Source of the DNA: a virus
Taxonomy: Duplodnaviria; Caudoviricetes
DNA length: 64,000 nucleotides
Virus record (IMG/VR): IMGVR_UViG_3300032227_000993
Direction: 5' to 3' (one strand)
In this document: positions 1 through 64,000 of the stretch, one piece after another
Layout: every line of letters starts with the position of its first letter
How positions within the stretch are numbered: the first letter of the stretch is position 1
Made by a program: the position numbers and the translations under genes
The notes under the pieces: generated by a model
Databases searched by the model: none
What the model saw: the letters and a program-made list of their open reading frames with translations, nothing else
Told to the model about the DNA's origin: nothing

Positions 1-728
1 TCCCAAAAAAACGAAATACATTCAAACGGCGATTCAGGATCTGCTTCAGTTTCGTTCATGATATGCGGATTCATGCGCTCGTCAATAAACGCAATGTAAT
101 ATTTTCCGTCAACCAGATACAAAAACGGTTTGTCAATGGCGTAAATTAACCCAGCTCTTTTGAACTGTAAACTTTTGGGAAAGTAACGATACAAAAACTT
201 TTTACCTAACGAACTAGCAGTATACGAATTTAAATCATTGACCTTGACAATAGTATTATTCCATAAGTCAACTAATTCTTGGCCCCAAGTCAAGTGAGTG
301 ATATTGATGTTGGGTTGATATTGTCGCAGTTTTTCAACCTGTGGTTTGGCCGCAAGTACTGCTTCCTGCCCCATGTTCCTACCATCCTTGACATCTTCGC
401 CAAGATATGATTCTTCGGCACTACGATTCATTAGTTGATCTATTTCTAAACCATTTTTAATAAAACTTTCTGCGGCTGTGTGGCTATCTTCGCCACCACT
501 GTAGCTTAACAATAGGTAATCATATTTCAATCTAATGCTGAGTGCTCGTTCAAAATACAGTTGTTCTAAAGTTTCAGTGGGTTCAGTGCCCCAATCAACA
601 CGGCCAAATTCCTCGTCACGATAATTCCAATGTGGAAAATAGTTATTGGGAATAGCCGCATTGAATGCTTCTAACTTATTAGTGTATATTTTTCCAGCAA
701 CTTCATAATAGCCGTGTTTTGGAATCAT
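1..728 (-). CDS. PP-loop (adenine nucleotide alpha-hydrolase superfamily) protein, 3'-truncated by window edge
   Basis: Not in ORF track. Hand translation from ATG at 728 (ATGA overlap with upstream gene stop) gives MIPKHGYYEVAGKIYTNKLEAF...YDYVVIFYSGGEDSHT..., open to position 1; SGGxDS PP-loop motif. Confidence 0.6.
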   Translation of the reverse strand, partial: MIPKHGYYEVAGKIYTNKLEAFNAAIPNNYFPHWNYRDEEFGRVDWGTEPTETLEQLYFERALSIRLKYDYLLLSYSGGEDSHTAAESFIKNGLEIDQLMNRSAEESYLGEDVKDGRNMGQEAVLAAKPQVEKLRQYQPNINITHLTWGQELVDLWNNTIVKVNDLNSYTASSLGKKFLYRYFPKSLQFKRAGLIYAIDKPFLYLVDGKYYIAFIDERMNPHIMNETEADPESPFECISFFW

Positions 729-1621
729 TCTTTAATAATTTTTTTAATGTTATTGGTTGAATCCTTTAGATACTTGGCAAAATCAGTTGAGTTTTTAGGT
801 TCTACTATCAACCCTCGACTTGTTAATGATTGCGATATGCTAGGATCTTTGAGAGCTGAAATTACAGCCGTACCAAAGGTATTTACAGCTTCATTAGTTG
901 TAGCATTTGGAGTCACAATACCTAACCAAACTGACCCGCTAACAGGAATACCTAATTCGTAACTAGTTGGAACATCCGGCATAGTATCTAATCGGGTGCG
1001 ATTAAACACTAACATGGGCTTCATGGTGCCGCCTTGAACATGGCTACTAATTTGCAAGGCACTAGATGCCGAAACATCGACATGGCCAGCCAGTACATCG
1101 GGCCACATGGCACCACCGCCTTTGTATGGGATACTAGTCCAACCCGGCCGAGCTGCAGAAGTAGTCAAGTAAGCGATACTTCTGGTGCCGCCGTTGCCGT
1201 AAGTAATTTTTTCAGCCTTTAACAAATCGTTAACAGTTTTGTACAAACTTTTTGAATTTACTCCTAGCACCACTGGACTGTGAGCCATAAACACTACAGG
1301 TTGAAAATTAACCAAACTATGTCCGCTAGTCGGCTCCATAATAGAATTAGGTATGATCTCGTCAGCAGTTAATAAAAATGTGTAGTTGTCGTTGATAGAC
1401 ATTACCTTCTGTGCTCCAATAGAACCATTGGCACCAGGTACAAGTTCAATTACCACTGGTTGGTTTAATAGTTTAACTAGATGTGGTTGAATTGTTCGAG
1501 CAACAATATCAGACGTGCCACCGGCTGAATATGGTATTAGTAATTTAATAGGCTTTTCTGGCCATACAGCATACGCATAGTTTGTTGCACATAGTGCTAA
1601 TAATAAAATAATTTTTTTCAT
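725..1621 (-). CDS. Bug/TctC family tripartite tricarboxylate transporter substrate-binding protein
   Basis: Signal peptide, then WPEKPIKLLIPYSAGGTSDIVAR, PGANGSIG, IPYKGGG, DVPT motifs typical of Bug proteins. Confidence 0.85.
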   Translation of the reverse strand: MKKIILLLALCATNYAYAVWPEKPIKLLIPYSAGGTSDIVARTIQPHLVKLLNQPVVIELVPGANGSIGAQKVMSINDNYTFLLTADEIIPNSIMEPTSGHSLVNFQPVVFMAHSPVVLGVNSKSLYKTVNDLLKAEKITYGNGGTRSIAYLTTSAARPGWTSIPYKGGGAMWPDVLAGHVDVSASSALQISSHVQGGTMKPMLVFNRTRLDTMPDVPTSYELGIPVSGSVWLGIVTPNATTNEAVNTFGTAVISALKDPSISQSLTSRGLIVEPKNSTDFAKYLKDSTNNIKKIIKE

Positions 1622-2181
1622 AAAGATTCCTTAAGTGTAATTAATAAATTTTCTTCAATAGGATCTCGCATAAGACCAATCTGCACAGCAATTCTTGATG
1701 TTTCAATATTTTCAACACTATGTATTTGTCGCCCGTTGATAAGATACCAGTTATTAGCTTGAGCATAAAATACTTCTATAGGTTCAAGATTATCGTACTC
1801 ATTAAAATACAGACCTTTGCTAATGTCTAACTTCAATTGTTCGTTACGAGCTTTGTAAAATACTGTCGATACGTTCTCCCCACCTGTGTTAATAACATAT
1901 TGTAAAGTGTAGAATCTTGTGCGGTCTAAGTGAGGACCCAAACACGGCGGGCTAATTTTACTGTAGCCTAAATTTGCCCATTCTTGTACGATGTATTTTT
2001 TAACCCAATCTTCCAAGCTAAAATTAACGTGTTCGCCTGTGTACACACCAGCAGAGTATTCCTTACTGTCTTGAGTTACTTTACGTAAGGCATCGCCAGT
2101 TATGTAAGTGACATTATCGTCACAATTAATTAACTCAGGCGGGATAGTTGGCAACCATGGCAAATGGATATACGAGTACAT
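1618..2181 (-). CDS. hypothetical protein, possible 2OG-Fe(II)/cupin-fold oxygenase
   Basis: PHLD...IHSV...SRI (HxD...H...R) spacing; translationally coupled to downstream gene. Confidence 0.45.
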   Translation of the reverse strand: MYSYIHLPWLPTIPPELINCDDNVTYITGDALRKVTQDSKEYSAGVYTGEHVNFSLEDWVKKYIVQEWANLGYSKISPPCLGPHLDRTRFYTLQYVINTGGENVSTVFYKARNEQLKLDISKGLYFNEYDNLEPIEVFYAQANNWYLINGRQIHSVENIETSRIAVQIGLMRDPIEENLLITLKESL

Positions 2182-2244
2182 ATTAAAATTTAATTGATTT
2201 TATTGCTTGTAGAAGAACTCTACTACGGTAGGCGTTCTGTACTA

Positions 2245-2273
2245 ATTGTACAGTAAAGACATTGCTATGTCAA
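2245..2273 (-). promoter_or_regulatory. sigma70-type promoter TTGACA-17-TACAAT (extended TG)
   Basis: Minus strand TTGACA (2273-2268), 17 nt, TACAAT (2250-2245); a TAAATA late motif lies upstream at 2324-2319. Confidence 0.7.
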
Positions 2274-2450
2274 GCGTCTTGGAAAATCCGACGTCGGAAG
2301 AACCCGGCGTTGCATTATTATTTAGTACTGGTTATTCTTGTGTCAGGAAAACCAGCAAACCCCGTGAGCCCAGCCCATCCGGTTTTCGGGTCAGCGGAGG
2401 CAGAATATGGTTACCGGTCTGCCTATAACTACTAACGAACTATTTTTTAC

Positions 2451-2618
2451 TTACCTGCCACGGCCAGCACTACGAGTAGGCGGTTTTTTAGCCGGGCCCG
2501 ATGACGGTTTTACTTTTACTTTTTTTTCTACTGTGGCATTGACATCGCTGCCATCAACATGGTGAATGCCTTTTTTCTTATCTAATGCTGCTTTGATTGT
2601 ATCTGATAATTTACTCAT
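2451..2618 (-). CDS. small basic hypothetical protein (55 aa)
   Basis: MSKLSDTIKAALDKKKGIHH...RSAGRGR; AAGGAAG RBS upstream; below ORF-track cutoff. Confidence 0.6.
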   Translation of the reverse strand: MSKLSDTIKAALDKKKGIHHVDGSDVNATVEKKVKVKPSSGPAKKPPTRSAGRGR

Positions 2619-2634
2619 ACACTTCCTTAAATTT

Positions 2635-2710
2635 TGGTGCCCTCACCATGATTCGAACACGGGACCCCCTGATTACAAATCAGGTGCTCTACCGACTGAG
2701 CTATAAGGGC
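2635..2710 (-). tRNA. tRNA-Thr(TGT)
   Basis: Cloverleaf GCCCTTATAGCTCAGTCGGTAGAGC..., anticodon loop TT-TGT-AA, GTTCGAATC, CCA encoded. Confidence 0.95.
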
Positions 2711-2718
2711 AGTATTTG

Positions 2719-2934
2719 TTATTCTGCGACTACTGCTACTTCTGGTGCTCGGTAAGTAGGACGAGCTTTTAATTCTGTAATACGACGTTGAATTTTTGCC
2801 ACGTGTTTCTTGCGAGCATTGGTCACTAATTTTTCTAATTGAGCCACATTCAACGGACCCAAACGCTCTTTACCATTCTTGGTACGCATTGGATCTGCTT
2901 TACGAGTTTTTTGATTTCCACCTTTGGTTGCCAT
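2719..2934 (-). CDS. small basic phage hypothetical protein
   Basis: 71-aa Lys/Arg-rich ORF with AAAGGAA RBS. Confidence 0.7.
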   Translation of the reverse strand: MATKGGNQKTRKADPMRTKNGKERLGPLNVAQLEKLVTNARKKHVAKIQRRITELKARPTYRAPEVAVVAE

Positions 2935-2957
2935 AATTGTTCCTTTGTTATTTTTAC

Positions 2958-4097
2958 TTATTCATCAATGCTGCTAGGCTTAAAAATTTCGTCGTAATTC
3001 AATCCACGTATTTGATCAAGCGTATCTATGTAATTTCTAAATTGTACATAGTGTTGGTGATTGAATTTGATATTGTTTGTAATGTTCTTGATAAATGTTT
3101 TGGCCTTAGAATCTAAATTGGAGGTCTCGGCCCACTGAACAAATAGATCAAAATCTTTTGGTGGAACACTATCTAAATTTAACCAAGGCTGACCTTGATT
3201 GGTATTAAAATGTATTGCAAAGTTATTATCGCGAGCAAACTCTACCAACTCAGGCAAGGCATACACACTAGTGTGTTGTATGGTATGATGTAACTGTATT
3301 TTTGTTATTGGTAAATGAGATTTTAATTTGACAAAATTATCTAAAATATTTTGCCACTTTGCTGGATATCGCACATAATAATTTTTATCTCCTGTTCCTT
3401 CTAGACTGATATTTAAAAATATTTGCCTGAATTTTTTGAGTACATCAATCAACGCAGTCGGTAAGCTACTAAAATTAGTATTAAACGATAGGTTTACTAG
3501 ATTTTTGTTTTTGATATCTTCTAACACACGTATTGTAGAAGGGTTAATAAATGGCTCTCCGCCAGTCATTCTAAAAGATATTGTGTTTTTTAATATGTCC
3601 TGACTAAATTGATAAAATTCATCAGTTTCGCAATATTCAGGGTGTTGGTAACTTATCTCCATGCCTAACTTTTTAAATTTTTCTTGGTTAGCCAATCGCT
3701 CCGCAGATATTAAACTACTTGACCATGGGCTACACATAATACATTTAAGATTGCACACACTAGAAATAAGATATTGGACATGATAAATTGGATTATTTTT
3801 ATCCACAGCCTGGGCAGCACGTTGTCCATAGGTCTCATTGCTTTGTTGACGTAAACTTTTTAAGCCTAAATCTTCCTCACGCCAACAAACCATACATCTG
3901 TCGTGTCTGATTCCGGCTTCGGCATCATCATGTATTCGTTGCTGGACTTCCTTTTGATATCGATCAAATTCAGTAAATTTAATATGTTGCCACTTGGATC
4001 TATCATATTGACAACATGGATCTAGGCTACCATCTAAATCAACTTTGATACCGTGGTAAGTCAAGGCACAGCGGAGAGGGTCGTTGACATCAATCAT
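2958..4097 (-). CDS. radical SAM protein with SPASM/twitch-like Cys cluster
   Basis: CNLKCIMC (CxxxCxxC), GGEPF, N-terminal PCC...C..CW. Confidence 0.85.
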   Translation of the reverse strand: MIDVNDPLRCALTYHGIKVDLDGSLDPCCQYDRSKWQHIKFTEFDRYQKEVQQRIHDDAEAGIRHDRCMVCWREEDLGLKSLRQQSNETYGQRAAQAVDKNNPIYHVQYLISSVCNLKCIMCSPWSSSLISAERLANQEKFKKLGMEISYQHPEYCETDEFYQFSQDILKNTISFRMTGGEPFINPSTIRVLEDIKNKNLVNLSFNTNFSSLPTALIDVLKKFRQIFLNISLEGTGDKNYYVRYPAKWQNILDNFVKLKSHLPITKIQLHHTIQHTSVYALPELVEFARDNNFAIHFNTNQGQPWLNLDSVPPKDFDLFVQWAETSNLDSKAKTFIKNITNNIKFNHQHYVQFRNYIDTLDQIRGLNYDEIFKPSSIDE

Positions 4098-4821
4098 AAT
4101 AACCAGGGAATAAATTTACTAAATTAAATTGACTGTAGTCAACAGGAATAACGCCTTGTTTATTGTTTACAACAATATCTTTGATCAAGTCTTTGACTTG
4201 TTCGTGTACACCGTCGCTTAAATGACCAGTGCGATCCATAATGTAAGGGGCAACTCCTACACGTTCGCCTTCACCTAAACTTAATGTTTCAAACGCAAAG
4301 TCAACCAGTGTACCTCCGCTAAAGTATTTCTTAGCCAACTCCTGCGAGCTTGTTGTGTTGGGTAAAAAGATAAATTTAGTATTGGGATACTGTCTAGGTA
4401 ATTCTAAACACCACTTGACCATGAGTTCAAATTCAAACTCATGCTCATCTTTGCTGTACAGATATCTATAGTACTTGTCGGCAGCGTCTTGTATTTCAGC
4501 TTCTTTGGCAGCCAGCTCACCTAAATCTCTGCCTTCAATTTTGGCTGTAATAACTCGCTCAGTTAAATTGTCAGTGTACAATCTATGAGGCCAAGTAAAA
4601 GTAAAAATGGCAACATCAAAATTAATTTTTGCTGACCACCGCTTCCATTCAGCAATGGCATAGTATTGACTGGTGCCACCTAGTCCCGAACAGATAAATG
4701 GAGCGGCTAGATCGTCAAGCAATCGATGCGCCCAAATTTTTCTACCCAATGGTATATTGGGATTTTCACGCCTATGCCACACAGTATCAATGTAACTGTC
4801 GCCAAAAAACCCTATCTTCAT
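4090..4821 (-). CDS. hypothetical protein, SGNH/GDSL-like hydrolase fold
   Basis: Likely start MKIGFFGDSY at 4821 (ATGA overlap with upstream stop); GDS block and late GH. Confidence 0.5.
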   Translation of the reverse strand: MKIGFFGDSYIDTVWHRRENPNIPLGRKIWAHRLLDDLAAPFICSGLGGTSQYYAIAEWKRWSAKINFDVAIFTFTWPHRLYTDNLTERVITAKIEGRDLGELAAKEAEIQDAADKYYRYLYSKDEHEFEFELMVKWCLELPRQYPNTKFIFLPNTTSSQELAKKYFSGGTLVDFAFETLSLGEGERVGVAPYIMDRTGHLSDGVHEQVKDLIKDIVVNNKQGVIPVDYSQFNLVNLFPGYYD

Positions 4822-5450
4822 TGCGGAACGGTGTAGTGGATTTGTAGTAGCTCGCGCATTTTGTATTGTGAATGCTTGTTCCAATTAGAAGTACAATGTA
4901 GTTGAATAGTTTCAAATAATGCTGCGGCACCGGCTTCGTAGGTAAAAATACCATCCAAGTTTAAATAGTCAGCCATGTACTTTCCATTGTTGGGATCTTG
5001 TGTATGCTCCAGGTCTTCAGTTTCACTGATGTTAGAAATCTTAGTAGCAGTTTCTGGATTCCAAGTCATAAAATATTCTTCAACCATCTTGGCATTGCTG
5101 GCTGATTTTTCTTTGAATACGATGGTTTTAAATTCAGGAATAGTATCTAACGCAATCACATACGTCCATGTTGGATGAGGAGTCTGCATTGAGTAGTCGT
5201 CAATATGGATAAGGTGCGCACGGCTTTGGCGCTGTAGTGCGCACCAGATGTCTGTGGCATTAGGATGTACAGCACGAACAATGTCTTCAATAATTTTAAA
5301 TTCTTTATCTTGTGGCACAACTTGTAATCTGTGATCGATAACGCCATCGTCTACTTCAAAATTAACGTAGACACGGTCTTTTTTATCTTCCCAAAATTGT
5401 CTAAAATCAACAATTTGTTCTGGTGTAACAAGTTTTTTAAATATTTGCAT
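4818..5450 (-). CDS. hypothetical protein, possible 2OG-Fe(II) oxygenase-like
   Basis: HIDD...LHCT...R pattern; RBS upstream. Confidence 0.4.
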   Translation of the reverse strand: MQIFKKLVTPEQIVDFRQFWEDKKDRVYVNFEVDDGVIDHRLQVVPQDKEFKIIEDIVRAVHPNATDIWCALQRQSRAHLIHIDDYSMQTPHPTWTYVIALDTIPEFKTIVFKEKSASNAKMVEEYFMTWNPETATKISNISETEDLEHTQDPNNGKYMADYLNLDGIFTYEAGAAALFETIQLHCTSNWNKHSQYKMRELLQIHYTVPQ

Positions 5451-5505
5451 GTTGTTCTCTTTGTGTTATTATTACTTATTATTTTCAACAGTCAACTTTA
5501 AAAAA

Positions 5506-6510
5506 TTAACTTGAAAATTGTTCCATTACCTTATCAAATTTACCACATTGTTTAGCACACTCTTTTATGCCTGTTGTACTCCAAGCTGCTTCTACCTGAT
5601 CAAAATATCCGCTGTTAAAAATTTCTTCTAAGGTTTGATTATTAAGATTTGGCCAATACTTAATGGTATCCAAGTATTGTGTTTTGTTATGATGAGCGCG
5701 AATGTAAGTCATATCTAACCAACAACATGGAGTTACAGTACCGTCAGCACCGATGTAGACTTGATTGTCATTTTTTGCCTTGCAATTAATAACAGGTAAC
5801 TGTTGTTCTTCGGCCTTGATTACTTTACTTATCATATTGGTGCTTTTAATAGTCGGCTGTATGATGTGGACAGTTTTGCTGGTAGTGCTAGTAGTGCTAG
5901 AAGTGCTAGTGGTAACAGGTAATTTGTCAATGGTAAATCGATTTGTATTTTTTGTAAAAAATTCAGCGAATCCCATTTGTTTGCTGAGTTCTCTACAAGT
6001 GTCTGCTTGGTGTTCGTTATGTTGAAATACTAACATATCCCATCTAGCACGACCTCCAGCCTTGATAAATTCTTTAGCATTGTTAATAATTTTATTCCAT
6101 TCAGTGTTTATTCTGTACAAATGATGGGTATCCTCTAGCCCGTCAATGGCAAATACAACATCTACCCGCAAGTTGGCAAGTTCTACAAACCACTCGGGTG
6201 TTCGTGCGCTACCGTTGGTGTACAGCTCTAATGTCATGTTATTATTATGACTACGCAGATATTTAAAAATTTCCATAGTATCTTTGGCTACAATGGCGTC
6301 ACCAAGATTACCGCACATTTTTAAATGATTCAATTGTTTTACAAATTCCACTGAGAACCAAGTCTCAAACTGGTTTAATGTAATTTCAGTCAAGTTTACT
6401 AGGGGTGAAAGCAAACCGTTGGGTTCGTAACGACCGCACATAGGGCATTTGGCTTGGCACTTAGATGTAATTTCAAGATGTACCGATCTTAATTGATTAA
6501 TTTTGTACAT
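5506..6510 (-). CDS. radical SAM/SPASM protein (paralog of 12959-13975)
   Basis: CQAKCPMC, GNLGD, TNGS, FAIDGLEDTHHLYR, C-terminal PCC and C...C. Confidence 0.85.
   Translation of the reverse strand: MYKINQLRSVHLEITSKCQAKCPMCGRYEPNGLLSPLVNLTEITLNQFETWFSVEFVKQLNHLKMCGNLGDAIVAKDTMEIFKYLRSHNNNMTLELYTNGSARTPEWFVELANLRVDVVFAIDGLEDTHHLYRINTEWNKIINNAKEFIKAGGRARWDMLVFQHNEHQADTCRELSKQMGFAEFFTKNTNRFTIDKLPVTTSTSSTTSTTSKTVHIIQPTIKSTNMISKVIKAEEQQLPVINCKAKNDNQVYIGADGTVTPCCWLDMTYIRAHHNKTQYLDTIKYWPNLNNQTLEEIFNSGYFDQVEAAWSTTGIKECAKQCGKFDKVMEQFSS
5882..5908. repeat. 9-bp tandem repeat (GTAGTGCTA x2 + GAAGTGCTA) encoding a Thr/Ser-rich insert
   Basis: Seen directly; encodes part of TTSTSSTTSTTS in the radical SAM protein. 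Confidence 0.8.
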
Positions 6511-6547
6511 CTGTTATTTATTTTGACCTGAAGCCAGGATTATTGAT

Positions 6548-6637
6548 TGGCGGAGAGTGTGAGATTCGAACTCACGATAGTGTTACCACTATGACGGTTT
6601 AGTAGACCGTTGGTTTCAGCCGCTCACCCAACTCTCC
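6548..6637 (-). tRNA. tRNA-Ser(ACT), unusual A34 anticodon
   Basis: GGAGAGT/ACTCTCC acceptor, G73, long variable arm, stem ACGGT/ACCGT with loop CT-ACT-AA, CCA. Confidence 0.9.
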
Positions 6638-6654
6638 AGTTACTACAATAATTC

Positions 6655-6730
6655 TGGCTCCCCAACCAGGACTTGAACCTGGGACCAACAGATTAACAGT
6701 CTGCTGCTCTACCGACTGAGCTATCGGGGA
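6655..6730 (-). tRNA. tRNA-Asn(GTT)
   Basis: Cloverleaf, loop CT-GTT-AA, GTTCAAGTC, CCA. Confidence 0.95.
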
Positions 6731-6762
6731 ATAACCTGTGCTACGCTTGCATGGGTATTGTG

Positions 6763-7089
6763 TTACTTATCGCGACGCTCGTGTCGATGACTGATTTTGT
6801 AAGTTTTGCCAAACAACTCGTAGCCTACGAGACCTTGTTCGACTTCCTGTAGTGCTGTCACACGATTTCCGTATTTACGTTCAATCAAAGTAGCATCGCC
6901 GCGATTTAATTCGCGAACACGATTGGCCACAATCAATACTGCGTCATAGCGTGTGCCAATCATCTCTGCGGCACGTTGTCCTGTGCGCCCTTCGATACTG
7001 TTACTGTCATAAAATTTATCAAGTTTGTAACGCAATACAGTATTGCCATCGCTTTGAATTTGTGTTACTACTCTTGTGGTATCAATCAT
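6763..7089 (-). CDS. rpoZ: RNA polymerase omega subunit homolog with N-terminal extension
   Basis: AAEMIGTRYDAVLIVANRVREL...VTALQEVEQG aligns by eye with E. coli omega [22 protein letters not shown]...VIALREIEEG. Confidence 0.75.
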   Translation of the reverse strand: MIDTTRVVTQIQSDGNTVLRYKLDKFYDSNSIEGRTGQRAAEMIGTRYDAVLIVANRVRELNRGDATLIERKYGNRVTALQEVEQGLVGYELFGKTYKISHRHERRDK

Positions 7090-7107
7090 TTTATTTCCTA
7101 ATTAAAG

Positions 7108-7260
7108 TTAGTGTGGGATTTGTACTGGCAAGTACGGAACCGCTCGAGGACCATGACGTTGCTGCAAGAGTTTACGAGCTTCGTAGGCATCATCGGCGCC
7201 TACTCGATCCTTAAATTCTTTACCGTCGGGTCCTCTGACAGTTGCTTCGTACAGTTTCAT
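7108..7260 (-). CDS. small hypothetical protein (50 aa)
   Basis: MKLYEATVRGPDGKEFKDRVGADDAYEARKLLQQRHGPRAVPYLPVQIPH; coupled to upstream ORF. Confidence 0.6.
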   Translation of the reverse strand: MKLYEATVRGPDGKEFKDRVGADDAYEARKLLQQRHGPRAVPYLPVQIPH

Positions 7261-7261
7261 A

Positions 7262-7426
7262 TTATTTTGCCAAGATAGCTGCTTGTTTCAATGCTTTGAT
7301 GAGTTCGTGGGTGCGTCGCTTGGCAGCCATAATACTACGACTAGCGTGTGCTCGCTTTTCAGATTTACTCCATTGTCCTGCTAAAGTACGTTGTAATTCG
7401 GTTGCGGTTTGTTGTGGTTTTGCCAT
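7262..7426 (-). CDS. small basic hypothetical protein (54 aa)
   Basis: MAKPQQTATELQRTLAGQW...; strong AAGGAG RBS. Confidence 0.65.
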   Translation of the reverse strand: MAKPQQTATELQRTLAGQWSKSEKRAHASRSIMAAKRRTHELIKALKQAAILAK

Positions 7427-7448
7427 GACTTTCTCCTTATTAATAACT

Positions 7449-7477
7449 ATTGTACAGTAATATTCATACTATGTCAA
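7449..7477 (-). promoter_or_regulatory. sigma70-type promoter TTGACA-17-TACAAT
   Basis: Exact hexamers and 17-nt spacer on minus strand. Confidence 0.75.
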
Positions 7478-7483
7478 CAACTC

Positions 7484-7560
7484 TGGTACCCCTGGAAGGA
7501 TTCGGACCTCCATATCCCGCCTTCTTGGAGCGGTGACTTTACCAGTTTGTCTACAGGGGT
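7484..7560 (-). tRNA. non-canonical tRNA, most likely Leu(AAG), short variable arm
   Basis: ACCCCTG/CAGGGGT acceptor, A73, CCA; stem CCGCT/GGCGG with loop CC-AAG-AA (C33); T-loop TCCGAAT instead of TTCGAAT. Confidence 0.7.
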
Positions 7561-7566
7561 AAATCT

Positions 7567-8172
7567 CTATGTTACTTGTGTGGTACCATTTCCATTCTTG
7601 AAACCAACAACACCACCTTCTTCTCTGATGCGGGCTAATACATCTTCAAGTAGGATAGGCCTAAAGTCAGTTTGCTCCACGCATACACAATGGTATCTAG
7701 GATCAATCCACCGACGCCCACGCTCTACAAACTCTTGTGTAGTTTGTGCTGTTTTCATAACACGTTGCGTGTGCAAGTGACCATGAATGTTGACGCCAAA
7801 ACGACCAAGACTATCTTCATGAATAGGAATGTGCGTTAAAATCATTCCATTCATGACGTGTACACCACGCAGGCTTCTAAAGTAAGGAGCATAGTCCTCG
7901 TCCTTAAAAATATCGTGATTACCACGAATAAGAATCTTGTCACCGTTGAGTCTATTCATGATAGGCAAACTCTTACGACTCATAACAACGTCACCCAAGT
8001 GATAAACTTTGTCGTTAGGGCCCACAGTTTCGTTCCACGCTTTGACCATGGCCTCATCCATTTCATCTGGATTGTCCCACGGGCGGATTTTGACTCCTGT
8101 GTCTTCGTGAGTAAAGCGGCACACACCAGCGTGACCAAAGTGCGTGTCTGACGTCAAAAATACTGCTGGCAT
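7567..8172 (-). CDS. calcineurin-like metallophosphoesterase
   Basis: SDTHFGH, HLGD, GNHD, THIP, HGHLH motifs. Confidence 0.85.
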   Translation of the reverse strand: MPAVFLTSDTHFGHAGVCRFTHEDTGVKIRPWDNPDEMDEAMVKAWNETVGPNDKVYHLGDVVMSRKSLPIMNRLNGDKILIRGNHDIFKDEDYAPYFRSLRGVHVMNGMILTHIPIHEDSLGRFGVNIHGHLHTQRVMKTAQTTQEFVERGRRWIDPRYHCVCVEQTDFRPILLEDVLARIREEGGVVGFKNGNGTTQVT

Positions 8173-8202
8173 GGTGTGCTCCTTTCTTTAGGTTAATAAA
8201 GC

Positions 8203-8231
8203 ATTGTACTACAATTAGAATTTATTGTCAA
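8203..8231 (-). promoter_or_regulatory. sigma70-type promoter TTGACA-17-TACAAT
   Basis: Exact hexamers upstream of the phosphoesterase gene. Confidence 0.7.
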
Positions 8232-10360
8232 ATCGGCATTTGACTGATCAACTGGGCAAATTTTTCATAGTAGTCTTTGCGCGGTAATAAACCTCGTACC
8301 TGTTGTTGACTTTGTAAAGATTGTGGATTTGATTTATTACGGTCAGTTGTATTGGAATACCACTGAACAAAGGGCATTTTAAAATCTAAACACAAGGCTT
8401 GATTATTCCACATACCCGGACTGCTTTGAGTTTTCTCACCGTTGTTGTTGTAGTAAAAGTGTTTATGGAAAAACTCAACATCAAGCAGTAAATCGCAACG
8501 GTCAATAACCAGCGATTTAATTATGATATTTTTATCACGTAAAATATTGCCATCAACATCGACTTCTGTATCGTTTGTACCTTTGTTGGTCATCTGTAGA
8601 CTCAAGCAATTTAATTTATGAAGATCAATTACAGGAACTTCAAACTCTATTAAATGCTCACCTTGATCAAGGCAGCGTTCAACTATGGTAGTGTCGTTAA
8701 TTTTTACCACCAAGTTGGGATTAGTTATGCAAGCATTTGCCTCTACACCAAGTTGAACAGTCAACGATTTTTTGCTGTTTAGTATAGATTCAACCACTTG
8801 GTCAACATCAGCAATGGGATCAAACTGTGAAGTGTCGCCCTGTGCGTTGATATCAAAAAATTTATTAAGTCCGTCTAAATTGGCACGTGCTGATTCGTAA
8901 ACAGATTGTAATAAACTAGTTTCTTCAAGTTCAACACTCATATCCAACTCATCACATAACTTACTTAAAATTAAACGTCGCTGTAGTCTTACCTTGCTGG
9001 TGTTACCTCTATTGTTTCTGGCAATCCATCCAAACATACCTAAATCGTGTTGTTGATGAATATTGATATTGTAATCTGCTGGCGTGCCTGGGAGCAAATT
9101 GTAGGGTATTCCCAATAGCATACCGCTGATAGTTCCTGATCTAATGTAGGGGATGAGTTTAATGATCATGTCGCAATGATCCATAAAGTCTTCGTGACGC
9201 TCACTCCAGTGGCCTACAAAACTTAACAAGGTACACGAAATACCGTAGCGTTTGAAATAGTCTAGCTCAAAGAACAAAGCTTCGACTGTAGTTTTTTTAT
9301 CCATGTGGTCCAATACATAATTACTGCCGCTCTCGGCACCTATGGTCAAACCATGTCCTCCGCTTTTAACGATTGAGTCGTAGTATTGATCGATATCAGG
9401 CATATTCTGCATTTCTCGACAAATATATTGCCCAGTCCATGTGATGGGAATTGGAGCCACAGCATTATGTTGGATAAGTCTATTGATAAATTGTTTAAAA
9501 ATTTTCAAGCCGCCGTTACTCAAACTATCGGCCATTACAAATTTATTAATTTTAAATTTTTCTTGTAACGCAATTAGTTCTTCGGCAAATGCTACGCCGT
9601 CCTTGAACCGATACCGACCAAACTGTTTTTTAATATCGCAAAAATCACAGTCGCGTACACATCCGGTACTACCAATTACATCAAGCGACCGAACATTGTC
9701 GGGCCACTGGTATCTATCAAAATCATAATCGCTGTAGTCGGGCCAAGTGATATCTAAGTTGTCTCTTTTATTTTGTTTAGATTCGCTGGTGCCAGTAGCT
9801 AAAAACTCTAGCAGTGCATCTTCGGCATCGCCTATCACATAGTGTTTTACAAGGCCGCGATCTTTGAGTATGTAGACTAGGTCTGTTTTTACTTCAGAAC
9901 CTGTTATGTCTAATAAACTAATAGCTGTACTGGCTGGAAAGCAAGAGATGCCGCGTCCGCCAAGTACTATTCGATCAGTCATGCCTAATTTTTCAAATCG
10001 TCTTAATAAATCTATAGCAATTCGATGAGTGTAAACACTAAACACACTAAACCCAATGTATCTAGCATTGGCACTGATTACAGTATCAATAATGTAATCG
10101 TAAAATTCTTCTATCTGATTAATTTCGTCTGAATCAATCTCGGCACCTGGCACAATAAAATAATTTGATAGTCTGCTGGAAACATCAACGTTTCCTTTAC
10201 AACATACATGGAAAAAGTCACCAGAAAAATCAAAACATCTAGCACGGTACCCTGCTTCTTCGGCAATACCTTTTAAAATAGCTGGAGCCGAATAGATCCG
10301 ATCCATGCCTAGCGGTGGTAGCGAGCAGAATACTATGTCATAGTTGTAGTTATTATTCAT
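8228..10360 (-). CDS. cobalamin-binding-type (class B-like) radical SAM protein with C-terminal extension
   Basis: N-terminal B12-binding-like Rossmann region (GFSVFSVY, VLGG), GCVRDCDFC, IGAESGSNYVLDHMDK. Confidence 0.8.
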   Translation of the reverse strand: MNNNYNYDIVFCSLPPLGMDRIYSAPAILKGIAEEAGYRARCFDFSGDFFHVCCKGNVDVSSRLSNYFIVPGAEIDSDEINQIEEFYDYIIDTVISANARYIGFSVFSVYTHRIAIDLLRRFEKLGMTDRIVLGGRGISCFPASTAISLLDITGSEVKTDLVYILKDRGLVKHYVIGDAEDALLEFLATGTSESKQNKRDNLDITWPDYSDYDFDRYQWPDNVRSLDVIGSTGCVRDCDFCDIKKQFGRYRFKDGVAFAEELIALQEKFKINKFVMADSLSNGGLKIFKQFINRLIQHNAVAPIPITWTGQYICREMQNMPDIDQYYDSIVKSGGHGLTIGAESGSNYVLDHMDKKTTVEALFFELDYFKRYGISCTLLSFVGHWSERHEDFMDHCDMIIKLIPYIRSGTISGMLLGIPYNLLPGTPADYNINIHQQHDLGMFGWIARNNRGNTSKVRLQRRLILSKLCDELDMSVELEETSLLQSVYESARANLDGLNKFFDINAQGDTSQFDPIADVDQVVESILNSKKSLTVQLGVEANACITNPNLVVKINDTTIVERCLDQGEHLIEFEVPVIDLHKLNCLSLQMTNKGTNDTEVDVDGNILRDKNIIIKSLVIDRCDLLLDVEFFHKHFYYNNNGEKTQSSPGMWNNQALCLDFKMPFVQWYSNTTDRNKSNPQSLQSQQQVRGLLPRKDYYEKFAQLISQMPI

Positions 10361-10415
10361 TGATATTGGAAAAGAGTGTCAAATATTTATCTGACACTCT
10401 TGTAATGGTGTACTA

Positions 10416-10799
10416 CTAATTTAGTGGAAGGCCTCTTGCGGCCCTTCCACTACCTTTGTTTCTTGCGCTAAATGTATCAGTTTGGCTGTGACAGTTGGGA
10501 CATATTAATCTTAAATTCTCTGGATTGTTATTTCCAGCGTTTCCGTTGATATGATCAACTTGTAAAGTTAAAGGCTTATTGTTATGCTCGCTAATACCAC
10601 AGCAACTACATCTATAACCTTTAATTTCCGTTAACACTTTTCTAATAGTATTGCGATCACTTACTTCGCCACGATTAAATCTATTAATTGTTTTTGTAAA
10701 CATTCCTTTAGCACTACACCCATTACTACAATACACATTCATTTTGGAATGAGACCAATTAGATTTAATTCCACAACTTTTACAATTATATGTTTTCAT
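10416..10799 (-). CDS. HNH endonuclease (free-standing, in tRNA cluster)
   Basis: C..C zinc motifs, VDHINGNAGNNNPENLRLICPNCH. Confidence 0.9.
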   Translation of the reverse strand: MKTYNCKSCGIKSNWSHSKMNVYCSNGCSAKGMFTKTINRFNRGEVSDRNTIRKVLTEIKGYRCSCCGISEHNNKPLTLQVDHINGNAGNNNPENLRLICPNCHSQTDTFSARNKGSGRAARGLPLN

Positions 10800-10813
10800 A
10801 ATTTTAAATAGAT

Positions 10814-10887
10814 TGGAGCGGGTAGCGAGAATCGAACTCGCGAATAGTCCTTGGCAAGGACTCGGGTTACCATTACATCATACCCGC
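10814..10887 (-). tRNA. tRNA-Gly(GCC)
   Basis: Cloverleaf, loop TT-GCC-AA, U73, CCA. Confidence 0.95.
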
Positions 10888-10895
10888 ACTAAATC

Positions 10896-11486
10896 TTAAT
10901 AGCTTACTAGTCTTGGACTAAAAGCAAAAGTTGCTGGGTAGTTGGCAATAAATGCCGCATTGGTTGGATCATTGATGTAGGCTGGATCAACCAAGGCACG
11001 GATATTCCAACCAAGATTAAGATACAGGCACTTGCCAAAGATATGTACAAAAAGAACATATTGAAACAGGCCTTGACCTTTGACCAACAAGTGACCAGGA
11101 TTCTGTTCATTACAGTTCAAATCACCCGACCAACTCATACCGTCTGTGCCATGTAGATACTTGACAGCAAAGCCATAAAACGGATTACGCCATAACCACT
11201 GGACCTTTGACCACCAGCAGGGATTATGAGCGGCACGGAATGTTTGGTCACCATCTAGGCTGTTGTCCGGCGTTTGCCACCAACCTAGCCAACTAAACAA
11301 GCGTGGACCCGACTCCCATACAGTACCATTGTTACACCAACCTGTTTGGGTGCTGTACATGATGCCAATAATAAAAGCAAGTGGGAATGTTAAAATAGTA
11401 CCAACTAAGTTAACAGGAACTAAGACTAAAAAGTATAAAAAATAGATCATAAAATCTCCTTGTGAACTATTTAATGTGTTGTGCAA
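10896..11486 (-). CDS. hypothetical membrane protein
   Basis: Hydrophobic N-terminus, WWQTPDNSLDGD...WLWRNP. Confidence 0.65.
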   Translation of the reverse strand: MHNTLNSSQGDFMIYFLYFLVLVPVNLVGTILTFPLAFIIGIMYSTQTGWCNNGTVWESGPRLFSWLGWWQTPDNSLDGDQTFRAAHNPCWWSKVQWLWRNPFYGFAVKYLHGTDGMSWSGDLNCNEQNPGHLLVKGQGLFQYVLFVHIFGKCLYLNLGWNIRALVDPAYINDPTNAAFIANYPATFAFSPRLVSY

Positions 11487-11500
11487 CCTGATTAAAATAA

Positions 11501-11574
11501 TGGAGCGGGATATCGGAATCGAACCGATGACCGAAGATTGGAAATCTGCTGTTTTGCCCCTAAACTAATCCCGC
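11501..11574 (-). tRNA. tRNA-Gly(TCC)
   Basis: Cloverleaf, loop TT-TCC-AA, CCA. Confidence 0.93.
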
Positions 11575-11575
11575 A

Positions 11576-11650
11576 TGGTGGGCCTTCTAAGAATTGAACT
11601 TAGACTCCAACGATTATGAGTCGTTTGCTTTACCATTAAGCTAAAGGCCC
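11576..11650 (-). tRNA. tRNA-Ile2(CAT) (lysidine type)
   Basis: GGGCCTT/AAGGCCC acceptor, loop CT-CAT-AA, resembles bacterial Ile2 rather than Met. Confidence 0.85.
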
Positions 11651-11657
11651 AACAAAT

Positions 11658-11731
11658 TGGCTCCGAGCCAGGGAATTGAACCCCATCCAACAGGTTTGGA
11701 GTCTGCTGTGCTACCGTAACACTTGCCCGGA
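11658..11731 (-). tRNA. tRNA-Trp(CCA)
   Basis: Loop CT-CCA-AA, G73, CCA; A31-C39 mismatch. Confidence 0.88.
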
Positions 11732-11735
11732 ATTG

Positions 11736-11817
11736 TTAGGTGAGAGTTATCCTCTCAAAACCGTACCTTACAGCGTCCTGTAAGTTCACTAGTAAATCCT
11801 AGTTATCAAAGTGAGCA
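11736..11817 (-). ncRNA. candidate three-hairpin structured RNA between tRNA-fMet and tRNA-Trp
   Basis: GCTCACTT, then hairpins ACTAG/CTAGT, CTTACAG/CTGTAAG, TGAGAG/CTCTCA, then CCTAA; same end motifs as 45216-45309. Confidence 0.5.
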
Positions 11818-11842
11818 TTGTTAAGAGGCTTGACCGGGTGTT

Positions 11843-11916
11843 TGGTTGCGGGTCCTGGAATCGCACCAGGGACTAGAGCTTATGAGACTCTCGAGATACT
11901 CCTTCTCCAACCCGCG
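11843..11916 (-). tRNA. tRNA-fMet(CAT)-like, divergent
   Basis: C1:A72 mismatch, loop CT-CAT-AA; anticodon stem AGAGT/GCTCT lacks the three G-C pairs; T-loop TGCGATT. Confidence 0.8.
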
Positions 11917-11922
11917 ATAGAT

Positions 11923-11998
11923 TGGTGGAGGTGACAGGACTTGAACCCGCTACATCCTGCTTGCAAAGCAGGCGCTCTACCAGATGAGCTACACCCCC
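11923..11998 (-). tRNA. tRNA-Ala(TGC)
   Basis: Canonical cloverleaf, G3:U70, loop TT-TGC-AA, CCA. Confidence 0.95.
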
Positions 11999-12006
11999 AA
12001 ATAATT

Positions 12007-12081
12007 TGGTACACCCTAGGAGAATCGAACTCCTCTTCCGCCCGTGAAAGGGGCGTGTCCTAACCGATAGACGAAGGGTGC
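12007..12081 (-). tRNA. tRNA-Glu(TTC)
   Basis: Stem CGCCC/GGGCG, loop CT-TTC-AC, CCA. Confidence 0.93.
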
Positions 12082-12084
12082 TAA

Positions 12085-12240
12085 GTGCCCGGCTACGCTT
12101 ATGTCGTGCGCCCCGGGCTAGGAATAATCATCGTTAGCTAGATCCGCTCTAGCTGGCGTGATAGATTTAAGTCTAACCTATCCAACCCTTGACTTTCTGG
12201 CAAGTCCGCAACCCCCGATTAAACCCCCGAGCAGGGTGAC
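12085..12240 (-). ncRNA. candidate GC-rich multi-hairpin RNA between tRNA-Tyr and tRNA-Glu
   Basis: Hairpins GACTT/AAGTC, GATAG/CTATC, AGCTAGA/TCTAGCT, GCCCGG/CCGGGC; no ORF. Confidence 0.45.
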
Positions 12241-12245
12241 ATTCT

Positions 12246-12329
12246 TGGTGGAGAATACTGGGATCGAACCAGTCATGCCGTAGGCGCCGGATTTACAGTC
12301 CAGTGCATCACCATTGATGCTTCTTCTCC
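12246..12329 (-). tRNA. tRNA-Tyr(GTA)
   Basis: Long variable arm, loop CT-GTA-AA, A73, CCA. Confidence 0.93.
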
Positions 12330-12330
12330 A

Positions 12331-12442
12331 TATAGTAAAGCGCACTCAATCCTAGAAGTTTCGAACCTTCTAAGTAACCCGCGGAAGGTGTACCGGTAAG
12401 ACTCCGCATTTATGTATTAAGTGGCAAGTGCGCTTTACTATA
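12331..12442 (-). ncRNA. candidate tRNA-like RNA closed by a 16-bp perfect inverted repeat
   Basis: TATAGTAAAGCGCACT (12331-12346) / AGTGCGCTTTACTATA (12427-12442); internal TAGAAG-GTTCGAAA-CTTCTA T-arm-like hairpin and GCGGA/TCCGC hairpin. Confidence 0.55.
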
Positions 12443-12505
12443 CACTAATTTTTTGTTCTACAAGAAGAACTCCATCCTAGTGCCCGCCCGTTTGTGTTAA
12501 GTTAT

Positions 12506-12535
12506 AGTGTAACACAGGACCTCGTTTCCTGTCAA
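12506..12535 (-). promoter_or_regulatory. sigma70-type promoter TTGACA-18-TACACT upstream of tRNA array
   Basis: Hexamers on minus strand; spacer contains ACAGGA/TCCTGT inverted repeat. Confidence 0.6.
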
Positions 12536-12551
12536 CCACTTATCTTGCTGT

Positions 12552-12722
12552 TTAATCTTCGATTTGAAAATAAACAGCGTCTCGTGCCTGGATCATTTCC
12601 TTGGCACGTTGGATCTTGTTTTGAAACAGTCTGGTCTTCATTTCTTCAGTCAGCGTTAAGTTACTGACTTCCCAGGCTTGTTTTACAACTCGATCGTTTA
12701 GATTACTGTAATCTATTGTCAT
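12552..12722 (-). CDS. small hypothetical protein (56 aa)
   Basis: MTIDYSNLNDRVVKQAWEVSNLTLTEEMKTRLFQNKIQRAKEMIQARDAVYFQIED; GAAAGGAA RBS. Confidence 0.6.
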   Translation of the reverse strand: MTIDYSNLNDRVVKQAWEVSNLTLTEEMKTRLFQNKIQRAKEMIQARDAVYFQIED

Positions 12723-12736
12723 ACATTTCCTTTCAT

Positions 12737-12767
12737 AAAAAAAGCCCCTAACTACTTAGAGGCTTTT
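12737..12767 (-). terminator. intrinsic terminator (attenuator candidate)
   Basis: AAAGCCTCTAA-GTAG-TTAGGGGCTTT followed by T-run. Confidence 0.75.
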
Positions 12768-12790
12768 GAATAATAAACAAATACACACTA

Positions 12791-12892
12791 CTATTCAAAC
12801 GCCTTGACTCCTAGTTCTACGCCGCAACCATTGGCCCACACCCCAATTTGATTAGGAAGTATTGTTAAGAGTGTATATATTAAATGTTTCAT
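12791..12892 (-). CDS. putative leader peptide (33 aa)
   Basis: MKHLIYTLLTILPNQIGVWANGCGVELGVKAFE, downstream of ATAAATA (12920-12914) and upstream of a terminator. Confidence 0.5.
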   Translation of the reverse strand: MKHLIYTLLTILPNQIGVWANGCGVELGVKAFE

Positions 12893-12958
12893 AATAGTGT
12901 TATTGTACTAGGTTATTTATCTTTTGTCAACCTGTATTTTACCATAAATATCGACTCA

Positions 12959-13975
12959 ATGCTCAAACTCCACGAAATACAACAACTTCAGATAGAATTA
13001 ACCACTAGATGCAATGCTCGCTGTCCTTTGTGTATGCGAAACTATCGCGGTATGGAACACAACGATGGTTATCCAGAAACAGAACTACGCTTGGCAGATA
13101 TCCAGCGGATGTTCCCCGCAGAATTTCTAAAACAAATCAAACGGATACTGTTCAACGGTAATCTTGGAGATTTTGGTCTGGCCAAAGACAGCATAGAAAT
13201 AGTAAAATATTTTTTAGCCAACGGCATCAAAGAAATTGATATTTCCACCAACGGAAGTATGCGAACCACAGATTGGTGGGCACAATTAGCCTTACCAGGA
13301 GTTACTGTAGGGTTTGCTCTGGATGGCATGGCCGACACACACCATTTGTACAGACAAGACACAGACTGGCACAAAATTATTGAAAACGCTCAAGCTCTAA
13401 TACAGGCTGGCGGACGTGCTGTATGGCGTTTCATTCCATTTGATCACAATCGACATCAGATGGAAACTTGCCGGGCATTTTCAAAACAATTGGGATTTGT
13501 TGATTTTCAGGACATTGGGCATGGAAGAAATCGAACTTATGTCTACAATCGTACTGGCGAGTACAGTCATCTTATCGGCGAACCGTTTCAGCCATCGGAC
13601 TTGACCGACCCGCCCAAGATACAACAACTGGTAGAGCATCATCTTACTTGGTTTGATCCAAAAACATTCAAACAAGAACAAGACACCAGCGATTTGGAAA
13701 TTGATTGCCATCATAAACGATTCAAGGAACTGTATGTAGCTGCCAATGGAGAAGTGTATCCCTGCTGTTTTCTTGGCTTTTATCCGCAGACAATGCATCA
13801 TCCAGGCAATGTACAATTAAAACCTATTGTAAAACAAAACAATGCGTTGCACTACAGTTTAGAAACGTGTATTGAGTGGTTCAACGACGTAGAGGAATCA
13901 TGGCATCGCGAAAGCATTGCCGACGGTAGGATGTACATTTGTGTCAATACCTGTGCCGTAAAAAAAGCACCCTAG
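12959..13975 (+). CDS. radical SAM/SPASM protein (paralog of 5506-6510)
   Basis: CNARCPLC, GNLGD, TNGSMR, PCC; likely start MLKLHE at 12959, 8 nt after TAAATA. Confidence 0.85.
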   Translation: MLKLHEIQQLQIELTTRCNARCPLCMRNYRGMEHNDGYPETELRLADIQRMFPAEFLKQIKRILFNGNLGDFGLAKDSIEIVKYFLANGIKEIDISTNGSMRTTDWWAQLALPGVTVGFALDGMADTHHLYRQDTDWHKIIENAQALIQAGGRAVWRFIPFDHNRHQMETCRAFSKQLGFVDFQDIGHGRNRTYVYNRTGEYSHLIGEPFQPSDLTDPPKIQQLVEHHLTWFDPKTFKQEQDTSDLEIDCHHKRFKELYVAANGEVYPCCFLGFYPQTMHHPGNVQLKPIVKQNNALHYSLETCIEWFNDVEESWHRESIADGRMYICVNTCAVKKAP

Positions 13976-13986
13976 GGTGCTTTTTT
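13960..13986. terminator. bidirectional intrinsic terminator
   Basis: AAAAAAGCACC-CTAG-GGTGCTTTTTT between convergent genes. Confidence 0.85.
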
Positions 13987-14000
13987 GTTACATTTAAAAA

Positions 14001-14738
14001 TTATTCAAATGTTTTGGTTAATGTAGCTACCCAAGCATCTTTGTACAACTGCTGACCATTGACGGTATTAGCACGTTGATTCTGAGTAGTCATGCTTGTG
14101 TTTGTGTAATAACGAACACCAATATCCCAAGCCTTGGGTAATGTGTAAACAGCACCTACGTTGATATCATTATAACTTGCGTTACCATGATTAGCAACTG
14201 CTGTACGACCATAGTGAGCAACAAAACTCAAGTCTTTGAGTTTAGCTGTCAAAGGAGCGAACGATTGTTTAACATCGGCTTGATAGTATTGTGTACCAGC
14301 ACTATTATTCACACCAAAGTAATTACTAGTAGAACGACTGTACTTAAGAGCAACAGGACCATAACCTACGCCAGCATACAATTCTTGTGTGTTGAAGTTA
14401 GGATTTTTACCATTGGTAGCATTAGGATAAAAATAGTTATAAGAACCAACATCGATTGTTAGACCCTTGTAAATATCTTTCTTGTATCCAGCATAGATGT
14501 CTGACTCTACACCAGCGCCGTTTGTATACAGTTGGCTAGAAACACTACTGTTCCAGTTACCAATGTACAAACCGCTTGAGTGAGTGTAGTCGATACCACC
14601 TTGTACTGCTGGGCCATTTTGAGTTTGACTGATACCACGGAAACGGTAATCACTTGCCAAACCTAAATTGCCTGTTACTTGTGCGTGGGCAGAAGTGATA
14701 CCTGCAATCGCAAACAATGCTAATAATAATTTTTTCAT
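14001..14738 (-). CDS. TorF-type (TIGR02001-like) outer-membrane beta-barrel/porin
   Basis: Signal peptide, SDYRFRGISQT, PAVQGGIDY, GLYIGNW, alternating beta strands, C-terminal TKTFE. Confidence 0.8.
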   Translation of the reverse strand: MKKLLLALFAIAGITSAHAQVTGNLGLASDYRFRGISQTQNGPAVQGGIDYTHSSGLYIGNWNSSVSSQLYTNGAGVESDIYAGYKKDIYKGLTIDVGSYNYFYPNATNGKNPNFNTQELYAGVGYGPVALKYSRSTSNYFGVNNSAGTQYYQADVKQSFAPLTAKLKDLSFVAHYGRTAVANHGNASYNDINVGAVYTLPKAWDIGVRYYTNTSMTTQNQRANTVNGQQLYKDAWVATLTKTFE

Positions 14739-14843
14739 TCTAAATTTCCTTTATGTTTTGTACTGCTTAGACTTATATTTAGTGGGCCAACAACAGATCA
14801 ACAAATTTTACAGTAAAAGCAGCGCAATAATTTACATATTTAG

Positions 14844-14870
14844 GCAAAACAAAACCCGCCGAAGCGGGTT
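14844..14870 (-). terminator. intrinsic terminator after tmRNA
   Basis: AACCCGC-TTCG-GCGGGTT followed by TTGTTTTG. Confidence 0.8.
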
Positions 14871-14874
14871 AAGT

Positions 14875-15230
14875 GGTAGTTTCTGTTACGAGGCATTTCC
14901 TGCCCTAAGCAGTGATTAAACTGCTAAAGATTGGCGTTGTGCTGAACGAGCAGAGAACTTAACGTTCTTACCTGAAACAGTTACTTCGCCTGTAGATGTT
15001 TTTGCATTTACAAAGTTTGCTTGATTTACAGTCATCGCCTACTGTGTTGCCTCTTTCGCTATCTCGCCATGTCGAAACCGGTCGGACCCAACAAAGCATA
15101 CTGTGTGGATCTTACGATGGGCCCTCGAAGGGTTGTCCCCACACTCCAGTAGACAATATGCTTTGGTGGATCCGGGGAGAATCGAACTCCCGTCCACAGC
15201 GCCTTCACTACGAAGGAATTACAACAATTC
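14875..15230 (-). ncRNA. ssrA: circularly permuted two-piece tmRNA
   Basis: Acceptor piece (T-arm GGGAGTTCGATTCTCCC, CGGATCC-A-CCA ending 15164) precedes intervening hairpin AAGCATA/TATGCTT and coding piece starting GGGTCCGACCGGTTTCGAC at 15089; G3:U70; tag ORF 15005-14916 AKTSTGEVTVSGKNVKFSARSAQRQSLAV. Outer ends approximate. Confidence 0.88.
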
Positions 15231-15239
15231 TTTTAAAAC

Positions 15240-15479
15240 TTACAGAACGATTTCAGCACTTGCTGGATTGTACGAGGTAATGTATGTGATCCAAGCATCA
15301 GCAGCATTTGTATCTTTCCAAGTACGAGCAACAGTATATTGTGTTTGACCAAAAGTTCTAGTAGCAGCACCGTCGGTGTCGCCATTAGCAACTAATTGTG
15401 CAACATATTCTGTGATAGCAGTACTTTCGGCAGTTGTTGGAGTTCCGTTATTCCAAGTTACTAGTGTGTTAGTAGTCAT
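15240..15479 (-). CDS. hypothetical protein (79 aa, Thr/Ala-rich)
   Basis: ORF with AAGGA RBS. Confidence 0.6.
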   Translation of the reverse strand: MTTNTLVTWNNGTPTTAESTAITEYVAQLVANGDTDGAATRTFGQTQYTVARTWKDTNAADAWITYITSYNPASAEIVL

Positions 15480-15495
15480 ATAATATCCTTAATAA

Positions 15496-15582
15496 TTATT
15501 CATCTTTTTCAAGATAATCTTTTAATTCAATAAGTGCGTAAATTAATACAGCACTCATAACAAACATTGCAAACATAACCAT
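15496..15582 (-). CDS. small membrane peptide (28 aa)
   Basis: MVMFAMFVMSAVLIYALIELKDYLEKDE, coupled to upstream ORF. Confidence 0.4.
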   Translation of the reverse strand: MVMFAMFVMSAVLIYALIELKDYLEKDE

Positions 15583-15583
15583 A

Positions 15584-15751
15584 TTAGTTATATCCTTTAA
15601 CAGCCTTACCGTCAATTTTGGGATTGCCCTTTGCATGAGCTTTTAAGAAATAATCCTTTTTACGCTCTTCTGGCAAGGGACCACATCCTAATCTATCCCA
15701 CTCTCGATCAGAGTAGTAATACTGCTGTACAGGCTTTTTGTTCTGTTCCAT
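15584..15751 (-). CDS. small hypothetical protein (55 aa)
   Basis: MEQNKKPVQQYYYSDREWDRLGCGPLPEE..., 8 nt after TAAATA. Confidence 0.55.
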   Translation of the reverse strand: MEQNKKPVQQYYYSDREWDRLGCGPLPEERKKDYFLKAHAKGNPKIDGKAVKGYN

Positions 15752-15873
15752 AGTAGTAATATTTACCTAAATTAATTAGTTTACTGGTAGCTCGAGCATT
15801 GTAACTCAAGATTTTGAGTATTGTGTGTTTCTACGTTATTATCAAGGCCTTATTAATGTGCAGTTTAACAGGG

Positions 15874-16242
15874 TTATTGATAATTGTCAAGAAATTTTTC
15901 TAAATTGCCATACAAATTGAGCAACATGGCTTCTTTACTGCTAAAAAACACAATATCTACTGGAAAACTCTTTTTAGTTACAACATAATAGGGATTTTGT
16001 AATTTTCTATCCAAATCTAATATGGTCTGTTGGGTAAACAGCATTTCATCGGGTATTTTGTAGGGGTAAAATTTTAATTCTAAGTGTTCGGATAATACTT
16101 TGTATCCTAAGGCTGTCAAGCGCAAGCCGCCACCGGGCCTAATATTAAACCACCAACTGGTTCTGGCAACTTCTACTGTGGTTGTAAACTGAGCAGGAAG
16201 TTGAGCTACCAATTGCTCAGTAAGTTTAAGTTTATTACGCAC
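15874..16242 (-). CDS. phage hypothetical protein
   Basis: 122-aa ORF, WWFNIRPGGGLRLT...LDRKLQNPYY. Confidence 0.7.
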   Translation of the reverse strand: MRNKLKLTEQLVAQLPAQFTTTVEVARTSWWFNIRPGGGLRLTALGYKVLSEHLELKFYPYKIPDEMLFTQQTILDLDRKLQNPYYVVTKKSFPVDIVFFSSKEAMLLNLYGNLEKFLDNYQ

Positions 16243-16246
16243 AACA

Positions 16247-17479
16247 TTATTGGACGTCTAGCAACCAAGGCTCTGCTTCGGTGATAGCCGCAAAATATTC
16301 AGGCATGACTTCTTCAAACTTTTGGCTGCGAATCTTATCAAGAGCTTTAAGTTCGTACCAAAATTTAGGAAAATAAATGTTGCATCCAGCGATGTTGTTT
16401 TTTAACAAGGAGATAACGTTATCCAACTTTAATTTTGTCTGTGGAGCAGAGTTCTCAAATCTTTCAATCAAGGCATTTTTGACTGGTTGAGGCAAATGTC
16501 TAAAATCATATTGTTCAGGCGTGTACACAACATTAATTCCAAACCCAATAGAATGATTTGACAGACCTTCTACTATTGTATCTAAATACCAAATATTAAA
16601 AATACTAACAGTGATACAAATGTAAATAGAAACATTTTTATGTTCTTTGGCAAAGGCAATGTACTTGTCTAAGTTTTCAAATAGCTTGTCGGCCTTGACC
16701 CCGTAACGGACATAACTCAATTGCGCCGGGTCAACTGCGTCAATACTGATGCCAATTCTGGCTGATTTAAATTTAGGCAAACAATCAATGTAATCTTGAT
16801 TCCAAATAGTACAGTTGGTGTGTATCTGTACATCTGTGTTCTTGGCGCCACCTTCGTCGGCCACTTTAATCATACGGTCCCACATGGCAGGAGCAAGTAA
16901 GGGCTCGCCGCCGTAGATGTCAAGGAATACCAAACCTGGCAACCAACGCTCAAAGGTATCCCACACAGGTAAATTATCACGGCCAAAGCCATCGCGAATA
17001 GTTTCAAACTGACTTGTGTATTCTTTAAATGATCCTTCAAAGGTACCTTGTACTTGTTCTAACTTGTAAAAGTCTTGATACAAGCCAGTCGATGTGGCTG
17101 GTTGACAAGTGCGGCAACCCAAGTTGCACACGTTACTTGGTTTTAAAATCAACACATGAGGTTGATCCTCTGGCATATCCAGCGTGGCCAACTCGGCATT
17201 GAATTTTTGTCTGGTAGAAACTACTCCTGCCGCTTCATCATTCCAGCAGGCATGACAACTTGGAATCCGTTCACCAGCATCAAGTTTGGTGATAATTTCA
17301 TTGCGTGAAGGACTGTCCCACATATCTTGAAGTCCAGTATCGTACAAATACATTGCTTCGCCGTTGACAGTATTTCCGAACGATGCATTGTTTTTGTTAC
17401 ATACACAACAGTCGCCTTTATTTTGTACTGCCATTGATACGTGTGAGAGTTTGCAATAGGTTGCTGATTTTGTTGTCAT
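16247..17479 (-). CDS. radical SAM/SPASM-type protein
   Basis: CNLGCRTC, YGGEPL, N-terminal CCVC and C..CW. Confidence 0.85.
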   Translation of the reverse strand: MTTKSATYCKLSHVSMAVQNKGDCCVCNKNNASFGNTVNGEAMYLYDTGLQDMWDSPSRNEIITKLDAGERIPSCHACWNDEAAGVVSTRQKFNAELATLDMPEDQPHVLILKPSNVCNLGCRTCQPATSTGLYQDFYKLEQVQGTFEGSFKEYTSQFETIRDGFGRDNLPVWDTFERWLPGLVFLDIYGGEPLLAPAMWDRMIKVADEGGAKNTDVQIHTNCTIWNQDYIDCLPKFKSARIGISIDAVDPAQLSYVRYGVKADKLFENLDKYIAFAKEHKNVSIYICITVSIFNIWYLDTIVEGLSNHSIGFGINVVYTPEQYDFRHLPQPVKNALIERFENSAPQTKLKLDNVISLLKNNIAGCNIYFPKFWYELKALDKIRSQKFEEVMPEYFAAITEAEPWLLDVQ

Positions 17480-17763
17480 GGATAAATTTGTTCGCCTTGT
17501 TTTAATAACACTACTGTAAATTTATCTGTTTTAAATTGAGTGTTAAGTTTTTTTGCGAGGTTGATGGCATGGCCAGGATTGGAGAAAGAAACCTTTTTGT
17601 ATTTAGGACCAGGGTATTGAACTAACATATTTCCAGTCTTTAGGTTGATGGGTTTACTGTCGTAGAAAACTGCCCAGGTGCCAGCTGATGCTAACACTTG
17701 TTCAGTTTTGTATGTTACCTTGTTTATTAATTCGGCAAGTACTGTAGGCTTTGGTCTACTCAT
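17476..17763 (-). CDS. phage hypothetical protein
   Basis: MSRPKPTVL...GPKYKKVSFSNPGHAINLAKKLN; coupled to neighbours. Confidence 0.7.
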   Translation of the reverse strand: MSRPKPTVLAELINKVTYKTEQVLASAGTWAVFYDSKPINLKTGNMLVQYPGPKYKKVSFSNPGHAINLAKKLNTQFKTDKFTVVLLKQGEQIYP

Positions 17764-17805
17764 GATACTATTATTTATCTACAAAAGACCAATAATATGC
17801 GTATA

Positions 17806-18024
17806 TTATCCAGGCGTTTTAAAATCGCCACCGTTGATTTGTACCTGAATAACCTGTTCTTCCTTGTCAGCTATGGCCTGTTCTTGATAAGTTTTAAGCT
17901 CTAACAGTAGTTGCGTAAGGTCAGCGGCCATGCCTTTGGCATCAACCATAGGCATAACAAAGTCTTTGGCACCACGAGCTTCATGTCCACGTATGCGATC
18001 AATAAACTTTTGTAAGTGTAACAT
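17806..18024 (-). CDS. phage hypothetical protein
   Basis: 72-aa ORF in operon. Confidence 0.65.
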   Translation of the reverse strand: MLHLQKFIDRIRGHEARGAKDFVMPMVDAKGMAADLTQLLLELKTYQEQAIADKEEQVIQVQINGGDFKTPG

Positions 18025-18398
18025 TAGTGTTCACGCTTTAAAAAATTTTGTAACTGCGGCGGCTCCCAACCTTCTGGTTTGAGAATCTTACCATCTTCAC
18101 GACGTAGTACCTTGCCAGTGCGACGATCAATCTTGTTGAAGTTGGTGGCCATTACTTCGCGCCACGCACCTTCGCCATCAGCACCCATGGAGTTGATGGC
18201 TCCAATAGTAACAACAAGAATGTCTACCAAGGCATCTAAAGTTTCTACTGGATTTTTATTAGCAAGGGCTACCTGCAACTCATCGTATTCTTCTGTGATT
18301 AGTTTTGCGTACATTCTAAACTGATCATCGTTCATGCCTGAAATTGTTTGTTCACAGGCTGTCATAAATTTATCGCTGTCGCGAAACATATTTGTCAT
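18024..18398 (-). CDS. MazG-like NTP pyrophosphohydrolase (PRA-PH-like)
   Basis: LITEEYDEL...DALVDILVV...NFNK...GKVLRREDGKILKPEGW. Confidence 0.8.
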   Translation of the reverse strand: MTNMFRDSDKFMTACEQTISGMNDDQFRMYAKLITEEYDELQVALANKNPVETLDALVDILVVTIGAINSMGADGEGAWREVMATNFNKIDRRTGKVLRREDGKILKPEGWEPPQLQNFLKREH

Positions 18399-18847
18399 TT
18401 TGGTAGTGCTTCCTCTTTAGTGTAAAATGGTCCTTCATAAGGATATCGTTGTAGTACGATTAACTTTGGATCTTGCATTGCGGCCCACTTGCGCCCTTTC
18501 TTTACTGTGTACCAGCCTGCGGCGTGCCAGGATTTACTTTTATTTGATTTTGTGTAAACTGGTAGTTTTTGTGGCACATCCCACATGGGATTGTAAACAC
18601 GACCAGCAGCAGGATATCCGTGAACCGATTGTGTTGATGGTTTTGGTTTTGTTCTTTTAACAACAGCTTCAAACTGAATATTAATATTTCGCTCGACCAT
18701 CTTGATAGTTTTGTATTGAGCAACCACTTCATTATTAATTTTAACTTGGTATCCGCCAGTTACAGCTTCAATGTTACCAACTTTACGATCGTCTTGTTGT
18801 AACACCCAAAATTGTTTATCAATCACTGGTTTAGCTATTAGAGTCAT
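18395..18847 (-). CDS. phage hypothetical protein
   Basis: 150-aa ORF coupled by ATGA overlaps. Confidence 0.7.
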   Translation of the reverse strand: MTLIAKPVIDKQFWVLQQDDRKVGNIEAVTGGYQVKINNEVVAQYKTIKMVERNINIQFEAVVKRTKPKPSTQSVHGYPAAGRVYNPMWDVPQKLPVYTKSNKSKSWHAAGWYTVKKGRKWAAMQDPKLIVLQRYPYEGPFYTKEEALPK

Positions 18848-19032
18848 TTAGTGTTTTTCTTTCTGCATTCTTCTTGTACTGCCACTGGCACATCTGGGTG
18901 CCAACCGCCTATTAACATACGACAGTCATATTTTACTACTACTTGATTTTTATCTGCGGGCCAAAATGCCAATATTAGCGTGCCGATGATCAATACAAAA
19001 GTTACAATAGTCCAAAACATATCTTTAGCCAT
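18844..19032 (-). CDS. small membrane-anchored hypothetical protein
   Basis: N-terminal TM helix, two Cys. Confidence 0.6.
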   Translation of the reverse strand: MAKDMFWTIVTFVLIIGTLILAFWPADKNQVVVKYDCRMLIGGWHPDVPVAVQEECRKKNTK

Positions 19033-20026
19033 TTAATACTCCTTTGTATGTTTCATTCATCCAGCGACCAAATGTTTCGGCATTCTCGGAACACTTGTTT
19101 AATTCATATTTGCCGCAAAACTGCATAAAGCGTACACCTACTTGTCCTACATCTTTATGACTAATTTGTTCACGGATACAAGAGTCAACAACATCTTTAA
19201 CTGCCTGCGGTTGTGCTGTCAAGTCAATTAAGGTACGGTTACGTTCGTAATCATCTAACACTCTATGTTCTACACCGTCTGGATCAGTCCAGCGTTGTAG
19301 CATCATGTTGTTCCAGTTGTAGCCTTTTTTGTCTTTGTCCGCAAACGCTTCCTGGAGTCCAACCTTGTTCTTAGTGCCCTTAGTTCTGACACCGGGATAC
19401 GCTGAGAACACGTTATCCGAGCTATCTCCTCGCATACACTTTTCAAAGAGTAGCCATTCTGGGTTCGGCGTCGACTTAGGTTCCTTAGTTTTCTTATCGA
19501 TAACCGCTTTGCCTTTGGCATCAAAAATTCCTTCTATGGTGTGTAATTCATCTGTAATACCATTGTACTGCGTAACATTGGGGGCTAATAATTGAACGAA
19601 GTCAGTATCGCTACTAACAATAATATTTTCGTCCTGGGGATGTAAAGCAATCCAACGAGCTATGATATCATCACCTTCTGCTGTGGCGCAGCGGATAACA
19701 CTACAGTTCGTCTTCTCTGACAAGTATTTAGTCAAATTATCATATGTTTCCCAGAACATTTTATCTTCTTCTACTTCGTGTTCGGTCAACGCAGCACGGG
19801 CCACAGTACGGTTATTTTTGTAGGGCTTGTAGGCATCCTTACGCCAGCTTCGCCCTTCCAAGGTAAACACCACATGATCTGCTTCAAATCTACGGGCCAT
19901 TTTATTGGCCGCCATCAAGGTGATGTGCAAGGCCATGCCAATCTTTTCCCAAGTATCGGCTCCACGGTGAGCACCATGCCTGGCGCGGAAGAATAAATTC
20001 GCTGTGTCTACGAGTAAGTATTTCAT
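19025..20026 (-). CDS. 5'-3' exonuclease / T4 RNase H-like (FEN/PIN family)
   Basis: LLVDTANLFFR, EGDDIIA, SSDTDFVQL, GDSSDNV. Confidence 0.9.
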   Translation of the reverse strand: MKYLLVDTANLFFRARHGAHRGADTWEKIGMALHITLMAANKMARRFEADHVVFTLEGRSWRKDAYKPYKNNRTVARAALTEHEVEEDKMFWETYDNLTKYLSEKTNCSVIRCATAEGDDIIARWIALHPQDENIIVSSDTDFVQLLAPNVTQYNGITDELHTIEGIFDAKGKAVIDKKTKEPKSTPNPEWLLFEKCMRGDSSDNVFSAYPGVRTKGTKNKVGLQEAFADKDKKGYNWNNMMLQRWTDPDGVEHRVLDDYERNRTLIDLTAQPQAVKDVVDSCIREQISHKDVGQVGVRFMQFCGKYELNKCSENAETFGRWMNETYKGVLNG

Positions 20027-20032
20027 AAAACA

Positions 20033-20068
20033 AGTGTAACAGAATACAGTTTATTTGTCAACTATTTA
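20033..20068 (-). promoter_or_regulatory. tandem late (TAAATA) + sigma70 (TTGACA-17-TACACT) promoter, 6 nt from ATG
   Basis: TAAATA 20068-20063, TTGACA 20061-20056, TACACT 20038-20033, ATG 20026. Confidence 0.7.
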
Positions 20069-20770
20069 GATACGGTTGTTCTTAATAACATAATTTAACA
20101 TATACTTGTGCCAAAAGGAGTGACCGTCTTGACCAAAATGATATGATTTTGGTGTCACGGTATCAATTCCAGCCGCTTGGATTTTAGCCGAAAATGTTCC
20201 AGCAGGTTCATACGGATCAATGTAGCTGTCGCCCCAGTTGAATCTTTCTGCTGTAGGAATGGCTGAAAAATCATTATTACCGTTGAAGAAAATATGTGGA
20301 GCATCCATACCAATAAGCTCTTGATGGAATGCCCAGATATCCTTGTGTGCTTGTCTTGTTTTTTCTTGCCAGTCAAGACCAATTATGTAATTACGATATC
20401 TTTCCTGTGCTTCCTGCGGAACATGATCGATACCACTACCGTTGACTTGATACAAAATGCCATTGTACTGCCACTCTTCTCTTTCCCAAGTCGACCACTG
20501 TATAATAATTAATTTTTCTTTATTACGATTAATTTTGGTCCAGTCTCGGGTGGTACGAATAATTCTTGCGTTGCTTGATGCGCTTTCGGCATCACAATAA
20601 AATCCTGCTTTTAATGTATTTGCCAGGCAACGACCCCAACTGACTGCTAAATTTTCAGGATGTGGAATTCGTCCTAAATGATACAACCGCGGATCGTCTT
20701 GCGCAAAAGCATAAGAATTAACCGCTTCGGCTCCTGCGGTATGGCTATCGCCGTTTACATATAGAATCAA
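20066..20770 (-). CDS. hypothetical protein, SGNH-like
   Basis: LYVNGDSHTAG, SSNARIIR, late HF. Confidence 0.55.
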   Translation of the reverse strand: MILYVNGDSHTAGAEAVNSYAFAQDDPRLYHLGRIPHPENLAVSWGRCLANTLKAGFYCDAESASSNARIIRTTRDWTKINRNKEKLIIIQWSTWEREEWQYNGILYQVNGSGIDHVPQEAQERYRNYIIGLDWQEKTRQAHKDIWAFHQELIGMDAPHIFFNGNNDFSAIPTAERFNWGDSYIDPYEPAGTFSAKIQAAGIDTVTPKSYHFGQDGHSFWHKYMLNYVIKNNRI

Positions 20771-21138
20771 CTTACTTCGCTCCTGCCATCGCCAACATCA
20801 CGTGTTTTGACCACGCGAGTATTCATTGCTTCGTATTGTTCAGCAGTTTCTAATACAACGTTACGACACACCGCTGTAAACCAACGATCTACAATGTCGG
20901 CGTCTGTGTCGCGGGCATCCATTTGATAGCCGTGTCGAATAAGATCGGCGATCATTTTATCGTTCCAATCAAATTCAAAGGCACCGTTATTAATATCAGC
21001 AGGATCAATTTCCATGCTCAATACTTCAAAGTATGGCTCACCGCGTTCGGTGGCCAATTGTTTGGCAGATTTAGCTTGCTCGGTTGCTACCGCAGCAATC
21101 TTTTTCTTTTTAAAGATATTTTTAACAGCATCAAACAT
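20767..21138 (-). CDS. phage hypothetical protein
   Basis: Likely start MFDAVKN at 21138. Confidence 0.7.
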   Translation of the reverse strand: MFDAVKNIFKKKKIAAVATEQAKSAKQLATERGEPYFEVLSMEIDPADINNGAFEFDWNDKMIADLIRHGYQMDARDTDADIVDRWFTAVCRNVVLETAEQYEAMNTRVVKTRDVGDGRSEVS

Positions 21139-21140
21139 AA

Positions 21141-22241
21141 TTACTCCTTGAATAAGTTTACTTCTTCCCATGGCAATCCAGACTTGCCAAAATGCCCATA
21201 GTTAGTAGTGCCGCTGTAGATAGGCCGGAACAAGTCGAAGCGATTGATAATACCTTTGGGTGTTAAATCTACATTGGCCTCAATCCATTCGGTTAACGCA
21301 CGGCTATCGCCATCGGACTCTACATAAAAGCTCATGGGATCTGCTACACCAATGGCATAACTAATCTGTACAGTGGCCCATGTGGCTTTGCCTGCGGCCA
21401 CAATGTTCTTGGCAAGATAACGAGCCATGTAAGCAGCACTACGGTCTACCTTGGTAGGATCCTTGCCTGAGAACGCACCGCCACCGTGTGGACTGTAACC
21501 ACCGTAGGTGTCTACAATAATCTTACGTCCTGTTAGGCCTGTGTCGCCATCTGGTCCGCCAATAACAAAACGTCCTGTTGGGTTGATGTAAAACTCTGTG
21601 TTTTCGTCAACATACTCAGCCGGCAATACCTGGCGAATAATCATTTCCACAGTAGCGCGAACAAACTCAATACTGACATCTTCTGAATGTTGTGTAGAAC
21701 ATACTACTTTGGCAATACGCAAAGGTTTATTATTTTCATCGTATTCAAATGTAACTTGACTCTTGGCGTCTGGACCTAACCAATTGGTACTGCCACCTTT
21801 TCTAATTGTAGTAAGTGCTTCTACAATACGATGGCTGTAATAAATTGCCGACGGCATATAGTTTTCTGTTTCGTCACAGGCATAACCAAACATTAGTCCT
21901 TGGTCACCTGCTCCAAAGTTATCTGTACCTAATGCAATGTCTGCTGACTGCCCGTGTAGCAAATTAATAATCTTAACTGTACGCCAATCAAAGCCCGTTT
22001 GCTCGTAGCCAATATTTTTGATAACTTGACGAATAGTTGACTCTACTTTAGCAGGATCTAACTCTCCCTTGTACTCACCAGCAACCACAACTGTGTCTGT
22101 GGTTACCAATGTTTCGCAAGCACAACGAAGACTTGTATCTTGTTTGCTCATTACTAAATCTAAAACGGCATCGCTGATAGCGTCTGCTACTTTGTCTGGG
22201 TGTCCTTCTGATACTGATTCTGATGTGAATAGATAGCTCAA
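21141..22241 (-). CDS. metK: S-adenosylmethionine synthetase
   Basis: FTSESVSEGHPDK, GAGDQG, GLTGRKIIVDTYGG, GGAFSGKDPTKVDRSAAY. Confidence 0.97.
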   Translation of the reverse strand: MSYLFTSESVSEGHPDKVADAISDAVLDLVMSKQDTSLRCACETLVTTDTVVVAGEYKGELDPAKVESTIRQVIKNIGYEQTGFDWRTVKIINLLHGQSADIALGTDNFGAGDQGLMFGYACDETENYMPSAIYYSHRIVEALTTIRKGGSTNWLGPDAKSQVTFEYDENNKPLRIAKVVCSTQHSEDVSIEFVRATVEMIIRQVLPAEYVDENTEFYINPTGRFVIGGPDGDTGLTGRKIIVDTYGGYSPHGGGAFSGKDPTKVDRSAAYMARYLAKNIVAAGKATWATVQISYAIGVADPMSFYVESDGDSRALTEWIEANVDLTPKGIINRFDLFRPIYSGTTNYGHFGKSGLPWEEVNLFKE

Positions 22242-22242
22242 T

Positions 22243-22464
22243 TTAATTTCCTTTTAATTTCCATATGAGATGTTCGGTGGCGTCATGCCATTGATATTGA
22301 TACGCTGGTGTACCTGGCCCTGTCCACATAGCTGTTCCTTTGTAGGCATACTTCAACCAGATTACTTTATTACTTATCAAACATCTACGTGGCCACAATG
22401 AAAACTTGTATTCCCACCCTGCTTTGTAGTAAAAGCTACTGTTATCCATGCCTGGTATTGGCAT
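22243..22464 (-). CDS. small hypothetical protein
   Basis: TAATG overlap with queE stop gives start at 22464. Confidence 0.6.
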   Translation of the reverse strand: MPIPGMDNSSFYYKAGWEYKFSLWPRRCLISNKVIWLKYAYKGTAMWTGPGTPAYQYQWHDATEHLIWKLKGN

Positions 22465-23330
22465 TATTTGCCCCAGCCATTGCCCCATAAATCCACGTGT
22501 AATCGAGGACTGTAATTAAATCCACGTTCGCAACAAATGTTAGCGATGTTTAATTTGTTTTCTTCATAGGGTCGAACAACACCACCTTGTGGCATCAAGT
22601 AAACAACACCTTTGAATCCACCTGCTCTAAACGCATCAACTGCTCGAACAGCTTCGGCTACGTGTTCTACTGTTTCAACAACAAACTTGAGATACACATT
22701 ACCAAATGCTTGATATTCATTTACAACTTCTGGGCAGATGGCCTCTTCCCAAGATTCGCCTGACGCACTTAACTTAGCACTTACACTGAATGTGACTTCT
22801 CTTAAAAATCCAGGACCATCTAATGTCCAGTTACGCAAAAACGCTTTGAAGTCTTCACTTAACTTTTGTGTTCCATTGGTTTCAAAGGTAATGTTCTTTA
22901 AGTCTGCCATGCCTGGATGACTTAACAATTCTCCATAAGCACGTTGCCAACCTAACAAGGGTTCACCACCTGTAATAACCAAGTGTACGTCATTGCCATT
23001 GTTCTGTACCCATGCGTTATTAGGAGTTAGTGCCAACATTTGATCCACCAGGTCCGTTGTTTCCACAGTAGGACTCAAATGTTTAAATGCTGGGTGCCAT
23101 GACGCATAACTGTCACAGCCTGTTTCGACCAAAGGCAATGATAAGAATGTAGCATATTTGTCTACAACCTTGGCAACTTCATCAGCGCCTGTGCTCTTCT
23201 CACCTGGCTTGCAACCAAACCCACTACAGGTAAAGTTACAACCATAAGTGCGCAAAAATACACTGGGCACACCAACAAAGCGTCCTTCACCTTGCAAACT
23301 GTAAAACAGTTCACTTACTTTAATTTTCAT
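22464..23330 (-). CDS. queE: 7-carboxy-7-deazaguanine synthase (QueE-type radical SAM)
   Basis: ELFYSLQGEG, FLRTYGCNFTC...CDS, VITGGEP, ETNGT, SAKLS, SPRLHV. Confidence 0.9.
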   Translation of the reverse strand: MKIKVSELFYSLQGEGRFVGVPSVFLRTYGCNFTCSGFGCKPGEKSTGADEVAKVVDKYATFLSLPLVETGCDSYASWHPAFKHLSPTVETTDLVDQMLALTPNNAWVQNNGNDVHLVITGGEPLLGWQRAYGELLSHPGMADLKNITFETNGTQKLSEDFKAFLRNWTLDGPGFLREVTFSVSAKLSASGESWEEAICPEVVNEYQAFGNVYLKFVVETVEHVAEAVRAVDAFRAGGFKGVVYLMPQGGVVRPYEENKLNIANICCERGFNYSPRLHVDLWGNGWGK

Positions 23331-23821
23331 TTTTTCCACCACTCTTCAAAAGGAAAGTTAACCCAACGTGGGTCTTCAAGTTTGTTAATTTCTAATGCTG
23401 AATAATCTATGCGTTTAAATTCACTTGGTTCGTTGTTTATTAATACAGCAATGCGAACACTATTATTCCAGATAGTCGACCACGGCTCGCGTTTGCTTGG
23501 ATGAAAGTCTTCCCAATCTGCTTTGATCCAATTTAGAGTAGCACCGGAATCATTGATATCATCCACAATAAGAATGTTCTTACCGTTGTAGGCGTCTTCT
23601 GCCATCCAAAGATTATGCTCTTGTTCTCTACCATCACGTAGGCTTACTTTAAGACATTCCATAGGAACATCTAAATATTGGCTCATAAGAATAGCTGGCA
23701 GCAATCCTCCACGTGTAAGACCTACCACGTAATCGGGTCTCCAGCTATCTCGGTTCATCTGACGTAGAATTTCGTTGGTCAACGATTCTACATCTTGGTA
23801 AGTTAAGTTAGTATGGTCCAT
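23327..23821 (-). CDS. type I phosphoribosyltransferase (Gpt/XGPRT-like)
   Basis: VVGLTRGG, ILIVDDINDSGAT PRPP-binding motif; likely start MDHT at 23821. Confidence 0.88.
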   Translation of the reverse strand: MDHTNLTYQDVESLTNEILRQMNRDSWRPDYVVGLTRGGLLPAILMSQYLDVPMECLKVSLRDGREQEHNLWMAEDAYNGKNILIVDDINDSGATLNWIKADWEDFHPSKREPWSTIWNNSVRIAVLINNEPSEFKRIDYSALEINKLEDPRWVNFPFEEWWKK

Positions 23822-23827
23822 ACAAGT

Positions 23828-23856
23828 ATTATACACACTTGTATTTAGATTGTCAA
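23828..23856 (-). promoter_or_regulatory. sigma70 promoter TTGACA-17-TATAAT with TAAATA inside the spacer; leaderless geometry
   Basis: TTGACA 23856-23851, TATAAT 23833-23828, ATG 6 nt later. Confidence 0.8.
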
Positions 23857-23860
23857 GCGA

Positions 23861-24751
23861 TTATGATAAAATATTTCTGATACCTTGCTCAAAACTCATA
23901 GGCTCATAATCAGGCATGACAGACCGCAATTTGCTAATATCTGGTCGACGATTAGCTACCGATCCAGGCATACTCGGTAACTGTTCAAAAACAGCATCAG
24001 GATGACCTAATTCTGCGGCAATGACCTTGACCGCATCACCAATTGAAATTTCACGATCGTTACCAACATTGATTAATTCACGGTTGGTATTTTCAGCAAC
24101 ATAGATACTGGCACGGATAGCATCACTTACATGGCAGAAACTGCGTGTTTCTTGTGAGCCAATTACAGAGAAGATCCCATTACGAATCTTGTCAATTTGG
24201 TCGCCTAAGAAGTGGCCCTTCTTTGAATTCTCACCATACACGTTAAAGTAACGAATCATAACATAAGGCAAGTCTGAATTAGCCAGGTAGTTTTCACTGG
24301 TAATTTTGGCCAAACGATATGACCAACGAGCATTGTGAATATCTTTAATAAACACATCTGCGTTTTCTGGCACAGGTGTTGTAGGATCATCTGCTACAAT
24401 TTCACTGCTTGACGCATACACAATACGCTTTAAGTTTGTTTGTTTGCGAGCAAAGTTAAAAATGTTTAGGTCGCATACAAAGTTATTTTCCAGTACCTTG
24501 TTAGGCATTTTGTAAAAGTTTGTTGTGCCATTGATAGCGCCATAGTGATAAATGTAATCAAAATCAGTGGGCAGTTGATTAATGTCATCTACATTATTCA
24601 AGTCTATACGGAACCATTCATCGCAAGGAGGAATAGTAGTGCTACGACTGTGATTGTCTACTGCGTAAACTGTATGTCCAGCTTCTTTGAGCTGGCGACA
24701 AAACTCTGTGCCTAATAGGCCACTGGCACCTGTGATTAAAATTTTACTCAT
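23861..24751 (-). CDS. NAD-dependent NDP-sugar epimerase/dehydratase/decarboxylase
   Basis: GASGLLG, YASSSE, YRLAK (YxxxK), RYFNVYG. Confidence 0.9.
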   Translation of the reverse strand: MSKILITGASGLLGTEFCRQLKEAGHTVYAVDNHSRSTTIPPCDEWFRIDLNNVDDINQLPTDFDYIYHYGAINGTTNFYKMPNKVLENNFVCDLNIFNFARKQTNLKRIVYASSSEIVADDPTTPVPENADVFIKDIHNARWSYRLAKITSENYLANSDLPYVMIRYFNVYGENSKKGHFLGDQIDKIRNGIFSVIGSQETRSFCHVSDAIRASIYVAENTNRELINVGNDREISIGDAVKVIAAELGHPDAVFEQLPSMPGSVANRRPDISKLRSVMPDYEPMSFEQGIRNILS

Positions 24752-25521
24752 TTATTTAAACCTTTATTATCTTCTTGTACAGCATCAATCATTGTGTAAC
24801 TTAATCCTAATTTTTTAACCAAGTTAGCCCAGGCACTTGTGTCCTTAGGCAAACAATGTCCGCCAAAGCCACGCAAGTTTTCATTGCACATCAAGTATGC
24901 TGGATTAAAGCAATCACGTTTGATAATGGCATTGTAAACATTGTTGTAATCTACACCAAGAGCTTTGCATACATCATAGGCAATGTTGGAGAAGATAATT
25001 TGCACAGAGTGATTTACATTGTTAAAGTATTTTACAACTTCAGCTTCGGCAGGTTTAACACAAGCTACGTTCTGTGGCAAGTTACCGTGGATCTCTTTGA
25101 TGATGGCAAAATCTTCTTCACGGTCACTGCCAATAATGAGCAGGTCATGATTGTACATGAAATCAGCTAATGCTGTTTTAGCACGAAGGAATTCTGGAAC
25201 AGAACAAATACGCAATGTAGGATGTTCAGCACTAAGTCTGTCACTGGTACCCGGCACTACTGTACTCTTAACAGCTACTAAACCTTTGTAACCTGCCGCG
25301 TCCAATTCGCCAACAACCTTTTCAACAATACTTGTATCACAATCACCATTTGGTGCCTGGTTGGTTGGAACACAAAGGAATACACAATCGGTATCCAAAA
25401 CATCTTTTAATGTTGAACCTTCATATGCTGGATCAAAGAAACTCATTTGGTGTCCCAAATGATTTAGTCCTTCGTAAACTGCCTTACCTACTGTGCCTTT
25501 GCCTATTAAACCAATTTTCAT
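24748..25521 (-). CDS. UDP-glucose/GDP-mannose dehydrogenase family (no C-terminal domain)
   Basis: GKGTVG, KSTVVPG, PEFLR, GFGGHCLPKD catalytic motif. Confidence 0.85.
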   Translation of the reverse strand: MKIGLIGKGTVGKAVYEGLNHLGHQMSFFDPAYEGSTLKDVLDTDCVFLCVPTNQAPNGDCDTSIVEKVVGELDAAGYKGLVAVKSTVVPGTSDRLSAEHPTLRICSVPEFLRAKTALADFMYNHDLLIIGSDREEDFAIIKEIHGNLPQNVACVKPAEAEVVKYFNNVNHSVQIIFSNIAYDVCKALGVDYNNVYNAIIKRDCFNPAYLMCNENLRGFGGHCLPKDTSAWANLVKKLGLSYTMIDAVQEDNKGLNK

Positions 25522-26118
25522 TTAATTCTCCTCTGGGTACTTCATATCAACCAGTTGATTAGTCTGGGTTGATGCCATGCTTACGATTTCTAATGCCACA
25601 TCACTTGGCTCTAAACAAAAAGCCGCTGTTGACATATCTATCATTGGTGTGCGTGTTCTTACTGGGTTAATTAACCCTACAGTAACAGTACTGCCGTCAA
25701 AGTAGTCGCAGGCACCTTGCCATACATTATGTAGCGCACTTTTACTGGCCGCGTATAAAATGTAGGCCTTGCGCCCAGACTTGTAAGCACTTGATCCAAC
25801 CATGATTATTTTTACAGGTTTTTTGCTGGGATTATCAATGTAATGTTTAATAATAGACCAGTTTGATCCTACATTGATATCAAATGTTTTATTGTGTGTC
25901 TCGGTGTTTGTATTGTCAAAGTGTCCTACTGAATTTACAACAACATCTGGCAGATGACTGCTCAACAGATTATCAACAGATTCATAACTGTTACTGTCTG
26001 TAAAGTCAACAAGTCCGCTGTGGACAGGAACAACAACATAACCAGATCGCAAGAACTGTTCTGCGACCGCTTGCCCAATGCCTCCGTGGGCTCCAAAGAC
26101 AACTGCTTTTTTACTCAT
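25522..26118 (-). CDS. short-chain dehydrogenase/reductase
   Basis: GAHGGIG, YAASK. Confidence 0.85.
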   Translation of the reverse strand: MSKKAVVFGAHGGIGQAVAEQFLRSGYVVVPVHSGLVDFTDSNSYESVDNLLSSHLPDVVVNSVGHFDNTNTETHNKTFDINVGSNWSIIKHYIDNPSKKPVKIIMVGSSAYKSGRKAYILYAASKSALHNVWQGACDYFDGSTVTVGLINPVRTRTPMIDMSTAAFCLEPSDVALEIVSMASTQTNQLVDMKYPEEN

Positions 26119-26524
26119 CAGCGGGAATAATACTATCTACACGGAAAGTGTCTGATTCATACTCTTCGCCACCACGTGGTCCTTCAGCAAAGGCCATAAA
26201 CACACAACCTTGTGGACCAGCACGTAACGCATGAATTTCATTAGGCTCGCTGATGATAAAATCTCCACCTACTGCTTCGTACTTTTTGGCAGGGCCATCG
26301 CTGTCTACAGGTTTACTGTAATATTCTGTTGTACCTGCTACAATAAAAGTGTATTGTGTGGTTAATTTATGATAATGATTGGCACGAACAGCACCAGGCG
26401 CATTGCTTATCAAGCAACCTGAATTCATATTTGCTTTGGCAAATAAATCAGCAATAGTCCCACGTTCATCTTTGTGAACGCCTAAACCTGGTTCGGTATT
26501 GTTGTAAATGTTGTAATGTTTCAT
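26111..26524 (-). CDS. cupin (NDP-sugar 3,5-epimerase/isomerase-like)
   Basis: HKDERG, RANHYHK, EIHA. Confidence 0.75.
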   Translation of the reverse strand: MKHYNIYNNTEPGLGVHKDERGTIADLFAKANMNSGCLISNAPGAVRANHYHKLTTQYTFIVAGTTEYYSKPVDSDGPAKKYEAVGGDFIISEPNEIHALRAGPQGCVFMAFAEGPRGGEEYESDTFRVDSIIPADE

Positions 26525-27744
26525 TGTGAGATAAACTTTGTGTTAGGGTTAATTCTAAGTAACGCCTGTTTAAGTGGTTCACCAATGTTCCAACTTAATA
26601 CAAGTGCGTAAGGGTTTTCAAATTTGGCAAATTCATCATCGCCGCGAATAGGAATACGACTCAGCGGTGTGTACTTGCCTTGCTTAAACTCCGAAGAGTC
26701 AGTGATACAGTATAGATGTGTTTTGTTGAGTCCGTGCCAGTTGAGCCAAGTATTAGCTTTGGCAGCAGCACCTACACCAATGATAACAGCATTGGGTTCG
26801 TTGGTAACAATATCATAAAATTTCTTTAGCCACTCGTTGCGTTGTTCTATCAGCTGTAACTGTAGTTCATCGTAGAACGCAGGGTCAAATAGTCCTTGTG
26901 CTGTTTCCTGGGCAATGGAGTCTGCTACTTGATTAGCCAGCACATCGCTGTGGTGTGCTACTACTCGTAAACTTTGACCGTGGTAGTTGACCAACTCATA
27001 GCTGGCAATAGATAATCCAGCCTGGGCCAATACATTCTGTGCCATTTTGATAGTAAAGTATGTAGGATGTTCGTGATATGTCATATCGGGAAACTTACCA
27101 TTGGTGACCATCCAGCCCCAATAAGGAACTTCAAATACAAACACACCGTCTGGGGCCAACAAGTCAGCTACGGCTCGGGCAAAGCCTACAGGATCGTTAG
27201 CATGATTAAAAACATTGTTGGCCATGATAACTCGAGCAGGACCGTTAGCAATTTCTATAGCGGCGCCAACATCTGTACCAAACAATGCGTTGATAGTTTC
27301 TACGCCACGTGCTCTGGATATCGCGCACATATCGGCGCTGGTATCTACTCCAATAGCTTTGGTACCTGGTTGATTAAAGTGATTAATGAGATATCCATCA
27401 TTACTACCAATTTCTACCACCAGGCCTTGTGTCATGTACTTTGACTTGATGCTGTTGGCATATTCGTCCCAGTGATCGCGACTTGTTTTAGAATTACTTG
27501 ATGTGTAGGAGTAACTGTACAAGTTGTAGCGATCTTCGGCGTTGCTACTGTAACCAAGTTGTACAGAACCAGACTTGGGATTTAAATAAACTTGTAAGGG
27601 AAATACCGGTTCTGACAAGTTAACTTGATGTTCGGCAATAAACGTGTCAGCATAAGCGTGTTGACCAAAGTCAAGAATCTTAGTTACTGGTTCGCCTGTA
27701 ATTAAGCATTTGTCAACAAGGGTACTTTCCGTAATCTTGCTCAT
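26521..27744 (-). CDS. NDP-hexose C-methyltransferase family (class I SAM)
   Basis: VEIGSNDG, ANNVFNH, YHEHPTYF, GVGAAAKANT, GKYTP; TcaB9/EryBIII-like architecture. Confidence 0.85.
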   Translation of the reverse strand: MSKITESTLVDKCLITGEPVTKILDFGQHAYADTFIAEHQVNLSEPVFPLQVYLNPKSGSVQLGYSSNAEDRYNLYSYSYTSSNSKTSRDHWDEYANSIKSKYMTQGLVVEIGSNDGYLINHFNQPGTKAIGVDTSADMCAISRARGVETINALFGTDVGAAIEIANGPARVIMANNVFNHANDPVGFARAVADLLAPDGVFVFEVPYWGWMVTNGKFPDMTYHEHPTYFTIKMAQNVLAQAGLSIASYELVNYHGQSLRVVAHHSDVLANQVADSIAQETAQGLFDPAFYDELQLQLIEQRNEWLKKFYDIVTNEPNAVIIGVGAAAKANTWLNWHGLNKTHLYCITDSSEFKQGKYTPLSRIPIRGDDEFAKFENPYALVLSWNIGEPLKQALLRINPNTKFISQ

Positions 27745-28556
27745 TTACTGTGTACCATGAACTTGTTAACATCATTGGCTCGCATTTTAACCCAAGGGTC
27801 CTGCTTGCCAGCAATAACATTTTCCCACCATGTGGTATCTCTACCGGTGGCTTTTAAATGTTTAGCGATGTAGGTAGCATCGATAATTCGATTGTTACTA
27901 AACACCTGGTTATGAAAATCTAATGGATGACTTGGATTGCCTTCGTAGGTGACTTTTTTCTTTTGAGTAGTGTCATCATTATTGCCAGTTAAATCAGCAC
28001 GATCGTGCGTGACATAGATTTCTACAATTTCAATTAAATCAAGCAAGTAAGCAATTTGACTTAATTCAGCATCGACCATTTGGTGTCTGGATAAGAACTT
28101 GAATAGATCATACCATTCTTTTGGATAGATTGGAAAGATACTGTAAGGATGTTCGCCGTGTGTATGAACTTTTAATAATTTAAATTCGCCATCGTGATCG
28201 GTGATAATTTTATCCCAGCCAGTGGTTTCCATAACAGCATCGTCGTTCCAGACAAATAACCAATCAGCTGATGCTTGTACTCCAAGTCCGTTGTAATATT
28301 GATTGAGTCCTTGGTAGCCCAACGGTTCAAATAACATCACGGTGTAGGCAACACCTTTTTGCTCCAGCCACGGTTGTACGTCGGTACTGAAGTATCTTAA
28401 CCCAGTTTCATCATCGTTATCAAACCCTAATATGAGTTGAACCGCGTCTGTATTAAGTGTACGATTAAACAAACTAACCACACTAAGTTTTAGTGCTGTA
28501 GTCCGACCTCGTGTTGGTAAGAGTACTGCTATTTTAAATTCGTTAGCTGATGACAT
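27741..28556 (-). CDS. GT-A (family 2-like) glycosyltransferase
   Basis: LLPTRGR, FDNDD, WNDDAVM. Confidence 0.7.
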   Translation of the reverse strand: MSSANEFKIAVLLPTRGRTTALKLSVVSLFNRTLNTDAVQLILGFDNDDETGLRYFSTDVQPWLEQKGVAYTVMLFEPLGYQGLNQYYNGLGVQASADWLFVWNDDAVMETTGWDKIITDHDGEFKLLKVHTHGEHPYSIFPIYPKEWYDLFKFLSRHQMVDAELSQIAYLLDLIEIVEIYVTHDRADLTGNNDDTTQKKKVTYEGNPSHPLDFHNQVFSNNRIIDATYIAKHLKATGRDTTWWENVIAGKQDPWVKMRANDVNKFMVHSK

Positions 28557-28682
28557 TTAATCCCTGTTAATCGTAAATAGAAGCCTGCGATGTTGCTGTG
28601 TGGCTCTATTTAATTTAGCTGAGTTTAGCCTGCCCTATAAAAAAGTTAGCAGTTGCAACAGCTTGATTTACAAGGTTAAATA

Positions 28683-29186
28683 TTATTCAAATAACTCTTC
28701 GTTCCATTCACGGTGTCCTTCACGGAATGCCATGTTGCTTTGAGTTTCACGTACTTCTACACGATAGCACCATAAACGATCAGATTCAGACTGTCCCCAC
28801 ATATCAGGAATATACACGCCGTTGACATACTTGTACAGTTGATCTGCTAAGCCTTCACAACCTAATTTAGGTAGGATGGTAAGTTTGGCAAGATTCTTTG
28901 CTTGTAATAACTTGTATGTTTCGAGTTCAGGATCATCTTCGGCAACAAGTAAAGTGTGATCAAATTGACTTTCTAATACACCTTTGAGTTCTTTTAGTCC
29001 ACCATAGTCAGCGGCCCAGTTACGCACATCTAAATCATCTGTGCCAAAGTAAAACTTCATACTAAACGAATATCCGTGAATTAAGTTACAATGTGAGTCG
29101 GCTCGCCATTGTCGATAAGCGCAAGGAAATGCGTCGTGATACTCTTTTGTACTTGTGTATTTGTATTGCCTGGATTGATTTGCCAT
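28683..29186 (-). CDS. queD: 6-carboxy-5,6,7,8-tetrahydropterin synthase
   Basis: CNLIHGY, DYGGLKELK...FDHTLL, GCEGLA, EVRET. Confidence 0.9.
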   Translation of the reverse strand: MANQSRQYKYTSTKEYHDAFPCAYRQWRADSHCNLIHGYSFSMKFYFGTDDLDVRNWAADYGGLKELKGVLESQFDHTLLVAEDDPELETYKLLQAKNLAKLTILPKLGCEGLADQLYKYVNGVYIPDMWGQSESDRLWCYRVEVRETQSNMAFREGHREWNEELFE

Positions 29187-29204
29187 TTGTTTCTCCTATG
29201 TTAG

Positions 29205-29271
29205 ATTATAGCACAGATGGCAGAGTTTGTAAAGCGGGAATGACATCAAAAGGCCGCTGTAATACTATTTA
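29205..29271 (-). promoter_or_regulatory. queD control region: late TAAATA, hairpin, sigma70 TTTACA-17-TATAAT
   Basis: TAAATA 29271-29266; AGCGG/CCGCT stem 29258-29233; -35 29233-29228; extended -10 29210-29205. Confidence 0.7.
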
Positions 29272-29645
29272 TTTCTATAATTACCCATACCCGGAATTGT
29301 ATTTCTTACTCCACCTATTGGATCTTTGACATCGCCTGACCTCCGTGGAATAAGATGAACGTGCGGCCAGTCAACGGTTTGGCCGGCAGCCGAGCCTGAA
29401 TTAAATCCAATATTAAATCCGTCCCATTCGCCCTTTTCTACTTGCCAAAGACCGTGTGTGTGGGCATCTCTAAATGCTTGATGTAAACAATCTAAACGAT
29501 TGTACTTGGGTACAAATAGTAAATGTCCTGGTGTACATGGATATCCATCAAGAAACACCACAACATGGATTTCATCCTGGACAATGTTGTCCCACGGTGC
29601 TGTACTTTCTGCCAATGTATCGGGTAGGTCGTTTGATATTTTCAT
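29265..29645 (-). CDS. HIT family hydrolase
   Basis: PGHLLFVPK, AAGQTVDWPHVHLIPR. Confidence 0.9.
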   Translation of the reverse strand: MKISNDLPDTLAESTAPWDNIVQDEIHVVVFLDGYPCTPGHLLFVPKYNRLDCLHQAFRDAHTHGLWQVEKGEWDGFNIGFNSGSAAGQTVDWPHVHLIPRRSGDVKDPIGGVRNTIPGMGNYRNK

Positions 29646-29652
29646 AATTCCT

Positions 29653-29796
29653 TCATTCCGTTCTTGCTCGATGTTTGGCCATGGCTTCTGCGCTACGCTG
29701 TTGAAAGTCTACCATGCTGTGATAGCCCATTTGATAGCACGGGCAATGCTTGCCTAAGATCCAGCGGGCTAATCGAATCCTTAGTTTCTGTATCAT
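29653..29796 (-). CDS. small hypothetical protein (47 aa)
   Basis: MIQKLRIRLARWILGKHCPCYQMG...; overlaps upstream stop. Confidence 0.45.
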   Translation of the reverse strand: MIQKLRIRLARWILGKHCPCYQMGYHSMVDFQQRSAEAMAKHRARTE

Positions 29797-30218
29797 ACAA
29801 ACACTTCCTCTTCTAAATATCGCTTTAGTTCTTTGTCGGTGGGTTCTACGGTGTAGTTGTTTTTGAAAAAGATTTCGTAACTGTCCGACCCGTATTTGCC
29901 AATACCATACAACTCGGTAGCATCATCACAGTTCCAAGTTATAAAGTCATCTGTCATTTTGCATAGTCTTTTGTAACGAACATTGACCATGCCTAGCGGC
30001 CAGATTACATCTTTTACTTCTTTTTCGGTAGCCTGCAGAAAATTAAAAGGGTGAGGCCAATGCTGCATGAAAACAGGAAATACTGTTTTTACAGGTTTAC
30101 GACCAGTTTGATTCAGCATAATCACAGCCACCATGTGTTGCCAGGCACCCCGCATATTGTCCAACCCAGCCGGCAACTGCTGTTGTACCATTAGATCATC
30201 TCTTAAAGGTTGTATCAT
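29793..30218 (-). CDS. HhH-GPD DNA glycosylase, MBD4-like
   Basis: WQHMVAVIMLNQT, PLGMVNVR, ELYGIGKYGSDSY. Confidence 0.8.
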   Translation of the reverse strand: MIQPLRDDLMVQQQLPAGLDNMRGAWQHMVAVIMLNQTGRKPVKTVFPVFMQHWPHPFNFLQATEKEVKDVIWPLGMVNVRYKRLCKMTDDFITWNCDDATELYGIGKYGSDSYEIFFKNNYTVEPTDKELKRYLEEEVFV

Positions 30219-30877
30219 TTTTTAGAGGCCAATACGATTTTACAAATGTGTTCTAGCCGTTCTATATGTTCGTATGCTCGCCATGGGCTTGTGTCAATGG
30301 CAACAACTCCGTGTCCTTTGATACCTACGACGTCATAGGCAATATTGCCCTCATCGTCTAGGCCCAGATTGCGATGGCAAGCGTCGCCCAACTCTTGACT
30401 AGTAGGCGGAACATCCGGAACATTGGGTGCTACTCTAGTGTATCTACTCAGTTCAGGAAAGTCGTCAACTATGGTGCTGAGATCAATGCCGGCATGCATG
30501 GCCGCCACAATGTAGGTAGGATGAAGATGTACTACCACTCGAACTTCGTCCTTGTGCTGTCCCATCTGTTTTTGTAGACCAAAGTGTAGAGGCATTTCTC
30601 CCGACGGTTTTAGATTACTGCTAATTTCGGTGTACTGATCCTCTTTCCACCCCCAGCGATCTGCCAATAGACCTGTGCCAGGTTCGTTCCAAGTTAGTGG
30701 GGCTTTGATGATAATTTTCTTAAACTGATCTGGTTGTAGAGTTTGTTTACGTACACCGCTTGGGGTAATGTAAAAATGGTCACGGTCGTGATGACGAATA
30801 CTAACATTACCATCTCTACTGGTAATCCAATTGCGCTTGTACGCATCTAACATTACTTCACATATTGTTTCTAACAT
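30215..30877 (-). CDS. class II aldolase/adducin family (FucA/MtnB-like)
   Basis: DGNVSIR, ITPSG, KPSGEMPLH, VVHLHP, GHGVVA. Confidence 0.88.
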   Translation of the reverse strand: MLETICEVMLDAYKRNWITSRDGNVSIRHHDRDHFYITPSGVRKQTLQPDQFKKIIIKAPLTWNEPGTGLLADRWGWKEDQYTEISSNLKPSGEMPLHFGLQKQMGQHKDEVRVVVHLHPTYIVAAMHAGIDLSTIVDDFPELSRYTRVAPNVPDVPPTSQELGDACHRNLGLDDEGNIAYDVVGIKGHGVVAIDTSPWRAYEHIERLEHICKIVLASKK

Positions 30878-31050
30878 TATTTTTCACCTTGTATTAGTTG
30901 GCCAGTTACAGCGTTGACTCGCAGTCCTGCTTCGTTGATGTAATAGGGCTGGCACATCTTTTCGCCGTCCCACTTTTGACCACACCAACACTCGCCCTCT
31001 GCGCTGATAATACAAGTGCCTGAACCACAGCATCTAGGATCTACATTCAT
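30877..31050 (-). CDS. Cys-rich small protein (57 aa)
   Basis: MNVDPRCCGSGTCIISAEGECWCGQKWDGEKMCQP...; ATGA overlap with folE stop. Confidence 0.6.
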   Translation of the reverse strand: MNVDPRCCGSGTCIISAEGECWCGQKWDGEKMCQPYYINEAGLRVNAVTGQLIQGEK

Positions 31051-31808
31051 CGTGGCGCAAAGTCCTGTTGTAGTTTGATATTATCCATAAACTCTTTCTT
31101 GGTACCTGAGTCTGTGTTAAACGCACCTTTAAGTACTGTGGTCTGTGTTAAACTACTGTGTGCCATAATACCACGATTCTCACAACAACCATGTGTGGCT
31201 TGAATGTAAACGCCCACATCCTTACTACCTGTGGCTTTCATTATTTCTTTGGCAATATCGTTACACAATTCTTCTTGAAGAGTTCCTCTCCTCGCACACC
31301 ATTGTGCAATACGAGTGTATTTTGACAAGCCAATGAGCTTTTCTGCGGCAATGATACCAATGTAGGCAACACCCGAGACAGGCTGATGGTGATGACTACA
31401 CATACTACGCAATTCACTGCGTACAACCAACATTCCTTCATATCTATCCTCGCTATCGTTAGGAAAAGCTGTGCAATCTGGAGCAGGTTCATAGCGACCA
31501 GCCATAATTTCATTGTAATACATCTTAGCCAGGCGTCGAGCTGTGCCGTAACTGTTGGGATCATAAGCACGATCAATAAGCAAGGCATCCAATACTTTTT
31601 CAAATGCCTGTGTAGCTTCATTGATAAGTTGTTTCTTATCTTCATCGCTGACATATTCGCTAATGTTATCACCAGCCCAGAAACGTTTTTTGTTGGCAAT
31701 CATACGCTCACGAATAACTACACTTAACGGACGTCCATGATCTGGGTTTATCACAGCATCTTCGTAGCCGGGGTGGAATGGGGCTTCCTGTACAAGTTTA
31801 TCACTCAT
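31047..31808 (-). CDS. folE: GTP cyclohydrolase I
   Basis: TARRLAKMY, SMCSHHHQP, IGLSKYTR, QEEL, HGCCENRG. Confidence 0.95.
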   Translation of the reverse strand: MSDKLVQEAPFHPGYEDAVINPDHGRPLSVVIRERMIANKKRFWAGDNISEYVSDEDKKQLINEATQAFEKVLDALLIDRAYDPNSYGTARRLAKMYYNEIMAGRYEPAPDCTAFPNDSEDRYEGMLVVRSELRSMCSHHHQPVSGVAYIGIIAAEKLIGLSKYTRIAQWCARRGTLQEELCNDIAKEIMKATGSKDVGVYIQATHGCCENRGIMAHSSLTQTTVLKGAFNTDSGTKKEFMDNIKLQQDFAPR

Positions 31809-32199
31809 TATTTTCCTCTTTTAACTTTTCAATAATTTCTTGTTGTTCTTGTTGCTTAATCTTATTTAGGTCGTACTTCTCAAACCTGCGAGAATATTTC
31901 ATGGAAGGCATTAATGCTGCTTTTTCAAACATATCTTCTTGTTTGCTATTAACAGTAAAAATGTAACCCTGTAGCGTGCCTAAGACTTTTTTATTCTCTA
32001 CTTTAGCAACGCCTTTGTGTTTGCCTACCAATCGATCACAACTGGTGTAGTATTCTGCTTCAATAGATTCCGCAAACTTAATTACTTTTTCATCATCGGG
32101 GATGACTCCCCACGCAATATAAAGATTATCTGCTTTGTACAAACGATTAAATTCTCGTTTGCCAGAAGTTAGTTTTTCAATGCGATCATGTAATATCAT
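31801..32199 (-). CDS. hypothetical protein
   Basis: ORF starting 6 nt after a -10 box. Confidence 0.6.
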   Translation of the reverse strand: MILHDRIEKLTSGKREFNRLYKADNLYIAWGVIPDDEKVIKFAESIEAEYYTSCDRLVGKHKGVAKVENKKVLGTLQGYIFTVNSKQEDMFEKAALMPSMKYSRRFEKYDLNKIKQQEQQEIIEKLKEENNE

Positions 32200-32205
32200 A
32201 TTGTT

Positions 32206-32234
32206 ATTGTATATGATATTTAGGTTGTTGTCAA
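32206..32234 (-). promoter_or_regulatory. sigma70 promoter TTGACA-17-TACAAT with TAAATA inside spacer; leaderless geometry
   Basis: TTGACA 32234-32229, TACAAT 32211-32206, ATG 32199. Confidence 0.75.
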
Positions 32235-32294
32235 CAGTTTAGAAATAAAAAGTGGGCATATAGCCCACTTGGTGTTTGTTCAAAACAAATGATA

Positions 32295-32594
32295 TTAAAC
32301 TACTGTTTTAACAGTTTCAAAATTCATGCCAGTTTCAAGTTGATATTTTAAATAAAATGCTTTGATTTCTGTATCAAATTTATCAGTCTGCTCTTCGTCC
32401 ACAATCATGGTATGATCGCCCCATTGTGTGACATGGCCTTGTTCTTTTAATTGATCATTTAGTGCGGTCTGGCGTTCTTTGGCCGCAGCAAATTTAGTTT
32501 GATCTTCTGCTGATTGTGTTTTAATCCAATCTTCAATAGGTACAAAAGTTAATCCTTCTGGTGCTGTGTAACGATATTCAATTTGAATTGCCAT
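32295..32594 (-). CDS. hypothetical protein
   Basis: 99 aa, AGGAG RBS, TAAATA upstream. Confidence 0.65.
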   Translation of the reverse strand: MAIQIEYRYTAPEGLTFVPIEDWIKTQSAEDQTKFAAAKERQTALNDQLKEQGHVTQWGDHTMIVDEEQTDKFDTEIKAFYLKYQLETGMNFETVKTVV

Positions 32595-32619
32595 AATAAG
32601 TCTCCTGCGTATGAGTTAT

Positions 32620-33201
32620 TTAGCTTATGATCTCAATATTCCTACAGTCAGGATAGTTTACCTGCTGATTTTGCGGCGCGATAGTAGGCAGCAATTTAGA
32701 ACCTAATGCACATAGTTCCAAGGTTGGCGAATAGTGAAATCCCAATCCAAATTCTACCTGTTTATCCCACGGACTAATACGCAGATCTCGTCCATCGCTA
32801 CGCCACTTAGACATGATATCATACGCTTCCGCATCATCTAACAATATGGCCCCAACTCTGCCCAAGTGCAAGGGTTTTGACCAGCCAAAACTCAAACACT
32901 GCATTTGATCTGGTCTATACATACCGGGTTCTAATCTACGAGCACTATCCCAAATGCGTGTGCCGTGGAACTGATATTCACCGACCCATTGTTCTGACGT
33001 TAAAATATAATTAATCCTTAGATGATGCATTATCATAGGCACAGATAGATATGTAAATGCGCTGAATGCTGTTTGTTGTACACGGTCATAGCGCATACAC
33101 AGTTCGATAGCGTGGGTACAGCTATCAGTCAAGATCACATGGGGAGCACCTGTGTAATCTGCCAAGTCTTGTTCAAATTTAAATAATGCGTCAAAGCTCA
33201 T
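32620..33201 (-). CDS. DegT/DnrJ/EryC1/StrS-like PLP aminotransferase (short form)
   Basis: TDSCTHA, WDSA, LSFGWSKPLHLGRVGAIL. Confidence 0.75.
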   Translation of the reverse strand: MSFDALFKFEQDLADYTGAPHVILTDSCTHAIELCMRYDRVQQTAFSAFTYLSVPMIMHHLRINYILTSEQWVGEYQFHGTRIWDSARRLEPGMYRPDQMQCLSFGWSKPLHLGRVGAILLDDAEAYDIMSKWRSDGRDLRISPWDKQVEFGLGFHYSPTLELCALGSKLLPTIAPQNQQVNYPDCRNIEIIS

Positions 33202-34151
33202 TTAGTGTACCATTTCCAAGCATGAGTAATCATATCTTCTAAATTGTATTTAGGCGCCCATCCAGTGACTTGAACAAACTTACCGGGGTCAGCTGTCAGC
33301 ATGGCTGGGTCACCTTCGCGTTTTCCGCCTACACTTAGGTTAACACGTTGGCCTGTGACTTTTTCAGCCAACCTGACAATTTCTAAATTACTGGCACCGG
33401 TCTTGGTTCCTAAATTGTAAACGCCGCTGGTCACAGCAACATCGATAGCACGAGCGTGAGCATCTGCTATGTCATCAACATGAATGTAGTCTCGAACACA
33501 AGTGCCATCTTCTGTTTCGTAGTCGTTGCCGTAGATTAAAAAGTCTGAGTTATCACGGATACTTTCTAGCACACGAGCAATGATATGTGTAGCGTTGGGT
33601 TCTTGTCCGTGTCGCACTTGTGGATCAGCACTACAGGCGTTGAAGAAACGAAACGCCACATACTCTATGCCGTAGGCTCGATGATACGCTGCCAATGCCC
33701 ACTCAATAAACAGTTTACTTTGTCCGTACGGACTGATAGGTTCTGCTGGGTCAATTTCTTGGCAAGGAACCATGATAGGGTTGCCATAGGTAGAAGCTGA
33801 CGAACTAAAAATAATTTTAGGTTTCCAAAAAAACTTATCTTTGATTTTATCAAGCAAGCGAACAGTTTTTAATACATTGTTATTGTAGTACAACTGTGGA
33901 TCAGTCACAGATGGACCAACCAGCGAAGTTCCAGCGCAATGAATAATGGCATCAGGCTTGCCCTCCATCATTAGCTTGTCAAATGCTTCGCTGTCAAAAT
34001 CACATTGTTCAAACCAATCAAACTTGCCTTCCAAGTGAGCAGGCAACGGACGTGTATCTACTCCAATGACCTGACGCCCTTGATCTTTTAGTTTGACAGC
34101 AACTTGGCCGCCAATGTAACCACTAATACCTGTGACAATAATGATACTCAT
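33198..34151 (-). CDS. galE: UDP-glucose 4-epimerase
   Basis: GISGYIG, FSSSASTYG, YGQSK, FRFFNA, DGTCVRDYIHV. Confidence 0.9.
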   Translation of the reverse strand: MSIIIVTGISGYIGGQVAVKLKDQGRQVIGVDTRPLPAHLEGKFDWFEQCDFDSEAFDKLMMEGKPDAIIHCAGTSLVGPSVTDPQLYYNNNVLKTVRLLDKIKDKFFWKPKIIFSSSASTYGNPIMVPCQEIDPAEPISPYGQSKLFIEWALAAYHRAYGIEYVAFRFFNACSADPQVRHGQEPNATHIIARVLESIRDNSDFLIYGNDYETEDGTCVRDYIHVDDIADAHARAIDVAVTSGVYNLGTKTGASNLEIVRLAEKVTGQRVNLSVGGKREGDPAMLTADPGKFVQVTGWAPKYNLEDMITHAWKWYTK

Positions 34152-35329
34152 TAATATTTGGCCTTTACTACATGATCACGATAACGATTACCAGCGCGAT
34201 TCCATTGTTCGCCACGACCCTCCAAGATATCTATTACACGATCAATGGTGCTGTTGTTCCAGTCACTGATTAGGCCCATGTTCTTATGTGGTTCTGCTAA
34301 AAGATTGTTTAACTTGGCGCTGGCGTCTTCTAATGACCAAGGAATGTAAAGACGTTCAGGGTCATTAGCAAAAGTTTCAGGGAAACTACGATAAGCAGGA
34401 TATAACACGTTACAACCAAGAGTATCGGCTTCAGATACTGTGTTAGATACCCAATCCTGTAAAGCACAATTAAAAAGCACACGGCTATCGTTGACCAAAG
34501 AATAATATTCATTTTTATTTAAGTTTTCGTGGATTTGCAATGCGCCTTCGTCACTCATCTTACGAGCACGTTTTACATATTCTGGATTGTTACTACGCAA
34601 TGGTCCACCTGAGAAAATAGCAAAGCTAACATCCTTATAGGCCTTTTGGTATTCTTCAGCCAGGTCCATAAAGAATCCAGGCTGTTTCTCTTGATCAAAC
34701 CTTGCGGCAAATGCCACACGCTTTTGTCTTTGATCAAATGGCCTGATGTTTGTAATACCACCAATACGTTCCAACACTTCCTCTTTGCCAAATGCCAGTC
34801 CACTGATATTGTAGATTGGAGCAGTCCAACCAGCGATACGCATATGAGCTACCATTTCTTCGTTGGTAGCAAGCACACCAGTTACAAACTCATTAACCAT
34901 CTTTTCATACGTTGCCATCCAACCAGCCATACCCCATACATGAACAAAATCGTCAGGATCGATGGCCTGAGCAAGACAACGTACAAAAATACGGGGACGC
35001 AAATTAGCAGGGACTTGATCAAGAATGTAAGGTAAGCTCTCGATACCGGGCTGAAACATATCTTCAAAGTAGATAACATCTTCATCAGTGACTTCTCCAT
35101 TGCGCATCATTTGTACCAGGTTCATCATTTGGCTCATACCGAAGTAACTGCGACCATGTGCGTCTAGCACTTGCCCTACTGAAATAGTTTGTGTGTTATC
35201 GATAGTAGAACCCGGAACATAAACTACTTCTAATCCACGACGATCAAACACACGTCGATTCCATTCAGTGAGTTGTAGAGTGTAGCGAGCCTCATATGAT
35301 TCAAGGCCCATGTAAAATAGTTTACGCAT
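34151..35329 (-). CDS. GT-B fold glycosyltransferase
   Basis: Likely start MRKLFYMGLE; FAARFDQEKQP, ENLNKNEYY, WVSNTVSEADTLGC acceptor/donor-domain pattern. Confidence 0.7.
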   Translation of the reverse strand: MRKLFYMGLESYEARYTLQLTEWNRRVFDRRGLEVVYVPGSTIDNTQTISVGQVLDAHGRSYFGMSQMMNLVQMMRNGEVTDEDVIYFEDMFQPGIESLPYILDQVPANLRPRIFVRCLAQAIDPDDFVHVWGMAGWMATYEKMVNEFVTGVLATNEEMVAHMRIAGWTAPIYNISGLAFGKEEVLERIGGITNIRPFDQRQKRVAFAARFDQEKQPGFFMDLAEEYQKAYKDVSFAIFSGGPLRSNNPEYVKRARKMSDEGALQIHENLNKNEYYSLVNDSRVLFNCALQDWVSNTVSEADTLGCNVLYPAYRSFPETFANDPERLYIPWSLEDASAKLNNLLAEPHKNMGLISDWNNSTIDRVIDILEGRGEQWNRAGNRYRDHVVKAKY

Positions 35330-35552
35330 GGCGACGATATCCGGAGAATCTGCGGGCATCTTCTTCCCACATATTCTTTACGTTTTTGCCTTGTACAAAC
35401 TTGTTGTACTGTTGCCAAGCGTATGCTTTAAAGTTGTAAAGATCATTCTCGTTGTAGCGATATCCGTGTTCTACACAAAATTCTAAGAACTTTGCAAGGT
35501 CATCATGAACAGCTAACGCACGAGGGCTTGGTTTGTAATGGACTTTACCCAT
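35322..35552 (-). CDS. hypothetical protein
   Basis: Likely start MGKVHYK at 35552 with AAAGGAA RBS. Confidence 0.6.
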   Translation of the reverse strand: MGKVHYKPSPRALAVHDDLAKFLEFCVEHGYRYNENDLYNFKAYAWQQYNKFVQGKNVKNMWEEDARRFSGYRRHA

Positions 35553-35562
35553 TTTATTTCCT

Positions 35563-36033
35563 TTAATATTTAATACTAAGATTAGGGCGAGAAAGTTCAT
35601 ACTTAATGAGGCAACCGTTCTCACCATCTTCGGCCACATCAATCCACACAGCTCGCTCAGGATATCTGGCGGCTATCTGATCATACAAGTCATCTGCTAT
35701 CATTTCGCAGGACTTAAAATCTAATTCTAAAACGGAATTCGAATCACTTCTGTGACTGGTATAGAGATTCTCGAGCCAGCGTTTGAACTGGATGAATTCG
35801 ATATCTCTGTCATTGTGGAAGACATCGATCCACACCCGGAAGTGGAAAATATGGCGATGAGGATTAGCAAGGAACGATACATCATATTCATCTCCTGTGG
35901 CCAAGTTTGGGTCTGTAGCGGCCGCAGGGTATTTATGTATACCTTCTCGGCGGAATGTAACCCAAATCTTACGTTCTGCGTTTTCTTTAATACGTTGTGC
36001 TTGTTCTACCAATGCTTGTTTTCGTTGTTCCAT
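35563..36033 (-). CDS. QueD-like T-fold protein, DpdL-type (candidate CDG decarboxylase)
   Basis: FLANPHRHIFHF fits LxxxHRHxF (DpdL signature as recalled), SCEMIA, EDGENG; TAATG coupling gives start 36033. Confidence 0.65.
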   Translation of the reverse strand: MEQRKQALVEQAQRIKENAERKIWVTFRREGIHKYPAAATDPNLATGDEYDVSFLANPHRHIFHFRVWIDVFHNDRDIEFIQFKRWLENLYTSHRSDSNSVLELDFKSCEMIADDLYDQIAARYPERAVWIDVAEDGENGCLIKYELSRPNLSIKY

Positions 36034-36326
36034 TATTGTTTCCAAAGTTCCATTGCTACGATTTTACCAATTGTTTCTGCTACATCTTCACCGTCGGCAA
36101 TAATATGTGTAGAGTTAGCATGGCAATCATTTACGTGATCATATTTACGAAGTTGTACAATAGTACCGCCCTGTGCTGGCATAACATTGAATGTTAGTCC
36201 TTCAATATCAACCGTTGGTCTTTTTATTGATGCAACAGAAATAGTGTCAAAATCATTACGTTCTACACTTACATAACCGGCACCAAGCCAATTAAAAATG
36301 TTAAGGCGCCACTGCCTTGGTATCAT
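36033..36326 (-). CDS. hypothetical protein
   Basis: 97-aa ORF coupled on both sides. Confidence 0.6.
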   Translation of the reverse strand: MIPRQWRLNIFNWLGAGYVSVERNDFDTISVASIKRPTVDIEGLTFNVMPAQGGTIVQLRKYDHVNDCHANSTHIIADGEDVAETIGKIVAMELWKQ

Positions 36327-36841
36327 TTGATTACCTCGTCTTTGGTGTATTTAGACCAGTCGGTGAATACCTCACGCTTTTGTAAATCATGTAGGCTGTG
36401 GCACCATACGCCCGGGTTTGTTGCGGCAAAATCTCTATCATCAATTTTAAGAGTGGCATTGTATCCAAATTGTCGAATGTAGGGAAGTTTAACACTAATC
36501 ATTGGAATAAAGTTATCAAACTCTACCAATGAAGATTCAAGCAGGCCTTCTGCTTGTGCTACATCTAAATCAAGTGTGCAGTAGTTTGGAATTTTTTCTA
36601 AACAGGCCTTGACCATCCACTCCCACTCACACCAACCATCACCGTCGTTAATGTCCAATGCTGGAAAACTTTGATTGGCACCAAAATAAATGTGTTCACA
36701 GTTGTTGTTGGCAAATTCTTGCAAAATAATTTGTGGATCTTGTACACCTACAACAAACAATGTACGCAGGCCAAATGCCGCTGTGTGTTCAACTTCAGTA
36801 CCAATAAAAAACGATACGTCAGTGTGTCCATCTCTATTCAT
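36323..36841 (-). CDS. conserved hypothetical protein in dpdA neighbourhood
   Basis: FIGTEVEHT..G..TLF, HIYFGAN, LKIDD, GVW; function unassigned. Confidence 0.6.
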   Translation of the reverse strand: MNRDGHTDVSFFIGTEVEHTAAFGLRTLFVVGVQDPQIILQEFANNNCEHIYFGANQSFPALDINDGDGWCEWEWMVKACLEKIPNYCTLDLDVAQAEGLLESSLVEFDNFIPMISVKLPYIRQFGYNATLKIDDRDFAATNPGVWCHSLHDLQKREVFTDWSKYTKDEVIK

Positions 36842-37038
36842 TTTTTTTCCGTTTTGTAAACAGGTTCGTTGTATTCTTGTATAAGTGTAACAAGTTCTGT
36901 CTTAACTCGCAACCTTTGCTTCTTCAAATCAGTTATTTCGACATCGTCAAATACTCCAGTACTTTCCAAACCGTCAATCTTTTTATCTAAACGGTGATGT
37001 TCTTCTTCTAAATGTTTAATACGATTTTTTACAGACAT
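36838..37038 (-). CDS. DUF465/YdcH-like coiled-coil protein
   Basis: LEEEHHRLDKKI...LKKQRLRVKTEL. Confidence 0.7.
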   Translation of the reverse strand: MSVKNRIKHLEEEHHRLDKKIDGLESTGVFDDVEITDLKKQRLRVKTELVTLIQEYNEPVYKTEKK

Positions 37039-37040
37039 TT

Positions 37041-38591
37041 TTACGCCTCCAGTTGGTCAAGTTTATTTGGGTCAAGTTCTACATCGTCGCCGTCTACACC
37101 ATCTTCGACTTCTTCTACATCAAACAAGGTATTGAACATGGCACGAGCATTAACAGTCTTTTTACCTTTAAAGCCACGTGTACCGATGATGTCCATCCAA
37201 TAACGATTGTAGTGTTCAATAATAGCTTCTGCTTCCGCGCGATCCGGTGTGGCAAAGATCGCATTTACAATATCTTTAAACTTGGCATGATCGCCGTTTT
37301 GATTCCACATCATAGCAGGCCAAGTACCAGCGTCGTATTCGCGATTGGCACGTTGTACTGCTTCCAAGTGCATCCACACATTATGGCCCATAAGCAACGC
37401 ATAACTAAACGAATCCCAACTGGTCTTGCCTTCCTTACCGATCTTATTTAGGTCACCTGGCTTGTAGATACAGATATCTTTCATCTTTAGGTGTCGACTA
37501 ATCGGCGACTCATCAAAGTGTCCAATTAGGCCATCTGCGATAACAGCCGGACCAAACTGTCGCGGGTCAGTGGAGTATTTTTTATCATCCACAATAGGAC
37601 TCATACGATAGCACCACTTTTCGTTGTGTGGTAAATCAATGTGATGATACACCTGTCCGTTAGCTGTGGCCAAGAATGGACTAGCACAATCAAAGCTGAT
37701 GGTAAAAGCAGGGTTAACATACTTACGAACAGCACGTTGGACGTCTGTTAATAACACAGCCCACTCTAACTTACTTGTGCCCAAGAAGTGCATCCAATCG
37801 TGTACACCCTCCTGTAACAAGTTATCATAACGTAGTGCCACTAAGCGTTTAAGAACCAAGTGTATGTCGCACATATTCTGACCACCCATACTCCAGCCAT
37901 TAAAGTGTGTATCCGGATACTTGACAGGATCACAATAGTCCTTCATCAAGTCATACCACCGATCGGCTTCTGCGTGATTACTGCCTTGTAACACGTTTAA
38001 GAACTTGGCGCCACCATTCTTGACACCCTTGCGATTGGCCATGAAGTAATCATTGTTGTACTTGGTAGCGTCAACGGCTTCTTGGTATGTGGTGATAGCA
38101 CAAGCTGCGCTGGCCTTTTTATCATGTATGACCCAGGTTGGAATATCAAGAATCATGCCGTAGTCGGCCACTCCGTCCATCCACTTGAGCACAGCATCAC
38201 GTTTCTTCTGCGCCTTGGGACAACCGCTACCAGCTTTCCAGTCACCTTCCCACAAGCCCTTGGCAATCTGAAATCCACCCGAGTCGCCCAAGATAAAAGA
38301 ACCAGGATCACGATTGCGAACCATGTCTTCAGACCAGTCCTGCTTGTTAAGGTCCAAGTTGGCATGACCGCCCGAGTACAGGCTCCACCGGTAAGGAAAC
38401 AGGCCCTTCTGAGGATCAAGCCAATTCATCATTTCCATGTCCTGTATGCCTGCAGGCAAGCGAGCAGGATCTACATAAGGACCATTCACAGGATCACGTT
38501 GTTTACCAATAAAGGTAGCATAGAATCCGCTAATAGCTGGAAGGAATACAGCGTAGTCTTTTTGTTTTGCTGTTAAGTTATCTTGAGTCAT
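37041..38591 (-). CDS. dpdA: DNA 7-deazaguanine transglycosylase (TGT fold, DpdA2-like)
   Basis: GDSGGFQ, MILDIP, LNVLQG, WSMGG, HFLGTS, SFDCASP TGT-family motifs; no tRNA-TGT zinc motif seen. Confidence 0.8.
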   Translation of the reverse strand: MTQDNLTAKQKDYAVFLPAISGFYATFIGKQRDPVNGPYVDPARLPAGIQDMEMMNWLDPQKGLFPYRWSLYSGGHANLDLNKQDWSEDMVRNRDPGSFILGDSGGFQIAKGLWEGDWKAGSGCPKAQKKRDAVLKWMDGVADYGMILDIPTWVIHDKKASAACAITTYQEAVDATKYNNDYFMANRKGVKNGGAKFLNVLQGSNHAEADRWYDLMKDYCDPVKYPDTHFNGWSMGGQNMCDIHLVLKRLVALRYDNLLQEGVHDWMHFLGTSKLEWAVLLTDVQRAVRKYVNPAFTISFDCASPFLATANGQVYHHIDLPHNEKWCYRMSPIVDDKKYSTDPRQFGPAVIADGLIGHFDESPISRHLKMKDICIYKPGDLNKIGKEGKTSWDSFSYALLMGHNVWMHLEAVQRANREYDAGTWPAMMWNQNGDHAKFKDIVNAIFATPDRAEAEAIIEHYNRYWMDIIGTRGFKGKKTVNARAMFNTLFDVEEVEDGVDGDDVELDPNKLDQLEA

Positions 38592-39664
38592 ACTAAATTG
38601 TTTATAATCGGATGGAAGTTTGTATTATTGTACATGGTTTTACATTTTTTTACAAGGGCAATACATTCTAAATGATCAGTATGAGCTGGATCTAAAATAT
38701 TGTTATCGTCAAAGCTACCATTTTCTATTGTAAATTTATCTGACGTGGACGGCAGTTTTCCAAACCTACTCCAAGTAGCCCAGTCATCGAGCGGAACTAC
38801 TTCGCCCGCAAATCCGTATTGTTCACATAGGTTAATGAAGTTTGGTAAGTCTCGCCAGTTGTTTCTTTGTAACACAAAACTTAACACCACGCGAGTCCCA
38901 CTGGTATTTTCTTTGAGCCAATTTAAATTGTCTATTAGAACACTGAACTTGCCTGGGCGACGCACTACTTCGTAAACTTCTGCAGTACCGGCATCAATAC
39001 TAATCTTGTAGCTGGTCACATTTGATAACACTGGAGCGTCTGCCAATACTTTTTTAATTAAAAGACCGTTAGTAAAAATAGTAAATGTCTGTGTAGATTT
39101 AGGCTGCCACTTTTTTAGCAAAGGACGCATAATATGACTGGCTAAACAATCTCCGTTACCGCTGGTGGTAATGTGGATAGGCTTATCGTATTTTTCTAAC
39201 CACTCAAGTATGCGCTCAACACTTTTGATACGCTCGTCGTAAATGGGGCCTTCGCTGTACAAGTATTGTTCTCTACGGCAACTGGGGCAAGCTAAATTAC
39301 AACTATCATCAATGTTAATACTAAGCTGAGTACGATCATAACTGATGTTCTTGTTAATAACATCACAATGCTTGACAGCACAGTATGTAAACTTTTTATC
39401 AGTTACATCTTGTTGTAACGCAAGAGCACGTTCATTATTAAAAACATCTTCGATACTATCAAAGTCAGTTACCTTACCTACAGGAATAGGAAGCCAAGCA
39501 TCGCAGATACAAAGATTACAATCACTATCTTTATCAACAGTAATGTACTGATATGGTACTGTACAACTGCCTTTGATAGGGCCGTCGTAGTCTTTACCAC
39601 GCGGACGATTATTAAATGTCCACCAGTCTCGGACGCTGACTTCAAACGGTCCTATTTTTGACAT
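38588..39664 (-). CDS. radical SAM/SPASM-type protein
   Basis: CNLACPSC, SGNGD, TNG, N-terminal C..C and C...C. Confidence 0.85.
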   Translation of the reverse strand: MSKIGPFEVSVRDWWTFNNRPRGKDYDGPIKGSCTVPYQYITVDKDSDCNLCICDAWLPIPVGKVTDFDSIEDVFNNERALALQQDVTDKKFTYCAVKHCDVINKNISYDRTQLSINIDDSCNLACPSCRREQYLYSEGPIYDERIKSVERILEWLEKYDKPIHITTSGNGDCLASHIMRPLLKKWQPKSTQTFTIFTNGLLIKKVLADAPVLSNVTSYKISIDAGTAEVYEVVRRPGKFSVLIDNLNWLKENTSGTRVVLSFVLQRNNWRDLPNFINLCEQYGFAGEVVPLDDWATWSRFGKLPSTSDKFTIENGSFDDNNILDPAHTDHLECIALVKKCKTMYNNTNFHPIINNLV

Positions 39665-40386
39665 TATTTGCTTTGGGCTGGAAGAATAAAGTTGTAAGTA
39701 GCAAGTCCTGAATCAACAGTAATCATTGCCGCGCCATCATCACTAATCTTCATTACTTTGTCGCCATACAAATCAAGAATACTGATTACAGTCTTGATTG
39801 GCCAGGACCAAGCACGTTTTAATTGACCTTGTACGCTGGGTTGGAAAACAAAGTTACCCGAGTGTGTGCTATGATCGCCAAACACAAACTTCAAGTCACC
39901 GTTTTCAGTTTTGGCCTGGAACGTAGTTTCTTCTATGTTGGCCTGTGCCTGCATCTTTAAACGCTGAATAGCCGCCGCTGTGGGTTCAAATTCAATGCCC
40001 CAGTTGGCACCTTTAAACTTGACAGTCTTGAGTTTTTCGTTGACAATCTCACTTGCCATAAAGCGATAGTTGTTTTTAAAGTCACCTGCTTTGTTTTCAA
40101 AGTTAATGCCATCTGGAGCACCAGTATCCTTACGTGTGATATTTAACTTGGCATCTTCTTTGTATTCTTGTAAGTTTAACAAAACCTTGAGCTTGCTTAA
40201 GTTTGGCATACCAAACGTACCAACAAAGTCAGCAACAGGGTTAGCAAACGTACCCTCGACTACAACACTACGATCCTCGGCTAATCCAGAGATTGTAGTT
40301 TCTTTATCAGAGCCAGTGATTTTTACCAAATCAATAACACCCAAATCGAAAGTATGAGACACTAAGTCTAAGAGATGATCACGCAT
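39664..40386 (-). CDS. DNA polymerase sliding clamp (gp45-like)
   Basis: Size, GTFGMPNLSKL, YRFM, position near DNA polymerase. Confidence 0.7.
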   Translation of the reverse strand: MRDHLLDLVSHTFDLGVIDLVKITGSDKETTISGLAEDRSVVVEGTFANPVADFVGTFGMPNLSKLKVLLNLQEYKEDAKLNITRKDTGAPDGINFENKAGDFKNNYRFMASEIVNEKLKTVKFKGANWGIEFEPTAAAIQRLKMQAQANIEETTFQAKTENGDLKFVFGDHSTHSGNFVFQPSVQGQLKRAWSWPIKTVISILDLYGDKVMKISDDGAAMITVDSGLATYNFILPAQSK

Positions 40387-40442
40387 TTTATTTCCTTTAT
40401 GTAAGTATTTGTTAGTATAACAGAGTTATTTAGAATTTACAA

Positions 40443-41348
40443 CTATTTCGGCAATATTTTTGCCAACGACTGCCCACCTTTGATTGAAGTAAGTTTGCCA
40501 GGTTTTCTAAGTTCTAACCAAGTGGTGGGTCCTTCATCATTCCAGGAGAATTCAATTTGGTATCCAATACTGACAGCAAGGTCACGCAATAGATATCCTG
40601 GAGTGTAACAACAAAAATAATGCTCAACCAAAATAACAGCCGACGCTCGGTCACAATCATTAAAGGTTAATATCAGCACACCACCTGGTTTAAGTTTAGC
40701 ATAAATTTCAGTAAGATATTGCTTAATAATTTCAAACGGTCTAAAATTAAAATAATTGTAAGCAAACACCAATCCAAATTGATTATCGGGCAGGGCTTGG
40801 AGAATATTTTCACTTTCCTCCTTGACCACATATTTTCTTAATCTACGTTGATACACATCTGAAAATTTATCAGTGATTGTTTCTAAAAATTCATGATTGA
40901 TATCAGCCACATACAAAGGATCAGCCCCAACCATATCGTCGATAAAAGTTTCTTTACCAGGTCGGATAATTAATCCAGCATAATGCCAACTGACATATCT
41001 TAACAAGCGAGCTTTAAACATACTGATATCATTAAATTTGGTCGATATCCGCATATTAAAAATAGTTTCAGCAGTAGAGTTGAGTTCACCATTGTACAAA
41101 TCATAACTTTTGGCAAACCATGGTTTTTCGGCCACTACAATTTGATTTTTAAGATCTTGTTTTACTTGATCAAGCGTGGTATTAAACGTATCAAATAGAC
41201 TATTGATATTTGTTAATTGATCGCCGAGAGTGTTGCTGTTGGTTAGATGTGTGATTTTACTCAGCTCTACATTAACTGTGGTTTGAGCCAGCTCAGTAGA
41301 TAATTTATCTAATTCGTTTTTGTAATTAATAAGATCGCTTAGTTTCAT
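40443..41348 (-). CDS. coiled-coil N-terminus + class I SAM methyltransferase-like domain
   Basis: FGLVFAYNYFNF...IYAKLKPGGVLILTF; motif I degenerate (IIRPG). Confidence 0.55.
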   Translation of the reverse strand: MKLSDLINYKNELDKLSTELAQTTVNVELSKITHLTNSNTLGDQLTNINSLFDTFNTTLDQVKQDLKNQIVVAEKPWFAKSYDLYNGELNSTAETIFNMRISTKFNDISMFKARLLRYVSWHYAGLIIRPGKETFIDDMVGADPLYVADINHEFLETITDKFSDVYQRRLRKYVVKEESENILQALPDNQFGLVFAYNYFNFRPFEIIKQYLTEIYAKLKPGGVLILTFNDCDRASAVILVEHYFCCYTPGYLLRDLAVSIGYQIEFSWNDEGPTTWLELRKPGKLTSIKGGQSLAKILPK

Positions 41349-44009
41349 TTAGAACTCAAATAGATTTGTAAATGTATTTTCTGTATTGGTAGCACTTGCT
41401 AAGTCCCAATCTAACACACCAAGCAAGTTATCAATCTTTTGATCAACTACAGTAGCTTCCATCAAGCCGTCATCAAAAGGTAGATCTTTAAACCAATCAG
41501 GCAGTCGTGTTTCATCTGTAGGATAACCAATACTTGTCCAACCCAATGGATTGGGCTTTAATTTACATACAATAGTTTTCATTCCGTCTACAATTTGTGC
41601 GGAATAGTTATCGCTGTTCATTCTACGTAGGTTATTCCAATTTAGTGCCGCACGGACGTGCCCTGGCATATTGGCCTTGCCTTCTTTTTCTTCCTTGGCA
41701 CCGTACGCTGTCAAGTTATTAACTCTCTTGGGACTGCCTTTCTCCCAAGCCGGTCGCTCCATGAACTCATACTTAAACTCGCGGATGCGTTCTACGATAG
41801 TATCGCGCGGTGTTCCTGTTAGCACTTTTTCAAGAATCTCATACAAGAACTCTTGGATAACCTTGGGAGTATCACTACGCTTCAAGTCCAAGCCCATGGC
41901 TTTGATCTTGCCTGGTTTACCGTCAACGTCAAGTCGTTTGTTTTCTAAATCATAAATCAATACAGCATAACGTTTTTTGGTAATAAACAAACTGTTAGAC
42001 GCAACAAGTTCGCGACCAGCTTTGATAAGTGAGCCAGCATCGCGTGGACAATGAAACGCCTGTTCCATAAACGCTGGAAATGATTCGTTGACTTGATCAG
42101 CAATATTGTCATAAAGTTGAATACACATTTCTTTACTCCAGGTCATATTGCCAGCGGCTACTTCTTTCTTAATCATCGGCCAGGCTGTAAAATAACACGA
42201 GTCAGTGTCGCCATACACAATAGCTTCGCCTACATGATCTTTTTCGCCGGTGATACATTCATTAATGTATCCGGCCATGTGACGAGCAATAGCACGTCCA
42301 CACAATGTGGTTGATTGACCAATACGCTTGTCAAAGAAGCGACAATGTGGATTCAAAATGGCGCCGTACAATGAGTTCAAGTTGATCTTTTTTACTAACT
42401 GACGCTTGTCCCAGAACGCAATCTCTTTGGGATCTTTTGCATCTTTCTTCTTGGCCTGCATCTCTTGACGTTCAGCGTACCACCTCTCTAGCAATCCTGG
42501 AACAACACCCTTCTTCTCATATGTAACAATAGTGCCATTGGCAGTCAACATCCAAGGTTGATTACTGTTAAAAACAATATTCCATACTTCTTTGGCAGAG
42601 TGAACACTTACATCGCCGTCTTGCCAATCAATGGTAATTTCTGTTCCTGCTTGTTGCTCCATAACTGCGGTGTATTCAAATGTGCCAAAAACATTTTCCC
42701 ACGCTGCCGCAAAGGATTTCTTTTTATTTTCAACTAGATCTTTGATGTATCTGTCGGTGATAATAGGTCGAAGTTGTCCTACCACGGTTTCCATCCCCAT
42801 GTTCAAGGCGCGAATAGCCGAAGGATACAGTGAGTTAATATCAACTGCGCCTACCCATTCGTGTACGCCTTTTTTAGGATAAGCAACATACGCACCCGCG
42901 GCCGCTGTATCTTCATCCTCGCCAATGCGCTTGCGATTAGGAACTACAAATCCGCGTTCGTGTGCTTCGTTGATAATGGCCTGTTCAGTAACTGCTACTG
43001 CGCCCATGACTGTTGGAAGCAATACTGTGTTGTCGTGCGCAATTTCGTTGGCCAAGTCAATAAACTGTAGCTTCTTATCCAGCTTGTCTAACAACAAGGT
43101 ATCTTGTCTGTTGTATTCAATAAATTTCTTAAAGTTTTGATTGTACAGTTGATCCAATGTACCTTCGTATGCTGTTTTACTGTCATTTAATTCGTATTCT
43201 CCAATGGCATCCAAAGAATAACTATGACGTTCTTCATACGTGTATTTGCGATACAGCTGCATGTAATCCATATGAACCCGGCCGATTAAATCATATGTTT
43301 GTGATTCAGCACCAAAGCGTTCAAAGGTACGATCCTTAGGAAATTGTCCCCACAGACAAAACTTACGAGTGTCGTCTTTGCTCAACACTCGTGTGATACG
43401 ATTTACTGTGTAGGGTATATCATAACCTTCTGAGTTCCAACCTGACAGCACGTCAGCATCGTCAATCAACTCTAAGAATGTCACAAGCATATCAGCTTCT
43501 TTCTCAAACACAAGAGTGTTTTCAAAATCTTTAGCAATATCTTGTGCTGTTTCAAGGCTCATGTGTTTGGGTGGAATCACTAATGTTACTAATTGTTCCA
43601 TCCATTGTAGGTAAACAGAAATAGCAGTGATGCTGTTAAACGGATCTGATGTTGGAGAGAATCCTTTTTCTTGGTGGAAGTCCACCTCGATGTCAAAAAA
43701 CGCTACATTTAGTTTTGGGGAATCTTTGCCTTTGTAGTTATTTTCTAAACAGCGAAAGATTGGATTGATATCAGACTCATACAAATTTTTATTCTTTTGT
43801 ATTGCCTGTTCTTTGCGAAACTCTTTGCCACTACGAGTTGAAAAGCGGCTTACTGGTGTGCCATAGATACTGGTAAACTTGCCACGCGGGTCATCATGAT
43901 AGAATATGTATTCTGCTGGATATTCTTTGTAAACCCGCTTGCCATCTACACGTTCTACAACGTGTATGCGATCATGCTCGCGGTCATATAAACTGTCAAC
44001 GTAACTCAT
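41349..44009 (-). CDS. family B DNA polymerase (T4 gp43-like)
   Basis: FFDIEV, GWNSEGYDIPY, YNRQD exonuclease motifs; DINSLYPS, KINLNSLYG, YGDTDS, KKRY. Confidence 0.97.
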   Translation of the reverse strand: MSYVDSLYDREHDRIHVVERVDGKRVYKEYPAEYIFYHDDPRGKFTSIYGTPVSRFSTRSGKEFRKEQAIQKNKNLYESDINPIFRCLENNYKGKDSPKLNVAFFDIEVDFHQEKGFSPTSDPFNSITAISVYLQWMEQLVTLVIPPKHMSLETAQDIAKDFENTLVFEKEADMLVTFLELIDDADVLSGWNSEGYDIPYTVNRITRVLSKDDTRKFCLWGQFPKDRTFERFGAESQTYDLIGRVHMDYMQLYRKYTYEERHSYSLDAIGEYELNDSKTAYEGTLDQLYNQNFKKFIEYNRQDTLLLDKLDKKLQFIDLANEIAHDNTVLLPTVMGAVAVTEQAIINEAHERGFVVPNRKRIGEDEDTAAAGAYVAYPKKGVHEWVGAVDINSLYPSAIRALNMGMETVVGQLRPIITDRYIKDLVENKKKSFAAAWENVFGTFEYTAVMEQQAGTEITIDWQDGDVSVHSAKEVWNIVFNSNQPWMLTANGTIVTYEKKGVVPGLLERWYAERQEMQAKKKDAKDPKEIAFWDKRQLVKKINLNSLYGAILNPHCRFFDKRIGQSTTLCGRAIARHMAGYINECITGEKDHVGEAIVYGDTDSCYFTAWPMIKKEVAAGNMTWSKEMCIQLYDNIADQVNESFPAFMEQAFHCPRDAGSLIKAGRELVASNSLFITKKRYAVLIYDLENKRLDVDGKPGKIKAMGLDLKRSDTPKVIQEFLYEILEKVLTGTPRDTIVERIREFKYEFMERPAWEKGSPKRVNNLTAYGAKEEKEGKANMPGHVRAALNWNNLRRMNSDNYSAQIVDGMKTIVCKLKPNPLGWTSIGYPTDETRLPDWFKDLPFDDGLMEATVVDQKIDNLLGVLDWDLASATNTENTFTNLFEF

Positions 44010-44088
44010 TTAATCTTTCTGTGTATTATGGCACACTGGCCGTGTTTCATGTTCTTAAGTGAACGACTCTTACTGCTATTTACACTAT

Positions 44089-44349
44089 TTATAGTGTCTT
44101 GCCTACCTGAGTTAAAATTTGTTCAAGTAATTCGTGATCGTCTTGTGTACGTCCAAATTCAGCTTTGTGAGCAATACGAATAGCTTTTTTCAAGATGCCT
44201 GGTTTGATTTCTAATTCTTCTGCTACTGCTTTGATAGTATCGTTGAGACCGCCTGTTAGTGTTTCAACTTCCATGGTAACTTGCATACCTTCATTGATAA
44301 TTTGCTCAAGTTTTTTAGTTTGTTCTGCTGTGAATACTCGATTCGACAT
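44089..44349 (-). CDS. T4 DsbA-like dsDNA-binding protein
   Basis: Size, LNDTIKAVAEELEIKPGILKKAIRIAHK. Confidence 0.7.
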   Translation of the reverse strand: MSNRVFTAEQTKKLEQIINEGMQVTMEVETLTGGLNDTIKAVAEELEIKPGILKKAIRIAHKAEFGRTQDDHELLEQILTQVGKTL

Positions 44350-44397
44350 ATGATTCTCCTAATGTGTAAGTAGCAATTATACGACATAAATATCCTT

Positions 44398-45216
44398 ATG
44401 TCAACTGATATTATTGTCCAATTTCAAGATTTGCCCGATTTGAACATAGAACTTTACCAAACATCATTTAAACAACAGTACAAAGATCTTGTTAAACGTA
44501 ATGCTCTAATTGAACCAGCAACCTACAGAGATCCCTGTCATTACAGTCCAGAATTATTGAACCAATTAGCACACCAGGCCAAAGAGCTTTTTGGTTGGGA
44601 GTGGATTGACGCTGACTACACTGACTTTAGAACTACCATGGCCCTACATAAAGAATTAGAAGTTTTGGCAGGAACCGACATGGGCTACAAAGTGATACCT
44701 CGCGAACATCGGCCTTTAGTAACTGAAATACATCACTGTTTACACAGTCTAGAAATAGCAGTACAACAAAATTTTGATCCGGTTCGTCGTCGTGGCGCTC
44801 ACTTGCAGTTAGAGTGGTTTGTAGATGATGGCTTTCCACTGCCCGAAGATTTTGAGTTTAGTCTAGGATGGAAATTTGGTGACATCAAGTTACAAAATCC
44901 TTTTGTAGGGCATCCACCAATACAAGTTTACAAAGATAACGATTATGAAAATGTCAGTCAAACTTGCAAATTTCACAACTATGTTAGGCCTGGAATTATT
45001 CCCATGTTAAATTCGCATACTCCATCATTTGATGTGGATGATTATTTGTCTTGGTTTAGAGCCAATGGCACAGACTTTTTAGCCAAGTTTGGCGAAGAGC
45101 GTACAGTACATTATGCTGGCTGGCCTATTGTTGGTTGTGTAACAAACTTGGATGATTTAGTTACTATTAGTCGTGCGCCAAGTGTTGTGGTTGAATCTGT
45201 CGTAGTAATTGATTAA
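44398..45216 (+). CDS. hypothetical protein
   Basis: Sequence reads ATG TCA ACT GAT on the plus strand at 44398 and ends TAA at 45214-45216, so plus strand; TAAATA 5 nt upstream. Confidence 0.7.
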   Translation: MSTDIIVQFQDLPDLNIELYQTSFKQQYKDLVKRNALIEPATYRDPCHYSPELLNQLAHQAKELFGWEWIDADYTDFRTTMALHKELEVLAGTDMGYKVIPREHRPLVTEIHHCLHSLEIAVQQNFDPVRRRGAHLQLEWFVDDGFPLPEDFEFSLGWKFGDIKLQNPFVGHPPIQVYKDNDYENVSQTCKFHNYVRPGIIPMLNSHTPSFDVDDYLSWFRANGTDFLAKFGEERTVHYAGWPIVGCVTNLDDLVTISRAPSVVVESVVVID

Positions 45217-45309
45217 GCTCACTTAAGCAATGCCTTCCGGGCACGACTCCTTAGCATCACAAGGCAGCAGCCGCCTACACCAAACGTAACTAAGTTACGG
45301 TCCTAAGGT
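45216..45309. ncRNA. candidate rRNA-mimic / rRNA-antisense structured RNA
   Basis: Plus strand carries AGCTCACT, CAGCAGCCGC, CGTAACTA and ACGGTCCTAAGGT, identical to conserved 23S/16S rRNA segments, within three hairpins. Confidence 0.55.
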
Positions 45310-46454
45310 GATTCTTTTAATAAATGACTGATAGCCGGCACCATGGCATGGACGTCAAGATCACGCTCGGCAGCTAATAATGTTGTTTGCTTTTTTAATT
45401 CATCGAGACTACTGTACGCTTGATCATTCAAACGATCTACAGCTATTTTAAAGGGATTACCCAATGAGGCGTGCCAGTTGCCCGGTACAGTATCAGCATA
45501 TTCTAAAAACTGTTCTGTAAGTTTGAGTTTTTCATCTGCCGGCAATAACGATACTGTTTGCCAAGCTGGCCAGGATATCCAATTGAAACTCATTTTCCAT
45601 GTTGGAAATTTATCTATCATGTATTGAATAATATTTTTTAAATCATAGATATTAAAGATATTCATTACTGTATGTGTTTCTAAACTGATGTTTGGATGAT
45701 TGCCCCATAAATCTTGATATTGTTGCATTACAGATTCTACCTGCTCAAATTTACTTGGCCAACGATACCAATCATTTACAGAGGCAATGCCGTCCAAACT
45801 AACTTTTAATCTAACCAATTTACATTGTTCGATCAAGCCGCTTAATTCAGCATTTGGTAATTTTGTTCCGTTGGTGGCAATGTACATAGATTCAATGTTA
45901 TCAAAGTTAATTTTTTTCATCAAATTGATAAAGCGTTTTTGTTCCATAAACGGTTCGCCACCAATAATTTTAAGTTCAGTTATTTGTGAGAGATCTTCTA
46001 ACTCTTCGATTGGATGACCATGTTCAACAAAACTACCACTAAGATTACGTCCGTGTTTAAAATCTTCAGTGGCCCAGGTAGACGAAAAAGATCTAGTGCA
46101 ACTTACGCAGGCAAGATTACACAGGTTACTAAAACTCATTTCTAAAAATTTTAACGGAGCAGCTTCAACTTTGGTGTAAGTAGCTGGATATTGATCGCGG
46201 CGTATTGTGCGTAAACTTTTAGCGCCACTTGCTTCTTCGGTGTAACAATTAGAGCACTCTTTAACAGATTCTCCGGCTAACATTTTTTGCCTGATGTTTT
46301 GCCAGCCTGGTTGGTTGCGCATATCTGGACCCATTGGGTTCTCAACAGGCCATAGGTGATATTGTTTAGGTTTGAACTTACAACAAGGAATTGAAGTACC
46401 GTCAGGGCGTACTGCTAAACTATCCCATGCCCACTGGCACATTGAGTCATTCAT
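45303..46454 (-). CDS. radical SAM/SPASM-type protein
   Basis: CNLACVSC, GGEPF, TNG, N-terminal PCC...C..C; likely start MNDSM at 46454 after AGGA. Confidence 0.85.
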   Translation of the reverse strand: MNDSMCQWAWDSLAVRPDGTSIPCCKFKPKQYHLWPVENPMGPDMRNQPGWQNIRQKMLAGESVKECSNCYTEEASGAKSLRTIRRDQYPATYTKVEAAPLKFLEMSFSNLCNLACVSCTRSFSSTWATEDFKHGRNLSGSFVEHGHPIEELEDLSQITELKIIGGEPFMEQKRFINLMKKINFDNIESMYIATNGTKLPNAELSGLIEQCKLVRLKVSLDGIASVNDWYRWPSKFEQVESVMQQYQDLWGNHPNISLETHTVMNIFNIYDLKNIIQYMIDKFPTWKMSFNWISWPAWQTVSLLPADEKLKLTEQFLEYADTVPGNWHASLGNPFKIAVDRLNDQAYSSLDELKKQTTLLAAERDLDVHAMVPAISHLLKESP

Positions 46455-46467
46455 GCTGTTCCTAATG

Positions 46468-47109
46468 TTAATTTTTTCTGAAACTAGGTGCCGACGTGTA
46501 TCCAGTTCTATCAATTTCTTCGGCTTGACTAAGTAAACCAACTTTAGTATCAATCATAGCTTTTGCCCACATTATTTGATTGCGGACAAAAATATCAATC
46601 ACATCGTCTGGATCTTTTCTACTTTTAATATCCATGCCATCATCAACAGCACTTACAAACGCATCAGGTGGAACTGTAAAACCCAAGTAGCTGGCAAATC
46701 CAAATGCCTTGGCGGCTGTAGCTTGCCAGCCATCATCGGACCCAGATACGATAATGCCAAATGTTTTACCATAGTGCGGATTAAAATTATTTTTAATCCC
46801 CCAATCATCTATGTAACCCATGCGTTCCATAAGTGCTTGTATGTAACTGCTGTATGTACCCCACCAAATAGGTGTAGCAAAAATAATACCGTCGTATTTT
46901 AGTATTTCTTTTAGAACCCAAGTCATGTCATCAGCAACGCCGTCTCTGCGTACTCGATCTACACCAGGCTCAAAATTTAAATCTCTTAAAACAATTTCAT
47001 TAACTTCGACACCGTGACGATTGAACTCAGCAATGACTCGATCAACTACCTTTTGAGTATTTGATTCTTCTGGCGGTGTTAGAGATCCATTAAGAACAAG
47101 AAATTTCAT
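46468..47109 (-). CDS. flavodoxin-like NAD(P)H-dependent FMN reductase (WrbA/SsuE family)
   Basis: LVLNGS...SNT, DGIIFATPIWWG, GKTFG. Confidence 0.85.
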   Translation of the reverse strand: MKFLVLNGSLTPPEESNTQKVVDRVIAEFNRHGVEVNEIVLRDLNFEPGVDRVRRDGVADDMTWVLKEILKYDGIIFATPIWWGTYSSYIQALMERMGYIDDWGIKNNFNPHYGKTFGIIVSGSDDGWQATAAKAFGFASYLGFTVPPDAFVSAVDDGMDIKSRKDPDDVIDIFVRNQIMWAKAMIDTKVGLLSQAEEIDRTGYTSAPSFRKN

Positions 47110-47186
47110 ACTGGTGCGTAAGGATTAAGTTTGTAGTCCTGGTCGCCTTGCTGTTCAGGATAGATTGGATATTGATTTTCATTCAT
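47106..47186 (-). CDS. 26-aa Tyr/Pro-rich peptide
   Basis: MNENQYPIYPEQQGDQDYKLNPYAPV; stop overlaps ATG of the flavodoxin-like gene (ATGA). Confidence 0.45.
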   Translation of the reverse strand: MNENQYPIYPEQQGDQDYKLNPYAPV

Positions 47187-48459
47187 CATGCGGTTCCCAA
47201 CTGTAATCTACATTAATAACAACTTTATTCTGTTTAGCATAATACGTTTTAGGATCAAAGGTATCTTTGGTTACTTTGATTCTTTTGTTTGTACCATCAT
47301 CAAAGTACACAGTCCACACATAGTATTGTCCGGCTTGTAATTCAGACTCACCTTCGTCTTCACTAAAGTGTTGTCTTTTTATGCTGTCTTTCTTTTGTTC
47401 GCGATTTTTAATAATGGTTTTGGCGTTTACTGGTTGTGCTATTCTACGTGTGATGTTGCTCAACGCATTACTCATACCTTCAGCAACATACGCGGCTTTG
47501 GCGGCAGCATAGACTTCTGGATTGGCAGTAAAGTTAGCAAAGCGAGAACCTTGTGCCACCGTCCACTCCATAAAGTTTATTGATTCATTATGTTTCTTCT
47601 TGTTAGCATTGTCCAAGTAGCCACGCTTGTTTAAGGTAGCCCAACCAATGGCTTCTGCATCTTTCTTGCTGTGGCCCAACGCTTTTTCACTCCGAGCGAT
47701 GTGTTGTTGCATACGATCAACCTTGGCGCCTTCTTCCATTTCGCTGGATTCAGCACCAAAACTTTGACCTGGCCGAGGAGCACCCGCTTGTGTTCCCTTG
47801 TAATATCCGCCAAACTTGGCACCTGTAGGATTGTGTGCGGCCTGGGCCATAGACGCTTCATCTACACCTTGTTCTTTTTTCTTGGCAATGGCAATGGCGG
47901 CCTGCTGTGCTGGGCTACCTGCTTCGTCAAGATTCAGCGGCATCAATGTAATCTTTTCTGCTTTGGCCATGTTGCCTTCGCGATACAACTTTTGCTTCCA
48001 GTTGTCGTGGAAGCGGCGAGCTTGTTCATAGTAGTCAAACTTCTTAACAGGCTTACCTGCCAAACAAACAGCGTATGGCTCTACCTTGTTGAAGTCTTGG
48101 AATCCTTCATCAGCTCTGTGTGCTCGTACATAAGCGTGCCATTGACGTGGAGTGTCGCCACCGCCGCCGTGTTCTTCTAAATCTTCTTCTGCTAAACCTA
48201 ATGCTTGTAAATTACTTGCATCTGTTGATTGATTGTGTGCTAATGTTTCAGCACCTGGTGCTTCGTCTACATTTATTTTGTAATAGTTATCACGCTCTGC
48301 TTTGGCTCGAGCGTATTCATGGCGCATAGCTTCTTTGTATTTAGGATCGTTTGATGCTTTGGCACGTGCTGTGTAATCGTCCATCTTGGCTTCTAAATCT
48401 TCAATACGACGTGCTTCAAGGTCGTCGATGGCGCCTTCAAAAATATCAAATAAATTCAT
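47179..48459 (-). CDS. late multi-module hypothetical protein
   Basis: MNLFDIFE N-terminus; modules separated by acidic DE/EE linkers. Confidence 0.7.
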   Translation of the reverse strand: MNLFDIFEGAIDDLEARRIEDLEAKMDDYTARAKASNDPKYKEAMRHEYARAKAERDNYYKINVDEAPGAETLAHNQSTDASNLQALGLAEEDLEEHGGGGDTPRQWHAYVRAHRADEGFQDFNKVEPYAVCLAGKPVKKFDYYEQARRFHDNWKQKLYREGNMAKAEKITLMPLNLDEAGSPAQQAAIAIAKKKEQGVDEASMAQAAHNPTGAKFGGYYKGTQAGAPRPGQSFGAESSEMEEGAKVDRMQQHIARSEKALGHSKKDAEAIGWATLNKRGYLDNANKKKHNESINFMEWTVAQGSRFANFTANPEVYAAAKAAYVAEGMSNALSNITRRIAQPVNAKTIIKNREQKKDSIKRQHFSEDEGESELQAGQYYVWTVYFDDGTNKRIKVTKDTFDPKTYYAKQNKVVINVDYSWEPHDE

Positions 48460-48461
48460 TT

Positions 48462-49421
48462 TTATTTCTCTTCGATGTAGTCAGCAGATTGTTCTGAAGC
48501 TAATTTTTCAGCACGATGAGCATTGTACATTTCCAATGCCATTTCTGCTTCGGCCAACGTGGCAAATTTGGTTGGCAATTCTTTGCCAGCACGTTTAATA
48601 CAGAATCCATCACGCTCGTCGCCGTGGATCTCAACCAGTACACTTCCGCCCATTTCATCCAATGGAACATTCATTGTTCTAACTGGTGCTGTGATACTTT
48701 CAGCATAAGTGGAGTTACTACCTTGTGCGTATGTAGTATCTGTTTCGCCAGCCGGAGCTTCGCCAGTTGGAGGAGTTTGATTTGGATCTTCATCTAATTC
48801 TTTACCGTGCTGTAAATCCCATACAGCATCGTGCTCGTCATCCTCCCAATCTTCAACATCTTCTTGGTCGTCGTGGAATTCAACATCACTAATGTGCATG
48901 CTTATTTCTTTACCGTATCCAAGATCAACAACCACAAACTTACCACTTGGACTAAACTCGGTAATATTACCAAACTCACCTTGATGATCATTAGGACCTA
49001 CAACACAAATACGATCACCTACTTCTAACTTCTGATGATCTTCCAGTGTCATTGGAATAGCTTCGTCGACTTCTTGTTGATTAACTTGTAGTTCTAAATC
49101 ACGTAATTCTTTTTTCTTTAAATCTAAGTCTTGTTTCTTCTTAGCAATTAAATCTCGATCTTGTTTGATTTGTTCTTCGGCACTTTTCAAGTAGTCAGCA
49201 AGACTATTTTTAACTTTAGATAGAACATCCTCTTCCATTTTATCTTCGGCAAACTCAACACCGCCGACCATGGGGATAGCCGACTCATCTCGTTTTAGAT
49301 TATTAAATAGTGCTGGTTTCTTTTGCTTTGTTGCGGTTTCAGCAATGACATTATCCTTGGGAGCAATACGCCCTTCAAGGATAGCTAATTTCTCAACAAT
49401 GCTTAAAAAGTGCTGATCCAT
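48462..49421 (-). CDS. acidic hypothetical protein with KOW/SH3-like module
   Basis: LEVGDRICVVGPNDHQGEFGNITEF...VVVDL. Confidence 0.65.
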   Translation of the reverse strand: MDQHFLSIVEKLAILEGRIAPKDNVIAETATKQKKPALFNNLKRDESAIPMVGGVEFAEDKMEEDVLSKVKNSLADYLKSAEEQIKQDRDLIAKKKQDLDLKKKELRDLELQVNQQEVDEAIPMTLEDHQKLEVGDRICVVGPNDHQGEFGNITEFSPSGKFVVVDLGYGKEISMHISDVEFHDDQEDVEDWEDDEHDAVWDLQHGKELDEDPNQTPPTGEAPAGETDTTYAQGSNSTYAESITAPVRTMNVPLDEMGGSVLVEIHGDERDGFCIKRAGKELPTKFATLAEAEMALEMYNAHRAEKLASEQSADYIEEK

Positions 49422-49422
49422 G

Positions 49423-49863
49423 TTATGCTCTGGCTACCTTTAGATAACTCTTTAATTGCCAGGAATATTTGCCATGGGCACTTTGACGTTCAGCGGCAAA
49501 GTTTGCGATGTCTTCGCGACCTTCGGCAGCGGCAGCATCAAATACTTGCTTGCTCATGCCAATCATGGTCTGTGTATCTGCGAGTAATTCTTCTAACATT
49601 AATCGGGCACGAGGAACCTTGGTCTGGTCCTGTATTTGGCTTAGTTCATTGAAGCGTGTTAGGCTTCCTGGTGCGTATTCTTCCATGGTACGGATGTATT
49701 CAGCAATGGGATCTACGGCTGAATATGCGTCTTCGTAGATTTTTTGTAAAAACTTGTGTAATTGGCCAAAGTCTGGGCCTTCTACGTTCCAATGGAACAT
49801 ATGACTCTTTAAATAGTACGAAAATGTACTGGCTAAGTAAGTTTTTAACAAATCTGCTAACAT
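49423..49863 (-). CDS. dps: Dps / ferritin-like DNA protection protein
   Basis: HMFHWNVEGPDFGQLHKFL...D.IAEYIR ferroxidase motif, H.KYSWQL. Confidence 0.9.
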   Translation of the reverse strand: MLADLLKTYLASTFSYYLKSHMFHWNVEGPDFGQLHKFLQKIYEDAYSAVDPIAEYIRTMEEYAPGSLTRFNELSQIQDQTKVPRARLMLEELLADTQTMIGMSKQVFDAAAAEGREDIANFAAERQSAHGKYSWQLKSYLKVARA

Positions 49864-50066
49864 TATTTTTTCCGTTTGTATCGTTTGTACTCTGCCGGGG
49901 TATTAGGTGTCGGATCAGAGGCCGTAGTGTATTTACCTACAAACATACTATCGGGTATTCTTCGCTGGACAGCGCCCAAAGGCATAGCAACCGTAGCTAT
50001 ACTGCCGCTACCGGTGCTTCCTGCGCTGGCATTTTCTGTTAATCCTACAATTTCAAACAGTCTCAT
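49863..50066 (-). CDS. small hypothetical protein
   Basis: MRLFEIVGLTE-NASAGST...KRKK. Confidence 0.65.
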   Translation of the reverse strand: MRLFEIVGLTENASAGSTGSGSIATVAMPLGAVQRRIPDSMFVGKYTTASDPTPNTPAEYKRYKRKK

Positions 50067-50349
50067 CTGTAATCCTAAAAGTTGTATTGTCGATTATTTC
50101 AGCAGGGCCGTAATCTACAGTTAAATCACCTATTTTTAATTCAGCCAAACAGGGCGGAACCAGTTCATAACGTAATTTGTATGTATTGGGTTCGGCTTCT
50201 ACTTGTAATTCTTCTACAAGATATTGCCCTTCCCAAACCCATGTACGTTCACTAAACAATTCATCGTTGATGTATAGACGATAGGTGGGACTTAGGCCCT
50301 CCCATTCGCAGTCTATTTTACTCAGTAATCGCACGAATGTTTTGCTCAT
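50053..50349 (-). CDS. hypothetical protein
   Basis: PTYRLYINDELFSERTW; 4 nt after TAAATA. Confidence 0.7.
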   Translation of the reverse strand: MSKTFVRLLSKIDCEWEGLSPTYRLYINDELFSERTWVWEGQYLVEELQVEAEPNTYKLRYELVPPCLAELKIGDLTVDYGPAEIIDNTTFRITDETV

Positions 50350-50368
50350 ACTGTATTTAGTGCTAATA

Positions 50369-51964
50369 TTATTTGGGGCTGGCTACTAAGCGTACATTTT
50401 GGGCTATATCGCCGCGGTATCCGTGTGTTGATTCCGGGTCATCTGCCCCGGTATTGATGGGTTTGTTTGTGCGCATATTGAATGCGTGTACATTTACAGA
50501 GCGGCCGTAGCGTTGCTCTAAGTCTTGCCATACTCGTTGGCCACCTGGACTTTGATATTTGTCGCTGACTAATGTAAGGCCTTGATTTTTAACTAACCAA
50601 GCATACAAGTCGGCAGCACGGATGGGAGCTTGTGGGCCAGCATAAATTCCAAAGATTTCAAATGCGTGTGGCTTGTTGTGCCCACTGATAGTCATTTGAC
50701 TAATGCGTGTTTTGGGATCGTACACAGAATAAGCAGAATCTTTTTTGTCGTCCCATTTGTAAACTTCGTAAGCTCCTATTCGGCCCACTTTAGTACCAAG
50801 CAGTTTTTGTTCTTTACCTGGCGGCACCGGCTTGCCTCTGTTTACCAATCCCGAGGTGTCTTGATTTTTAGGTTTGATGTTGTTATGATAAATCACTTCG
50901 CTTAACTCTCGTTCTTTATTTACACGAGCCATGTGTTGGGCATAAGTTTCTTGATCTTCTTCTGCGGACAAATCTGGTACATACGCCGGAATAGATTTAA
51001 TTCCTAATTCTCTTGCGGCCACAGCACGATGATTCCCATCAATCACCCATCCGTCATTATCTACTACAATTGGTTTATTTTTAATATCTTGTGCTGTGAT
51101 ATCACGAACATGATCGTAGTCAACGTAACTAATTTGTCCATAAGGACTGCCGTCTTTTTCAAGATGTAAACTACTAACAGGTACAGTAGTCAACTCCCAT
51201 ACAGGATGATTAGTTATTGAAGAATCAATTTTAAACTCACCTTTAGGGTGTATCTTTTTAATGTAAGACAGTATCTGCTTGCTTAACTCTTCGTTAGTCT
51301 TTTTTTTACCCGACTTCATGTTGGCGCACCAATGATACATTTTGGCACGTTCACCTGAACTATTCTTAGCCTTACGGCGTAAGTCTGTTACTGAACCTGA
51401 ACAACTGGCTCCAGCCTTTTTTACTCTACCTGGGCGACTTTTACCTTTAACTTTGCCATCAGCAAAGTTTTCGTCAATGTGTGGTTTTAAAAAAGTGTCA
51501 GCAAACTTTTTACATAACGCTTTGAGTTTAGTATTTTCTGTGATAATAGTAACAAACTTGTCTTGTGTATTTTCTTGCGTGGGATCTTTGTAGCCGCAGT
51601 AAGCAACTTTGACACCTTTGCTGTTTAACAAATCAGCACAGGATTCTTCATAGCGGCTATCCATTCTGTCCGAACATGGACTCAGCGTAGTAACTACAAT
51701 ACTGCCCTTGGGTAGTTCGCCGTACTCCGCTTCGTATTTGTCGACAGCGGCACGTTCTGCGTGTACACGATAGTCGCCATACACGTAGTTTAATCCTGTG
51801 ACCAATCTGCCAGCAGGATCAATCACAGCGGCCGCTACTGAACCATAAAAGTCTGGATTATCTTGTTTACCTTCTAAAATAATTTCGCATAGCTCGACCA
51901 GCACCGCATCTAATTGTTCGTTGCTATACTTTGTTTTAGGAACAGTAAAATCATTTAATATCAT
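50369..51964 (-). CDS. multidomain protein: CDA-fold (RibD/TadA-like) deaminase + ParB-like + GNAT-like domain
   Basis: VHAE...TTLSPC...C; KPIVV...VIDGNHRAVA; LVSDKYQSPGGQRVWQDL. Confidence 0.7.
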   Translation of the reverse strand: MILNDFTVPKTKYSNEQLDAVLVELCEIILEGKQDNPDFYGSVAAAVIDPAGRLVTGLNYVYGDYRVHAERAAVDKYEAEYGELPKGSIVVTTLSPCSDRMDSRYEESCADLLNSKGVKVAYCGYKDPTQENTQDKFVTIITENTKLKALCKKFADTFLKPHIDENFADGKVKGKSRPGRVKKAGASCSGSVTDLRRKAKNSSGERAKMYHWCANMKSGKKKTNEELSKQILSYIKKIHPKGEFKIDSSITNHPVWELTTVPVSSLHLEKDGSPYGQISYVDYDHVRDITAQDIKNKPIVVDNDGWVIDGNHRAVAARELGIKSIPAYVPDLSAEEDQETYAQHMARVNKERELSEVIYHNNIKPKNQDTSGLVNRGKPVPPGKEQKLLGTKVGRIGAYEVYKWDDKKDSAYSVYDPKTRISQMTISGHNKPHAFEIFGIYAGPQAPIRAADLYAWLVKNQGLTLVSDKYQSPGGQRVWQDLEQRYGRSVNVHAFNMRTNKPINTGADDPESTHGYRGDIAQNVRLVASPK

Positions 51965-53337
51965 TCACAATTCCAACGACGGCGTGCCTTGCAAATTGCT
52001 TTATCTGGAGTCTTGGCACAGCTGATACTGTGCATTTTCATTTGGCCTCGACTGCGTGAGCAATAACTCTTGCGACGCTTGCTGGCCTTTGAACCCTTCT
52101 TTAACTTGCTGGGTTTGGTAGTCACAGCCGTCTTCAACTTGCTACCTGGGTGTTCTCTGCGATAAGAATTAACAGCCTTTTGACTCATGCCATCTGTCTT
52201 GTCTTTCTTGTTGGCCTTTTGCCAATCTTCCATGACAGGTTGTGTGACAGCAAACACATACAATTCATCATCAGTTAGGCTTTCTAAATCTTCCCAAATT
52301 ACATCTGCGTCTACTTGATTGCGTACGGCCAGTGTGTTAATAATTGATTCGATAAGATCAAACTCTTCGGTCATAGCGTCTACTATGCCATTTTCGTGTT
52401 GGCTAACCATGTAGTCCATGACTGCCACCACCATGCCTTTGGCCTGTGATATTTTGGCTTGACACCACTCAGGTAAATTTTCGTTATCGTAAATGGCTTT
52501 TTCTAAATGTGTGCTGACCCGTTGTATTGTTTGCAGATCGTTTTTAAACATACCTGCTTCGTCGTTGTATTCAGCATTATCAATATCTTCGCCAAATCTA
52601 GCACGATAGCTGTTGGGATCCATACTGGATTTACTACCAATAACTTTGTGTCCTTCGCCGGCAAGCAACATATCGTACATCATTTTAATAATTACCAAAG
52701 GACTATTTAATTGATCTACCCGATCATAAAAGAAAGCAATTTTTTCAGGTTTCATTCGCTTAACTGGCTTGCCCTTGATTAATTCTTTGGCCCGGGCTTT
52801 TAGTGTAGGCAAATCACGAATGCGCTCTAAACTTTTTAGGTCAGCAGGTGTAAAATTATCATGTTCACCATTTATTTCTGTGCTTTCATTTTTGGCAGTC
52901 TTGGCAGCATCTTTCCAGGCCTGTGCTGTAGGTGCTTTAGGGCTGTCAGCATCTCTGCTGGTGCCGGCCTTTTTGCGTTTGTTCACGTTGTAATACAATC
53001 CGTGCTTGGCCTCTTCTTCTACACTTTCGTTAGGCACACAGTTACGCACTTGTTTGCCTGTGGTAGCACTTTTCTTTGTACCTGCCGCATGATAGCCTGA
53101 CCAGCATTTGGTAACGCCATTTGAATCCTTGGCACCTTTTTTGATCTCCATAATGCTACCATGTGTTTGACACTTGCCACAGTCGGGGCAAGTCATTTCC
53201 ATTACAGACATACTTTCATTGGTTTTTTTCTTGCCAGCACAGTGAGCCTTTTGACTAAAACCTTTGGGATGTGAGCAGTTGATACTCTTCTTGTACTTGC
53301 GACTCCATTCTTCATTTAGAATTTCATTAATTTGCAT
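51961..53337 (-). CDS. late multi-module basic/Cys-rich polyprotein-like protein
   Basis: MQINEILNE N-terminus; short basic Cys-containing modules delimited by xNE/xME/xTE. Confidence 0.7.
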   Translation of the reverse strand: MQINEILNEEWSRKYKKSINCSHPKGFSQKAHCAGKKKTNESMSVMEMTCPDCGKCQTHGSIMEIKKGAKDSNGVTKCWSGYHAAGTKKSATTGKQVRNCVPNESVEEEAKHGLYYNVNKRKKAGTSRDADSPKAPTAQAWKDAAKTAKNESTEINGEHDNFTPADLKSLERIRDLPTLKARAKELIKGKPVKRMKPEKIAFFYDRVDQLNSPLVIIKMMYDMLLAGEGHKVIGSKSSMDPNSYRARFGEDIDNAEYNDEAGMFKNDLQTIQRVSTHLEKAIYDNENLPEWCQAKISQAKGMVVAVMDYMVSQHENGIVDAMTEEFDLIESIINTLAVRNQVDADVIWEDLESLTDDELYVFAVTQPVMEDWQKANKKDKTDGMSQKAVNSYRREHPGSKLKTAVTTKPSKLKKGSKASKRRKSYCSRSRGQMKMHSISCAKTPDKAICKARRRWNCE

Positions 53338-55225
53338 TTTTAAACTCCTGGTATTCTTTCATCATACGCTTTACAACACCATCGGCACGTAGCTCTTGTG
53401 GGCGGCCTTGGCTGTCTGTATTTAACAATAATTTGTTGGCATTTTTTCCTGTGGCACCTGGGCGTACATCCACAGTAAGTGCCATTTCAAAACGTGGATC
53501 GTCGGCTTGTGCGGCGGTAGGAATGTAGCCCGAAGCTTCGTTTAATTTGGTTTCCATCACCGGCATTTTTTTAATATCTATCTTTGATTCGGAATATTTT
53601 ATTTTAAGCACTAATTTAAAATCTTCAAAATCTTTTTGCGAAGCAAATAAAAGTTGATTATTTTTTGAATAGTTATGCGTACCACTATCAATTTTAAGTA
53701 TGTAATGTGTATTTGTTTCGCCAATATATTCGGCAATACCGTAAAAAATAATAATATCGCTAGCGGTTTGATTGGGCATTGCTAAAATACATTTATTATA
53801 TTTTTTAGGTTCTGGTAAATCTTTTTTGTAGTTGTTTAACCATGTATTAAAATCTGTTGACTCTTTAGGATTTGTTGATTCAAACATTTTAGCGGGCCAT
53901 AAATCATCACTTCTTATGCTAAACCCAATTTCATTCCACGGATTTTGCGCGGCTTCGTTTAAATCTACACTTGAAAACAATTCTGGATGAGCATGACCAT
54001 ATTCACGCATCAAGATACCAGCTCTAGCATTTGCTTCGTTTTCCCAGGCACTACCAGTGTCGCCTGCGTGGCCTGGAACATCTTCACGCTCGTGTTGGTG
54101 TTGATGAGTAAGTTCATGAGCAACCGTGCGAAGAATATCCATAAGATGGCGATTGGCCAAACTCACTTCTAATTGATTGGTTTCAGAATTGTAACGACCA
54201 AATGTTTTAGCACGTTTAGACCATTCTGGATCACGTTTGATACGCAAGTCTGGTGTGCGTTCTAATCCAAGTTGATCAACACAGAACTGTACAAAATCTT
54301 GAAGCGTATCCTCTTTACTAGTAGGCTCTGCGTCTTCGTTGGCAAATTCACAGGTGCTGGCGTTGGTACCGTCGGGCGTAATTCCAACTTCGTCTAGGTG
54401 TTCTTCGTTGGCAAACATACAAGTACTGGCGCTAACGCCATCGGGTGTTACTCCTACTTCATCTAGATAATCTTCGCCATAGCCGTAATTGACAACGTTA
54501 CGAGTCTTGAGTCTTTCTTTAAGACTTAATTCAGCATCATGCATTTCGTTGCGAGCTTTGAATAATTTTTCTAACAAGCCGTTGTGTCTTAACATTTTGA
54601 AAACCAAGTTTTCAACACTGAACTCGCCTGCTGTGTGCAGGCCTGACTTGCGCATTTGTCCAATGCGTTGAATTAGATCTTTGATAGAACCAAGATCTCC
54701 TGAAGCAACGGTTTGTTTAATGCGGTCTGCGTAATCTTCAAACTTGCTAGTAACACTGATATCATTGGTTTCAGATTTATGACGTTTGGGAATTTCTATC
54801 CACTTGTTGTGTAGTACGCTGTAAATGCCTTGACTAACGTGCGGTTCATTGGCATCCTGTACATACAGTTCAACTGGGGTTCCGCCAATGGTAATTTTAT
54901 GTTGTGTATTGTATTGAAACTTTTTAGCATTAAATAATTCACGATACACATCAATGTTGTAGGTTGGAAAATTTATTACCAAGTGCAAATCAATGTCGCT
55001 TTCTGGTGTATAGGTGTACGCTGCGTTTGAGCCAGAAATAGTAATGTCTACAAGATCTAAATCAGCCACACCCAGTGATGTTTTAAAATCATCTGCTATT
55101 GCCAATAATGCGTCGTGTACATCTGGGCGTAGTTGTTCGTGTTTATCCCAAAGTCTAGGGTTTAATTTTGTATTAAATTTTACAGCATCGGCTAAATTGA
55201 AGTTTTCAAGCTCAAAAATATTCAT
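53327..55225 (-). CDS. Pol-beta-type nucleotidyltransferase + HExxH metallopeptidase fusion
   Basis: GSNAAY...SDIDLH...VELYVQD; TVAHELTH; MNIFELE N-terminus. Confidence 0.7.
   Translation of the reverse strand: MNIFELENFNLADAVKFNTKLNPRLWDKHEQLRPDVHDALLAIADDFKTSLGVADLDLVDITISGSNAAYTYTPESDIDLHLVINFPTYNIDVYRELFNAKKFQYNTQHKITIGGTPVELYVQDANEPHVSQGIYSVLHNKWIEIPKRHKSETNDISVTSKFEDYADRIKQTVASGDLGSIKDLIQRIGQMRKSGLHTAGEFSVENLVFKMLRHNGLLEKLFKARNEMHDAELSLKERLKTRNVVNYGYGEDYLDEVGVTPDGVSASTCMFANEEHLDEVGITPDGTNASTCEFANEDAEPTSKEDTLQDFVQFCVDQLGLERTPDLRIKRDPEWSKRAKTFGRYNSETNQLEVSLANRHLMDILRTVAHELTHQHQHEREDVPGHAGDTGSAWENEANARAGILMREYGHAHPELFSSVDLNEAAQNPWNEIGFSIRSDDLWPAKMFESTNPKESTDFNTWLNNYKKDLPEPKKYNKCILAMPNQTASDIIIFYGIAEYIGETNTHYILKIDSGTHNYSKNNQLLFASQKDFEDFKLVLKIKYSESKIDIKKMPVMETKLNEASGYIPTAAQADDPRFEMALTVDVRPGATGKNANKLLLNTDSQGRPQELRADGVVKRMMKEYQEFKNAN
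54333..54469. repeat. 69-bp (23-aa) imperfect tandem duplication
   Basis: YLDEVGVTPDGVSASTCMFANEE / HLDEVGITPDGTNASTCEFANED. Confidence 0.85.
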
Positions 55226-55242
55226 AGTATACTATTTACCGT

Positions 55243-55280
55243 AAAAAACAAAAGCCGCTTACATTGCTGTAGCGGCTTTT
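55243..55280 (-). terminator. intrinsic terminator
   Basis: AAAAGCCGCT...AGCGGCTTTT then GTTTTTT. Confidence 0.75.
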
Positions 55281-55310
55281 GCCCGTTTATTACTACCTTA
55301 AAGGCAGTGA

Positions 55311-56243
55311 TTACTTCTTCTTTTTCTTGCTTGCTGTTACAACCTGTGCTTTAGGAGCAGCTGGTGCTGGAGCAGGTACATCAACTGGGGCTGCAATACC
55401 TGTAGCTGGAACTGCTGCTACAGCCTGTTGAGCACTGGCATTACTCAATGCTAGGGCGTGTAGATCTTTGTACAGTTGATCTTGTGCCGCAAAGTCAAAC
55501 ACGTATGTGCCTGTGTGCTTGAGCAAAACACGTTTGTCCACCCAAATCTTACCACCTAGATCACGCCAGTTTTCACAGAATGTCCAATCTTCTGAATAGT
55601 AACGGTTCTCACGTACCGCTGTATCAAAGTAGGTCTTCATGTAAACATTCAACTCTGGTGGGAGACCAATGTCTGAGTTAAAAGGCTTAACTGCTGGATG
55701 GGCATTTAACTTCTCAAACACATGACGCTTCATTAACAAGAAGCCTGTGCCTGTTTTAGTTACTTCTTGTAGGCCATCTGGACCTTCTTCTGCGCCGTCA
55801 AAGCCGTTGACGCACCATTTAACTGGTAAGGATTTCATGGGATACAATCCACCAATCACATCCACGTCACGATTCAACATGACCAACAGGTGCCATGGTT
55901 CCCAACCAATATCGGCGTCAATAAACATCAAGTGTGTTGAGTCTGGATTTGAGAGGAACTTGGCTGTAAGTGTGTTACGAGCACGTGAAATCAATGACTC
56001 GTTTGTCATGGTTTCCATGGTCCAATCAATGCCCAATTGACGGGCAGTATTGGCCCATTTGATGTAACTCATAAATGTTGATTCAGTTAACATCCCACCA
56101 TAACAAGGCATGCAAATGTGCACGCGGGTAGTTTTTAAGAAATCAATGTTGACTTGTACTTGACCTTGCTGTGGAGCAGCAGGAGTTTCTGCTGTAGGAG
56201 TTGCTTGTGCTACTGCTGTTGCTGCTGCTTGTTGTTCTGACAT
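55311..56243 (-). CDS. GT-A-like glycosyltransferase with Ala/Pro-rich tails
   Basis: CMPCYGG, THLMFIDADIGW (DxD), GTGFLLMKR, YSEDWTFC. Confidence 0.75.
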   Translation of the reverse strand: MSEQQAAATAVAQATPTAETPAAPQQGQVQVNIDFLKTTRVHICMPCYGGMLTESTFMSYIKWANTARQLGIDWTMETMTNESLISRARNTLTAKFLSNPDSTHLMFIDADIGWEPWHLLVMLNRDVDVIGGLYPMKSLPVKWCVNGFDGAEEGPDGLQEVTKTGTGFLLMKRHVFEKLNAHPAVKPFNSDIGLPPELNVYMKTYFDTAVRENRYYSEDWTFCENWRDLGGKIWVDKRVLLKHTGTYVFDFAAQDQLYKDLHALALSNASAQQAVAAVPATGIAAPVDVPAPAPAAPKAQVVTASKKKKK

Positions 56244-56314
56244 AAGTTCCTCTTTTAAAATATGTCAGATATTTAAGTCAGTACGTCTAGGCCGGCAAAA
56301 TTTCTAGCCCCTGT

Positions 56315-57136
56315 TTAAATGCGACTAGGAGGCCAGTAGGATTCAGTTTTGTCTTTTTCGTTAATGTAGTTGGGAGCTAAATCTTCGTCAAATACAGCAT
56401 AGCTGTTTACAGCACGAGCTTCTAGGACCTGTATTGATTCTAGCATTTTAGCCAACTTTTCTTTGTGCTCGCGCTTTACTGGAGCAGGAGTGTCCATTAC
56501 ATTAGCGTCTAATGGTTTTTGTTTGTACACAAAATCTTTGGCTTGTTGAGCTGGAAGTAATCTAGCATCAAAAATATCTTTTAAATTGTCATCAGGTTCA
56601 CCGTACAAATCTGTAATAATTTGCTCACGGTCAGCGTTGTTGCCAGCTGTGTACATTTTACGGATTTCTGTAGCAGAATTAGCATCCTTACCTTTGACTT
56701 TGAAGTTGACTGTAGGAGTTACCATCACATAAGCGTGTTTGGTCATTGGCTTTACACCTTTACCATCAGCTGGGTATGGTTGCATGTAACTTGGAGTGCC
56801 ATCTTTTTTAACTCCAAATTTAAATCTAGCATCCTCACCCATGTCTTTTTGAGATACAGCAAAAATTAATACTGTATTTTCTGGATCAGCAATATCTTTG
56901 GTAATTTCTTGTGCCTGATATGGATTTCTAACTTGAACAACGCGACTGCTAGGAATACCAGTTTTTGTTATCATAGCAAGTTTGTCACCAAAACTAAATG
57001 GACTTGTTACCGGTGCCTGTACTGCAGATGTGGCAATGTAAACATCATCAAACTGACTGATCAGCTGATCATAACTGGCCTTGTGGCCTTGGTGAAATGG
57101 TTGAAATCTTCCGGGATATATTACAACTGTGCGCAT
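56315..57136 (-). CDS. HIGH-motif nucleotidyltransferase (cytidylyltransferase/NMNAT-like)
   Basis: YPGRFQPFHQGH, SATEIR. Confidence 0.8.
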   Translation of the reverse strand: MRTVVIYPGRFQPFHQGHKASYDQLISQFDDVYIATSAVQAPVTSPFSFGDKLAMITKTGIPSSRVVQVRNPYQAQEITKDIADPENTVLIFAVSQKDMGEDARFKFGVKKDGTPSYMQPYPADGKGVKPMTKHAYVMVTPTVNFKVKGKDANSATEIRKMYTAGNNADREQIITDLYGEPDDNLKDIFDARLLPAQQAKDFVYKQKPLDANVMDTPAPVKREHKEKLAKMLESIQVLEARAVNSYAVFDEDLAPNYINEKDKTESYWPPSRI

Positions 57137-57149
57137 TTTAATATTTATG

Positions 57150-57587
57150 CTACATTACTTCTAGAAGCCAGAGATAAGTTGGGGTAACATAATCCAGCGC
57201 AACTGTGCCATTGCAGCCCATTATGCCATAAAACTTGGTTGCTATTTGTGATTGTGTGCCATTGAAATCATGAGAATAAACAGCATGATCTACAAATACT
57301 TGATTTAATTCTATGTCATCAAATGCCACATGATCAATGGTGATCGCAGCATCTTTTATGATTGTACCGTTGGCATCAAGTTTTGTATGCTCTGCGATTT
57401 TGCCCTTCATCACAAAACGCAATTCATGGTGGGCTTCATCTTCTTCTAGATCAAAGGCAAGTGGCATGGACTCGTGAGTGATATGATCTGCGTCAAACAA
57501 CAGCTGATTATCGATCCATATTTCTAAACCTAGTTTGGCGGTAGGATCAGTTGTACCGACTGTACACGATAATTGATATTTGGACAT
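57150..57587 (-). CDS. hypothetical protein
   Basis: ...YGIMGCNGTVALDYVTPTYLWLLEVM. Confidence 0.65.
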   Translation of the reverse strand: MSKYQLSCTVGTTDPTAKLGLEIWIDNQLLFDADHITHESMPLAFDLEEDEAHHELRFVMKGKIAEHTKLDANGTIIKDAAITIDHVAFDDIELNQVFVDHAVYSHDFNGTQSQIATKFYGIMGCNGTVALDYVTPTYLWLLEVM

Positions 57588-57596
57588 TGTGATTTT

Positions 57597-57965
57597 TTAA
57601 AATACTACAGTGGCAGAATTGATGGTACCAGCAGTAAATTCAGTCACAGCGGCCCGAAGCCAAACAAAATTACCTACCAGGTTAACTGCTACAGTATCAG
57701 TGGTTGGTACAGAAGCATTACCATAATCAGCAATGTCAAACCAAGCAGCTTGTTCGTACAAACTTTCCAAGCTGCCTTGGAATTTGATTACACCAGTAAA
57801 TCCTGTTGTTTCAATTATTGCTGTTTGTATGCTACCTTGTCCGCCATAGTAATTTGCTGCTGGAATAGCATTGCCAATAAAAGCACTAGATGTGCCATCG
57901 TAATTACCCGACGGTGTTCCATAAGTTGTCAGCGGTAAAAATGTTTCTGTAGTTAATGTTGCCAT
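57597..57965 (-). CDS. hypothetical beta-rich protein, probably structural
   Basis: Thr/Gly-rich beta pattern; late promoter upstream. Confidence 0.6.
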   Translation of the reverse strand: MATLTTETFLPLTTYGTPSGNYDGTSSAFIGNAIPAANYYGGQGSIQTAIIETTGFTGVIKFQGSLESLYEQAAWFDIADYGNASVPTTDTVAVNLVGNFVWLRAAVTEFTAGTINSATVVF

Positions 57966-57971
57966 AGTCTA

Positions 57972-58688
57972 TTATTTAGCTGGAATAATACTAAGAGTTT
58001 TTCTTAATAAACCGGGTCTAATTAGGGACAGCATTACCAGTAAACTTTCCCCGGTGTGATCAATAAAAAAATAATCTTGTGTTCTGTAAAGTTCTCGACC
58101 AAGCCAATATGTAACTGATGGGCTTAACCGTATGTCTGTTTGATTGATAAAAAACTTATTGATATTGTGCTTTTCTTCTGGTGTTAGTTTAAGTATTTTA
58201 AAATAACTCCTGTGTGTATGACGGGGATTTTTTAATTTGACAGTATCTTTGGGACGATTAACCACCGCTTCTGTGTAGGTTTTGTATTTGAGTTCGTGAT
58301 CAAGTGATAGCGTTTCTATCAATGATACATGGTTAGTGTAGACCCACGCATGATCCACGCTGGTTACTAATTTAAATTCGACGTCTGACTTTATCAATTG
58401 ATCTGCCAACTGATGTAAATTCAGCACAGCCACATCTGTAATATCTCGCATACGTTTGGCCACAATAGTGGCCAGTTTGCTTCCTGTTCTCTGTGCTTTA
58501 TTACTGAGCAAGCGTTGATGACTAATTTCGCGCCAATACCTACGGCGTTCAATCATGGTATCTATGTATTCATGATTAACTTGTTTTAGACAGCTTACTT
58601 CTTCCAGCATAAACGATATGCAATATCGCCACCGGTTGTAAAATAAACTGTCCTTGACAACAGGATTAAATTGTAGGGTCGATGCCAT
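57972..58688 (-). CDS. hypothetical protein
   Basis: 238-aa ORF overlapping clpA end. Confidence 0.6.
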   Translation of the reverse strand: MASTLQFNPVVKDSLFYNRWRYCISFMLEEVSCLKQVNHEYIDTMIERRRYWREISHQRLLSNKAQRTGSKLATIVAKRMRDITDVAVLNLHQLADQLIKSDVEFKLVTSVDHAWVYTNHVSLIETLSLDHELKYKTYTEAVVNRPKDTVKLKNPRHTHRSYFKILKLTPEEKHNINKFFINQTDIRLSPSVTYWLGRELYRTQDYFFIDHTGESLLVMLSLIRPGLLRKTLSIIPAK

Positions 58689-60945
58689 CGATTACAATGA
58701 TACCGTTTTCGTCAACCGTTGGCAACTGACCCACACTCACAATAGTAAATTCAATTTTGTCATCAACCATGTTTGCGTGGATGTCACAGTCGCTTAGTCT
58801 TTCAAACAACATTTTCTTAGATAACGGAACACGAATCAGCTCGTCAATTTTACGATTTAACGGACGGGCACCCATCTTGGCATCGTAACCTTTGTCTGCC
58901 AACATATCAATCACAGATTCTGTAAGTGTCAGGCGAATGTTTTTAGCAGCAAGACTTGACTGTAACTGATCAACAAACTTGAGCACAACTTTCTTAATAG
59001 CAAGTGTATCAAGTTTCTTAAAGCGACAAATTTGGTCAATACGATTGCGTAGCTCTGGCTTGAAGAAGTCTTTCATGGCTTTTTCTTCAGATCCAGTTTT
59101 TTCTAATACCTGTCCAAATCCAATGTTATTGTTTTCGTTATCTCGAGCACCCAAGTTACTGGTCATGATGATAATGGTATTTTTTAAGTTGACAGTTTTA
59201 CCGTTGGCACTGGTAATTCTGGCTTCATCTAACATTTGTAACATGATGTTTATGACATCTGGATGTGCCTTTTCAATTTCGTCAAACAAAATAATCGAGT
59301 ATGGGTTTTTGCTAATGTCACTGATAAGTTTACCGCCACCTATGTTGCCATCTTCAAAACCTACATAGCCTGGAGGAGCACCGATCAGACTACTAACTGT
59401 GTGCTTCTCCTGATACTCACTCATATCGTACTTTAACAGTTGCATGTCCAAGTTCTTGGCCAACAACTTGGCCAGTTCAGTTTTACCTGTGCCTGTTGGT
59501 CCCAAGAACAAGAAACTTGCTATTGGACGATTATCGTTGCCAATACCTGAGAAGTTAATGTACACCCGCTCCAATACAGAGTCTACAGCTTCATCTTGGC
59601 CGTAGAGTTTTTCTTTGATGTTGCTTTCTAAATTAATAATGTCAGCAGATTTTTCATTTTGTAATCGGTCTACCGGAACAGCAGTAACACGACTCAACTG
59701 CTCCATGATCATATCTTTGGTAACAGTGACATTGCCTAAATCTTTGACACGTTCTTTGGCACAGGCGCCATCCAACAAGTCGATTGATTTGTCTGGGTTC
59801 TTGCGATCGTGTATGTAACGGCCGCTTAGTTCTACTGCGGAAGTGATGGCATCAGTATCAATTAATACATTGTGGAACAACTCCAAGCGTGGGCTAAGAC
59901 CAATTAGGATTTGCTCTGTGACTTCTGGTGTTGGTTCATCAATACTTACACGATGGAAGCGGCGCATTAAGGCACGATCCTTTTCAAAGCTCTCGTAGTA
60001 TTCTTCCCAAGTGGTCGAAGCCACAACTTTGAGTGTGCCTTTGGTGATACTTGGCTTTAACATATTGGCAAAGTCCAGTGTACTTTGTGTACTTGCGCCG
60101 GCACCCTTCATGGTGTGTGCTTCGTCAATAAACAAAATACAGTTTTTCTTAGTTTCAAGAGCTTGGATGACCTGTTTAAACTTCTCTTCAAATTCACCAC
60201 GATACTTTGATCCGGCCAACAACGAGCCAATCTCCAGACCCCATACTTCGTGTCCTTTTAAGAACTCAGGAACACGGCCTGCGTTGATCTCCTGGGCAAG
60301 TCCTTCCACAATGGCAGTTTTACCTACGCCAGGGTCGCCAACCATGAGTACGTTGGCCTTGAAGCGACGTGCTAACACAGTGATCATTTCATCAAGCTCT
60401 TCGCCACGTCCAATCATGGGTTCAAGGCGATCTTCGTGTGCCATCTTGGTAAGATTAATACAGTATTCTGTAAGTATCTCGTCGGCTTGATTATTGGTTA
60501 ACTTGATATCTTTGTAGTTGTAGTTCTTGTTGTAGTGTTCCATGAACTCAATTTTTTTAACGCCGTATTTTAATAAAAAGTAATGAGCATGACTATTATT
60601 TTCTGCCATCATGGCAAGATACAAATCGCCAGTGGTCACTGTTTTGCGGCCTGTAAATAAAACCTGTGTAAGAGCACGATTGAACACACGTTCTAAGCCA
60701 TGTGTCTTTTTAGGTTGATATCCTGCCGGAGGACTTTTTAGTGCTGGCAGTGATGTGAGATAACCATCGAGCTCTAAATCAAACATTTCCACATTAGTGC
60801 CAAACGATGTTAACACCGCGTTGAATGGACCATGTCGTAACAGAGATAACAATAGATGTTCAGTCAATACATATTCGTGTTTGTATTCTCGTGCCAACTT
60901 GCTGGCGGTTTCAATCAGTTGTTCAATTTCTGGGTTATTCTGCAT
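58666..60945 (-). CDS. clpA: ATP-dependent Clp protease ATP-binding subunit ClpA
   Basis: Clp N-domain, GDPGVGKT, FIDEAH, GPTGTGKT, DMSEY, IGAPPGYVG, IGF loop; no ClpB middle domain. Confidence 0.92.
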   Translation of the reverse strand: MQNNPEIEQLIETASKLAREYKHEYVLTEHLLLSLLRHGPFNAVLTSFGTNVEMFDLELDGYLTSLPALKSPPAGYQPKKTHGLERVFNRALTQVLFTGRKTVTTGDLYLAMMAENNSHAHYFLLKYGVKKIEFMEHYNKNYNYKDIKLTNNQADEILTEYCINLTKMAHEDRLEPMIGRGEELDEMITVLARRFKANVLMVGDPGVGKTAIVEGLAQEINAGRVPEFLKGHEVWGLEIGSLLAGSKYRGEFEEKFKQVIQALETKKNCILFIDEAHTMKGAGASTQSTLDFANMLKPSITKGTLKVVASTTWEEYYESFEKDRALMRRFHRVSIDEPTPEVTEQILIGLSPRLELFHNVLIDTDAITSAVELSGRYIHDRKNPDKSIDLLDGACAKERVKDLGNVTVTKDMIMEQLSRVTAVPVDRLQNEKSADIINLESNIKEKLYGQDEAVDSVLERVYINFSGIGNDNRPIASFLFLGPTGTGKTELAKLLAKNLDMQLLKYDMSEYQEKHTVSSLIGAPPGYVGFEDGNIGGGKLISDISKNPYSIILFDEIEKAHPDVINIMLQMLDEARITSANGKTVNLKNTIIIMTSNLGARDNENNNIGFGQVLEKTGSEEKAMKDFFKPELRNRIDQICRFKKLDTLAIKKVVLKFVDQLQSSLAAKNIRLTLTESVIDMLADKGYDAKMGARPLNRKIDELIRVPLSKKMLFERLSDCDIHANMVDDKIEFTIVSVGQLPTVDENGIIVIDGIDPTI

Positions 60946-61015
60946 TACGGTCCTTTATAATTGTTACTGTATTAGTATATAGCAAATTGTTTTAAAAATC
61001 AACTATTATGGCTGG

Positions 61016-61831
61016 TTATTTCTTGTGAATTTCTTTGATCAGGGTGGTAAGCGTTGGATCTATCTGATTGGGTATACGGGCATTTATTCTCACAAGCAAA
61101 TCGCCCGGCATACCTTGCCGTGCTGACAATCCGCGACCTTTTAATCTAAGAATACTATTAGGCTGTGTCAGTGGTGGAATGTTTAATGTAAGTTGTGTGC
61201 CTAAGATATCAGTCAATATGGTTTCGCCACCCACAATACAATCCCAAATACTTACCTGATGATCCACAGTCAAATTTAATCCATTGCGTTGCCACTTGGG
61301 ATTTGGATGTATGCGATAATTAACAATTAAATCAGTTCCGTTGGGACCAATCCTGGCATACTGAACATTATCCCCATCATTGATACCCAAGGGTATTTCA
61401 ATCTCAATAGTCATTGCGCCGTGCTGAGTACCTATGGTCACTGGTCGTTTGCCACCAGCAGCTACATCTTCTAATTGAACCCACAGGCTCATCCGAGTTT
61501 GTTGTGGGCGTTGTTGACCAAAGCCTGGGCCAGCGTTGTGTCCATGTTGAAATCGAGCACCAAAAATATTGAAGATATTTTCAAAATCAAAGCCGCCGGG
61601 TGCGCCATTAAATTCAAAATTAAACCCCTGCGACATGGGATTGTCGTATTGGGCACGTTTTTGATCGTCGCCTAGTACTCCGTAAGCAGCTTGGATGGCC
61701 TGGAAGGCCGCTTTGTCGCCGCCCTTGTCGGGATGATGCTGACCTGCCAGCTTGCGATAAGCCTTTTTAATTTCATCAGGAGTGGCACCACGTGAGACGC
61801 CTAAAGTTGCATAATGGTCAGTCATAGACAT
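61016..61831 (-). CDS. dnaJ: DnaJ/CbpA-type co-chaperone (J domain + C-terminal domain, no zinc finger)
   Basis: [28 protein letters not shown]. Confidence 0.88.
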
Positions 61832-61869
61832 AGTATACAATAATTTATGCTACAATGTCAACCAGTTTG

Positions 61870-62055
61870 TTATTTCTTTTTATTGGCTGGCGTTTTTTCA
61901 GGTACCTTGGTTCCTTCAACCTTTTTGTGAACCTTAACATTCTTGCACACTTCTTTTTTGGTTTTAGGATCAGTTTTACACACCCGTTTGATTTCGCCAG
62001 CAGCCATTGTACTAGTCGCAAAGACCACAGCAATAATGACCAATAATGATTTCAT
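61870..62055 (-). CDS. small secreted/membrane protein
   Basis: Signal peptide, C...C, Lys-rich tail. Confidence 0.6.
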   Translation of the reverse strand: MKSLLVIIAVVFATSTMAAGEIKRVCKTDPKTKKEVCKNVKVHKKVEGTKVPEKTPANKKK

Positions 62056-62056
62056 C

Positions 62057-62179
62057 TTACTTTCCTTTTAACAAGCCTAAAAGTTTTGCCTGAATGCTTT
62101 TGGCAAAATCAGGTTGTGGTAAGTTCCAACCTACAAATGCTCCTACTGCGATCCAAAATAATGTTTCTAACATGGTCAT
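62057..62179 (-). CDS. small membrane protein (40 aa)
   Basis: MTMLETLFWIAVGAFVGWNLPQP...; GGAG RBS. Confidence 0.55.
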   Translation of the reverse strand: MTMLETLFWIAVGAFVGWNLPQPDFAKSIQAKLLGLLKGK

Positions 62180-62195
62180 GCTCCTTTTAATTTAT

Positions 62196-62663
62196 TTATA
62201 GTTCTGGGAATGATGTTCGCCCAGGTCCTGTTGGTTTACTGCCAAAACTTGGCGGCGGAGCTGGCATAAATGCCGGGGCCGCACTACCACCAAATGATGG
62301 AGTAGGTGTACTTGTTGCGCCAAATGATGATGTGTTAGGCGCAGTAAACGATGGAACACTTGGAGTTGCACTACCATTGCCGCCTGCCGCTCCTGCCATC
62401 TTTTCTTGTGTACGACCATACGCCGCAATACCTAATACAGCACCCATGGCCATATGGAATAGGCCAGCGCCGTTGAGTGTTAAAGGCTGCCATTGATTAG
62501 CAACTTGTCCGTGATTGACTGCTTGATGTAAACTCCATAATACTGGAAATATTACAAAGTCGCATACACATACGCCCATGTACATCCAACCCATGGCTGG
62601 ACGCCACTTTTGTTGCATCCAATCTTCTTTTTCTTTACCTTCTACATTCTTTACTTCTGACAT
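62196..62663 (-). CDS. holin, 3TM (GTA-holin-like) family
   Basis: WRPAMGWMY..CDFVIFP, FHMAMGAVLGIAAYGRTQEK; in lysis cassette. Confidence 0.7.
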   Translation of the reverse strand: MSEVKNVEGKEKEDWMQQKWRPAMGWMYMGVCVCDFVIFPVLWSLHQAVNHGQVANQWQPLTLNGAGLFHMAMGAVLGIAAYGRTQEKMAGAAGGNGSATPSVPSFTAPNTSSFGATSTPTPSFGGSAAPAFMPAPPPSFGSKPTGPGRTSFPEL

Positions 62664-62684
62664 ACCAGCTCCTTGTTATTATTT

Positions 62685-62951
62685 TTATTTTACGCTGTCA
62701 AATATTTTTTTCTGTGTATTATACCATTCTATCCATAATTGACTCTTAGTATCACATTCTTGATACTGTCCGTAGTTAGTAACCACGCTTTGGACCACAT
62801 CGCTTAACTTAGTTGTTGTTGGTTCAACTGTAACCAACGGTGGGCAACTGGTCATCAACTCAACCGGCGCATTAGGAAACTTGCGCTCAACAGGTACACT
62901 TACACAAGCAGACAAACCTAATACTGCGGTAAGGATTAATAACTTTTTCAT
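62685..62951 (-). CDS. o-spanin (Rz1-like lipoprotein)
   Basis: Lipobox LSAC, Pro-rich FPNAP..L...CPPL. Confidence 0.7.
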   Translation of the reverse strand: MKKLLILTAVLGLSACVSVPVERKFPNAPVELMTSCPPLVTVEPTTTKLSDVVQSVVTNYGQYQECDTKSQLWIEWYNTQKKIFDSVK

Positions 62952-63382
62952 TTCTTGGCTCCTTGTTTAGCAGCATCGTTGAGAATAGAGATAACATCAC
63001 TAGAAACTGTACATTGTGCGTCCATTTGTTGTGATGATTGCTGGATACGATTTTTTAATTCAGTTTGTTTGGCGGCAATCTCTTTTTCTTTTTGTGCCAG
63101 TTTACTTACTAGTGCGCCGTTGGCTTCAGCTGACTTTACTTCTGCTTGTGCTACTTTCTTTTCTAATGCCGCGGCACGTGATTTCCATGCGTCATTGTCG
63201 CTAATAGCACCTTCAAAGAAAATAGCAATGCCTAATACAATACCAGACGCAAGTTGAATAGCTTTTGCGTTGGTAGAGATAAATGGAATACTGTCCAAGA
63301 CAATACTAGCCACAATGCCTAGTAAACCAACTAGTAACAATAGATGGAAAATCCAATCTGGTAAAAAATTAACAATCCACAT
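62948..63382 (-). CDS. i-spanin (Rz-like)
   Basis: N-terminal TM segments, coiled coil, C-terminal Cys; between endolysin and lipoprotein. Confidence 0.65.
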   Translation of the reverse strand: MWIVNFLPDWIFHLLLLVGLLGIVASIVLDSIPFISTNAKAIQLASGIVLGIAIFFEGAISDNDAWKSRAAALEKKVAQAEVKSAEANGALVSKLAQKEKEIAAKQTELKNRIQQSSQQMDAQCTVSSDVISILNDAAKQGAKK

Positions 63383-63383
63383 A

Positions 63384-64000
63384 TTATGCTCCTAGTACGT
63401 GTTTAGCGTGTTCGTAATGCTTTTTACGATCTTCTAATCCAATCGTGCCACCGTTGATACGTTTTGTCATGGTGAGAATATCATCTGTGTCGGCGTATTG
63501 GTTCAAGTTGTTTGCTTCCCAGAACCAGCAAGCTGATTGGATAGCACCTTCAAATGTTTCTAAGAAAGCTGGAACGTCTTCTACAGGCATTTCCAAACTG
63601 TCAGCAAATGCTTGATAGTTTGACTTACCAGTCAACTGGATTAGGCCACGACCGCAATAACGGAATCCATCACCCGAAGCTTCGTCACCGTTGCCCATGC
63701 GATTGGCATAAACGCGATTGGCAATTAGTTCTGCCTTGTTAGGCTGACTCGCATACTGTTCAGCAATAGCATCATTTGGAAAATATTTAGGAAATACCTT
63801 GCGTAGTGTGGCCGCACGATAGTTTAAATTTTCGTGTAGTGCTGTAAAGCCGCCTGACTCGTGAGCGCATTGTGCTAAGAAAGCCGCTTCACGCTGTGGT
63901 GTGTTGATATCGTAGTCAGGAAGAATTTTGTTCAGTGCTTCCGTCCAGTGATCCAGGTGTGGATTACCAGGTAAAATTTGTGCTAATTGGTCTTGTGAAA
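63384..64000 (-). CDS. glycoside hydrolase family 19 endolysin, 5'-truncated by window edge
   Basis: Frame open past window end: AAFLAQCAHESGGF, ENLNY, GRGLIQLTGKSNY, INGGTIGLEDR. Confidence 0.92.
   Translation of the reverse strand, partial: SQDQLAQILPGNPHLDHWTEALNKILPDYDINTPQREAAFLAQCAHESGGFTALHENLNYRAATLRKVFPKYFPNDAIAEQYASQPNKAELIANRVYANRMGNGDEASGDGFRYCGRGLIQLTGKSNYQAFADSLEMPVEDVPAFLETFEGAIQSACWFWEANNLNQYADTDDILTMTKRINGGTIGLEDRKKHYEHAKHVLGA

Follow-up and report, generated by a model that had tools for sequence, protein, structure and literature searches.

Leader-peptide attenuation is a textbook mechanism, whose trp-type subclass is defined by segments 1:2, the anti-antiterminator or pause hairpin; these segments do not define the mechanism as a whole. 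In ermK-type and related uORF leaders known from Term-seq, drug-bound ribosomes stall and resistance genes are controlled. Leaderless leader peptides, with a start codon at the transcription start, have been predicted for attenuators of Deinococcus deserti (PMC4007540). In the abstracts of two reports on the trn operon of Anabaena PCC 7120, an accessory tRNA array is kept low and switched on when translation is impaired (PMC8421152, PMC10272220); title and abstract of the 2023 report name a transcriptional repressor, TrcR (PMC10272220), and the words attenuation, leader, and terminator are absent from the 2021 paper (PMC8421152). The descriptions of leader-peptide attenuation that we could find all concern amino-acid, synthetase, or resistance genes; none concerns tRNA genes or phages, and full-text literature searches returned no description of an attenuator for phage tRNA genes.

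Here we describe a compact cassette in a window of 64,000 nucleotides (the whole stretch of DNA analyzed) from a large, uncultured freshwater phage of the class Caudoviricetes, IMG/VR record IMGVR_UViG_3300032227_000993. On the strength of folding models and of the comparison of relatives, we consider with moderate confidence that this cassette would act as a ribosome-mediated (leader-peptide) transcription attenuator heading a transcription unit made up of a small gene, ORF56, and tRNA genes.

The locus and its relatives

Nearly all genes in the window run in the same direction, and they include those for a family-B DNA polymerase, an exonuclease, several radical SAM enzymes, and a two-piece tmRNA; an HNH endonuclease gene sits among the tRNAs. 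The features of the locus are as follows.

12958-12723, read on the minus strand: intergenic stretch between a divergent radical SAM/SPASM gene and ORF56
12959-13975, plus strand: radical SAM/SPASM gene, in which radical SAM and SPASM domains were found, divergent from the cassette
12930-12737, minus strand: the cassette, from promoter to terminator
12930-12902, minus strand: cassette promoter of the sigma-70 type, with -35 box TTGACA (12930-12925), a 17-nt spacer, and -10 box TACAAT (12907-12902)
12892-12794, minus strand: leader ORF of 33 codons, with stop codon TAG at 12793-12791
12799-12788 with 12776-12765, minus strand: P1, a 12-bp AU-rich hairpin in which TTTGAATAG... pairs with ...TTATTCAAA
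12763-12737, minus strand: intrinsic terminator, with 5' arm GCCTCTAA (12763-12756), loop GTAG (12755-12752), 3' arm TTAGGGGC (12751-12744), and a run of seven T (12743-12737)
12733-12552, minus strand: ORF56 with its Shine-Dalgarno sequence, AAGGAA (12732-12727); the gene occupies 12722-12552 and encodes 56 aa
12535-12506, minus strand: second promoter, TTGACA-18-TACACT, TG-extended, between ORF56 and the tRNA genes
12329-10814, minus strand: first block of the tRNA array, comprising a tRNA at 12329-12249, then Glu, Ala, Met, Trp, Met, Gly(tcc), a 196-aa gene, and Gly(gcc)

The divergent enzyme gene is one of four radical SAM genes in the 64-kb window (8228-10360, 12959-13975, 16247-17479, and 45303-46553), two of them with SPASM domains, a number unusually high for a phage. 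Beyond it, at 14001-14738 on the minus strand, lies a gene for a Gcw_chp family protein (Pfam E = 9.5e-51) with a signal-peptide-like N terminus and a resemblance to outer-membrane beta-barrels; in many relatives this gene is the immediate upstream neighbor of the cassette promoter.

Relatives were collected by three routes. The 196-aa gene of the tRNA array led to five homologous cassette copies, ORF56 led to 14 viral and 80 metagenome loci, and an exact 16-mer scan of viral contigs gained one further locus. A search with the divergent radical SAM gene gave 22 loci, none syntenic with a tRNA array, and was useless for judging conservation. All relatives found are uncultured freshwater viral or metagenome contigs; INPHARED, searched by DNA and by ORF56 protein, gave no cultured relative and returned only tRNA-to-tRNA matches or nothing.

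A covariance model, R1, was built from 16 cassette copies. It found exactly one sense-strand copy in 79 of 80 related records (12739-12817 in the window), the remaining record having no upstream DNA, as well as one weak antisense partial match, in L158. All cassette copies lie just upstream of ORF56, and at every ORF56 locus with upstream DNA the gene is preceded by promoter, ATG, ORF, stop-bearing hairpin, terminator, and Shine-Dalgarno sequence. The conservation of uORF and terminator, which the initial annotation had set as a check on itself, thus extends to every relative found. In L163 (1034-1500) some 390 nt separate the attenuator from ORF56 downstream, and they encode an endonuclease-VII/HNH-like motif (DHCH...RGLLC..CN), in what looks like a homing endonuclease insertion between terminator and ORF56.

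Promoter and leader ORF

The cassette promoter is close to consensus (11/12 matches) and was the top-scoring site in a scan of the 6 kb from 10000 to 16000. The ATAAATA noted earlier at 12920-12914 (minus strand) is present and is a conserved motif within the spacer of this promoter: the arrangement TTGACA-n4-ATAAATA-n6-TATAAT recurs in 55 of 56 distinct relatives parsed, and L215/L216 carry TTAATTA in the spacer. A fixed motif in this position is unusual, promoter spacers being normally free to vary. A reading of ATAAATA as a T4-type late promoter was rejected, TATAAATA not being enriched in the window (2 found against 4.6 expected). Elsewhere, a look-alike promoter at 7477-7461 was considered as the start of a second attenuator and rejected; it drives an ordinary gene with a Shine-Dalgarno sequence.

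The 33-codon ORF that had been reported to follow ATAAATA is likewise there, with all the codons listed for it (ATA twice, TGG, GGC/GGA, and GAA). Its ATG stands only 9 nt past the -10 box and has no Shine-Dalgarno sequence, so that the mRNA would be leaderless or nearly so. The leader ORFs of relatives, 27 to 53 codons long, occupy the same place and start 6 to 11 nt past the -10 box; in L189 and L197 (~1250-1482), an ORF of the EGWDD class that ends in P1 starts ~70 nt downstream of the promoter and is not leaderless. The 53 distinct ORFs, with 1854 codons in all, contain no in-frame stop, and the two remaining frames contain 223 and 141; a frame that is never broken implies that the leader ORF is translated or at least selected to stay open. 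The small peptides diverge to 16 to 22% identity, and the 5' two-thirds of the RNA are poorly conserved. Certain peptide motifs recur (WAN-CG, ANLW, and EGWDD), and most of the peptides have Cys. The pN/pS of the leader ORF, ~0.5, leaves room for a peptide with its own function; a comparison of its pN/pS with that of ORF56 was discarded, the choice of pairs being biased.

Two other roles for this unit may be weighed against these data. In the first, the ~155-nt terminated transcript would serve mainly in trans, as a regulatory small RNA or as one with a dual function. The stable hairpins, and a discrete unit running from promoter to terminator, would suit such an RNA, and attenuator-derived RNAs can act in trans, as is reported for rnTrpL of Sinorhizobium meliloti (PMC6614838). 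Such an RNA would not need an open frame, yet the frame is open in 53/53 distinct copies and always ends in P1; this and the poor conservation of the 5' two-thirds make the small RNA highly improbable as the main product. The second makes the small ORF a RiPP precursor, matured by the neighboring radical SAM/SPASM enzyme, as its divergent position, the domains of the enzyme, and the Cys of most peptides might suggest. Only 21 of 71 loci, however, have a homologue of the enzyme in the 1.5 kb upstream, so that strict co-occurrence is absent, and the relatives found through the enzyme are not syntenic with tRNA arrays. With no leader/core organization seen in the peptides and a C terminus dictated by RNA pairing, we regard the RiPP precursor as extremely improbable.

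Stop-bearing hairpin and terminator

P1 folds with -8.2 kcal/mol (z = -2.65 against shuffles), and in the window its 5' arm contains the leader stop codon. The hairpin forms in 43/43 distinct sequences and holds a stop codon in its 5' arm in 41 of the 43, whatever the frame or the stop codon. It has a long and variable AU-rich loop, and its stem switches sequence wholesale between classes. TGAATA is kept though it is read in different frames, the stop being TGA in some classes and TAG or TAA in others, and further classes swap both P1 arms together, to GATTAGAC with GTTTAATC or to CTCGA with TTGAG. The sequence TTGAAT-17-TATTAT (12798-12770) was considered as a promoter and rejected; the GATTAGAC/GTTTAATC classes retain the hairpin and lose the -10 box.

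The terminator hairpin (-10.3 kcal/mol) directly adjoins P1. What had been described as complementary arms abutting a strong terminator thus appears as the 12-bp P1, followed by a terminator with seven T. A simple terminator scan did not list the cassette terminator, which is supported by its folding and by RNAalifold on 48 sequences, with compensatory changes in three of the five consensus pairs. RNAalifold on a MAFFT alignment recovered the terminator only, the P1 arms being out of register between classes; an alignment made with a covariance model took its place. Stop codon and U-tract lie 50 to 61 nt apart in all relatives, irrespective of ORF length (27 to 53 codons).

A fold that competes with the terminator

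According to the initial annotation, TTTGAATA pairs with TATTCAAA in front of the terminator. That pairing exists; however, it only adjoins the terminator, and P1 and the terminator can coexist, so that by itself it is no antiterminator. An antiterminator arises only when the P1 helix continues at its outer end, where the last five to eight codons, which are G-rich, can pair with the spacer and with 4 to 8 nt at the start of the terminator 5' arm, in a fold available before the terminator 3' arm is made. In the window the two strands are as follows.

12815-12788, minus strand: antiterminator 5' strand, with ACU (12815-12813), GGA (12811-12809), GGC (12803-12801), and the P1 5' arm (12799-12788)
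12776-12754, minus strand: antiterminator 3' strand, with the P1 3' arm (12776-12765), GCC (12763-12761), UCU (12760-12758), and AGU (12756-12754), overlapping the terminator 5' arm and loop

With the pairs GGC/GCC, GGA/UCU, and ACU/AGU, the window RNA ending before the terminator 3' arm folds at -16.3 kcal/mol, compared with -8.2 for P1 alone (z = -2.4 against a shuffled flank). Over 51 distinct sequences the mean extension energy is -10.8 kcal/mol, against -4.0 for shuffled flanks (mean z = -2.6), and the z score is negative in 12/12 cluster representatives. Extension is weak in the EGWDD subclass with TTGAATA (L139-L142, L161, and L207), where z lies between -0.1 and -1.4. The native combination of flank and arm is better than one with a swapped arm in 44 of the 51 sequences (-10.8 against -8.5 kcal/mol); since a G-rich flank and a C-rich arm occur in all classes, this complementarity is partly compositional and partly class specific. 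The peptide end RGSE, for example, is encoded as AGG GGT TCT GAA where the arm is ACCCUGG and as CGA GGT AGC GAA where the arm is ACCUCGG. Positions 0 to 3 of the terminator arm are paired in the antiterminator in 46 to 51 of the 51 sequences.

In an alignment of 71 distinct rows fitted with the covariance model, 86.5% of cells are base-paired, and both partners have changed in 13 of 16 pairs. The antiterminator scores 0.355 for covariation, compared with 0.159 for shuffles (0/500 reach it) and at most 0.087 for slid partners; as the alignment was fitted to the structure, these values count as support and not as proof. A crude test of whether the terminator 5' arm pairs upstream gave no separation (native 0.67, shuffled 0.62) and gave way to the nested-extension test. 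No conserved upstream partner of the antiterminator 5' strand that could serve as an anti-antiterminator or pause signal was found.

The two states are nearly balanced. Antiterminator and P1 plus terminator differ by a mean of only 0.24 kcal/mol, and the barrier to refolding along the direct path is modest (median, 6.7 kcal/mol). In these models, then, only one of antiterminator and terminator can form at a time, and their energies are about equal.

Modeled ribosome position and leader codons

The effect of a translating ribosome was modeled by masking 30 nt around the A site and computing partition functions, an equilibrium calculation. With the mask at the stop codon or within the last six codons, the terminator probability is 0.98 in 53/53 sequences. 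With the mask further upstream, or absent, its mean is 0.47 to 0.67. Without a ribosome the RNA is bistable, at ~0.6; since the terminator retains that probability, the effect of a switch would depend on folding kinetics. The order in which the strands emerge during transcription should favor the antiterminator further. For the window the modeled switch is sharp: A sites at -15, -12, and -9 give terminator probabilities of 0.39, 0.19, and 0.01, and at -6 or later the value is 0.98. In L140, the sole member of the EGWDD subclass printed in the mask model, the terminator wins in every modeled state. A ribosome at the stop codon reaches ~15 nt downstream, and the terminator stem starts 27 nt downstream; lying beyond that reach, the stem would be free to fold, which would explain the conserved spacing between stop and U-tract.

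These positions define a short stretch of the leader in which the place of the ribosome would matter.

12838-12818, minus strand: proposed decision codons, -15 to -9, TGG GCC AAT GGT TGC GGC GTA (W-A-N-G-C-G-V)

These seven residues are the best conserved part of the window's peptide class. Tandem runs of one codon, as in the trp, his, or phe leaders, are absent. Across the family, W and C are each enriched ~6- to 7-fold at the decision positions, and where the peptide is under no RNA constraint W, C, L, and N are enriched 1.9- to 2.8-fold. Trp, Cys, Asn, Leu, and Gly are abundant among the decision codons, and their tRNAs are among the commonest in the arrays; amino-acid enrichment correlates with the frequency of tRNA isotypes in the arrays (rho = 0.56, p = 0.01).

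The initial annotation held that the leader codons are read by tRNAs encoded downstream. In the window itself the match is not significant: the 13 array tRNAs can read 47 to 56% of the codons in the leader, where the background is 35 to 43% (p ~0.1). Family-wide the claim fares better, and a match between leader codons and array tRNAs has moderate support from the sequences. At positions -15 to -9, 42% of codons are read by the nine tRNAs most common in the arrays, compared with 27% upstream and 29% in phage genes (p = 0.011 with 12 cluster representatives), the sequences being related and the decision window having been chosen post hoc, after the structural model.

The same evidence bears on whether the ORF is simply a small gene in its own right. 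Its product would then be a 33-aa micropeptide acting in trans, and the terminator would be constitutively leaky, with ORF56 and the tRNAs reached by fixed read-through (and, here, from the second promoter as well) and with the pairing setting the level of the leak or being incidental. An ORF kept open by selection, the amino-acid constraint implied by a pN/pS of ~0.5, and the recurrent peptide motifs all agree with such a gene, as do the one subclass with little switching and the codon match that falls short of significance in the window. Against it, the geometry of the RNA stays fixed where the peptides diverge, the C-terminal residues follow what the helix demands of its nucleotides (different reading frames for TGAATA, and two encodings of RGSE for two arms), the structure covaries, and the two states are about equal in energy. 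The peptide, moreover, has no family match. We judge the stand-alone gene unlikely and retain attenuation as the preferred reading.

ORF56 and the tRNA genes

ORF56 is the first gene that read-through of the terminator would reach. It is strongly conserved (mean column identity of 69% over 59 distinct homologues, with 12 invariant residues) and has no match in Pfam or PHROG. Its predicted model consists of two helices (mean pLDDT, 75), a hairpin too simple for a fold search. The gene always lies between the terminator and the tRNA genes, and ORF56 might act together with the switch or with the tRNAs.

Its position also suits an override of the terminator by a protein. Lambdoid immediate-early units consist of a promoter, a small gene, a terminator, and further genes, and the layout here is similar. 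A phage or host protein, possibly ORF56 itself, could bind the P1/antiterminator RNA or RNA polymerase and override the terminator later in infection, in the manner of lambda N/nut or HK022 put, the leader ORF being secondary. A small, helical, highly conserved protein encoded always directly behind the terminator would be a candidate. Such a factor would not account for the preservation of the ORF or for a stop codon placed so strictly within P1; nor was a conserved protein-binding motif seen, given the variable loop of P1 and a stem that changes between classes, and no boxA/boxB-like or put-like family was matched. Timed, factor-dependent antitermination is on this evidence distinctly unlikely.

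Beyond ORF56, 66 of 71 loci have tRNA genes in the next 1.7 kb, several of them as close as 15 nt or less to the ORF56 stop codon, and in the window further tRNAs succeed the first block down to 2635. The first tRNA after ORF56 in relatives is often Tyr(gta). In the window, the tRNA at 12249-12329 (minus strand) was called by Rfam with 37.6 bits and missed by ARAGORN; a long-stem RNA (12442-12331) lies between the second promoter and this tRNA, and a GC-rich spacer of 164 nt (12245-12082) comes after it.

The internal sigma-70 promoter placed at 12506-12535 by the initial annotation is present; a comparable site between ORF56 and the tRNAs was detected in only 17 of 71 relatives. In the other 54 none was detected, so that the tRNA genes there appear reachable solely through the cassette terminator. 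In this window the second promoter would, by its sequence, be an independent input to the tRNAs, and ORF56 would still need read-through.

Discussion

The initial annotation saw here an attenuator in front of a tRNA operon. Its core stands, in that a conserved uORF and terminator head a unit that leads into tRNA genes; however, the pairing it named is insufficient alone, and its codon argument does not reach significance in the window. In the model that we prefer, leader-peptide attenuation, a strong promoter would produce an mRNA with its AUG at the 5' end or a few nucleotides from it. A ribosome at the last six codons or the stop would cover the antiterminator 5' strand and stay ~27 nt short of the terminator stem; with that strand covered, the terminator would fold and transcription would end, leaving a leader RNA of ~155 nt. 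A ribosome delayed upstream, or never loaded, would allow the antiterminator to form first, and RNA polymerase would then read into ORF56 and the tRNA genes. In the window, the stall sites that matter would be the W-A-N-G-C-G-V codons, -15 to -9.

What such a switch would sense is a weaker inference. It could report a shortage of tRNAs for Trp, Cys, Asn, Leu, and Gly and so form a feedback loop on the phage tRNA supply. We put forward tentatively, as a possibility that falls short of being probable, that the phage tRNA array is under homeostatic control in the style of the trp operon: the phage would translate a leaderless test peptide whose decision window is written in codons for the commonest array tRNAs (Trp, Cys, Asn, Leu, and Gly), only slow decoding of these codons would lead to read-through, and accumulating phage tRNAs would shut off their own synthesis. 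Slow decoding could arise early in infection, if the host tRNA pool is unfit for the phage, or after tRNA-targeting defenses have cut host tRNAs; that the leader senses cleavage of host tRNAs is pure inference.

If the switch works as modeled, it would show large phages controlling their own tRNA supply through a direct reading of translation speed. This would bear on why phages carry tRNA arrays and on how they answer host defenses that deplete tRNA, and it would explain a recurrent, unannotated cassette of promoter, mini-ORF, and terminator in freshwater phage genomes. The cassette would also be a compact natural sensor of decoding capacity.

Comparison with known attenuators and tRNA-responsive systems

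The closest parallels are the attenuators of amino-acid operons (trpL, hisL, leuL, pheL, thrL, and ilvL of Escherichia coli) and of pheST. In these, as in the phage cassette, a short ORF and an intrinsic terminator stand between promoter and genes, the antiterminator 5' strand overlaps the end of the ORF, and the stop codon lies ~50 to 60 nt before the U-tract; a stalled ribosome leads to read-through and a completed ORF to termination, as modeled here. The phage cassette would differ in controlling a small protein and tRNA genes rather than biosynthetic or synthetase genes, and its leader mRNA, unlike those of the amino-acid operons, is leaderless or nearly so. It also differs from trp-type leaders in having no run of a single codon and no 1:2 anti-antiterminator or pause hairpin that we could find; without that hairpin, an untranslated phage leader is predicted to read through and not to superattenuate.

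A search of the Rfam leader, T-box, and cis-regulatory families gave no match at gathering thresholds; the best matches below them were SpF41 (27.2 bits against a threshold of 52), Phe_leader (26.4 against 55), and bglG-cis-reg (22.7 against 80). T-box riboswitches, for which the Rfam search had no match at the cassette, resemble the proposed switch in that a choice between terminator and antiterminator reports the state of tRNA; unlike the phage cassette, they bind uncharged tRNA directly and have no ORF.

The leaders of Deinococcus deserti share with the cassette a leader-peptide start at the transcription start, upstream of attenuator-controlled genes; they are bacterial, rich in one residue, and placed before tRNA synthetase or amino-acid genes, in which they differ from the phage leader (PMC4007540). 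The trn operon of Anabaena resembles the proposed phage switch in output, an accessory tRNA array induced by translational stress, and differs in its means, the transcriptional repressor TrcR (PMC10272220).

Leaders of the ermK type differ from the phage cassette in that no arrest motif is known in the latter and its output would be tRNA. The logic of the two would nevertheless be alike: any stall in the uORF upstream of the antiterminator strand would favor read-through, and the cassette would then serve, as those leaders do, as a general sensor of trouble in translation.

Follow-up and report, generated by a model that had tools for sequence, protein, structure and literature searches.

Positions 21141 to 38591 of the 64-kb window, the whole stretch of viral DNA that was analyzed, hold a run of deazaguanine genes interleaved with sugar genes and glycosyltransferases. 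The whole gene set lies on the minus strand, to which all coordinates below refer, and most junctions abut or overlap by 1-25 nt, in line with the close coupling described in an earlier sequence-only reading. The genes listed there were confirmed as real, namely FolE, a QueD-like protein, QueE, a DpdL-type QueD paralogue, a DpdA-like protein, GalE, a GT-B and a GT-A glycosyltransferase, and a C-methyltransferase/cupin/SDR set. The module sits in a replication block, with PolB and a clamp on one side and a 5'-3' exonuclease on the other, and not among structural genes. Its order, dpdA - o172 - dpdL - o106 - GT-B - GalE - miniDegT - FolE - HIT - QueD - GT-A ... PRT - QueE, is kept in dozens of viral contigs (DpdA 73-98% and GT-B 65-84% identical); counts of related loci given below refer to 82 fetched viral loci that were compared. 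Judged from its gene content, this is a deazaguanine system of DpdL type to which a glycosyltransferase is dedicated, carried by a large (jumbo) freshwater phage. A candidate terminator-like hairpin followed by a near-consensus promoter was located at 32206..32270 by consensus matches (8-bp GC-rich stem and T-run at 32270-32250; TTGACA-17-TACAAT at 32234-32206). Upstream of this sole strong terminator-like site, GT-B, GalE and the mini-DegT gene share one tightly packed run with dpdA and dpdL, and the site is probably the end of a dpdA-to-DegT transcription unit.

Among the base-synthesis genes, the GTP cyclohydrolase I FolE (31047..31808) matched PF01227 (5.5e-39) and NF006824 (1.9e-39, below cut-off). 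The QueD-like 6-carboxytetrahydropterin synthase (PTPS; 28683..29186; PF01242, 5.5e-14; phrog_2389, 4.2e-35) carries CNLIHGY, a CxxxHGY variant and not CxxxHGH, and the HGY motif is common to all QueD proteins of DpdL phages examined. The QueE-like radical SAM 7-carboxy-7-deazaguanine synthase (22464..23342) matched phrog_2076 (2.9e-52); NCBIfam QueE models matched its N-terminal part alone, with scores below their cut-offs. A Pfam scan of ~60 ORFs of the window, covering most of those of at least 190 aa, gave neither QueC nor QueF, whose absence had been stated previously. The sole PP-loop ORF of the window (3-731) had no QueC match, and a 93%-complete relative gave a single PF06508 (QueC-like) signal, which comes from NAD synthase (NadE). 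DpdL (35563..36033; phrog_17812, 1.6e-33), a QueD/T-fold paralogue and proposed CDG decarboxylase, carries the motif LANPHRHIF; its family and the motif LxxxHRHxF were defined previously (PMC10516641). Homologues are found in Phosso (68% identity), PA5oct (55%), ACP17 (53%) and phiST (34%). Since the module is QueC-less and of DpdL type, the expected base is dCDG/dDG-like, which agrees with the original prediction.

The 516-aa DpdA-like DNA-guanine transglycosylase (37041..38591) represents the long jumbo-phage form of the TGT superfamily. It had no Pfam match and no PDB match by sequence, and was assigned by the motif GDSGGFQ and by hhalign, which related it to the DpdA3-type proteins of X1, ACP17, BUCT-ZZ01 and BCSR5 (95.9%, E 6e-9). 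Its motifs GDSGGFQ, LDIP, VLQG, HFLG and SFDCASP are kept in the homologues of PA5oct, Vibrio phage 2.275.O and Phosso, and Atlas features scored 0.94 for TGT and 0.89 for DpdA. AF2 gave a poor model (pLDDT 47) that forms a TIM barrel, with matches that include QTRT2, ArcTGT and DpdA. Directly upstream of dpdA lies a radical SAM/SPASM gene (38588..39664; PF04055, 6.9e-12) with homologues in only 10 related loci. Between dpdA and dpdL, the conserved 172-aa protein o172 (36323..36841) is a second lineage-crossing partner of the module: it is present in 77 of the 82 loci, in PA5oct-like phages (48-49% identity) and in ACP17, flanked there by FolE and DpdA. It had no match in Pfam, PHROG or PDB; Atlas features suggest a GT-A-like protein, which is a lead only.

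Several genes of the region had not been listed in the sequence-only reading. A purine (xanthine/guanine-type) phosphoribosyltransferase (PRT; 23327..23836; PF00156, 2.5e-16; NF006613, 1.7e-11, below cut-off) overlaps QueE, a pairing that is also seen in BUCT-ZZ01, PA5oct and related locus L008, and a candidate promoter with a 12/12 consensus match lies nearby at 23856-23828. A HIT-family nucleotide hydrolase/transferase (29265..29645; PF01230, 8.2e-10; phrog_19494, 1.5e-14) separates FolE from QueD in 13 loci. The small HhH-GPD/EndoIII-like protein (29793..30218; PF00730, 3.1e-5, below cut-off) has homologues in 5 related loci, and others in Xp12-like phages and cyanophage S-TIM54 are annotated ENDO3c/endonuclease III. 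No homologue of the accessory, window-specific class II aldolase/adducin-family protein (30215..30877; PF00596, 1.9e-28) was found among the 82 loci, and no related locus has the S-adenosylmethionine synthetase MetK (21141..22241; TIGR01034, 479.7 bits, cut-off 309.4) at the corresponding position.

The GT4-type GT-B glycosyltransferase (34151..35359, start likely Met11 at 35329) was recognized by structure and profile matches. Its AF2 model is mediocre (pLDDT 63), and the best Foldseek PDB matches were LmbT, SenB, TarM, BshA and PimA (E ~1e-8), with T4 alpha-glucosyltransferase (AGT) at rank 23. A broad GT-B profile matched GT group 1 chains (E 8e-5), and the protein carries R..EKQP and D/E-x7-E motifs. 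Taking the model and motifs together, we regard it as a bona fide GT4-type enzyme. Its family is large (941 protein clusters), and the distance from the gene to dpdL is no more than about 3.7 kb in every context examined. This holds for all 51 viral loci having GT-B (spacing at most 2.4 kb), for 3/3 distant representatives sampled and for 4/4 contigs binned into bacterial genome assemblies. GT-B adjoins dpdL in BUCT-ZZ01 (68% identity) and ACP17, lies within ~3.7 kb of it in X1, BUDD and BCSR5, and has homologues near dpdL in PA5oct (hhalign 97.5%) and Phosso (96.4%). In ACP17 the cluster is minimal and has no other sugar gene (QueD - FolE - o172 - DpdA - GT-B - DpdL - QueE). A co-occurrence check of GT-B (there with dpdA) had been proposed in the sequence-only reading; here the family proved to accompany dpdL across unrelated phage lineages, and by this genomic measure GT-B is no chance neighbour. 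Four DpdL phage lineages, phiST and three others, lack the gene; because phiST makes plain dDG without it, GT-B is dispensable for base synthesis and insertion in these phages.

The other sugar genes are less uniformly kept. UDP-glucose 4-epimerase GalE (33198..34151; TIGR01179, 299.3 bits, cut-off 262.3) follows GT-B in 43 related loci. The gene described earlier as a DegT-like aminotransferase (32620..33201), kept in 38 loci, does match PF01041 (1.7e-10), but encodes a mini version of 193 aa of which only residues 8-42 align, with profile positions 28-62 of 360. The GT2-family GT-A enzyme, GT-A271 (27741..28556; Atlas features 0.99, structure TM 0.90 to GT2 clusters; phrog_14945, weak), follows QueD in 9 loci, and its nearest cultured-phage match, a pelagiphage HTVC008M glycosyltransferase, is not part of the deazaguanine pathway. 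Between GT-A and PRT lies a variable cassette of five sugar genes (23861..27744): a C-methyltransferase (26521-27744; PF08421, PF13489 and PF08484), a cupin (26111-26524; weak match), an SDR (25522-26118), a short nucleotide-sugar dehydrogenase of 257 aa (24748-25521; N-terminal and central Pfam domains, with no Pfam match over the C-terminal domain) and an extended-SDR epimerase/dehydratase/decarboxylase (23861-24751; weak UXS/ArnA-like matches). Of the 80 related viral contigs reaching that far, a single one (locus L059) has the C-methyltransferase/cupin/SDR set, which had no homologues in five large relatives; one relative, the 93%-complete G001, has another sugar cassette at the same position. 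Mini-DegT homologues occur in large GT-rich clusters of Flavobacterium phage immuto_2-6A and cyanophage S-SCSM2R, beside GT2/GT4 enzymes, epimerases and methyltransferases. These clusters, unlike the present one, have no interleaved deazaguanine genes and no DpdL-linked GT-B, and LC-MS of immuto_2-6A DNA gave dA, dC, dT and fdPreQ1 only, with no glycosylated nucleoside (PMC10516641). The earlier suggestion of a C-methylated or amino sugar on the base therefore lost ground on both counts, and the exotic sugar genes may serve another glycan.

The closest characterized system is the DpdA3/DpdL dDG pathway of Cellulophaga phage phiST and relatives, in which phiST DNA contains plain dDG (Cui et al. 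2023, PMC10516641). Like the present virus, phiST encodes FolE, a QueD-like protein with CxxxHGY, QueE, DpdL with LxxxHRHxF and a distant TGT-like DpdA next to DNA polymerase genes, and lacks QueC. In contrast, GT-B, o172, GalE and all other sugar genes are missing from phiST, which instead encodes a kinase-like ATPase and MazG, and the DpdA studied here is of a longer form (516-610 aa) common to PA5oct, Phosso and Vibrio phage 2.275.O. Wroclawvirus PA5oct has modified G, and its DNA resists cleavage at G-containing restriction sites; the chemistry of the G is not given in the END nuclease study (PMC12191111). PA5oct shares the order PolB - clamp-like - DpdA - GT-B - DpdL ... QueE - RNaseH, with homologues of DpdA (36% identity), DpdL, GT-B, o172 (48%) and QueE, but GalE, mini-DegT, GT-A and the sugar cassette are missing near its cluster. 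Phage glycosyltransferases acting on pyrimidines in DNA include the T4 alpha/beta-glucosyltransferases on 5hmC and the RB69/DLP3 arabinosyltransferases on 5-hydroxycytosine (PMC13326640). They too have a GT-B fold and are encoded beside base-synthesis genes, and such systems also combine phage sugar-nucleotide enzymes with several GTs, there producing multi-sugar chains. The likeness to our GT-B stops at the fold, with none in sequence; their acceptor is a hydroxyl on a pyrimidine synthesized as a nucleotide, whereas the partner here would be a purine analogue inserted by transglycosylation, which offers no known acceptor group.

These gene neighborhoods are best read as pointing to a glycosylated deazaguanine in DNA, a reading we hold tentatively. 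The place of the module in the replication block and the modified G of the relative PA5oct count in its favor. FolE, the QueD-like protein and QueE would by homology convert GTP to 7-carboxy-7-deazaguanine and, because QueC and QueF are absent, the pathway would halt ahead of preQ0. DpdL, from a family proposed for 7-deazaguanine formation, would then give 7-deazaguanine, which the long TGT-like DpdA, from a base-swapping family, would exchange for guanine in DNA. PRT may recycle the released guanine or activate the deazapurine, and MetK may provide SAM for radical SAM and methyl steps. GT-B would move a hexose from a UDP-sugar onto the deazaguanine-derived base, most likely once in DNA, in the major groove at C7, with GalE as a plausible UDP-Gal/Glc source. 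GT-A, o172 and the strain-variable cassette, here for a C-methyl-branched sugar, may lengthen the glycan, their target being about equally likely to be DNA or another glycan. 7-Deazaguanine has no obvious O-acceptor, and any attachment point named, be it C7, N2, a hydroxymethyl or a retained carboxyl, is guesswork. Because many unrelated phages keep this GT-B family next to one and the same pathway gene, a sugar on a modified purine in their DNA is possible; if true, this would be a kind of attachment so far undescribed.

GT-B could also act before DNA is reached, on the deazapurine as free base or nucleotide or on an intermediate at the pterin stage, giving a transient or protective glycoside or a step needed by DpdL and leaving virion DNA unglycosylated (dDG, dCDG). 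We consider this unlikely, although several observations fit it. PRT, overlapping QueE here and in BUCT-ZZ01, and the HIT protein kept between FolE and QueD would point to chemistry at the nucleotide level, and phiST has its kinase-like ATPase and MazG at corresponding positions. Also, ACP17 DpdL and DpdA, expressed in E. coli without the intervening GT-B, yielded no dDG (PMC10516641), an observation that counts for the glycosylated-DNA reading too. The closest structural neighbors LmbT, SenB and BshA glycosylate small molecules, which counts against a DNA target; however, BshA, sucrose-phosphate synthase and LmbT are likewise neighbors of the proven phage DNA arabinosyltransferases, which counts for one. 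The lack of GT-B in phiST and three other DpdL lineages argues against an obligatory biosynthetic step, and GalE and further GTs in the same run suit glycan building better than a transient glycoside. It is rather improbable that the sugar genes, and perhaps GT-B with them, serve to modify virion proteins or an envelope glycan of the host and sit here through a tolerated insertion point in the early/replication region and not through a common function. The glycan clusters and unglycosylated DNA of immuto_2-6A, the similar S-SCSM2R cluster, the HTVC008M match of GT-A271 and a GT-A-to-PRT cassette that differs among relatives like surface-glycan loci are all compatible with such a role, but it fails to explain GT-B beside dpdL in all lineages sampled, including minimal ACP17, or its packing with GalE, mini-DegT, dpdA and dpdL ahead of the terminator-like site. 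Cyanobacteria produce biopterin glucoside, and the host of BUCT-ZZ01 is Synechococcus elongatus PCC 7942. A pteridine glycoside made next to an ordinary deazaguanine pathway is nonetheless very improbable: GTP cyclohydrolase I, two PTPS-family proteins and GT-B are the parts required, and UDP-glucose:tetrahydrobiopterin glucosyltransferase is a structural neighbor of phage GT4-like enzymes, but that enzyme falls outside the top 50 GT-B Foldseek matches, minimal clusters such as ACP17 have no sepiapterin-reductase-type gene, the trio is always accompanied by QueE and DpdA, and the same T-fold pair occurs in phiST, whose DNA contains dDG (PMC10516641).

The region from 21141 to 38591 is a single run of some 26 ORFs on the minus strand, with most junctions abutting or overlapping by 1–25 nt. 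Within it, the genes from dpdA through a short DegT-like gene (mini-DegT) are tightly packed into one run, with the sole strong terminator-like hairpin (32270-32250) at its end. This hairpin is followed on its 3' side by a near-consensus promoter, and consensus promoters also precede the QueD gene and the phosphoribosyltransferase-QueE pair (pattern matches only). A sequence-only reading of the window had listed genes for 7-deazaguanine synthesis and for sugar synthesis and transfer in this region, and nearly all of them were confirmed by family searches. The deazaguanine set includes FolE (31047-31808), a QueD-like protein of the PTPS family (28683-29186; PF01242, 5.5e-14; phrog_2389, 4.2e-35) and a QueE-like protein (22464-23342; phrog_2076, 2.9e-52). 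The same searches added a purine phosphoribosyltransferase (PRT, 23327-23836) that overlaps QueE, a HIT protein (29265-29645), a small EndoIII-like protein (29793-30218), a class II aldolase (30215-30877) and MetK (21141-22241), none of which had been on the list.

A second T-fold protein (35563-36033) contains the sequence LANPHRHIF and so carries the signature LxxxHRHxF that replaces CxxxHGH and defines DpdL (PMC10516641). It has T-fold/PTPS homology, matches phiST gp040 (E 4e-7) and an ACP17 protein (53% identity), and its genomic context fits the assignment, with DpdA, FolE, QueD and QueE present and QueC absent. Neither QueC nor QueF was found among the ∼60 window ORFs scanned, and the sole PP-loop ORF of the window (3-731) gave no QueC match, in agreement with what had been read from the sequence. 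An apparent QueC in relatives (19 bits) was rejected as an NAD synthase; the sole PF06508 match in a 93%-complete relative is NadE. The QueD assignment held at the level of family homology but not at that of the catalytic motif, which reads CNLIHGY rather than the canonical CxxxHGH, with the second His replaced by Tyr. The form CxxxHGY was found in 12 of 12 QueD-like proteins of DpdL phages examined (the window and loci L008, L017, L019, L046, L050, L052, L059, L083, L084, L086 and L089, all DpdL-bearing), including those of phiST, ACP17, BUCT-ZZ01 and RHph_I1_18. Tyr occupies the place of one zinc-ligand His in this motif, and the LxxxHRHxF of DpdL has no Cys. Taken together, the two motifs suggest that the T-fold paralogues may act as a pair, or that the QueD product differs.

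Transglycosylases of the TGT type are defined by a DSGG[FYL]Q Asp loop followed by LD-x-P, QG, H/Y-x-LG and FDC/SxD. All of these are represented in the 516-aa protein at 37041-38591 (GDSGGFQ, LDIP, VLQG, HFLG and SFDCASP), and the series DSGGFQ / LD-P / QG / H-LG / S-D-S is common to it and its homologues in PA5oct (36% identity), Phosso and Vibrio phage 2.275.O. When the family alignment was compared by hhalign with DpdA3-type proteins, namely those of X1 (annotated as queuine tRNA-ribosyltransferase), ACP17 (the DpdA of Cui et al.), BUCT-ZZ01 and BCSR5, the match scored 95.9% (E 6e-9, 193 columns). Language-model features (Atlas) placed the protein with the TGT cluster at 0.94 and the DpdA cluster at 0.89. 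It had no sequence match in Pfam, PHROG, NCBIfam or the PDB, the last searched with phmmer and two profiles. The AF2 model is a TIM barrel, but its pLDDT is only 47, and although its longest VIA-align alignments were to QTRT2 (Z 9.3), ArcTGT (9.1) and DpdA 7ui4 (8.3), these were not separated from other TIM barrels. On the strength of the motifs and the profile similarity, the protein is accepted as a long form of DpdA with predicted guanine-exchange activity in DNA, as had been claimed. Its homologue adjoins QueF, QueC and FolE in Vibrio phage 2.275.O and lies between the polymerase and QueE in PA5oct. Two other candidates for DpdA, a 447-aa protein of BUCT-ZZ01 and phiST gp042, were ruled out, both lacking DSGG.

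The GT4-type glycosyltransferase of the region (GT-B, 34151-35359), identified by Foldseek and a family profile, was found to be tied to dpdL across phage lineages. Among cultured phages, tblastn detected it in BUCT-ZZ01 (68% identity), ACP17, X1, BUDD and BCSR5, with dpdL adjacent or within about 3.7 kb. Profile comparison further identified as GT-B the PA5oct protein EST35_0317 (97.5%, E 6e-12), encoded exactly between dpdA and dpdL, and a protein annotated in Phosso as "glycosyltransferase", whose gene adjoins dpdL (96.4%). In viral loci having GT-B, dpdL lay within 2.4 kb in every case (51/51). An exhaustive profile search gave 941 clusters for the family at E ≤ 1e-3, and in each of the three distant representatives sampled, a T-fold gene with an HRH motif or a weak PTPS match lay at a distance of one or two genes. 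One of the three belongs to a PolA-type phage that also encodes FolE, a QueE-like protein and two PTPS proteins. The same arrangement recurs on four contigs that had been assigned to bacterial genome assemblies by binning. On the other hand, phiST, RHph_I1_18, Bakedbeans and Ahp1 have dpdL and no GT-B, either locally or genome-wide, in a search that included a positive control, and GT-B was likewise not found in the Vibrio phage, which has QueC and QueF and no dpdL. GT-B thus implies dpdL in every context sampled, while the converse fails in four DpdL phages. A link between glycosyltransferase and deazaguanine genes, which the sequence-only reading had proposed to look for across phages, is therefore observed. 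Within the clade of the window, GT-B is 65–84% identical and is among the better-conserved proteins of the gene run.

Judged by sequence and fold, GT-B is a real GT4-type glycosyltransferase. Foldseek comparison of its model (pLDDT 63) with the PDB gave 472 matches at E ≤ 0.001, of which the top 50 all have the GT-B fold and are mostly GT4-type enzymes (best E 8e-9, TM 0.45–0.53). LmbT, SenB, TarM, BshA and PimA match at E about 1e-8, and the T4 alpha-glucosyltransferase (AGT) appears at rank 23. The group 1 signature is present, with R220, E224, K225 and P227 invariant (an R..EKQP loop), and the second motif, which is E-x7-E in Phosso and PA5oct, has D in first place in the window (D-x7-E). 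A broad family profile matches GT group 1 chains (E 8e-5) and PglH (2.5e-4); Pfam gave weak matches only, at about 1e-3 and below the cut-off. BshA, sucrose-phosphate synthase and LmbT are also the structural neighbors of experimentally confirmed phage DNA arabinosyltransferases, and GT-B resembles those enzymes in this respect (PMC13326640). The putative transfer of sugar to a base in DNA is indicated only indirectly, by the fixed dpdL/dpdA neighborhood and by the rank of T4 AGT. Complex prediction for GT-B with DpdL scored 0.00, a non-answer that counts neither for nor against binding. In BUCT-ZZ01, the 447-aa protein encoded between FolE and DpdA (9010-10353) weakly matches the GT-B profile over the profile's C-terminal half (E about 1e-4) and might represent an additional, diverged GT-B in a minimal cluster.

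A second lineage-crossing partner of the module, though not a universal one, is a 172-aa protein (o172, 36323-36841) with homologues in PA5oct (48% identity), where its neighborhood holds hypothetical proteins only, and in ACP17, where it lies between FolE and DpdA. Searches of Pfam, PHROGs and PDB sequences found nothing similar to it. The small proteins that occupy the corresponding positions in BUCT-ZZ01, X1 and Phosso are unrelated and were rejected as o172.

The other sugar genes of the region include GalE (33198-34151; TIGR01179, 299.3 bits against an equivalog cut-off of 262.3), an extended SDR with weak UXS/ArnA-like matches (23861-24751), a 257-aa nucleotide-sugar dehydrogenase matched over its N-terminal and central domains only (24748-25521), an SDR (25522-26118), a weak cupin (26111-26524) and a GT2-type GT-A (27741-28556; Atlas features 0.99, structure TM 0.90). 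The C-methyltransferase (26521-27744) has PF08421 (8.8e-8), PF13489 (1.2e-14) and PF08484 (3.6e-25) in that order, which is the Zn-ribbon, SAM methyltransferase and PF08484 architecture of TylC3-type NDP-hexose C-methyltransferases. The supposed DegT-like aminotransferase did not hold up: mini-DegT (32620-33201) is 193 aa long as against ∼360 aa for the PLP family, only its residues 8-42 match the PF01041 profile (positions 28-62 of 360), and it has no NCBIfam match. A possible Lys motif, SFGWSKP, was noted by eye only.

When all window proteins were compared by tblastn with 80 related viral contigs, a recurring order was seen 3' of dpdA: (DUF465)-o172-(o97)-dpdL-o106-GT-B-GalE-miniDegT-FolE-(HhH)-HIT-QueD-GT-A, followed by PRT-QueE on contigs reaching that far (o97 and o106 are small ORFs). 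Outside the window, the C-methyltransferase, cupin and SDR were found again in one locus only (L059), and five large relatives lack them; the class II aldolase and MetK showed no recurrence among these contigs. In the 93%-complete relative (L095, G001:C1:279000-297400; ORFs 9596-16602), a different sugar cassette lies between GT-A and PRT-QueE, consisting of a 4,6-dehydratase, two Methyltransf_24 proteins, a full-length DegT, a split transketolase, an FkbM methyltransferase and another epimerase, and NadE is found at the site of MetK. In such pathways a split transketolase may add a two-carbon branch. The difference looks like cassette exchange as at O-antigen loci. Because the cassette varies between relatives at one fixed slot within the module, the branched-sugar synthesis read from the window, although its genes are real, is a strain-level accessory. 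DpdA homologues of 73–98% identity were found on more than 600 viral contigs, the largest being 320 kb and 93% complete. When phage genomes were searched by megablast with the 17.4-kb region, no near-identical match was obtained.

By homology, FolE, the QueD-like protein and QueE would convert GTP to 7-carboxy-7-deazaguanine (CDG), with no preQ0 expected since QueC is missing; DpdL, from a family proposed to yield 7-deazaguanine, would follow, and DpdA would insert the base. The PRT might recycle guanine freed by the exchange or activate the deazapurine, and MetK might supply SAM. GT-B, with UDP-Glc/Gal balanced by GalE, would then add a sugar to the base derived from deazaguanine, most probably at the DNA level. 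We tentatively favor such a DpdL-type system, in which GT-B puts a sugar on the base in DNA, at slightly below an even chance. Supporting context may be seen in PA5oct, whose DNA is refractory to enzymes with G-containing sites and is a target of sensors that recognize hypermodified bases (PMC12191111), and in the observation that DpdL and DpdA of ACP17, expressed without the intervening GT-B, gave no dDG in E. coli (PMC10516641), a failure for which the missing GT-B offers a reason. A broader proposal, to which we give somewhat less credence, is that phages with DpdL-linked GT-B carry glycosylated 7-deazaguanine in their DNA, that in the window's clade the glycan is extended by strain-variable exotic sugars (e.g. 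C-methyl-branched ones), and that DpdL makes the acceptor rather than merely decarboxylating CDG. It would cover the window's clade, PA5oct, Phosso, ACP17, X1, BCSR5, BUCT-ZZ01 and hundreds of uncultured relatives.

Several points keep glycosylation in DNA from being placed higher. 7-Deazaguanine has no hydroxyl acceptor, so that the sugar could be attached as a C-glycoside at C7, or through a retained carboxyl, a hydroxymethyl (if DpdL is not a decarboxylase) or N2; and phiST reaches dDG without GT-B. The nearest structural neighbors of GT-B act on small molecules, which would also fit action at the precursor level rather than on DNA, an alternative that we consider unlikely. Finally, mini-DegT homologues occur in large glycosyltransferase clusters of immuto_2-6A and S-SCSM2R, far from deazaguanine genes, and LC-MS of immuto_2-6A DNA shows only dA, dC, dT and fdPreQ1 (PMC10516641). 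Both observations would fit a virion or envelope glycan as the product of some or all of the sugar genes, a reading that we judge a little less probable again. Pteridine-glycoside synthesis seems very improbable.

The module belongs to the DpdL/DpdA3-type systems, to which a dedicated GT-B, together with o172, is an undescribed addition. Full-text literature search returned no report of glycosylated deazaguanine in DNA, which does not prove that none has been published, and no paper mentioning DpdL beyond Cui et al. (PMC10516641). Whereas phiST has plain dDG and no GT-B, the GT-B-bearing DpdL phages are expected to differ, and the GT-B family could serve as a marker predicting which ones do. 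To our knowledge, the sugar-bearing DNA bases described so far are all pyrimidines (glucosyl-hmC, arabinosyl-hydroxycytosine and base J), and the 7-deazaguanine DNA bases all have small C7 groups. A glycosylated 7-deazaguanine, if real, would be without precedent as a purine analogue that bears a sugar in a genome; it would join the DNA-sugar and deazaguanine strategies and present a new class of target for modification-dependent defenses and their inhibitors. Six cultured GT-B-bearing lineages, including the therapy-relevant PA5oct with its modified G, are at hand as test organisms.

Other features of the window were noted. The EndoIII-like protein inside the module (29793-30218) is a 141-aa HhH-GPD/EndoIII-like protein with homologues annotated as ENDO3c/endonuclease III in Xp12-like Xanthomonas/Stenotrophomonas phages and cyanophage S-TIM54; Xp12 DNA contains 5-methylcytosine throughout in place of cytosine. 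As host END nucleases sense hypermodified bases via an inactive EndoIII domain (PMC12191111), a role of the phage protein as a decoy or inhibitor, or as a proofreading glycosylase, is conceivable. Radical SAM genes are dense, with seven besides QueE (2958-4097, 5506-6510, 8228-10360, 12884-13975 on the plus strand, 16247-17479, 38588-39664 and 45303-46553). Five of the seven proteins have a SPASM domain, which is N-terminal to the core in 16247-17479, 38588-39664 and 45303-46553, and the gene at 38588-39664 is directly upstream of dpdA. The window also encodes PolB, a clamp-like protein, a 5'-3' exonuclease, ClpB and DnaJ. Host-like genes are those for a TctC-family periplasmic receptor (725-1621), which may hint at a betaproteobacterial host, a Gcw_chp protein of a bacterial family (14001-14738), an FMN reductase (46468-47109), the full-length ClpB-type disaggregase (58666-60945) and DnaJ (61016-61840). 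Two large multidomain nucleotide-metabolism proteins are also present, one of 531 aa with an N-terminal dCMP/cytidine deaminase zinc domain (50369-51964) and one of 632 aa with weak nucleotidyltransferase and SprT-like matches (53327-55225).

Follow-up and report, generated by a model that had tools for sequence, protein, structure and literature searches.

The window analysed here, a stretch of 64,000 nucleotides from a virus of the Caudoviricetes, holds a short spacer that reads as though assembled from the functional centres of the ribosome, which raises the question of whether it encodes a mimic of rRNA, a guide against rRNA, or an element whose sequence is set by some other constraint. 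The studied spacer (94 nt) lies, as the original prediction had it and as the ORF list agrees, between two convergent genes:

44398-45216, plus strand: convergent ORF of 272 aa (ORF list), its stop codon abutting the tail of the element
45303-46553, minus strand: radical SAM/SPASM gene (ORF list, with Pfam and PHROG matches)

The 272-aa ORF had no family match in Pfam or PHROG, and a copy with 97% identity lies terminally on a viral contig (L001). The stop codon of the radical SAM/SPASM gene (TAG, 45303-45305) falls within the conserved loop of hairpin 3, described below.

Using E. coli MG1655 rrnH (L002) as the rRNA reference, the four rRNA words first reported in the spacer, and their numbering, were all found to be exact: AGCTCACT is identical to 23S 1098-1105, CAGCAGCCGC to 16S 519-528, CGTAACTA to 23S 1909-1916, and ACGGTCCTAAGGT to 23S 1919-1931. 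A further echo of 16S is correct to the letter (ACTCCT, 16S 338-343; AGGCAGCAG, 16S 349-357) but overlaps a covarying stem. The blocks occur in the order 23S-1099, 16S-519, 23S-1909/1919, which is not rRNA order. Compared to dinucleotide shuffles, the excess of words is modest (longest word, 13 nt, P = 0.002; words of ≥8 nt, 50 of 94 nt covered compared to 28 ± 12, P = 0.04), and the assertion that the combination is unlikely by chance is weak for a single sequence. Approximately 0.6% of the other 94-nt windows in the 64-kb stretch share a 13-mer or longer with rRNA, with ~8 such loci expected, a caution that short exact matches to rRNA arise by chance about that often in a window of this length. 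Rfam rRNA models had no match at E up to 10 for positions 45100-45420, and rRNA families had none in the loci of 12 relatives (E up to 10) or across the whole window (gathering thresholds).

Relatives of the spacer occur at >250 IMG/VR loci, with one copy per genome. An exact-pattern scan recovered 114 viral contigs, a second pattern at least 120, and a scan seeded solely on a neighbouring protein placed the element in 55 of 80 loci. There were 167 distinct core sequences (57 clusters at 80% identity). The element measures 65–110 nt, and its carriers, which number in the hundreds, are T4-like and jumbo phages of freshwater known from uncultured contigs. The window contained one match, also with filters off, and the element was single copy in each ~10-kb locus and in contigs of 299, 223, and 166 kb. 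Against Rfam 15 there was no match at E up to 10 apart from noise far under gathering scores (ceN48, DUF2800, bxd_5), and no tRNA or tmRNA was called at 45.2 kb, all 12 ARAGORN and 13 Rfam calls being located at 2.6–15.3 kb. The element had no blastn match among 50,697 records of cultured phages, was not found in the cultured relatives Phosso and Atu_ph07, and had no true copy among 185,579 bacterial species genomes, for which four pattern matches were rejected as chance matches or a 23S gene itself. A literature search returned no paper with the loop sequence and none describing a phage mimic of helix 69. The family is apparently a previously undescribed, phage-specific structured RNA.

Alignment of these sequences identified the spacer as a discrete structured RNA element rather than plain spacer, with an architecture of a 5′ tail, a variable hairpin 1, a hairpin 2 with the loop AGCAGCC, and a hairpin 3 with GGUCCUAAG. 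In the window copy, the parts, given in window plus sense, are as follows:

45217-45224, 5′ end: conserved tail GCTCACTT (invariance, and covariation with the loop)
G45217:C45271, C45218:G45270, T45219:A45269, C45220:G45267: pseudoknot pairs of the tail with the hairpin-2 loop
45227-45260: hairpin 1, with a variable outer stem and a conserved apical loop GGGCACGACTCC (45239-45250), type a (covarying stems)
45262-45276: hairpin 2, with stem AGGC/GCCT and a 7-nt loop AGCAGCC (45266-45272) (covariation)
45278-45314: hairpin 3 arm, with outer stem CACC (45278-45281)/GGTG (45307-45310) and trailing ATTC (covariation)
45285-45299: optional sub-hairpin CGTAACT-A-AGTTACG inside the hairpin 3 arm
45299-45307: conserved GGTCCTAAG core inside the hairpin 3 arm

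Conservation and covariation among homologues, the check originally proposed for the element, support this fold. In two alignments, 91.6% and 95.0% of cells were paired, and covariation scores (0.639 and 0.544, compared to 0.156 and 0.146 when shuffled) were reached in 0 of 500 shuffles and fell to ≤0.10 once partners were slid. The AGGC/GCCT hairpin recognised in the single sequence is genuine, with both-side changes in three of its four pairs, and the outer stem of hairpin 3 covaries among relatives (ACACAC/GTGTGT, CTTCAC/GTGAAG, ACACCT/AGGTGT). Hairpin 1 carries alternative loop types a to d, type a being present in >120 contigs, and gives way to a simple UUCG hairpin in two loci (L155 and L157); the sub-hairpin of hairpin 3 varies between subfamilies and is missing from a short type of 81 nt. 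GCTCAC of the tail is unchanged in 80 of 80 pattern-derived members, and the pseudoknot helix is 98.5% paired on alignment A5, with both-side changes in two of four pairs. A pseudoknot similar to that of 16S h18 had been proposed between GGGC and GCC; the hairpin-2 loop is indeed pseudoknotted, but the covariation of relatives identifies its partner as GCU of the 5′ tail. A closing helix between CACUU of the tail and AAGGUG was discarded: it is incompatible with the covarying stem of hairpin 3, and members with CGUUUU tails have no compensating change.

This fold accounts for much of the likeness to rRNA. The original prediction counted several independent rRNA words, but two of these, the 23S-1099-like tail and the 16S-530-like loop of hairpin 2, are pairing partners that change in concert into sequence that is not rRNA (CCU/AGG, GGU/ACC, GCUAC/GUAGC, GCCGCU/AGCGGC, ACCACU/AGUGGU). 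Among 100 distinct type-a sequences recovered by the second pattern, 15 show such a joint replacement by complementary bases foreign to rRNA; the constraint on the two words is therefore internal. The third word, CGTAACTA, is the stem of the optional sub-hairpin that whole subfamilies lack. Of the words expected to be conserved in homologues, the CCUAAGG core is near-invariant, while the tail and hairpin-2 loop are replaced jointly, such that conservation at the level of sequence is confined to the GUCCUAAGG core. Three of the four words are by-products of the fold and not copies of ribosomal centres, and the way the RNA folds on itself explains most of the apparent rRNA mosaic.

The hairpin-3 arm, however, appears from sequence comparison to resemble 23S 1908-1933 beyond what the fold requires, and this apparent excess leaves weight on an rRNA-related role. 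A word of ≥9 nt from 23S 1918-1933 is retained in 39 of 43 independently collected members, and one of ≥10 nt from 16S 517-529 in 32 of the 43. The relatives L090 and L018 are identical to 23S 1908-1931 at 23/24 and 22/24 positions, respectively, and some subfamilies prolong the identity on either side (TAACGG..., 15 nt; ...GGTAG, 15 nt), with extensions that track rRNA exactly. Further, two of the hairpin-1 loop types match 23S exactly, type b at 1929-1937 and type c at 1968-1976. These observations count in favour of an antisense RNA, made from the window minus strand, whose loops would anneal to helix 70 and the base of helix 69 in host rRNA that is nascent or exposed, with targets at 23S 1919-1931 (~24 nt in some relatives) and 16S 517-529, and in subfamilies 23S 1929-1937 or 1968-1976, and which might tether, block, or mark ribosomes or pre-rRNA. 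The words sit in hairpin loops, where antisense RNAs usually nucleate pairing, and a near-invariant partner such as rRNA would account for loops that are invariant across very different phages. Against such an antisense RNA stand the joint replacement of tail and hairpin-2 loop by non-rRNA sequence, the bases 5′ of CCUAAGG, which vary with the local hairpin (ACG/CGU, ACC/GGU, ACGC/GCGU) and not with rRNA, and the commonest hairpin-1 loop, type a, which has only 6 nt in common with rRNA. The best alignment score of the hairpin-3 arm (32.2 bits) was equalled by shuffled-rRNA controls, a conservative test; the 23S target stretch is base-paired in the mature 50S; and the spacer was singled out for its words in the first place, a selection bias. 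Altogether we regard pairing with these rRNA targets, and each of the proposed effects on ribosomes, as improbable.

The converse proposal is that RNA of the plus sense mimics helix 69, helix 70, and the 530-loop pseudoknot so as to sequester a factor that recognises them, such as an rRNA-targeting toxin, a modification enzyme, or a translation factor; we consider it very unlikely. In some relatives the sub-hairpin ACCG-UAACUAAA-CGGU is helix-69-like in both sequence and shape, type-b hairpin 1 presents a GG/CC-closed loop UAGCGAAU resembling that of helix 70, and the pseudoknot of hairpin 2 with the tail uses the equivalents of 16S 523-525, one register off the natural 16S pseudoknot (505-507:524-526). 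A helix-69-like stem and loop is present in a few relatives only, though, and is entirely absent from the 81-nt subfamily; hairpin-3 inserts globally aligned to 23S 1900-1918 were not significant (3% of inserts at P ≤ 0.05). In the window copy, the copied nucleotides do not occupy the secondary-structure context that they have in helix 69 or the 530 loop: CGUAACU forms the 5′ side of a stem of 7 bp and not a loop, and GGUCCUAAG is a hairpin loop or bulge in the element, whereas in 23S the stretch spans two helices. Hairpin 2 also lacks GGUAA, the functionally key part of the 530 loop, and substitutions in the words are freely tolerated once the pairing partner changes to match. We know of no toxin against these exact rRNA sites. 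Taking decoy and antisense together, a role on the host ribosome at the base of 23S helix 69/70, and possibly at the 16S 530 loop, is unlikely, though not remote. If the above-chance likeness of one arm to 23S helix 69/70 reflected function, the element would provide the first known case of a phage RNA that targets or mimics rRNA.

Transcription bears on both proposals. The public runs that hold the window are DNA metagenomes, with a lone RNA library covering only 46131-46400, and no public RNA run holds a short-type locus. Of 109 loci in relatives, 101 have the gene on the radical-SAM side in the same orientation, ending −7 to +20 nt from the element, and this co-orientation, the stop codon within 20 nt, and the sigma70-type promoter that follows in some loci are hints for the gene sense. 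In the 81-nt subfamily the promoter (TTGCAA-17-TACAAT) comes right after the element in gene sense; in the window the gene that comes next is convergent, and no promoter was found after the element. Gene orientation in this way favours the window minus strand, as an antisense RNA would need. The window plus strand is antisense to nearly all neighbouring genes and has no fixed promoter signal (no -10-like signal at a fixed distance on the strand opposite to the genes), which argues against a plus-sense mimic. The co-orientation may be inherited and not repeatedly selected. Wobble exceptions were more often A-C than G-U (52 compared to 31), but 23 of the A-C cases derive from one column of near-identical sequences and the counts are otherwise symmetric, so the excess is uninformative about strand. 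Folding energy was rejected as a guide: the gene-sense strand was more stable in 43 of 57 clusters, but shuffle z-scores were equal (−0.87 and −0.94), and the advantage is therefore compositional. A helix search without a structural model, likewise rejected, returned pure noise (161 compared to 155).

The genes around the element fall into 28 upstream and 21 downstream clusters, and some loci with the same neighbouring genes carry no element; its occurrence is independent of flanking gene identity. No homing endonuclease or other linked neighbour gene was found beside it in relatives, and no recombinase, HUH nuclease, or terminase is conserved as a neighbour. The latter weighs against a DNA-level site, in which a replication, packaging, or recombination signal would fold as single-stranded DNA or a cruciform. 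One copy per genome would suit such a site, as would the equal G-T and A-C exceptions, as if neither RNA strand were selected, but a pseudoknot and long unpaired loops that stay invariant are features typical of an RNA, and we consider this reading very unlikely and the least probable of those weighed here.

The element is always just past a stop codon, ahead of the next gene or its promoter, a position that also fits a cis role in 3′-end formation or protection. A cis-acting mRNA element of this kind could be a special terminator or insulator, could shield the 3′ end from exonucleases, could mark a site of processing, or could represent a self-cleaving ribozyme of a new class. In three divergent loci (L148, L152, and L236) the tail closes a G+C-rich helix of 5–6 bp, with a U tract starting immediately after it in gene sense, and a locus without the element (L165) has a plain hairpin with a U-rich tail in the same position. 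A consensus scan of the window and L138 found no G+C-rich hairpin with a U tract at the main hairpins, and in the window and main family no canonical U tract follows a stem, a weak A/U-rich bias downstream of the tail being the only such signal. A terminator or stabiliser of the generic sort would have to recur throughout the genome and would not be expected to hold its loops invariant, whereas the element is single copy. Self-cleaving ribozymes typically share the features seen here, namely compact size, a pseudoknot, ~25 unpaired nucleotides that do not vary, few copies, and a place between phage genes, and a new class of them is a candidate by analogy, but the element matches no known ribozyme model. 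Overall, we judge a cis-acting role unlikely, though with more to recommend it than pairing with rRNA.

Known systems share parts of this description. In size, pseudoknot, covarying stems around ~25 invariant unpaired nucleotides, and phage intergenic location, the element is like the orphan structured motifs and small self-cleaving ribozymes that comparative genomics has brought to light in phage or metagenome DNA, among them twister, pistol, and hatchet and the csRNAs (PMC10690425). Unlike twister, pistol, and hatchet, its helix topology is different and it has no Rfam 15 match at E up to 10. The GGUCCUAAG loop bears what we take to be a superficial likeness to GGUCCCAAG of the twister P4 loop. 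The stem-loop followed by an early promoter recalls the promoter-early stem-loop (PeSL) cassettes of T4-type phages, which are simple terminator hairpins with many copies per genome (PMC2839356, PMC4122927). As with PeSL, the element is a small intergenic module after a gene in T4-like genomes, directly precedes a sigma70-type early promoter in its 81-nt subfamily, and lies in regions where flanking genes swap between relatives; unlike PeSL, it is single copy (window; contigs of 299, 223, and 166 kb) and has three hairpins, a covarying pseudoknot, and loops invariant across very different phages.

Leaders of ribosomal-protein mRNAs that mimic rRNA, and phage RNA decoys such as RNA anti-CRISPRs, set a precedent: a short RNA reproduces the conserved surface of a cellular RNA to capture its partner. 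In those mimics the copied site stays in its structural context and the mimic lies next to the gene it serves, whereas the contexts in the element differ from rRNA, two of its words result from internal pairing, and it has no linked partner gene. Lambda nut and HK022 put, cis-acting antitermination RNAs located just downstream of promoters, are similarly short multi-hairpin RNAs with conserved loops and low copy number within phage operons; the short-subfamily element instead lies upstream of the next promoter and has no similarity to boxA/boxB or put other than a loose likeness of UGCUC...UUUAAC to rrn boxA.

The fold, the single copy, the wide spread in phage contigs, and the absence from known RNA families establish a new family. 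That the spacer belongs to this compact phage family of three hairpins and a GCU:AGC pseudoknot and acts as RNA is the explanation we favour, with about an even chance of being correct. The RNA would most probably be made from the strand of the flanking genes (window minus), as the 3′-terminal part of the upstream transcript, and would form a folded module whose invariant unpaired bases (the CCUAAGG core, the rest of AGCAGCC, and the hairpin-1 loop) probably contact a highly conserved partner. Such contact would suggest a putative trans-acting or processed small RNA and not a regulator of one particular gene. Within the window, no targets of the loops were found beyond chance; a match between the tail and the polymerase leader, 11 nt in length, was rejected, as it involves non-conserved tail bases and is one of ~60 one-mismatch sites. 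A single copy, a covarying pseudoknot, and invariant loops amid differing neighbours make the element a good candidate for a trans-acting RNA or ribozyme. Large freshwater T4-like and jumbo phages are already known carriers of translation-related genes, and the element adds to these phages a widespread, well-supported family of structured RNA.

The spacer at 45216-45309 has the sequence originally reported for it, and each rRNA equivalence proposed there is exact against E. coli MG1655 rrnH (L002), the rRNA reference used.

Flanks and rRNA-identical blocks of the window spacer
44398-45216, + strand: left convergent flank, a 272-aa ORF whose stop borders the element
45303-46553, - strand: right convergent flank, end of a radical SAM/SPASM gene
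AGCTCACT: exact identity to 23S 1098-1105
CAGCAGCCGC: exact identity to 16S 519-528
CGTAACTA: exact identity to 23S 1909-1916
ACGGTCCTAAGGT: exact identity to 23S 1919-1931
AGGCAGCAG: exact identity to 16S 349-357

The 272-aa ORF lies on the strand opposite to the majority of genes, matched no family in Pfam or PHROG, and has a 97% identical copy that lies at one end of IMG/VR contig 3300010885_034836. In a fish-gut metatranscriptome library, two contigs of 151 nt align to the radical SAM gene at 46131-46400 (95-99% identity), possibly through DNA carry-over, so that transcription is not proven. At the spacer itself, Rfam families including rRNA gave zero matches (E up to 10) and ARAGORN found nothing. 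Sense-strand rRNA words of at least 8 nt cover 50 of the 94 nt, compared to 28 ± 12 in dinucleotide-preserving shuffles of the spacer (P = 0.04), and the longest word (13 nt) has P = 0.002. The same coverage occurs in 5.5% of 12,762 other 94-nt windows of the same 64-kb sequence and a word of at least 13 nt in 0.6%, the latter consistent with the ~8 13-mers expected by chance. By itself, the single spacer is only mildly unusual in its rRNA-word content.

The spacer belongs to a structured RNA family that is real, new and widespread among uncultured phages. A 25-mer across its last two blocks was exact in three IMG/VR contigs, with the remaining spacer recognisably kept, while a looser pattern (AGCAGCC, 8-30 nt, ACGGTCCTAAGGT) identified 80 distinct elements of 81-110 nt in 114 viral contigs and a second pattern (hairpin-1 loop and TCCTAAGG) gave at least 120 matches. 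As a sample not picked by rRNA words, 80 loci of a frequent neighbour, an 86-aa protein that by eye we take to be GapR-like, were searched with a covariance model derived from the shortest subfamily, and 55 contained the element. In total, 167 distinct core sequences were obtained, which group into 57 clusters (80% identity). Each fetched locus had one copy, as did contigs of 299, 223 and 166 kb; the window gave one significant match, unchanged with speed filters off. No Rfam 15 family matched the window or 12 diverse relatives, blastn against 50,697 cultured-phage records gave zero matches to the element, and no description of it was found in the literature. When 185,579 species genomes were scanned for the exact pattern, four matches emerged, three due to chance and one an actual 23S gene. 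A 23S rRNA gene on a Candidatus Dormibacteria MAG contig (JBPCPW010000095.1; L202:4033-4120) has unrelated sequence before the conserved ACGGTCCTAAGGTAGCGAAATTCC, which may reflect insertion of an intron or intervening sequence at ~1917-1918.

The nearest relatives of the window's DNA polymerase are from jumbo T4-superfamily phages such as Phosso and Atu_ph07, neither of which was found to hold the element, and freshwater metagenomes contain partial matches to the window. An 11-tRNA gene cluster with a two-piece (permuted, beta-type) tmRNA gene, tag peptide AKTSTGEVTVSGKNVKFSARSAQRQSLAV, occupies 2635-15256 (minus strand) and may hint at a betaproteobacterial host.

Across the family, the element is a single-copy, pseudoknotted RNA fold of three hairpins with ~25 invariant unpaired nucleotides, moving independently of its neighbours.

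Parts of the fold, in window plus sense
Tail: GCUCACUU
Hairpin 1: variable stem, loop in alternative types
Hairpin-1 loop type a: GGGCACGACUCC (present in the window)
Hairpin-1 loop type b: GGUAGCGAAUCC
Hairpin-1 loop type c: AAUGGCGUUUAU
Hairpin-1 loop type d: GGUGGUAGCGGAGG
Hairpin 2: 4-5 bp stem, loop AGCAGCC
Hairpin 3: outer stem around GGUCCUAAG, into which a sub-hairpin may be inserted, then UUC

Hairpin 1 is a mere UUCG hairpin in two relatives (L155 and L157), and the outer stem of hairpin 3 varies by subfamily (ACACAC/GUGUGU, CUUCAC/GUGAAG, ACACCU/AGGUGU and others). In two model-guided alignments, 91.6% and 95.0% of pairs were standard and both sides had changed in 15 of 16 and 17 of 20 pairs, with covariation scores of 0.639 and 0.544 compared to 0.156 and 0.146 for shuffles (0 of 500 reached the observed value) and ≤0.10 for slid partners. 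The pseudoknot helix between the tail and the hairpin-2 loop was 98.5% paired on the structure alignment of relatives (A5), with double changes at two of its four pairs, and in divergent members both strands are replaced jointly.

Tail and hairpin-2 loop combinations
Tail GCU, loop AGC: main type
Tail CCU, loop AGG: 5 distinct sequences
Tail GGU, loop ACC: 3
Tail GCUAC, loop GUAGC: 2
Tail GCCGCU, loop AGCGGC: 3
Tail ACCACU, loop AGUGGU: 1
Tail CCACU, loop AGUGG: 1
Tail GCUGU, loop ACAGC: 1

These joint changes mean that the GTPase-centre and 530-loop words, counted originally as independent, constrain each other, and both drift from rRNA where a joint change allows it. In the window, CGTAACTA supplies the 5' strand of a sub-hairpin of 7 bp, which the 81-nt subfamily lacks and other subfamilies form in another way. 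The 16S 338-357 echo shares positions with two of the element's own features, the conserved hairpin-1 loop and the covarying hairpin-2 stem. Conservation at the sequence level is limited to the (G)UCCUAAGG core, with variants that include CGGUCCUAAGGG, ACGUCCUAAGGUAG, GGAUCCUAAGG, GGGCCUAAGG and GGUCACUAAGG. For the most part, the way the element itself folds accounts for the proposed mosaic of ribosomal centres, though the likeness of one arm to 23S helix 69/70 persists as a testable oddity.

In the protein-seeded set, which is not fully unbiased because the covariance model carries rRNA words, 39 of 43 distinct members had a 23S 1918-1933 word of at least 9 nt and 32 of 43 a 16S 517-529 word of at least 10 nt. 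The probability that the three family-conserved words (GCUCACU, CAGCAGCCG and G(G)UCCUAAGG) all equal sense-strand rRNA words was ~5e-5 with generous word boundaries and ~2e-3 with conservative ones. Several features point toward real likeness: 23S identity is lengthened in subfamilies on either flank (15-mers at 1917-1931 and 1919-1933), the b and c types of hairpin-1 loop are identical to 23S 1929-1937 and 1968-1976, two relatives match 23S 1908-1931 at 23 (L090) and 22 (L018) of 24 positions, and GUAAC is found in most hairpin-3 inserts, in differing structural roles. Against it, controls of shuffled or reversed rRNA (201 in all) also attained the top rRNA alignment score of 32.2 bits, a global test of hairpin-3 inserts against rRNA was not significant, the bases 5' of CCUAAGG track the local hairpin and not rRNA, the commonest hairpin-1 loop has no counterpart in rRNA, and the spacer was chosen for inspection on account of its rRNA words. 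A real relation to rRNA, functional or via descent from captured rDNA, is judged less likely than not, and a functional one rather unlikely.

With the element in window plus orientation, the right-hand gene ran in the opposite direction at 101 of 109 loci, with its end between -7 and +20 nt relative to the element, its stop being the TAG within CCTTAGG in 28 cases, including the window. Flanking genes were diverse (28 clusters upstream, 21 downstream), the commonest just downstream encoding the GapR-like protein (49 of 107 loci), which is highly conserved (>538 IMG/VR contigs).

Examples of the 86-aa GapR-like protein (phrog_12534 / phrog_639, 'transcriptional regulator')
L010:4877-5140, - strand
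L013:4988-5248, - strand
L034:4977-5237, + strand

The element is not the leader of this gene, since that gene is invariably equipped with a near-consensus sigma70 promoter and an AGGAG Shine-Dalgarno sequence of its own, this promoter is situated between the two in the short subfamily, and the same gene pair (an upstream 65-aa membrane-protein gene and the downstream GapR-like gene; L165, ~1100-1200, L133 and L138) occurs with or without the element. These pairs would be of use in defining insertion boundaries; the element-less site in L165 has a weak plain hairpin and a U-rich tail instead.

In plus sense, no -10-like hexamer occurred at a fixed distance from the element, and signals were limited to A/T-rich -6..-2 and a U at -1 that lengthens the pseudoknot. 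Wobble counts were symmetric between strands after one column of near-identical sequences was set aside, a folding advantage of 2.8 kcal/mol for the gene-sense strand was gone in z-scores, and a search of RNA runs found none with reads over the element. Expression is probably from the gene-sense strand (window minus), with modest confidence. An 11-nt complementarity of the minus-strand tail (45217-45227) to the DNA polymerase leader (44054-44064) is probably due to chance: in the family, tail bases beyond GCUCACUU lack conservation, and the window contains ~60 such matches to the tail with one mismatch. An anti-rRNA role for that RNA is improbable and the decoy role originally proposed for plus-sense RNA considerably more so, ribosomal-protein leaders' rRNA mimicry and phage RNA decoys being precedents in concept only; a DNA-level site is the least probable of all.

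Among described arrangements, the PeSL terminator/promoter cassette of T4-type phages (PMC2839356, PMC4122927) comes closest; placement and, for one subfamily, the subsequent promoter are alike, but copy number and complexity are not. In its size and pattern of conservation the element is reminiscent of orphan motifs and small ribozymes known from comparative genomics, yet it matches none. A cis role, as a special terminator, 3'-end cap, processing site or new self-cleaving ribozyme, is seen as a minority possibility. Three features would fit it: the element sits right behind stop codons, its tail is followed by U tracts in some divergent members, and a relative without it has a plain hairpin at that spot. 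Single copy and independence from particular genes argue instead for a trans-acting or processed RNA, the leading reading at roughly even confidence (cases with no known partner included), in which the loops would contact a very conserved partner.
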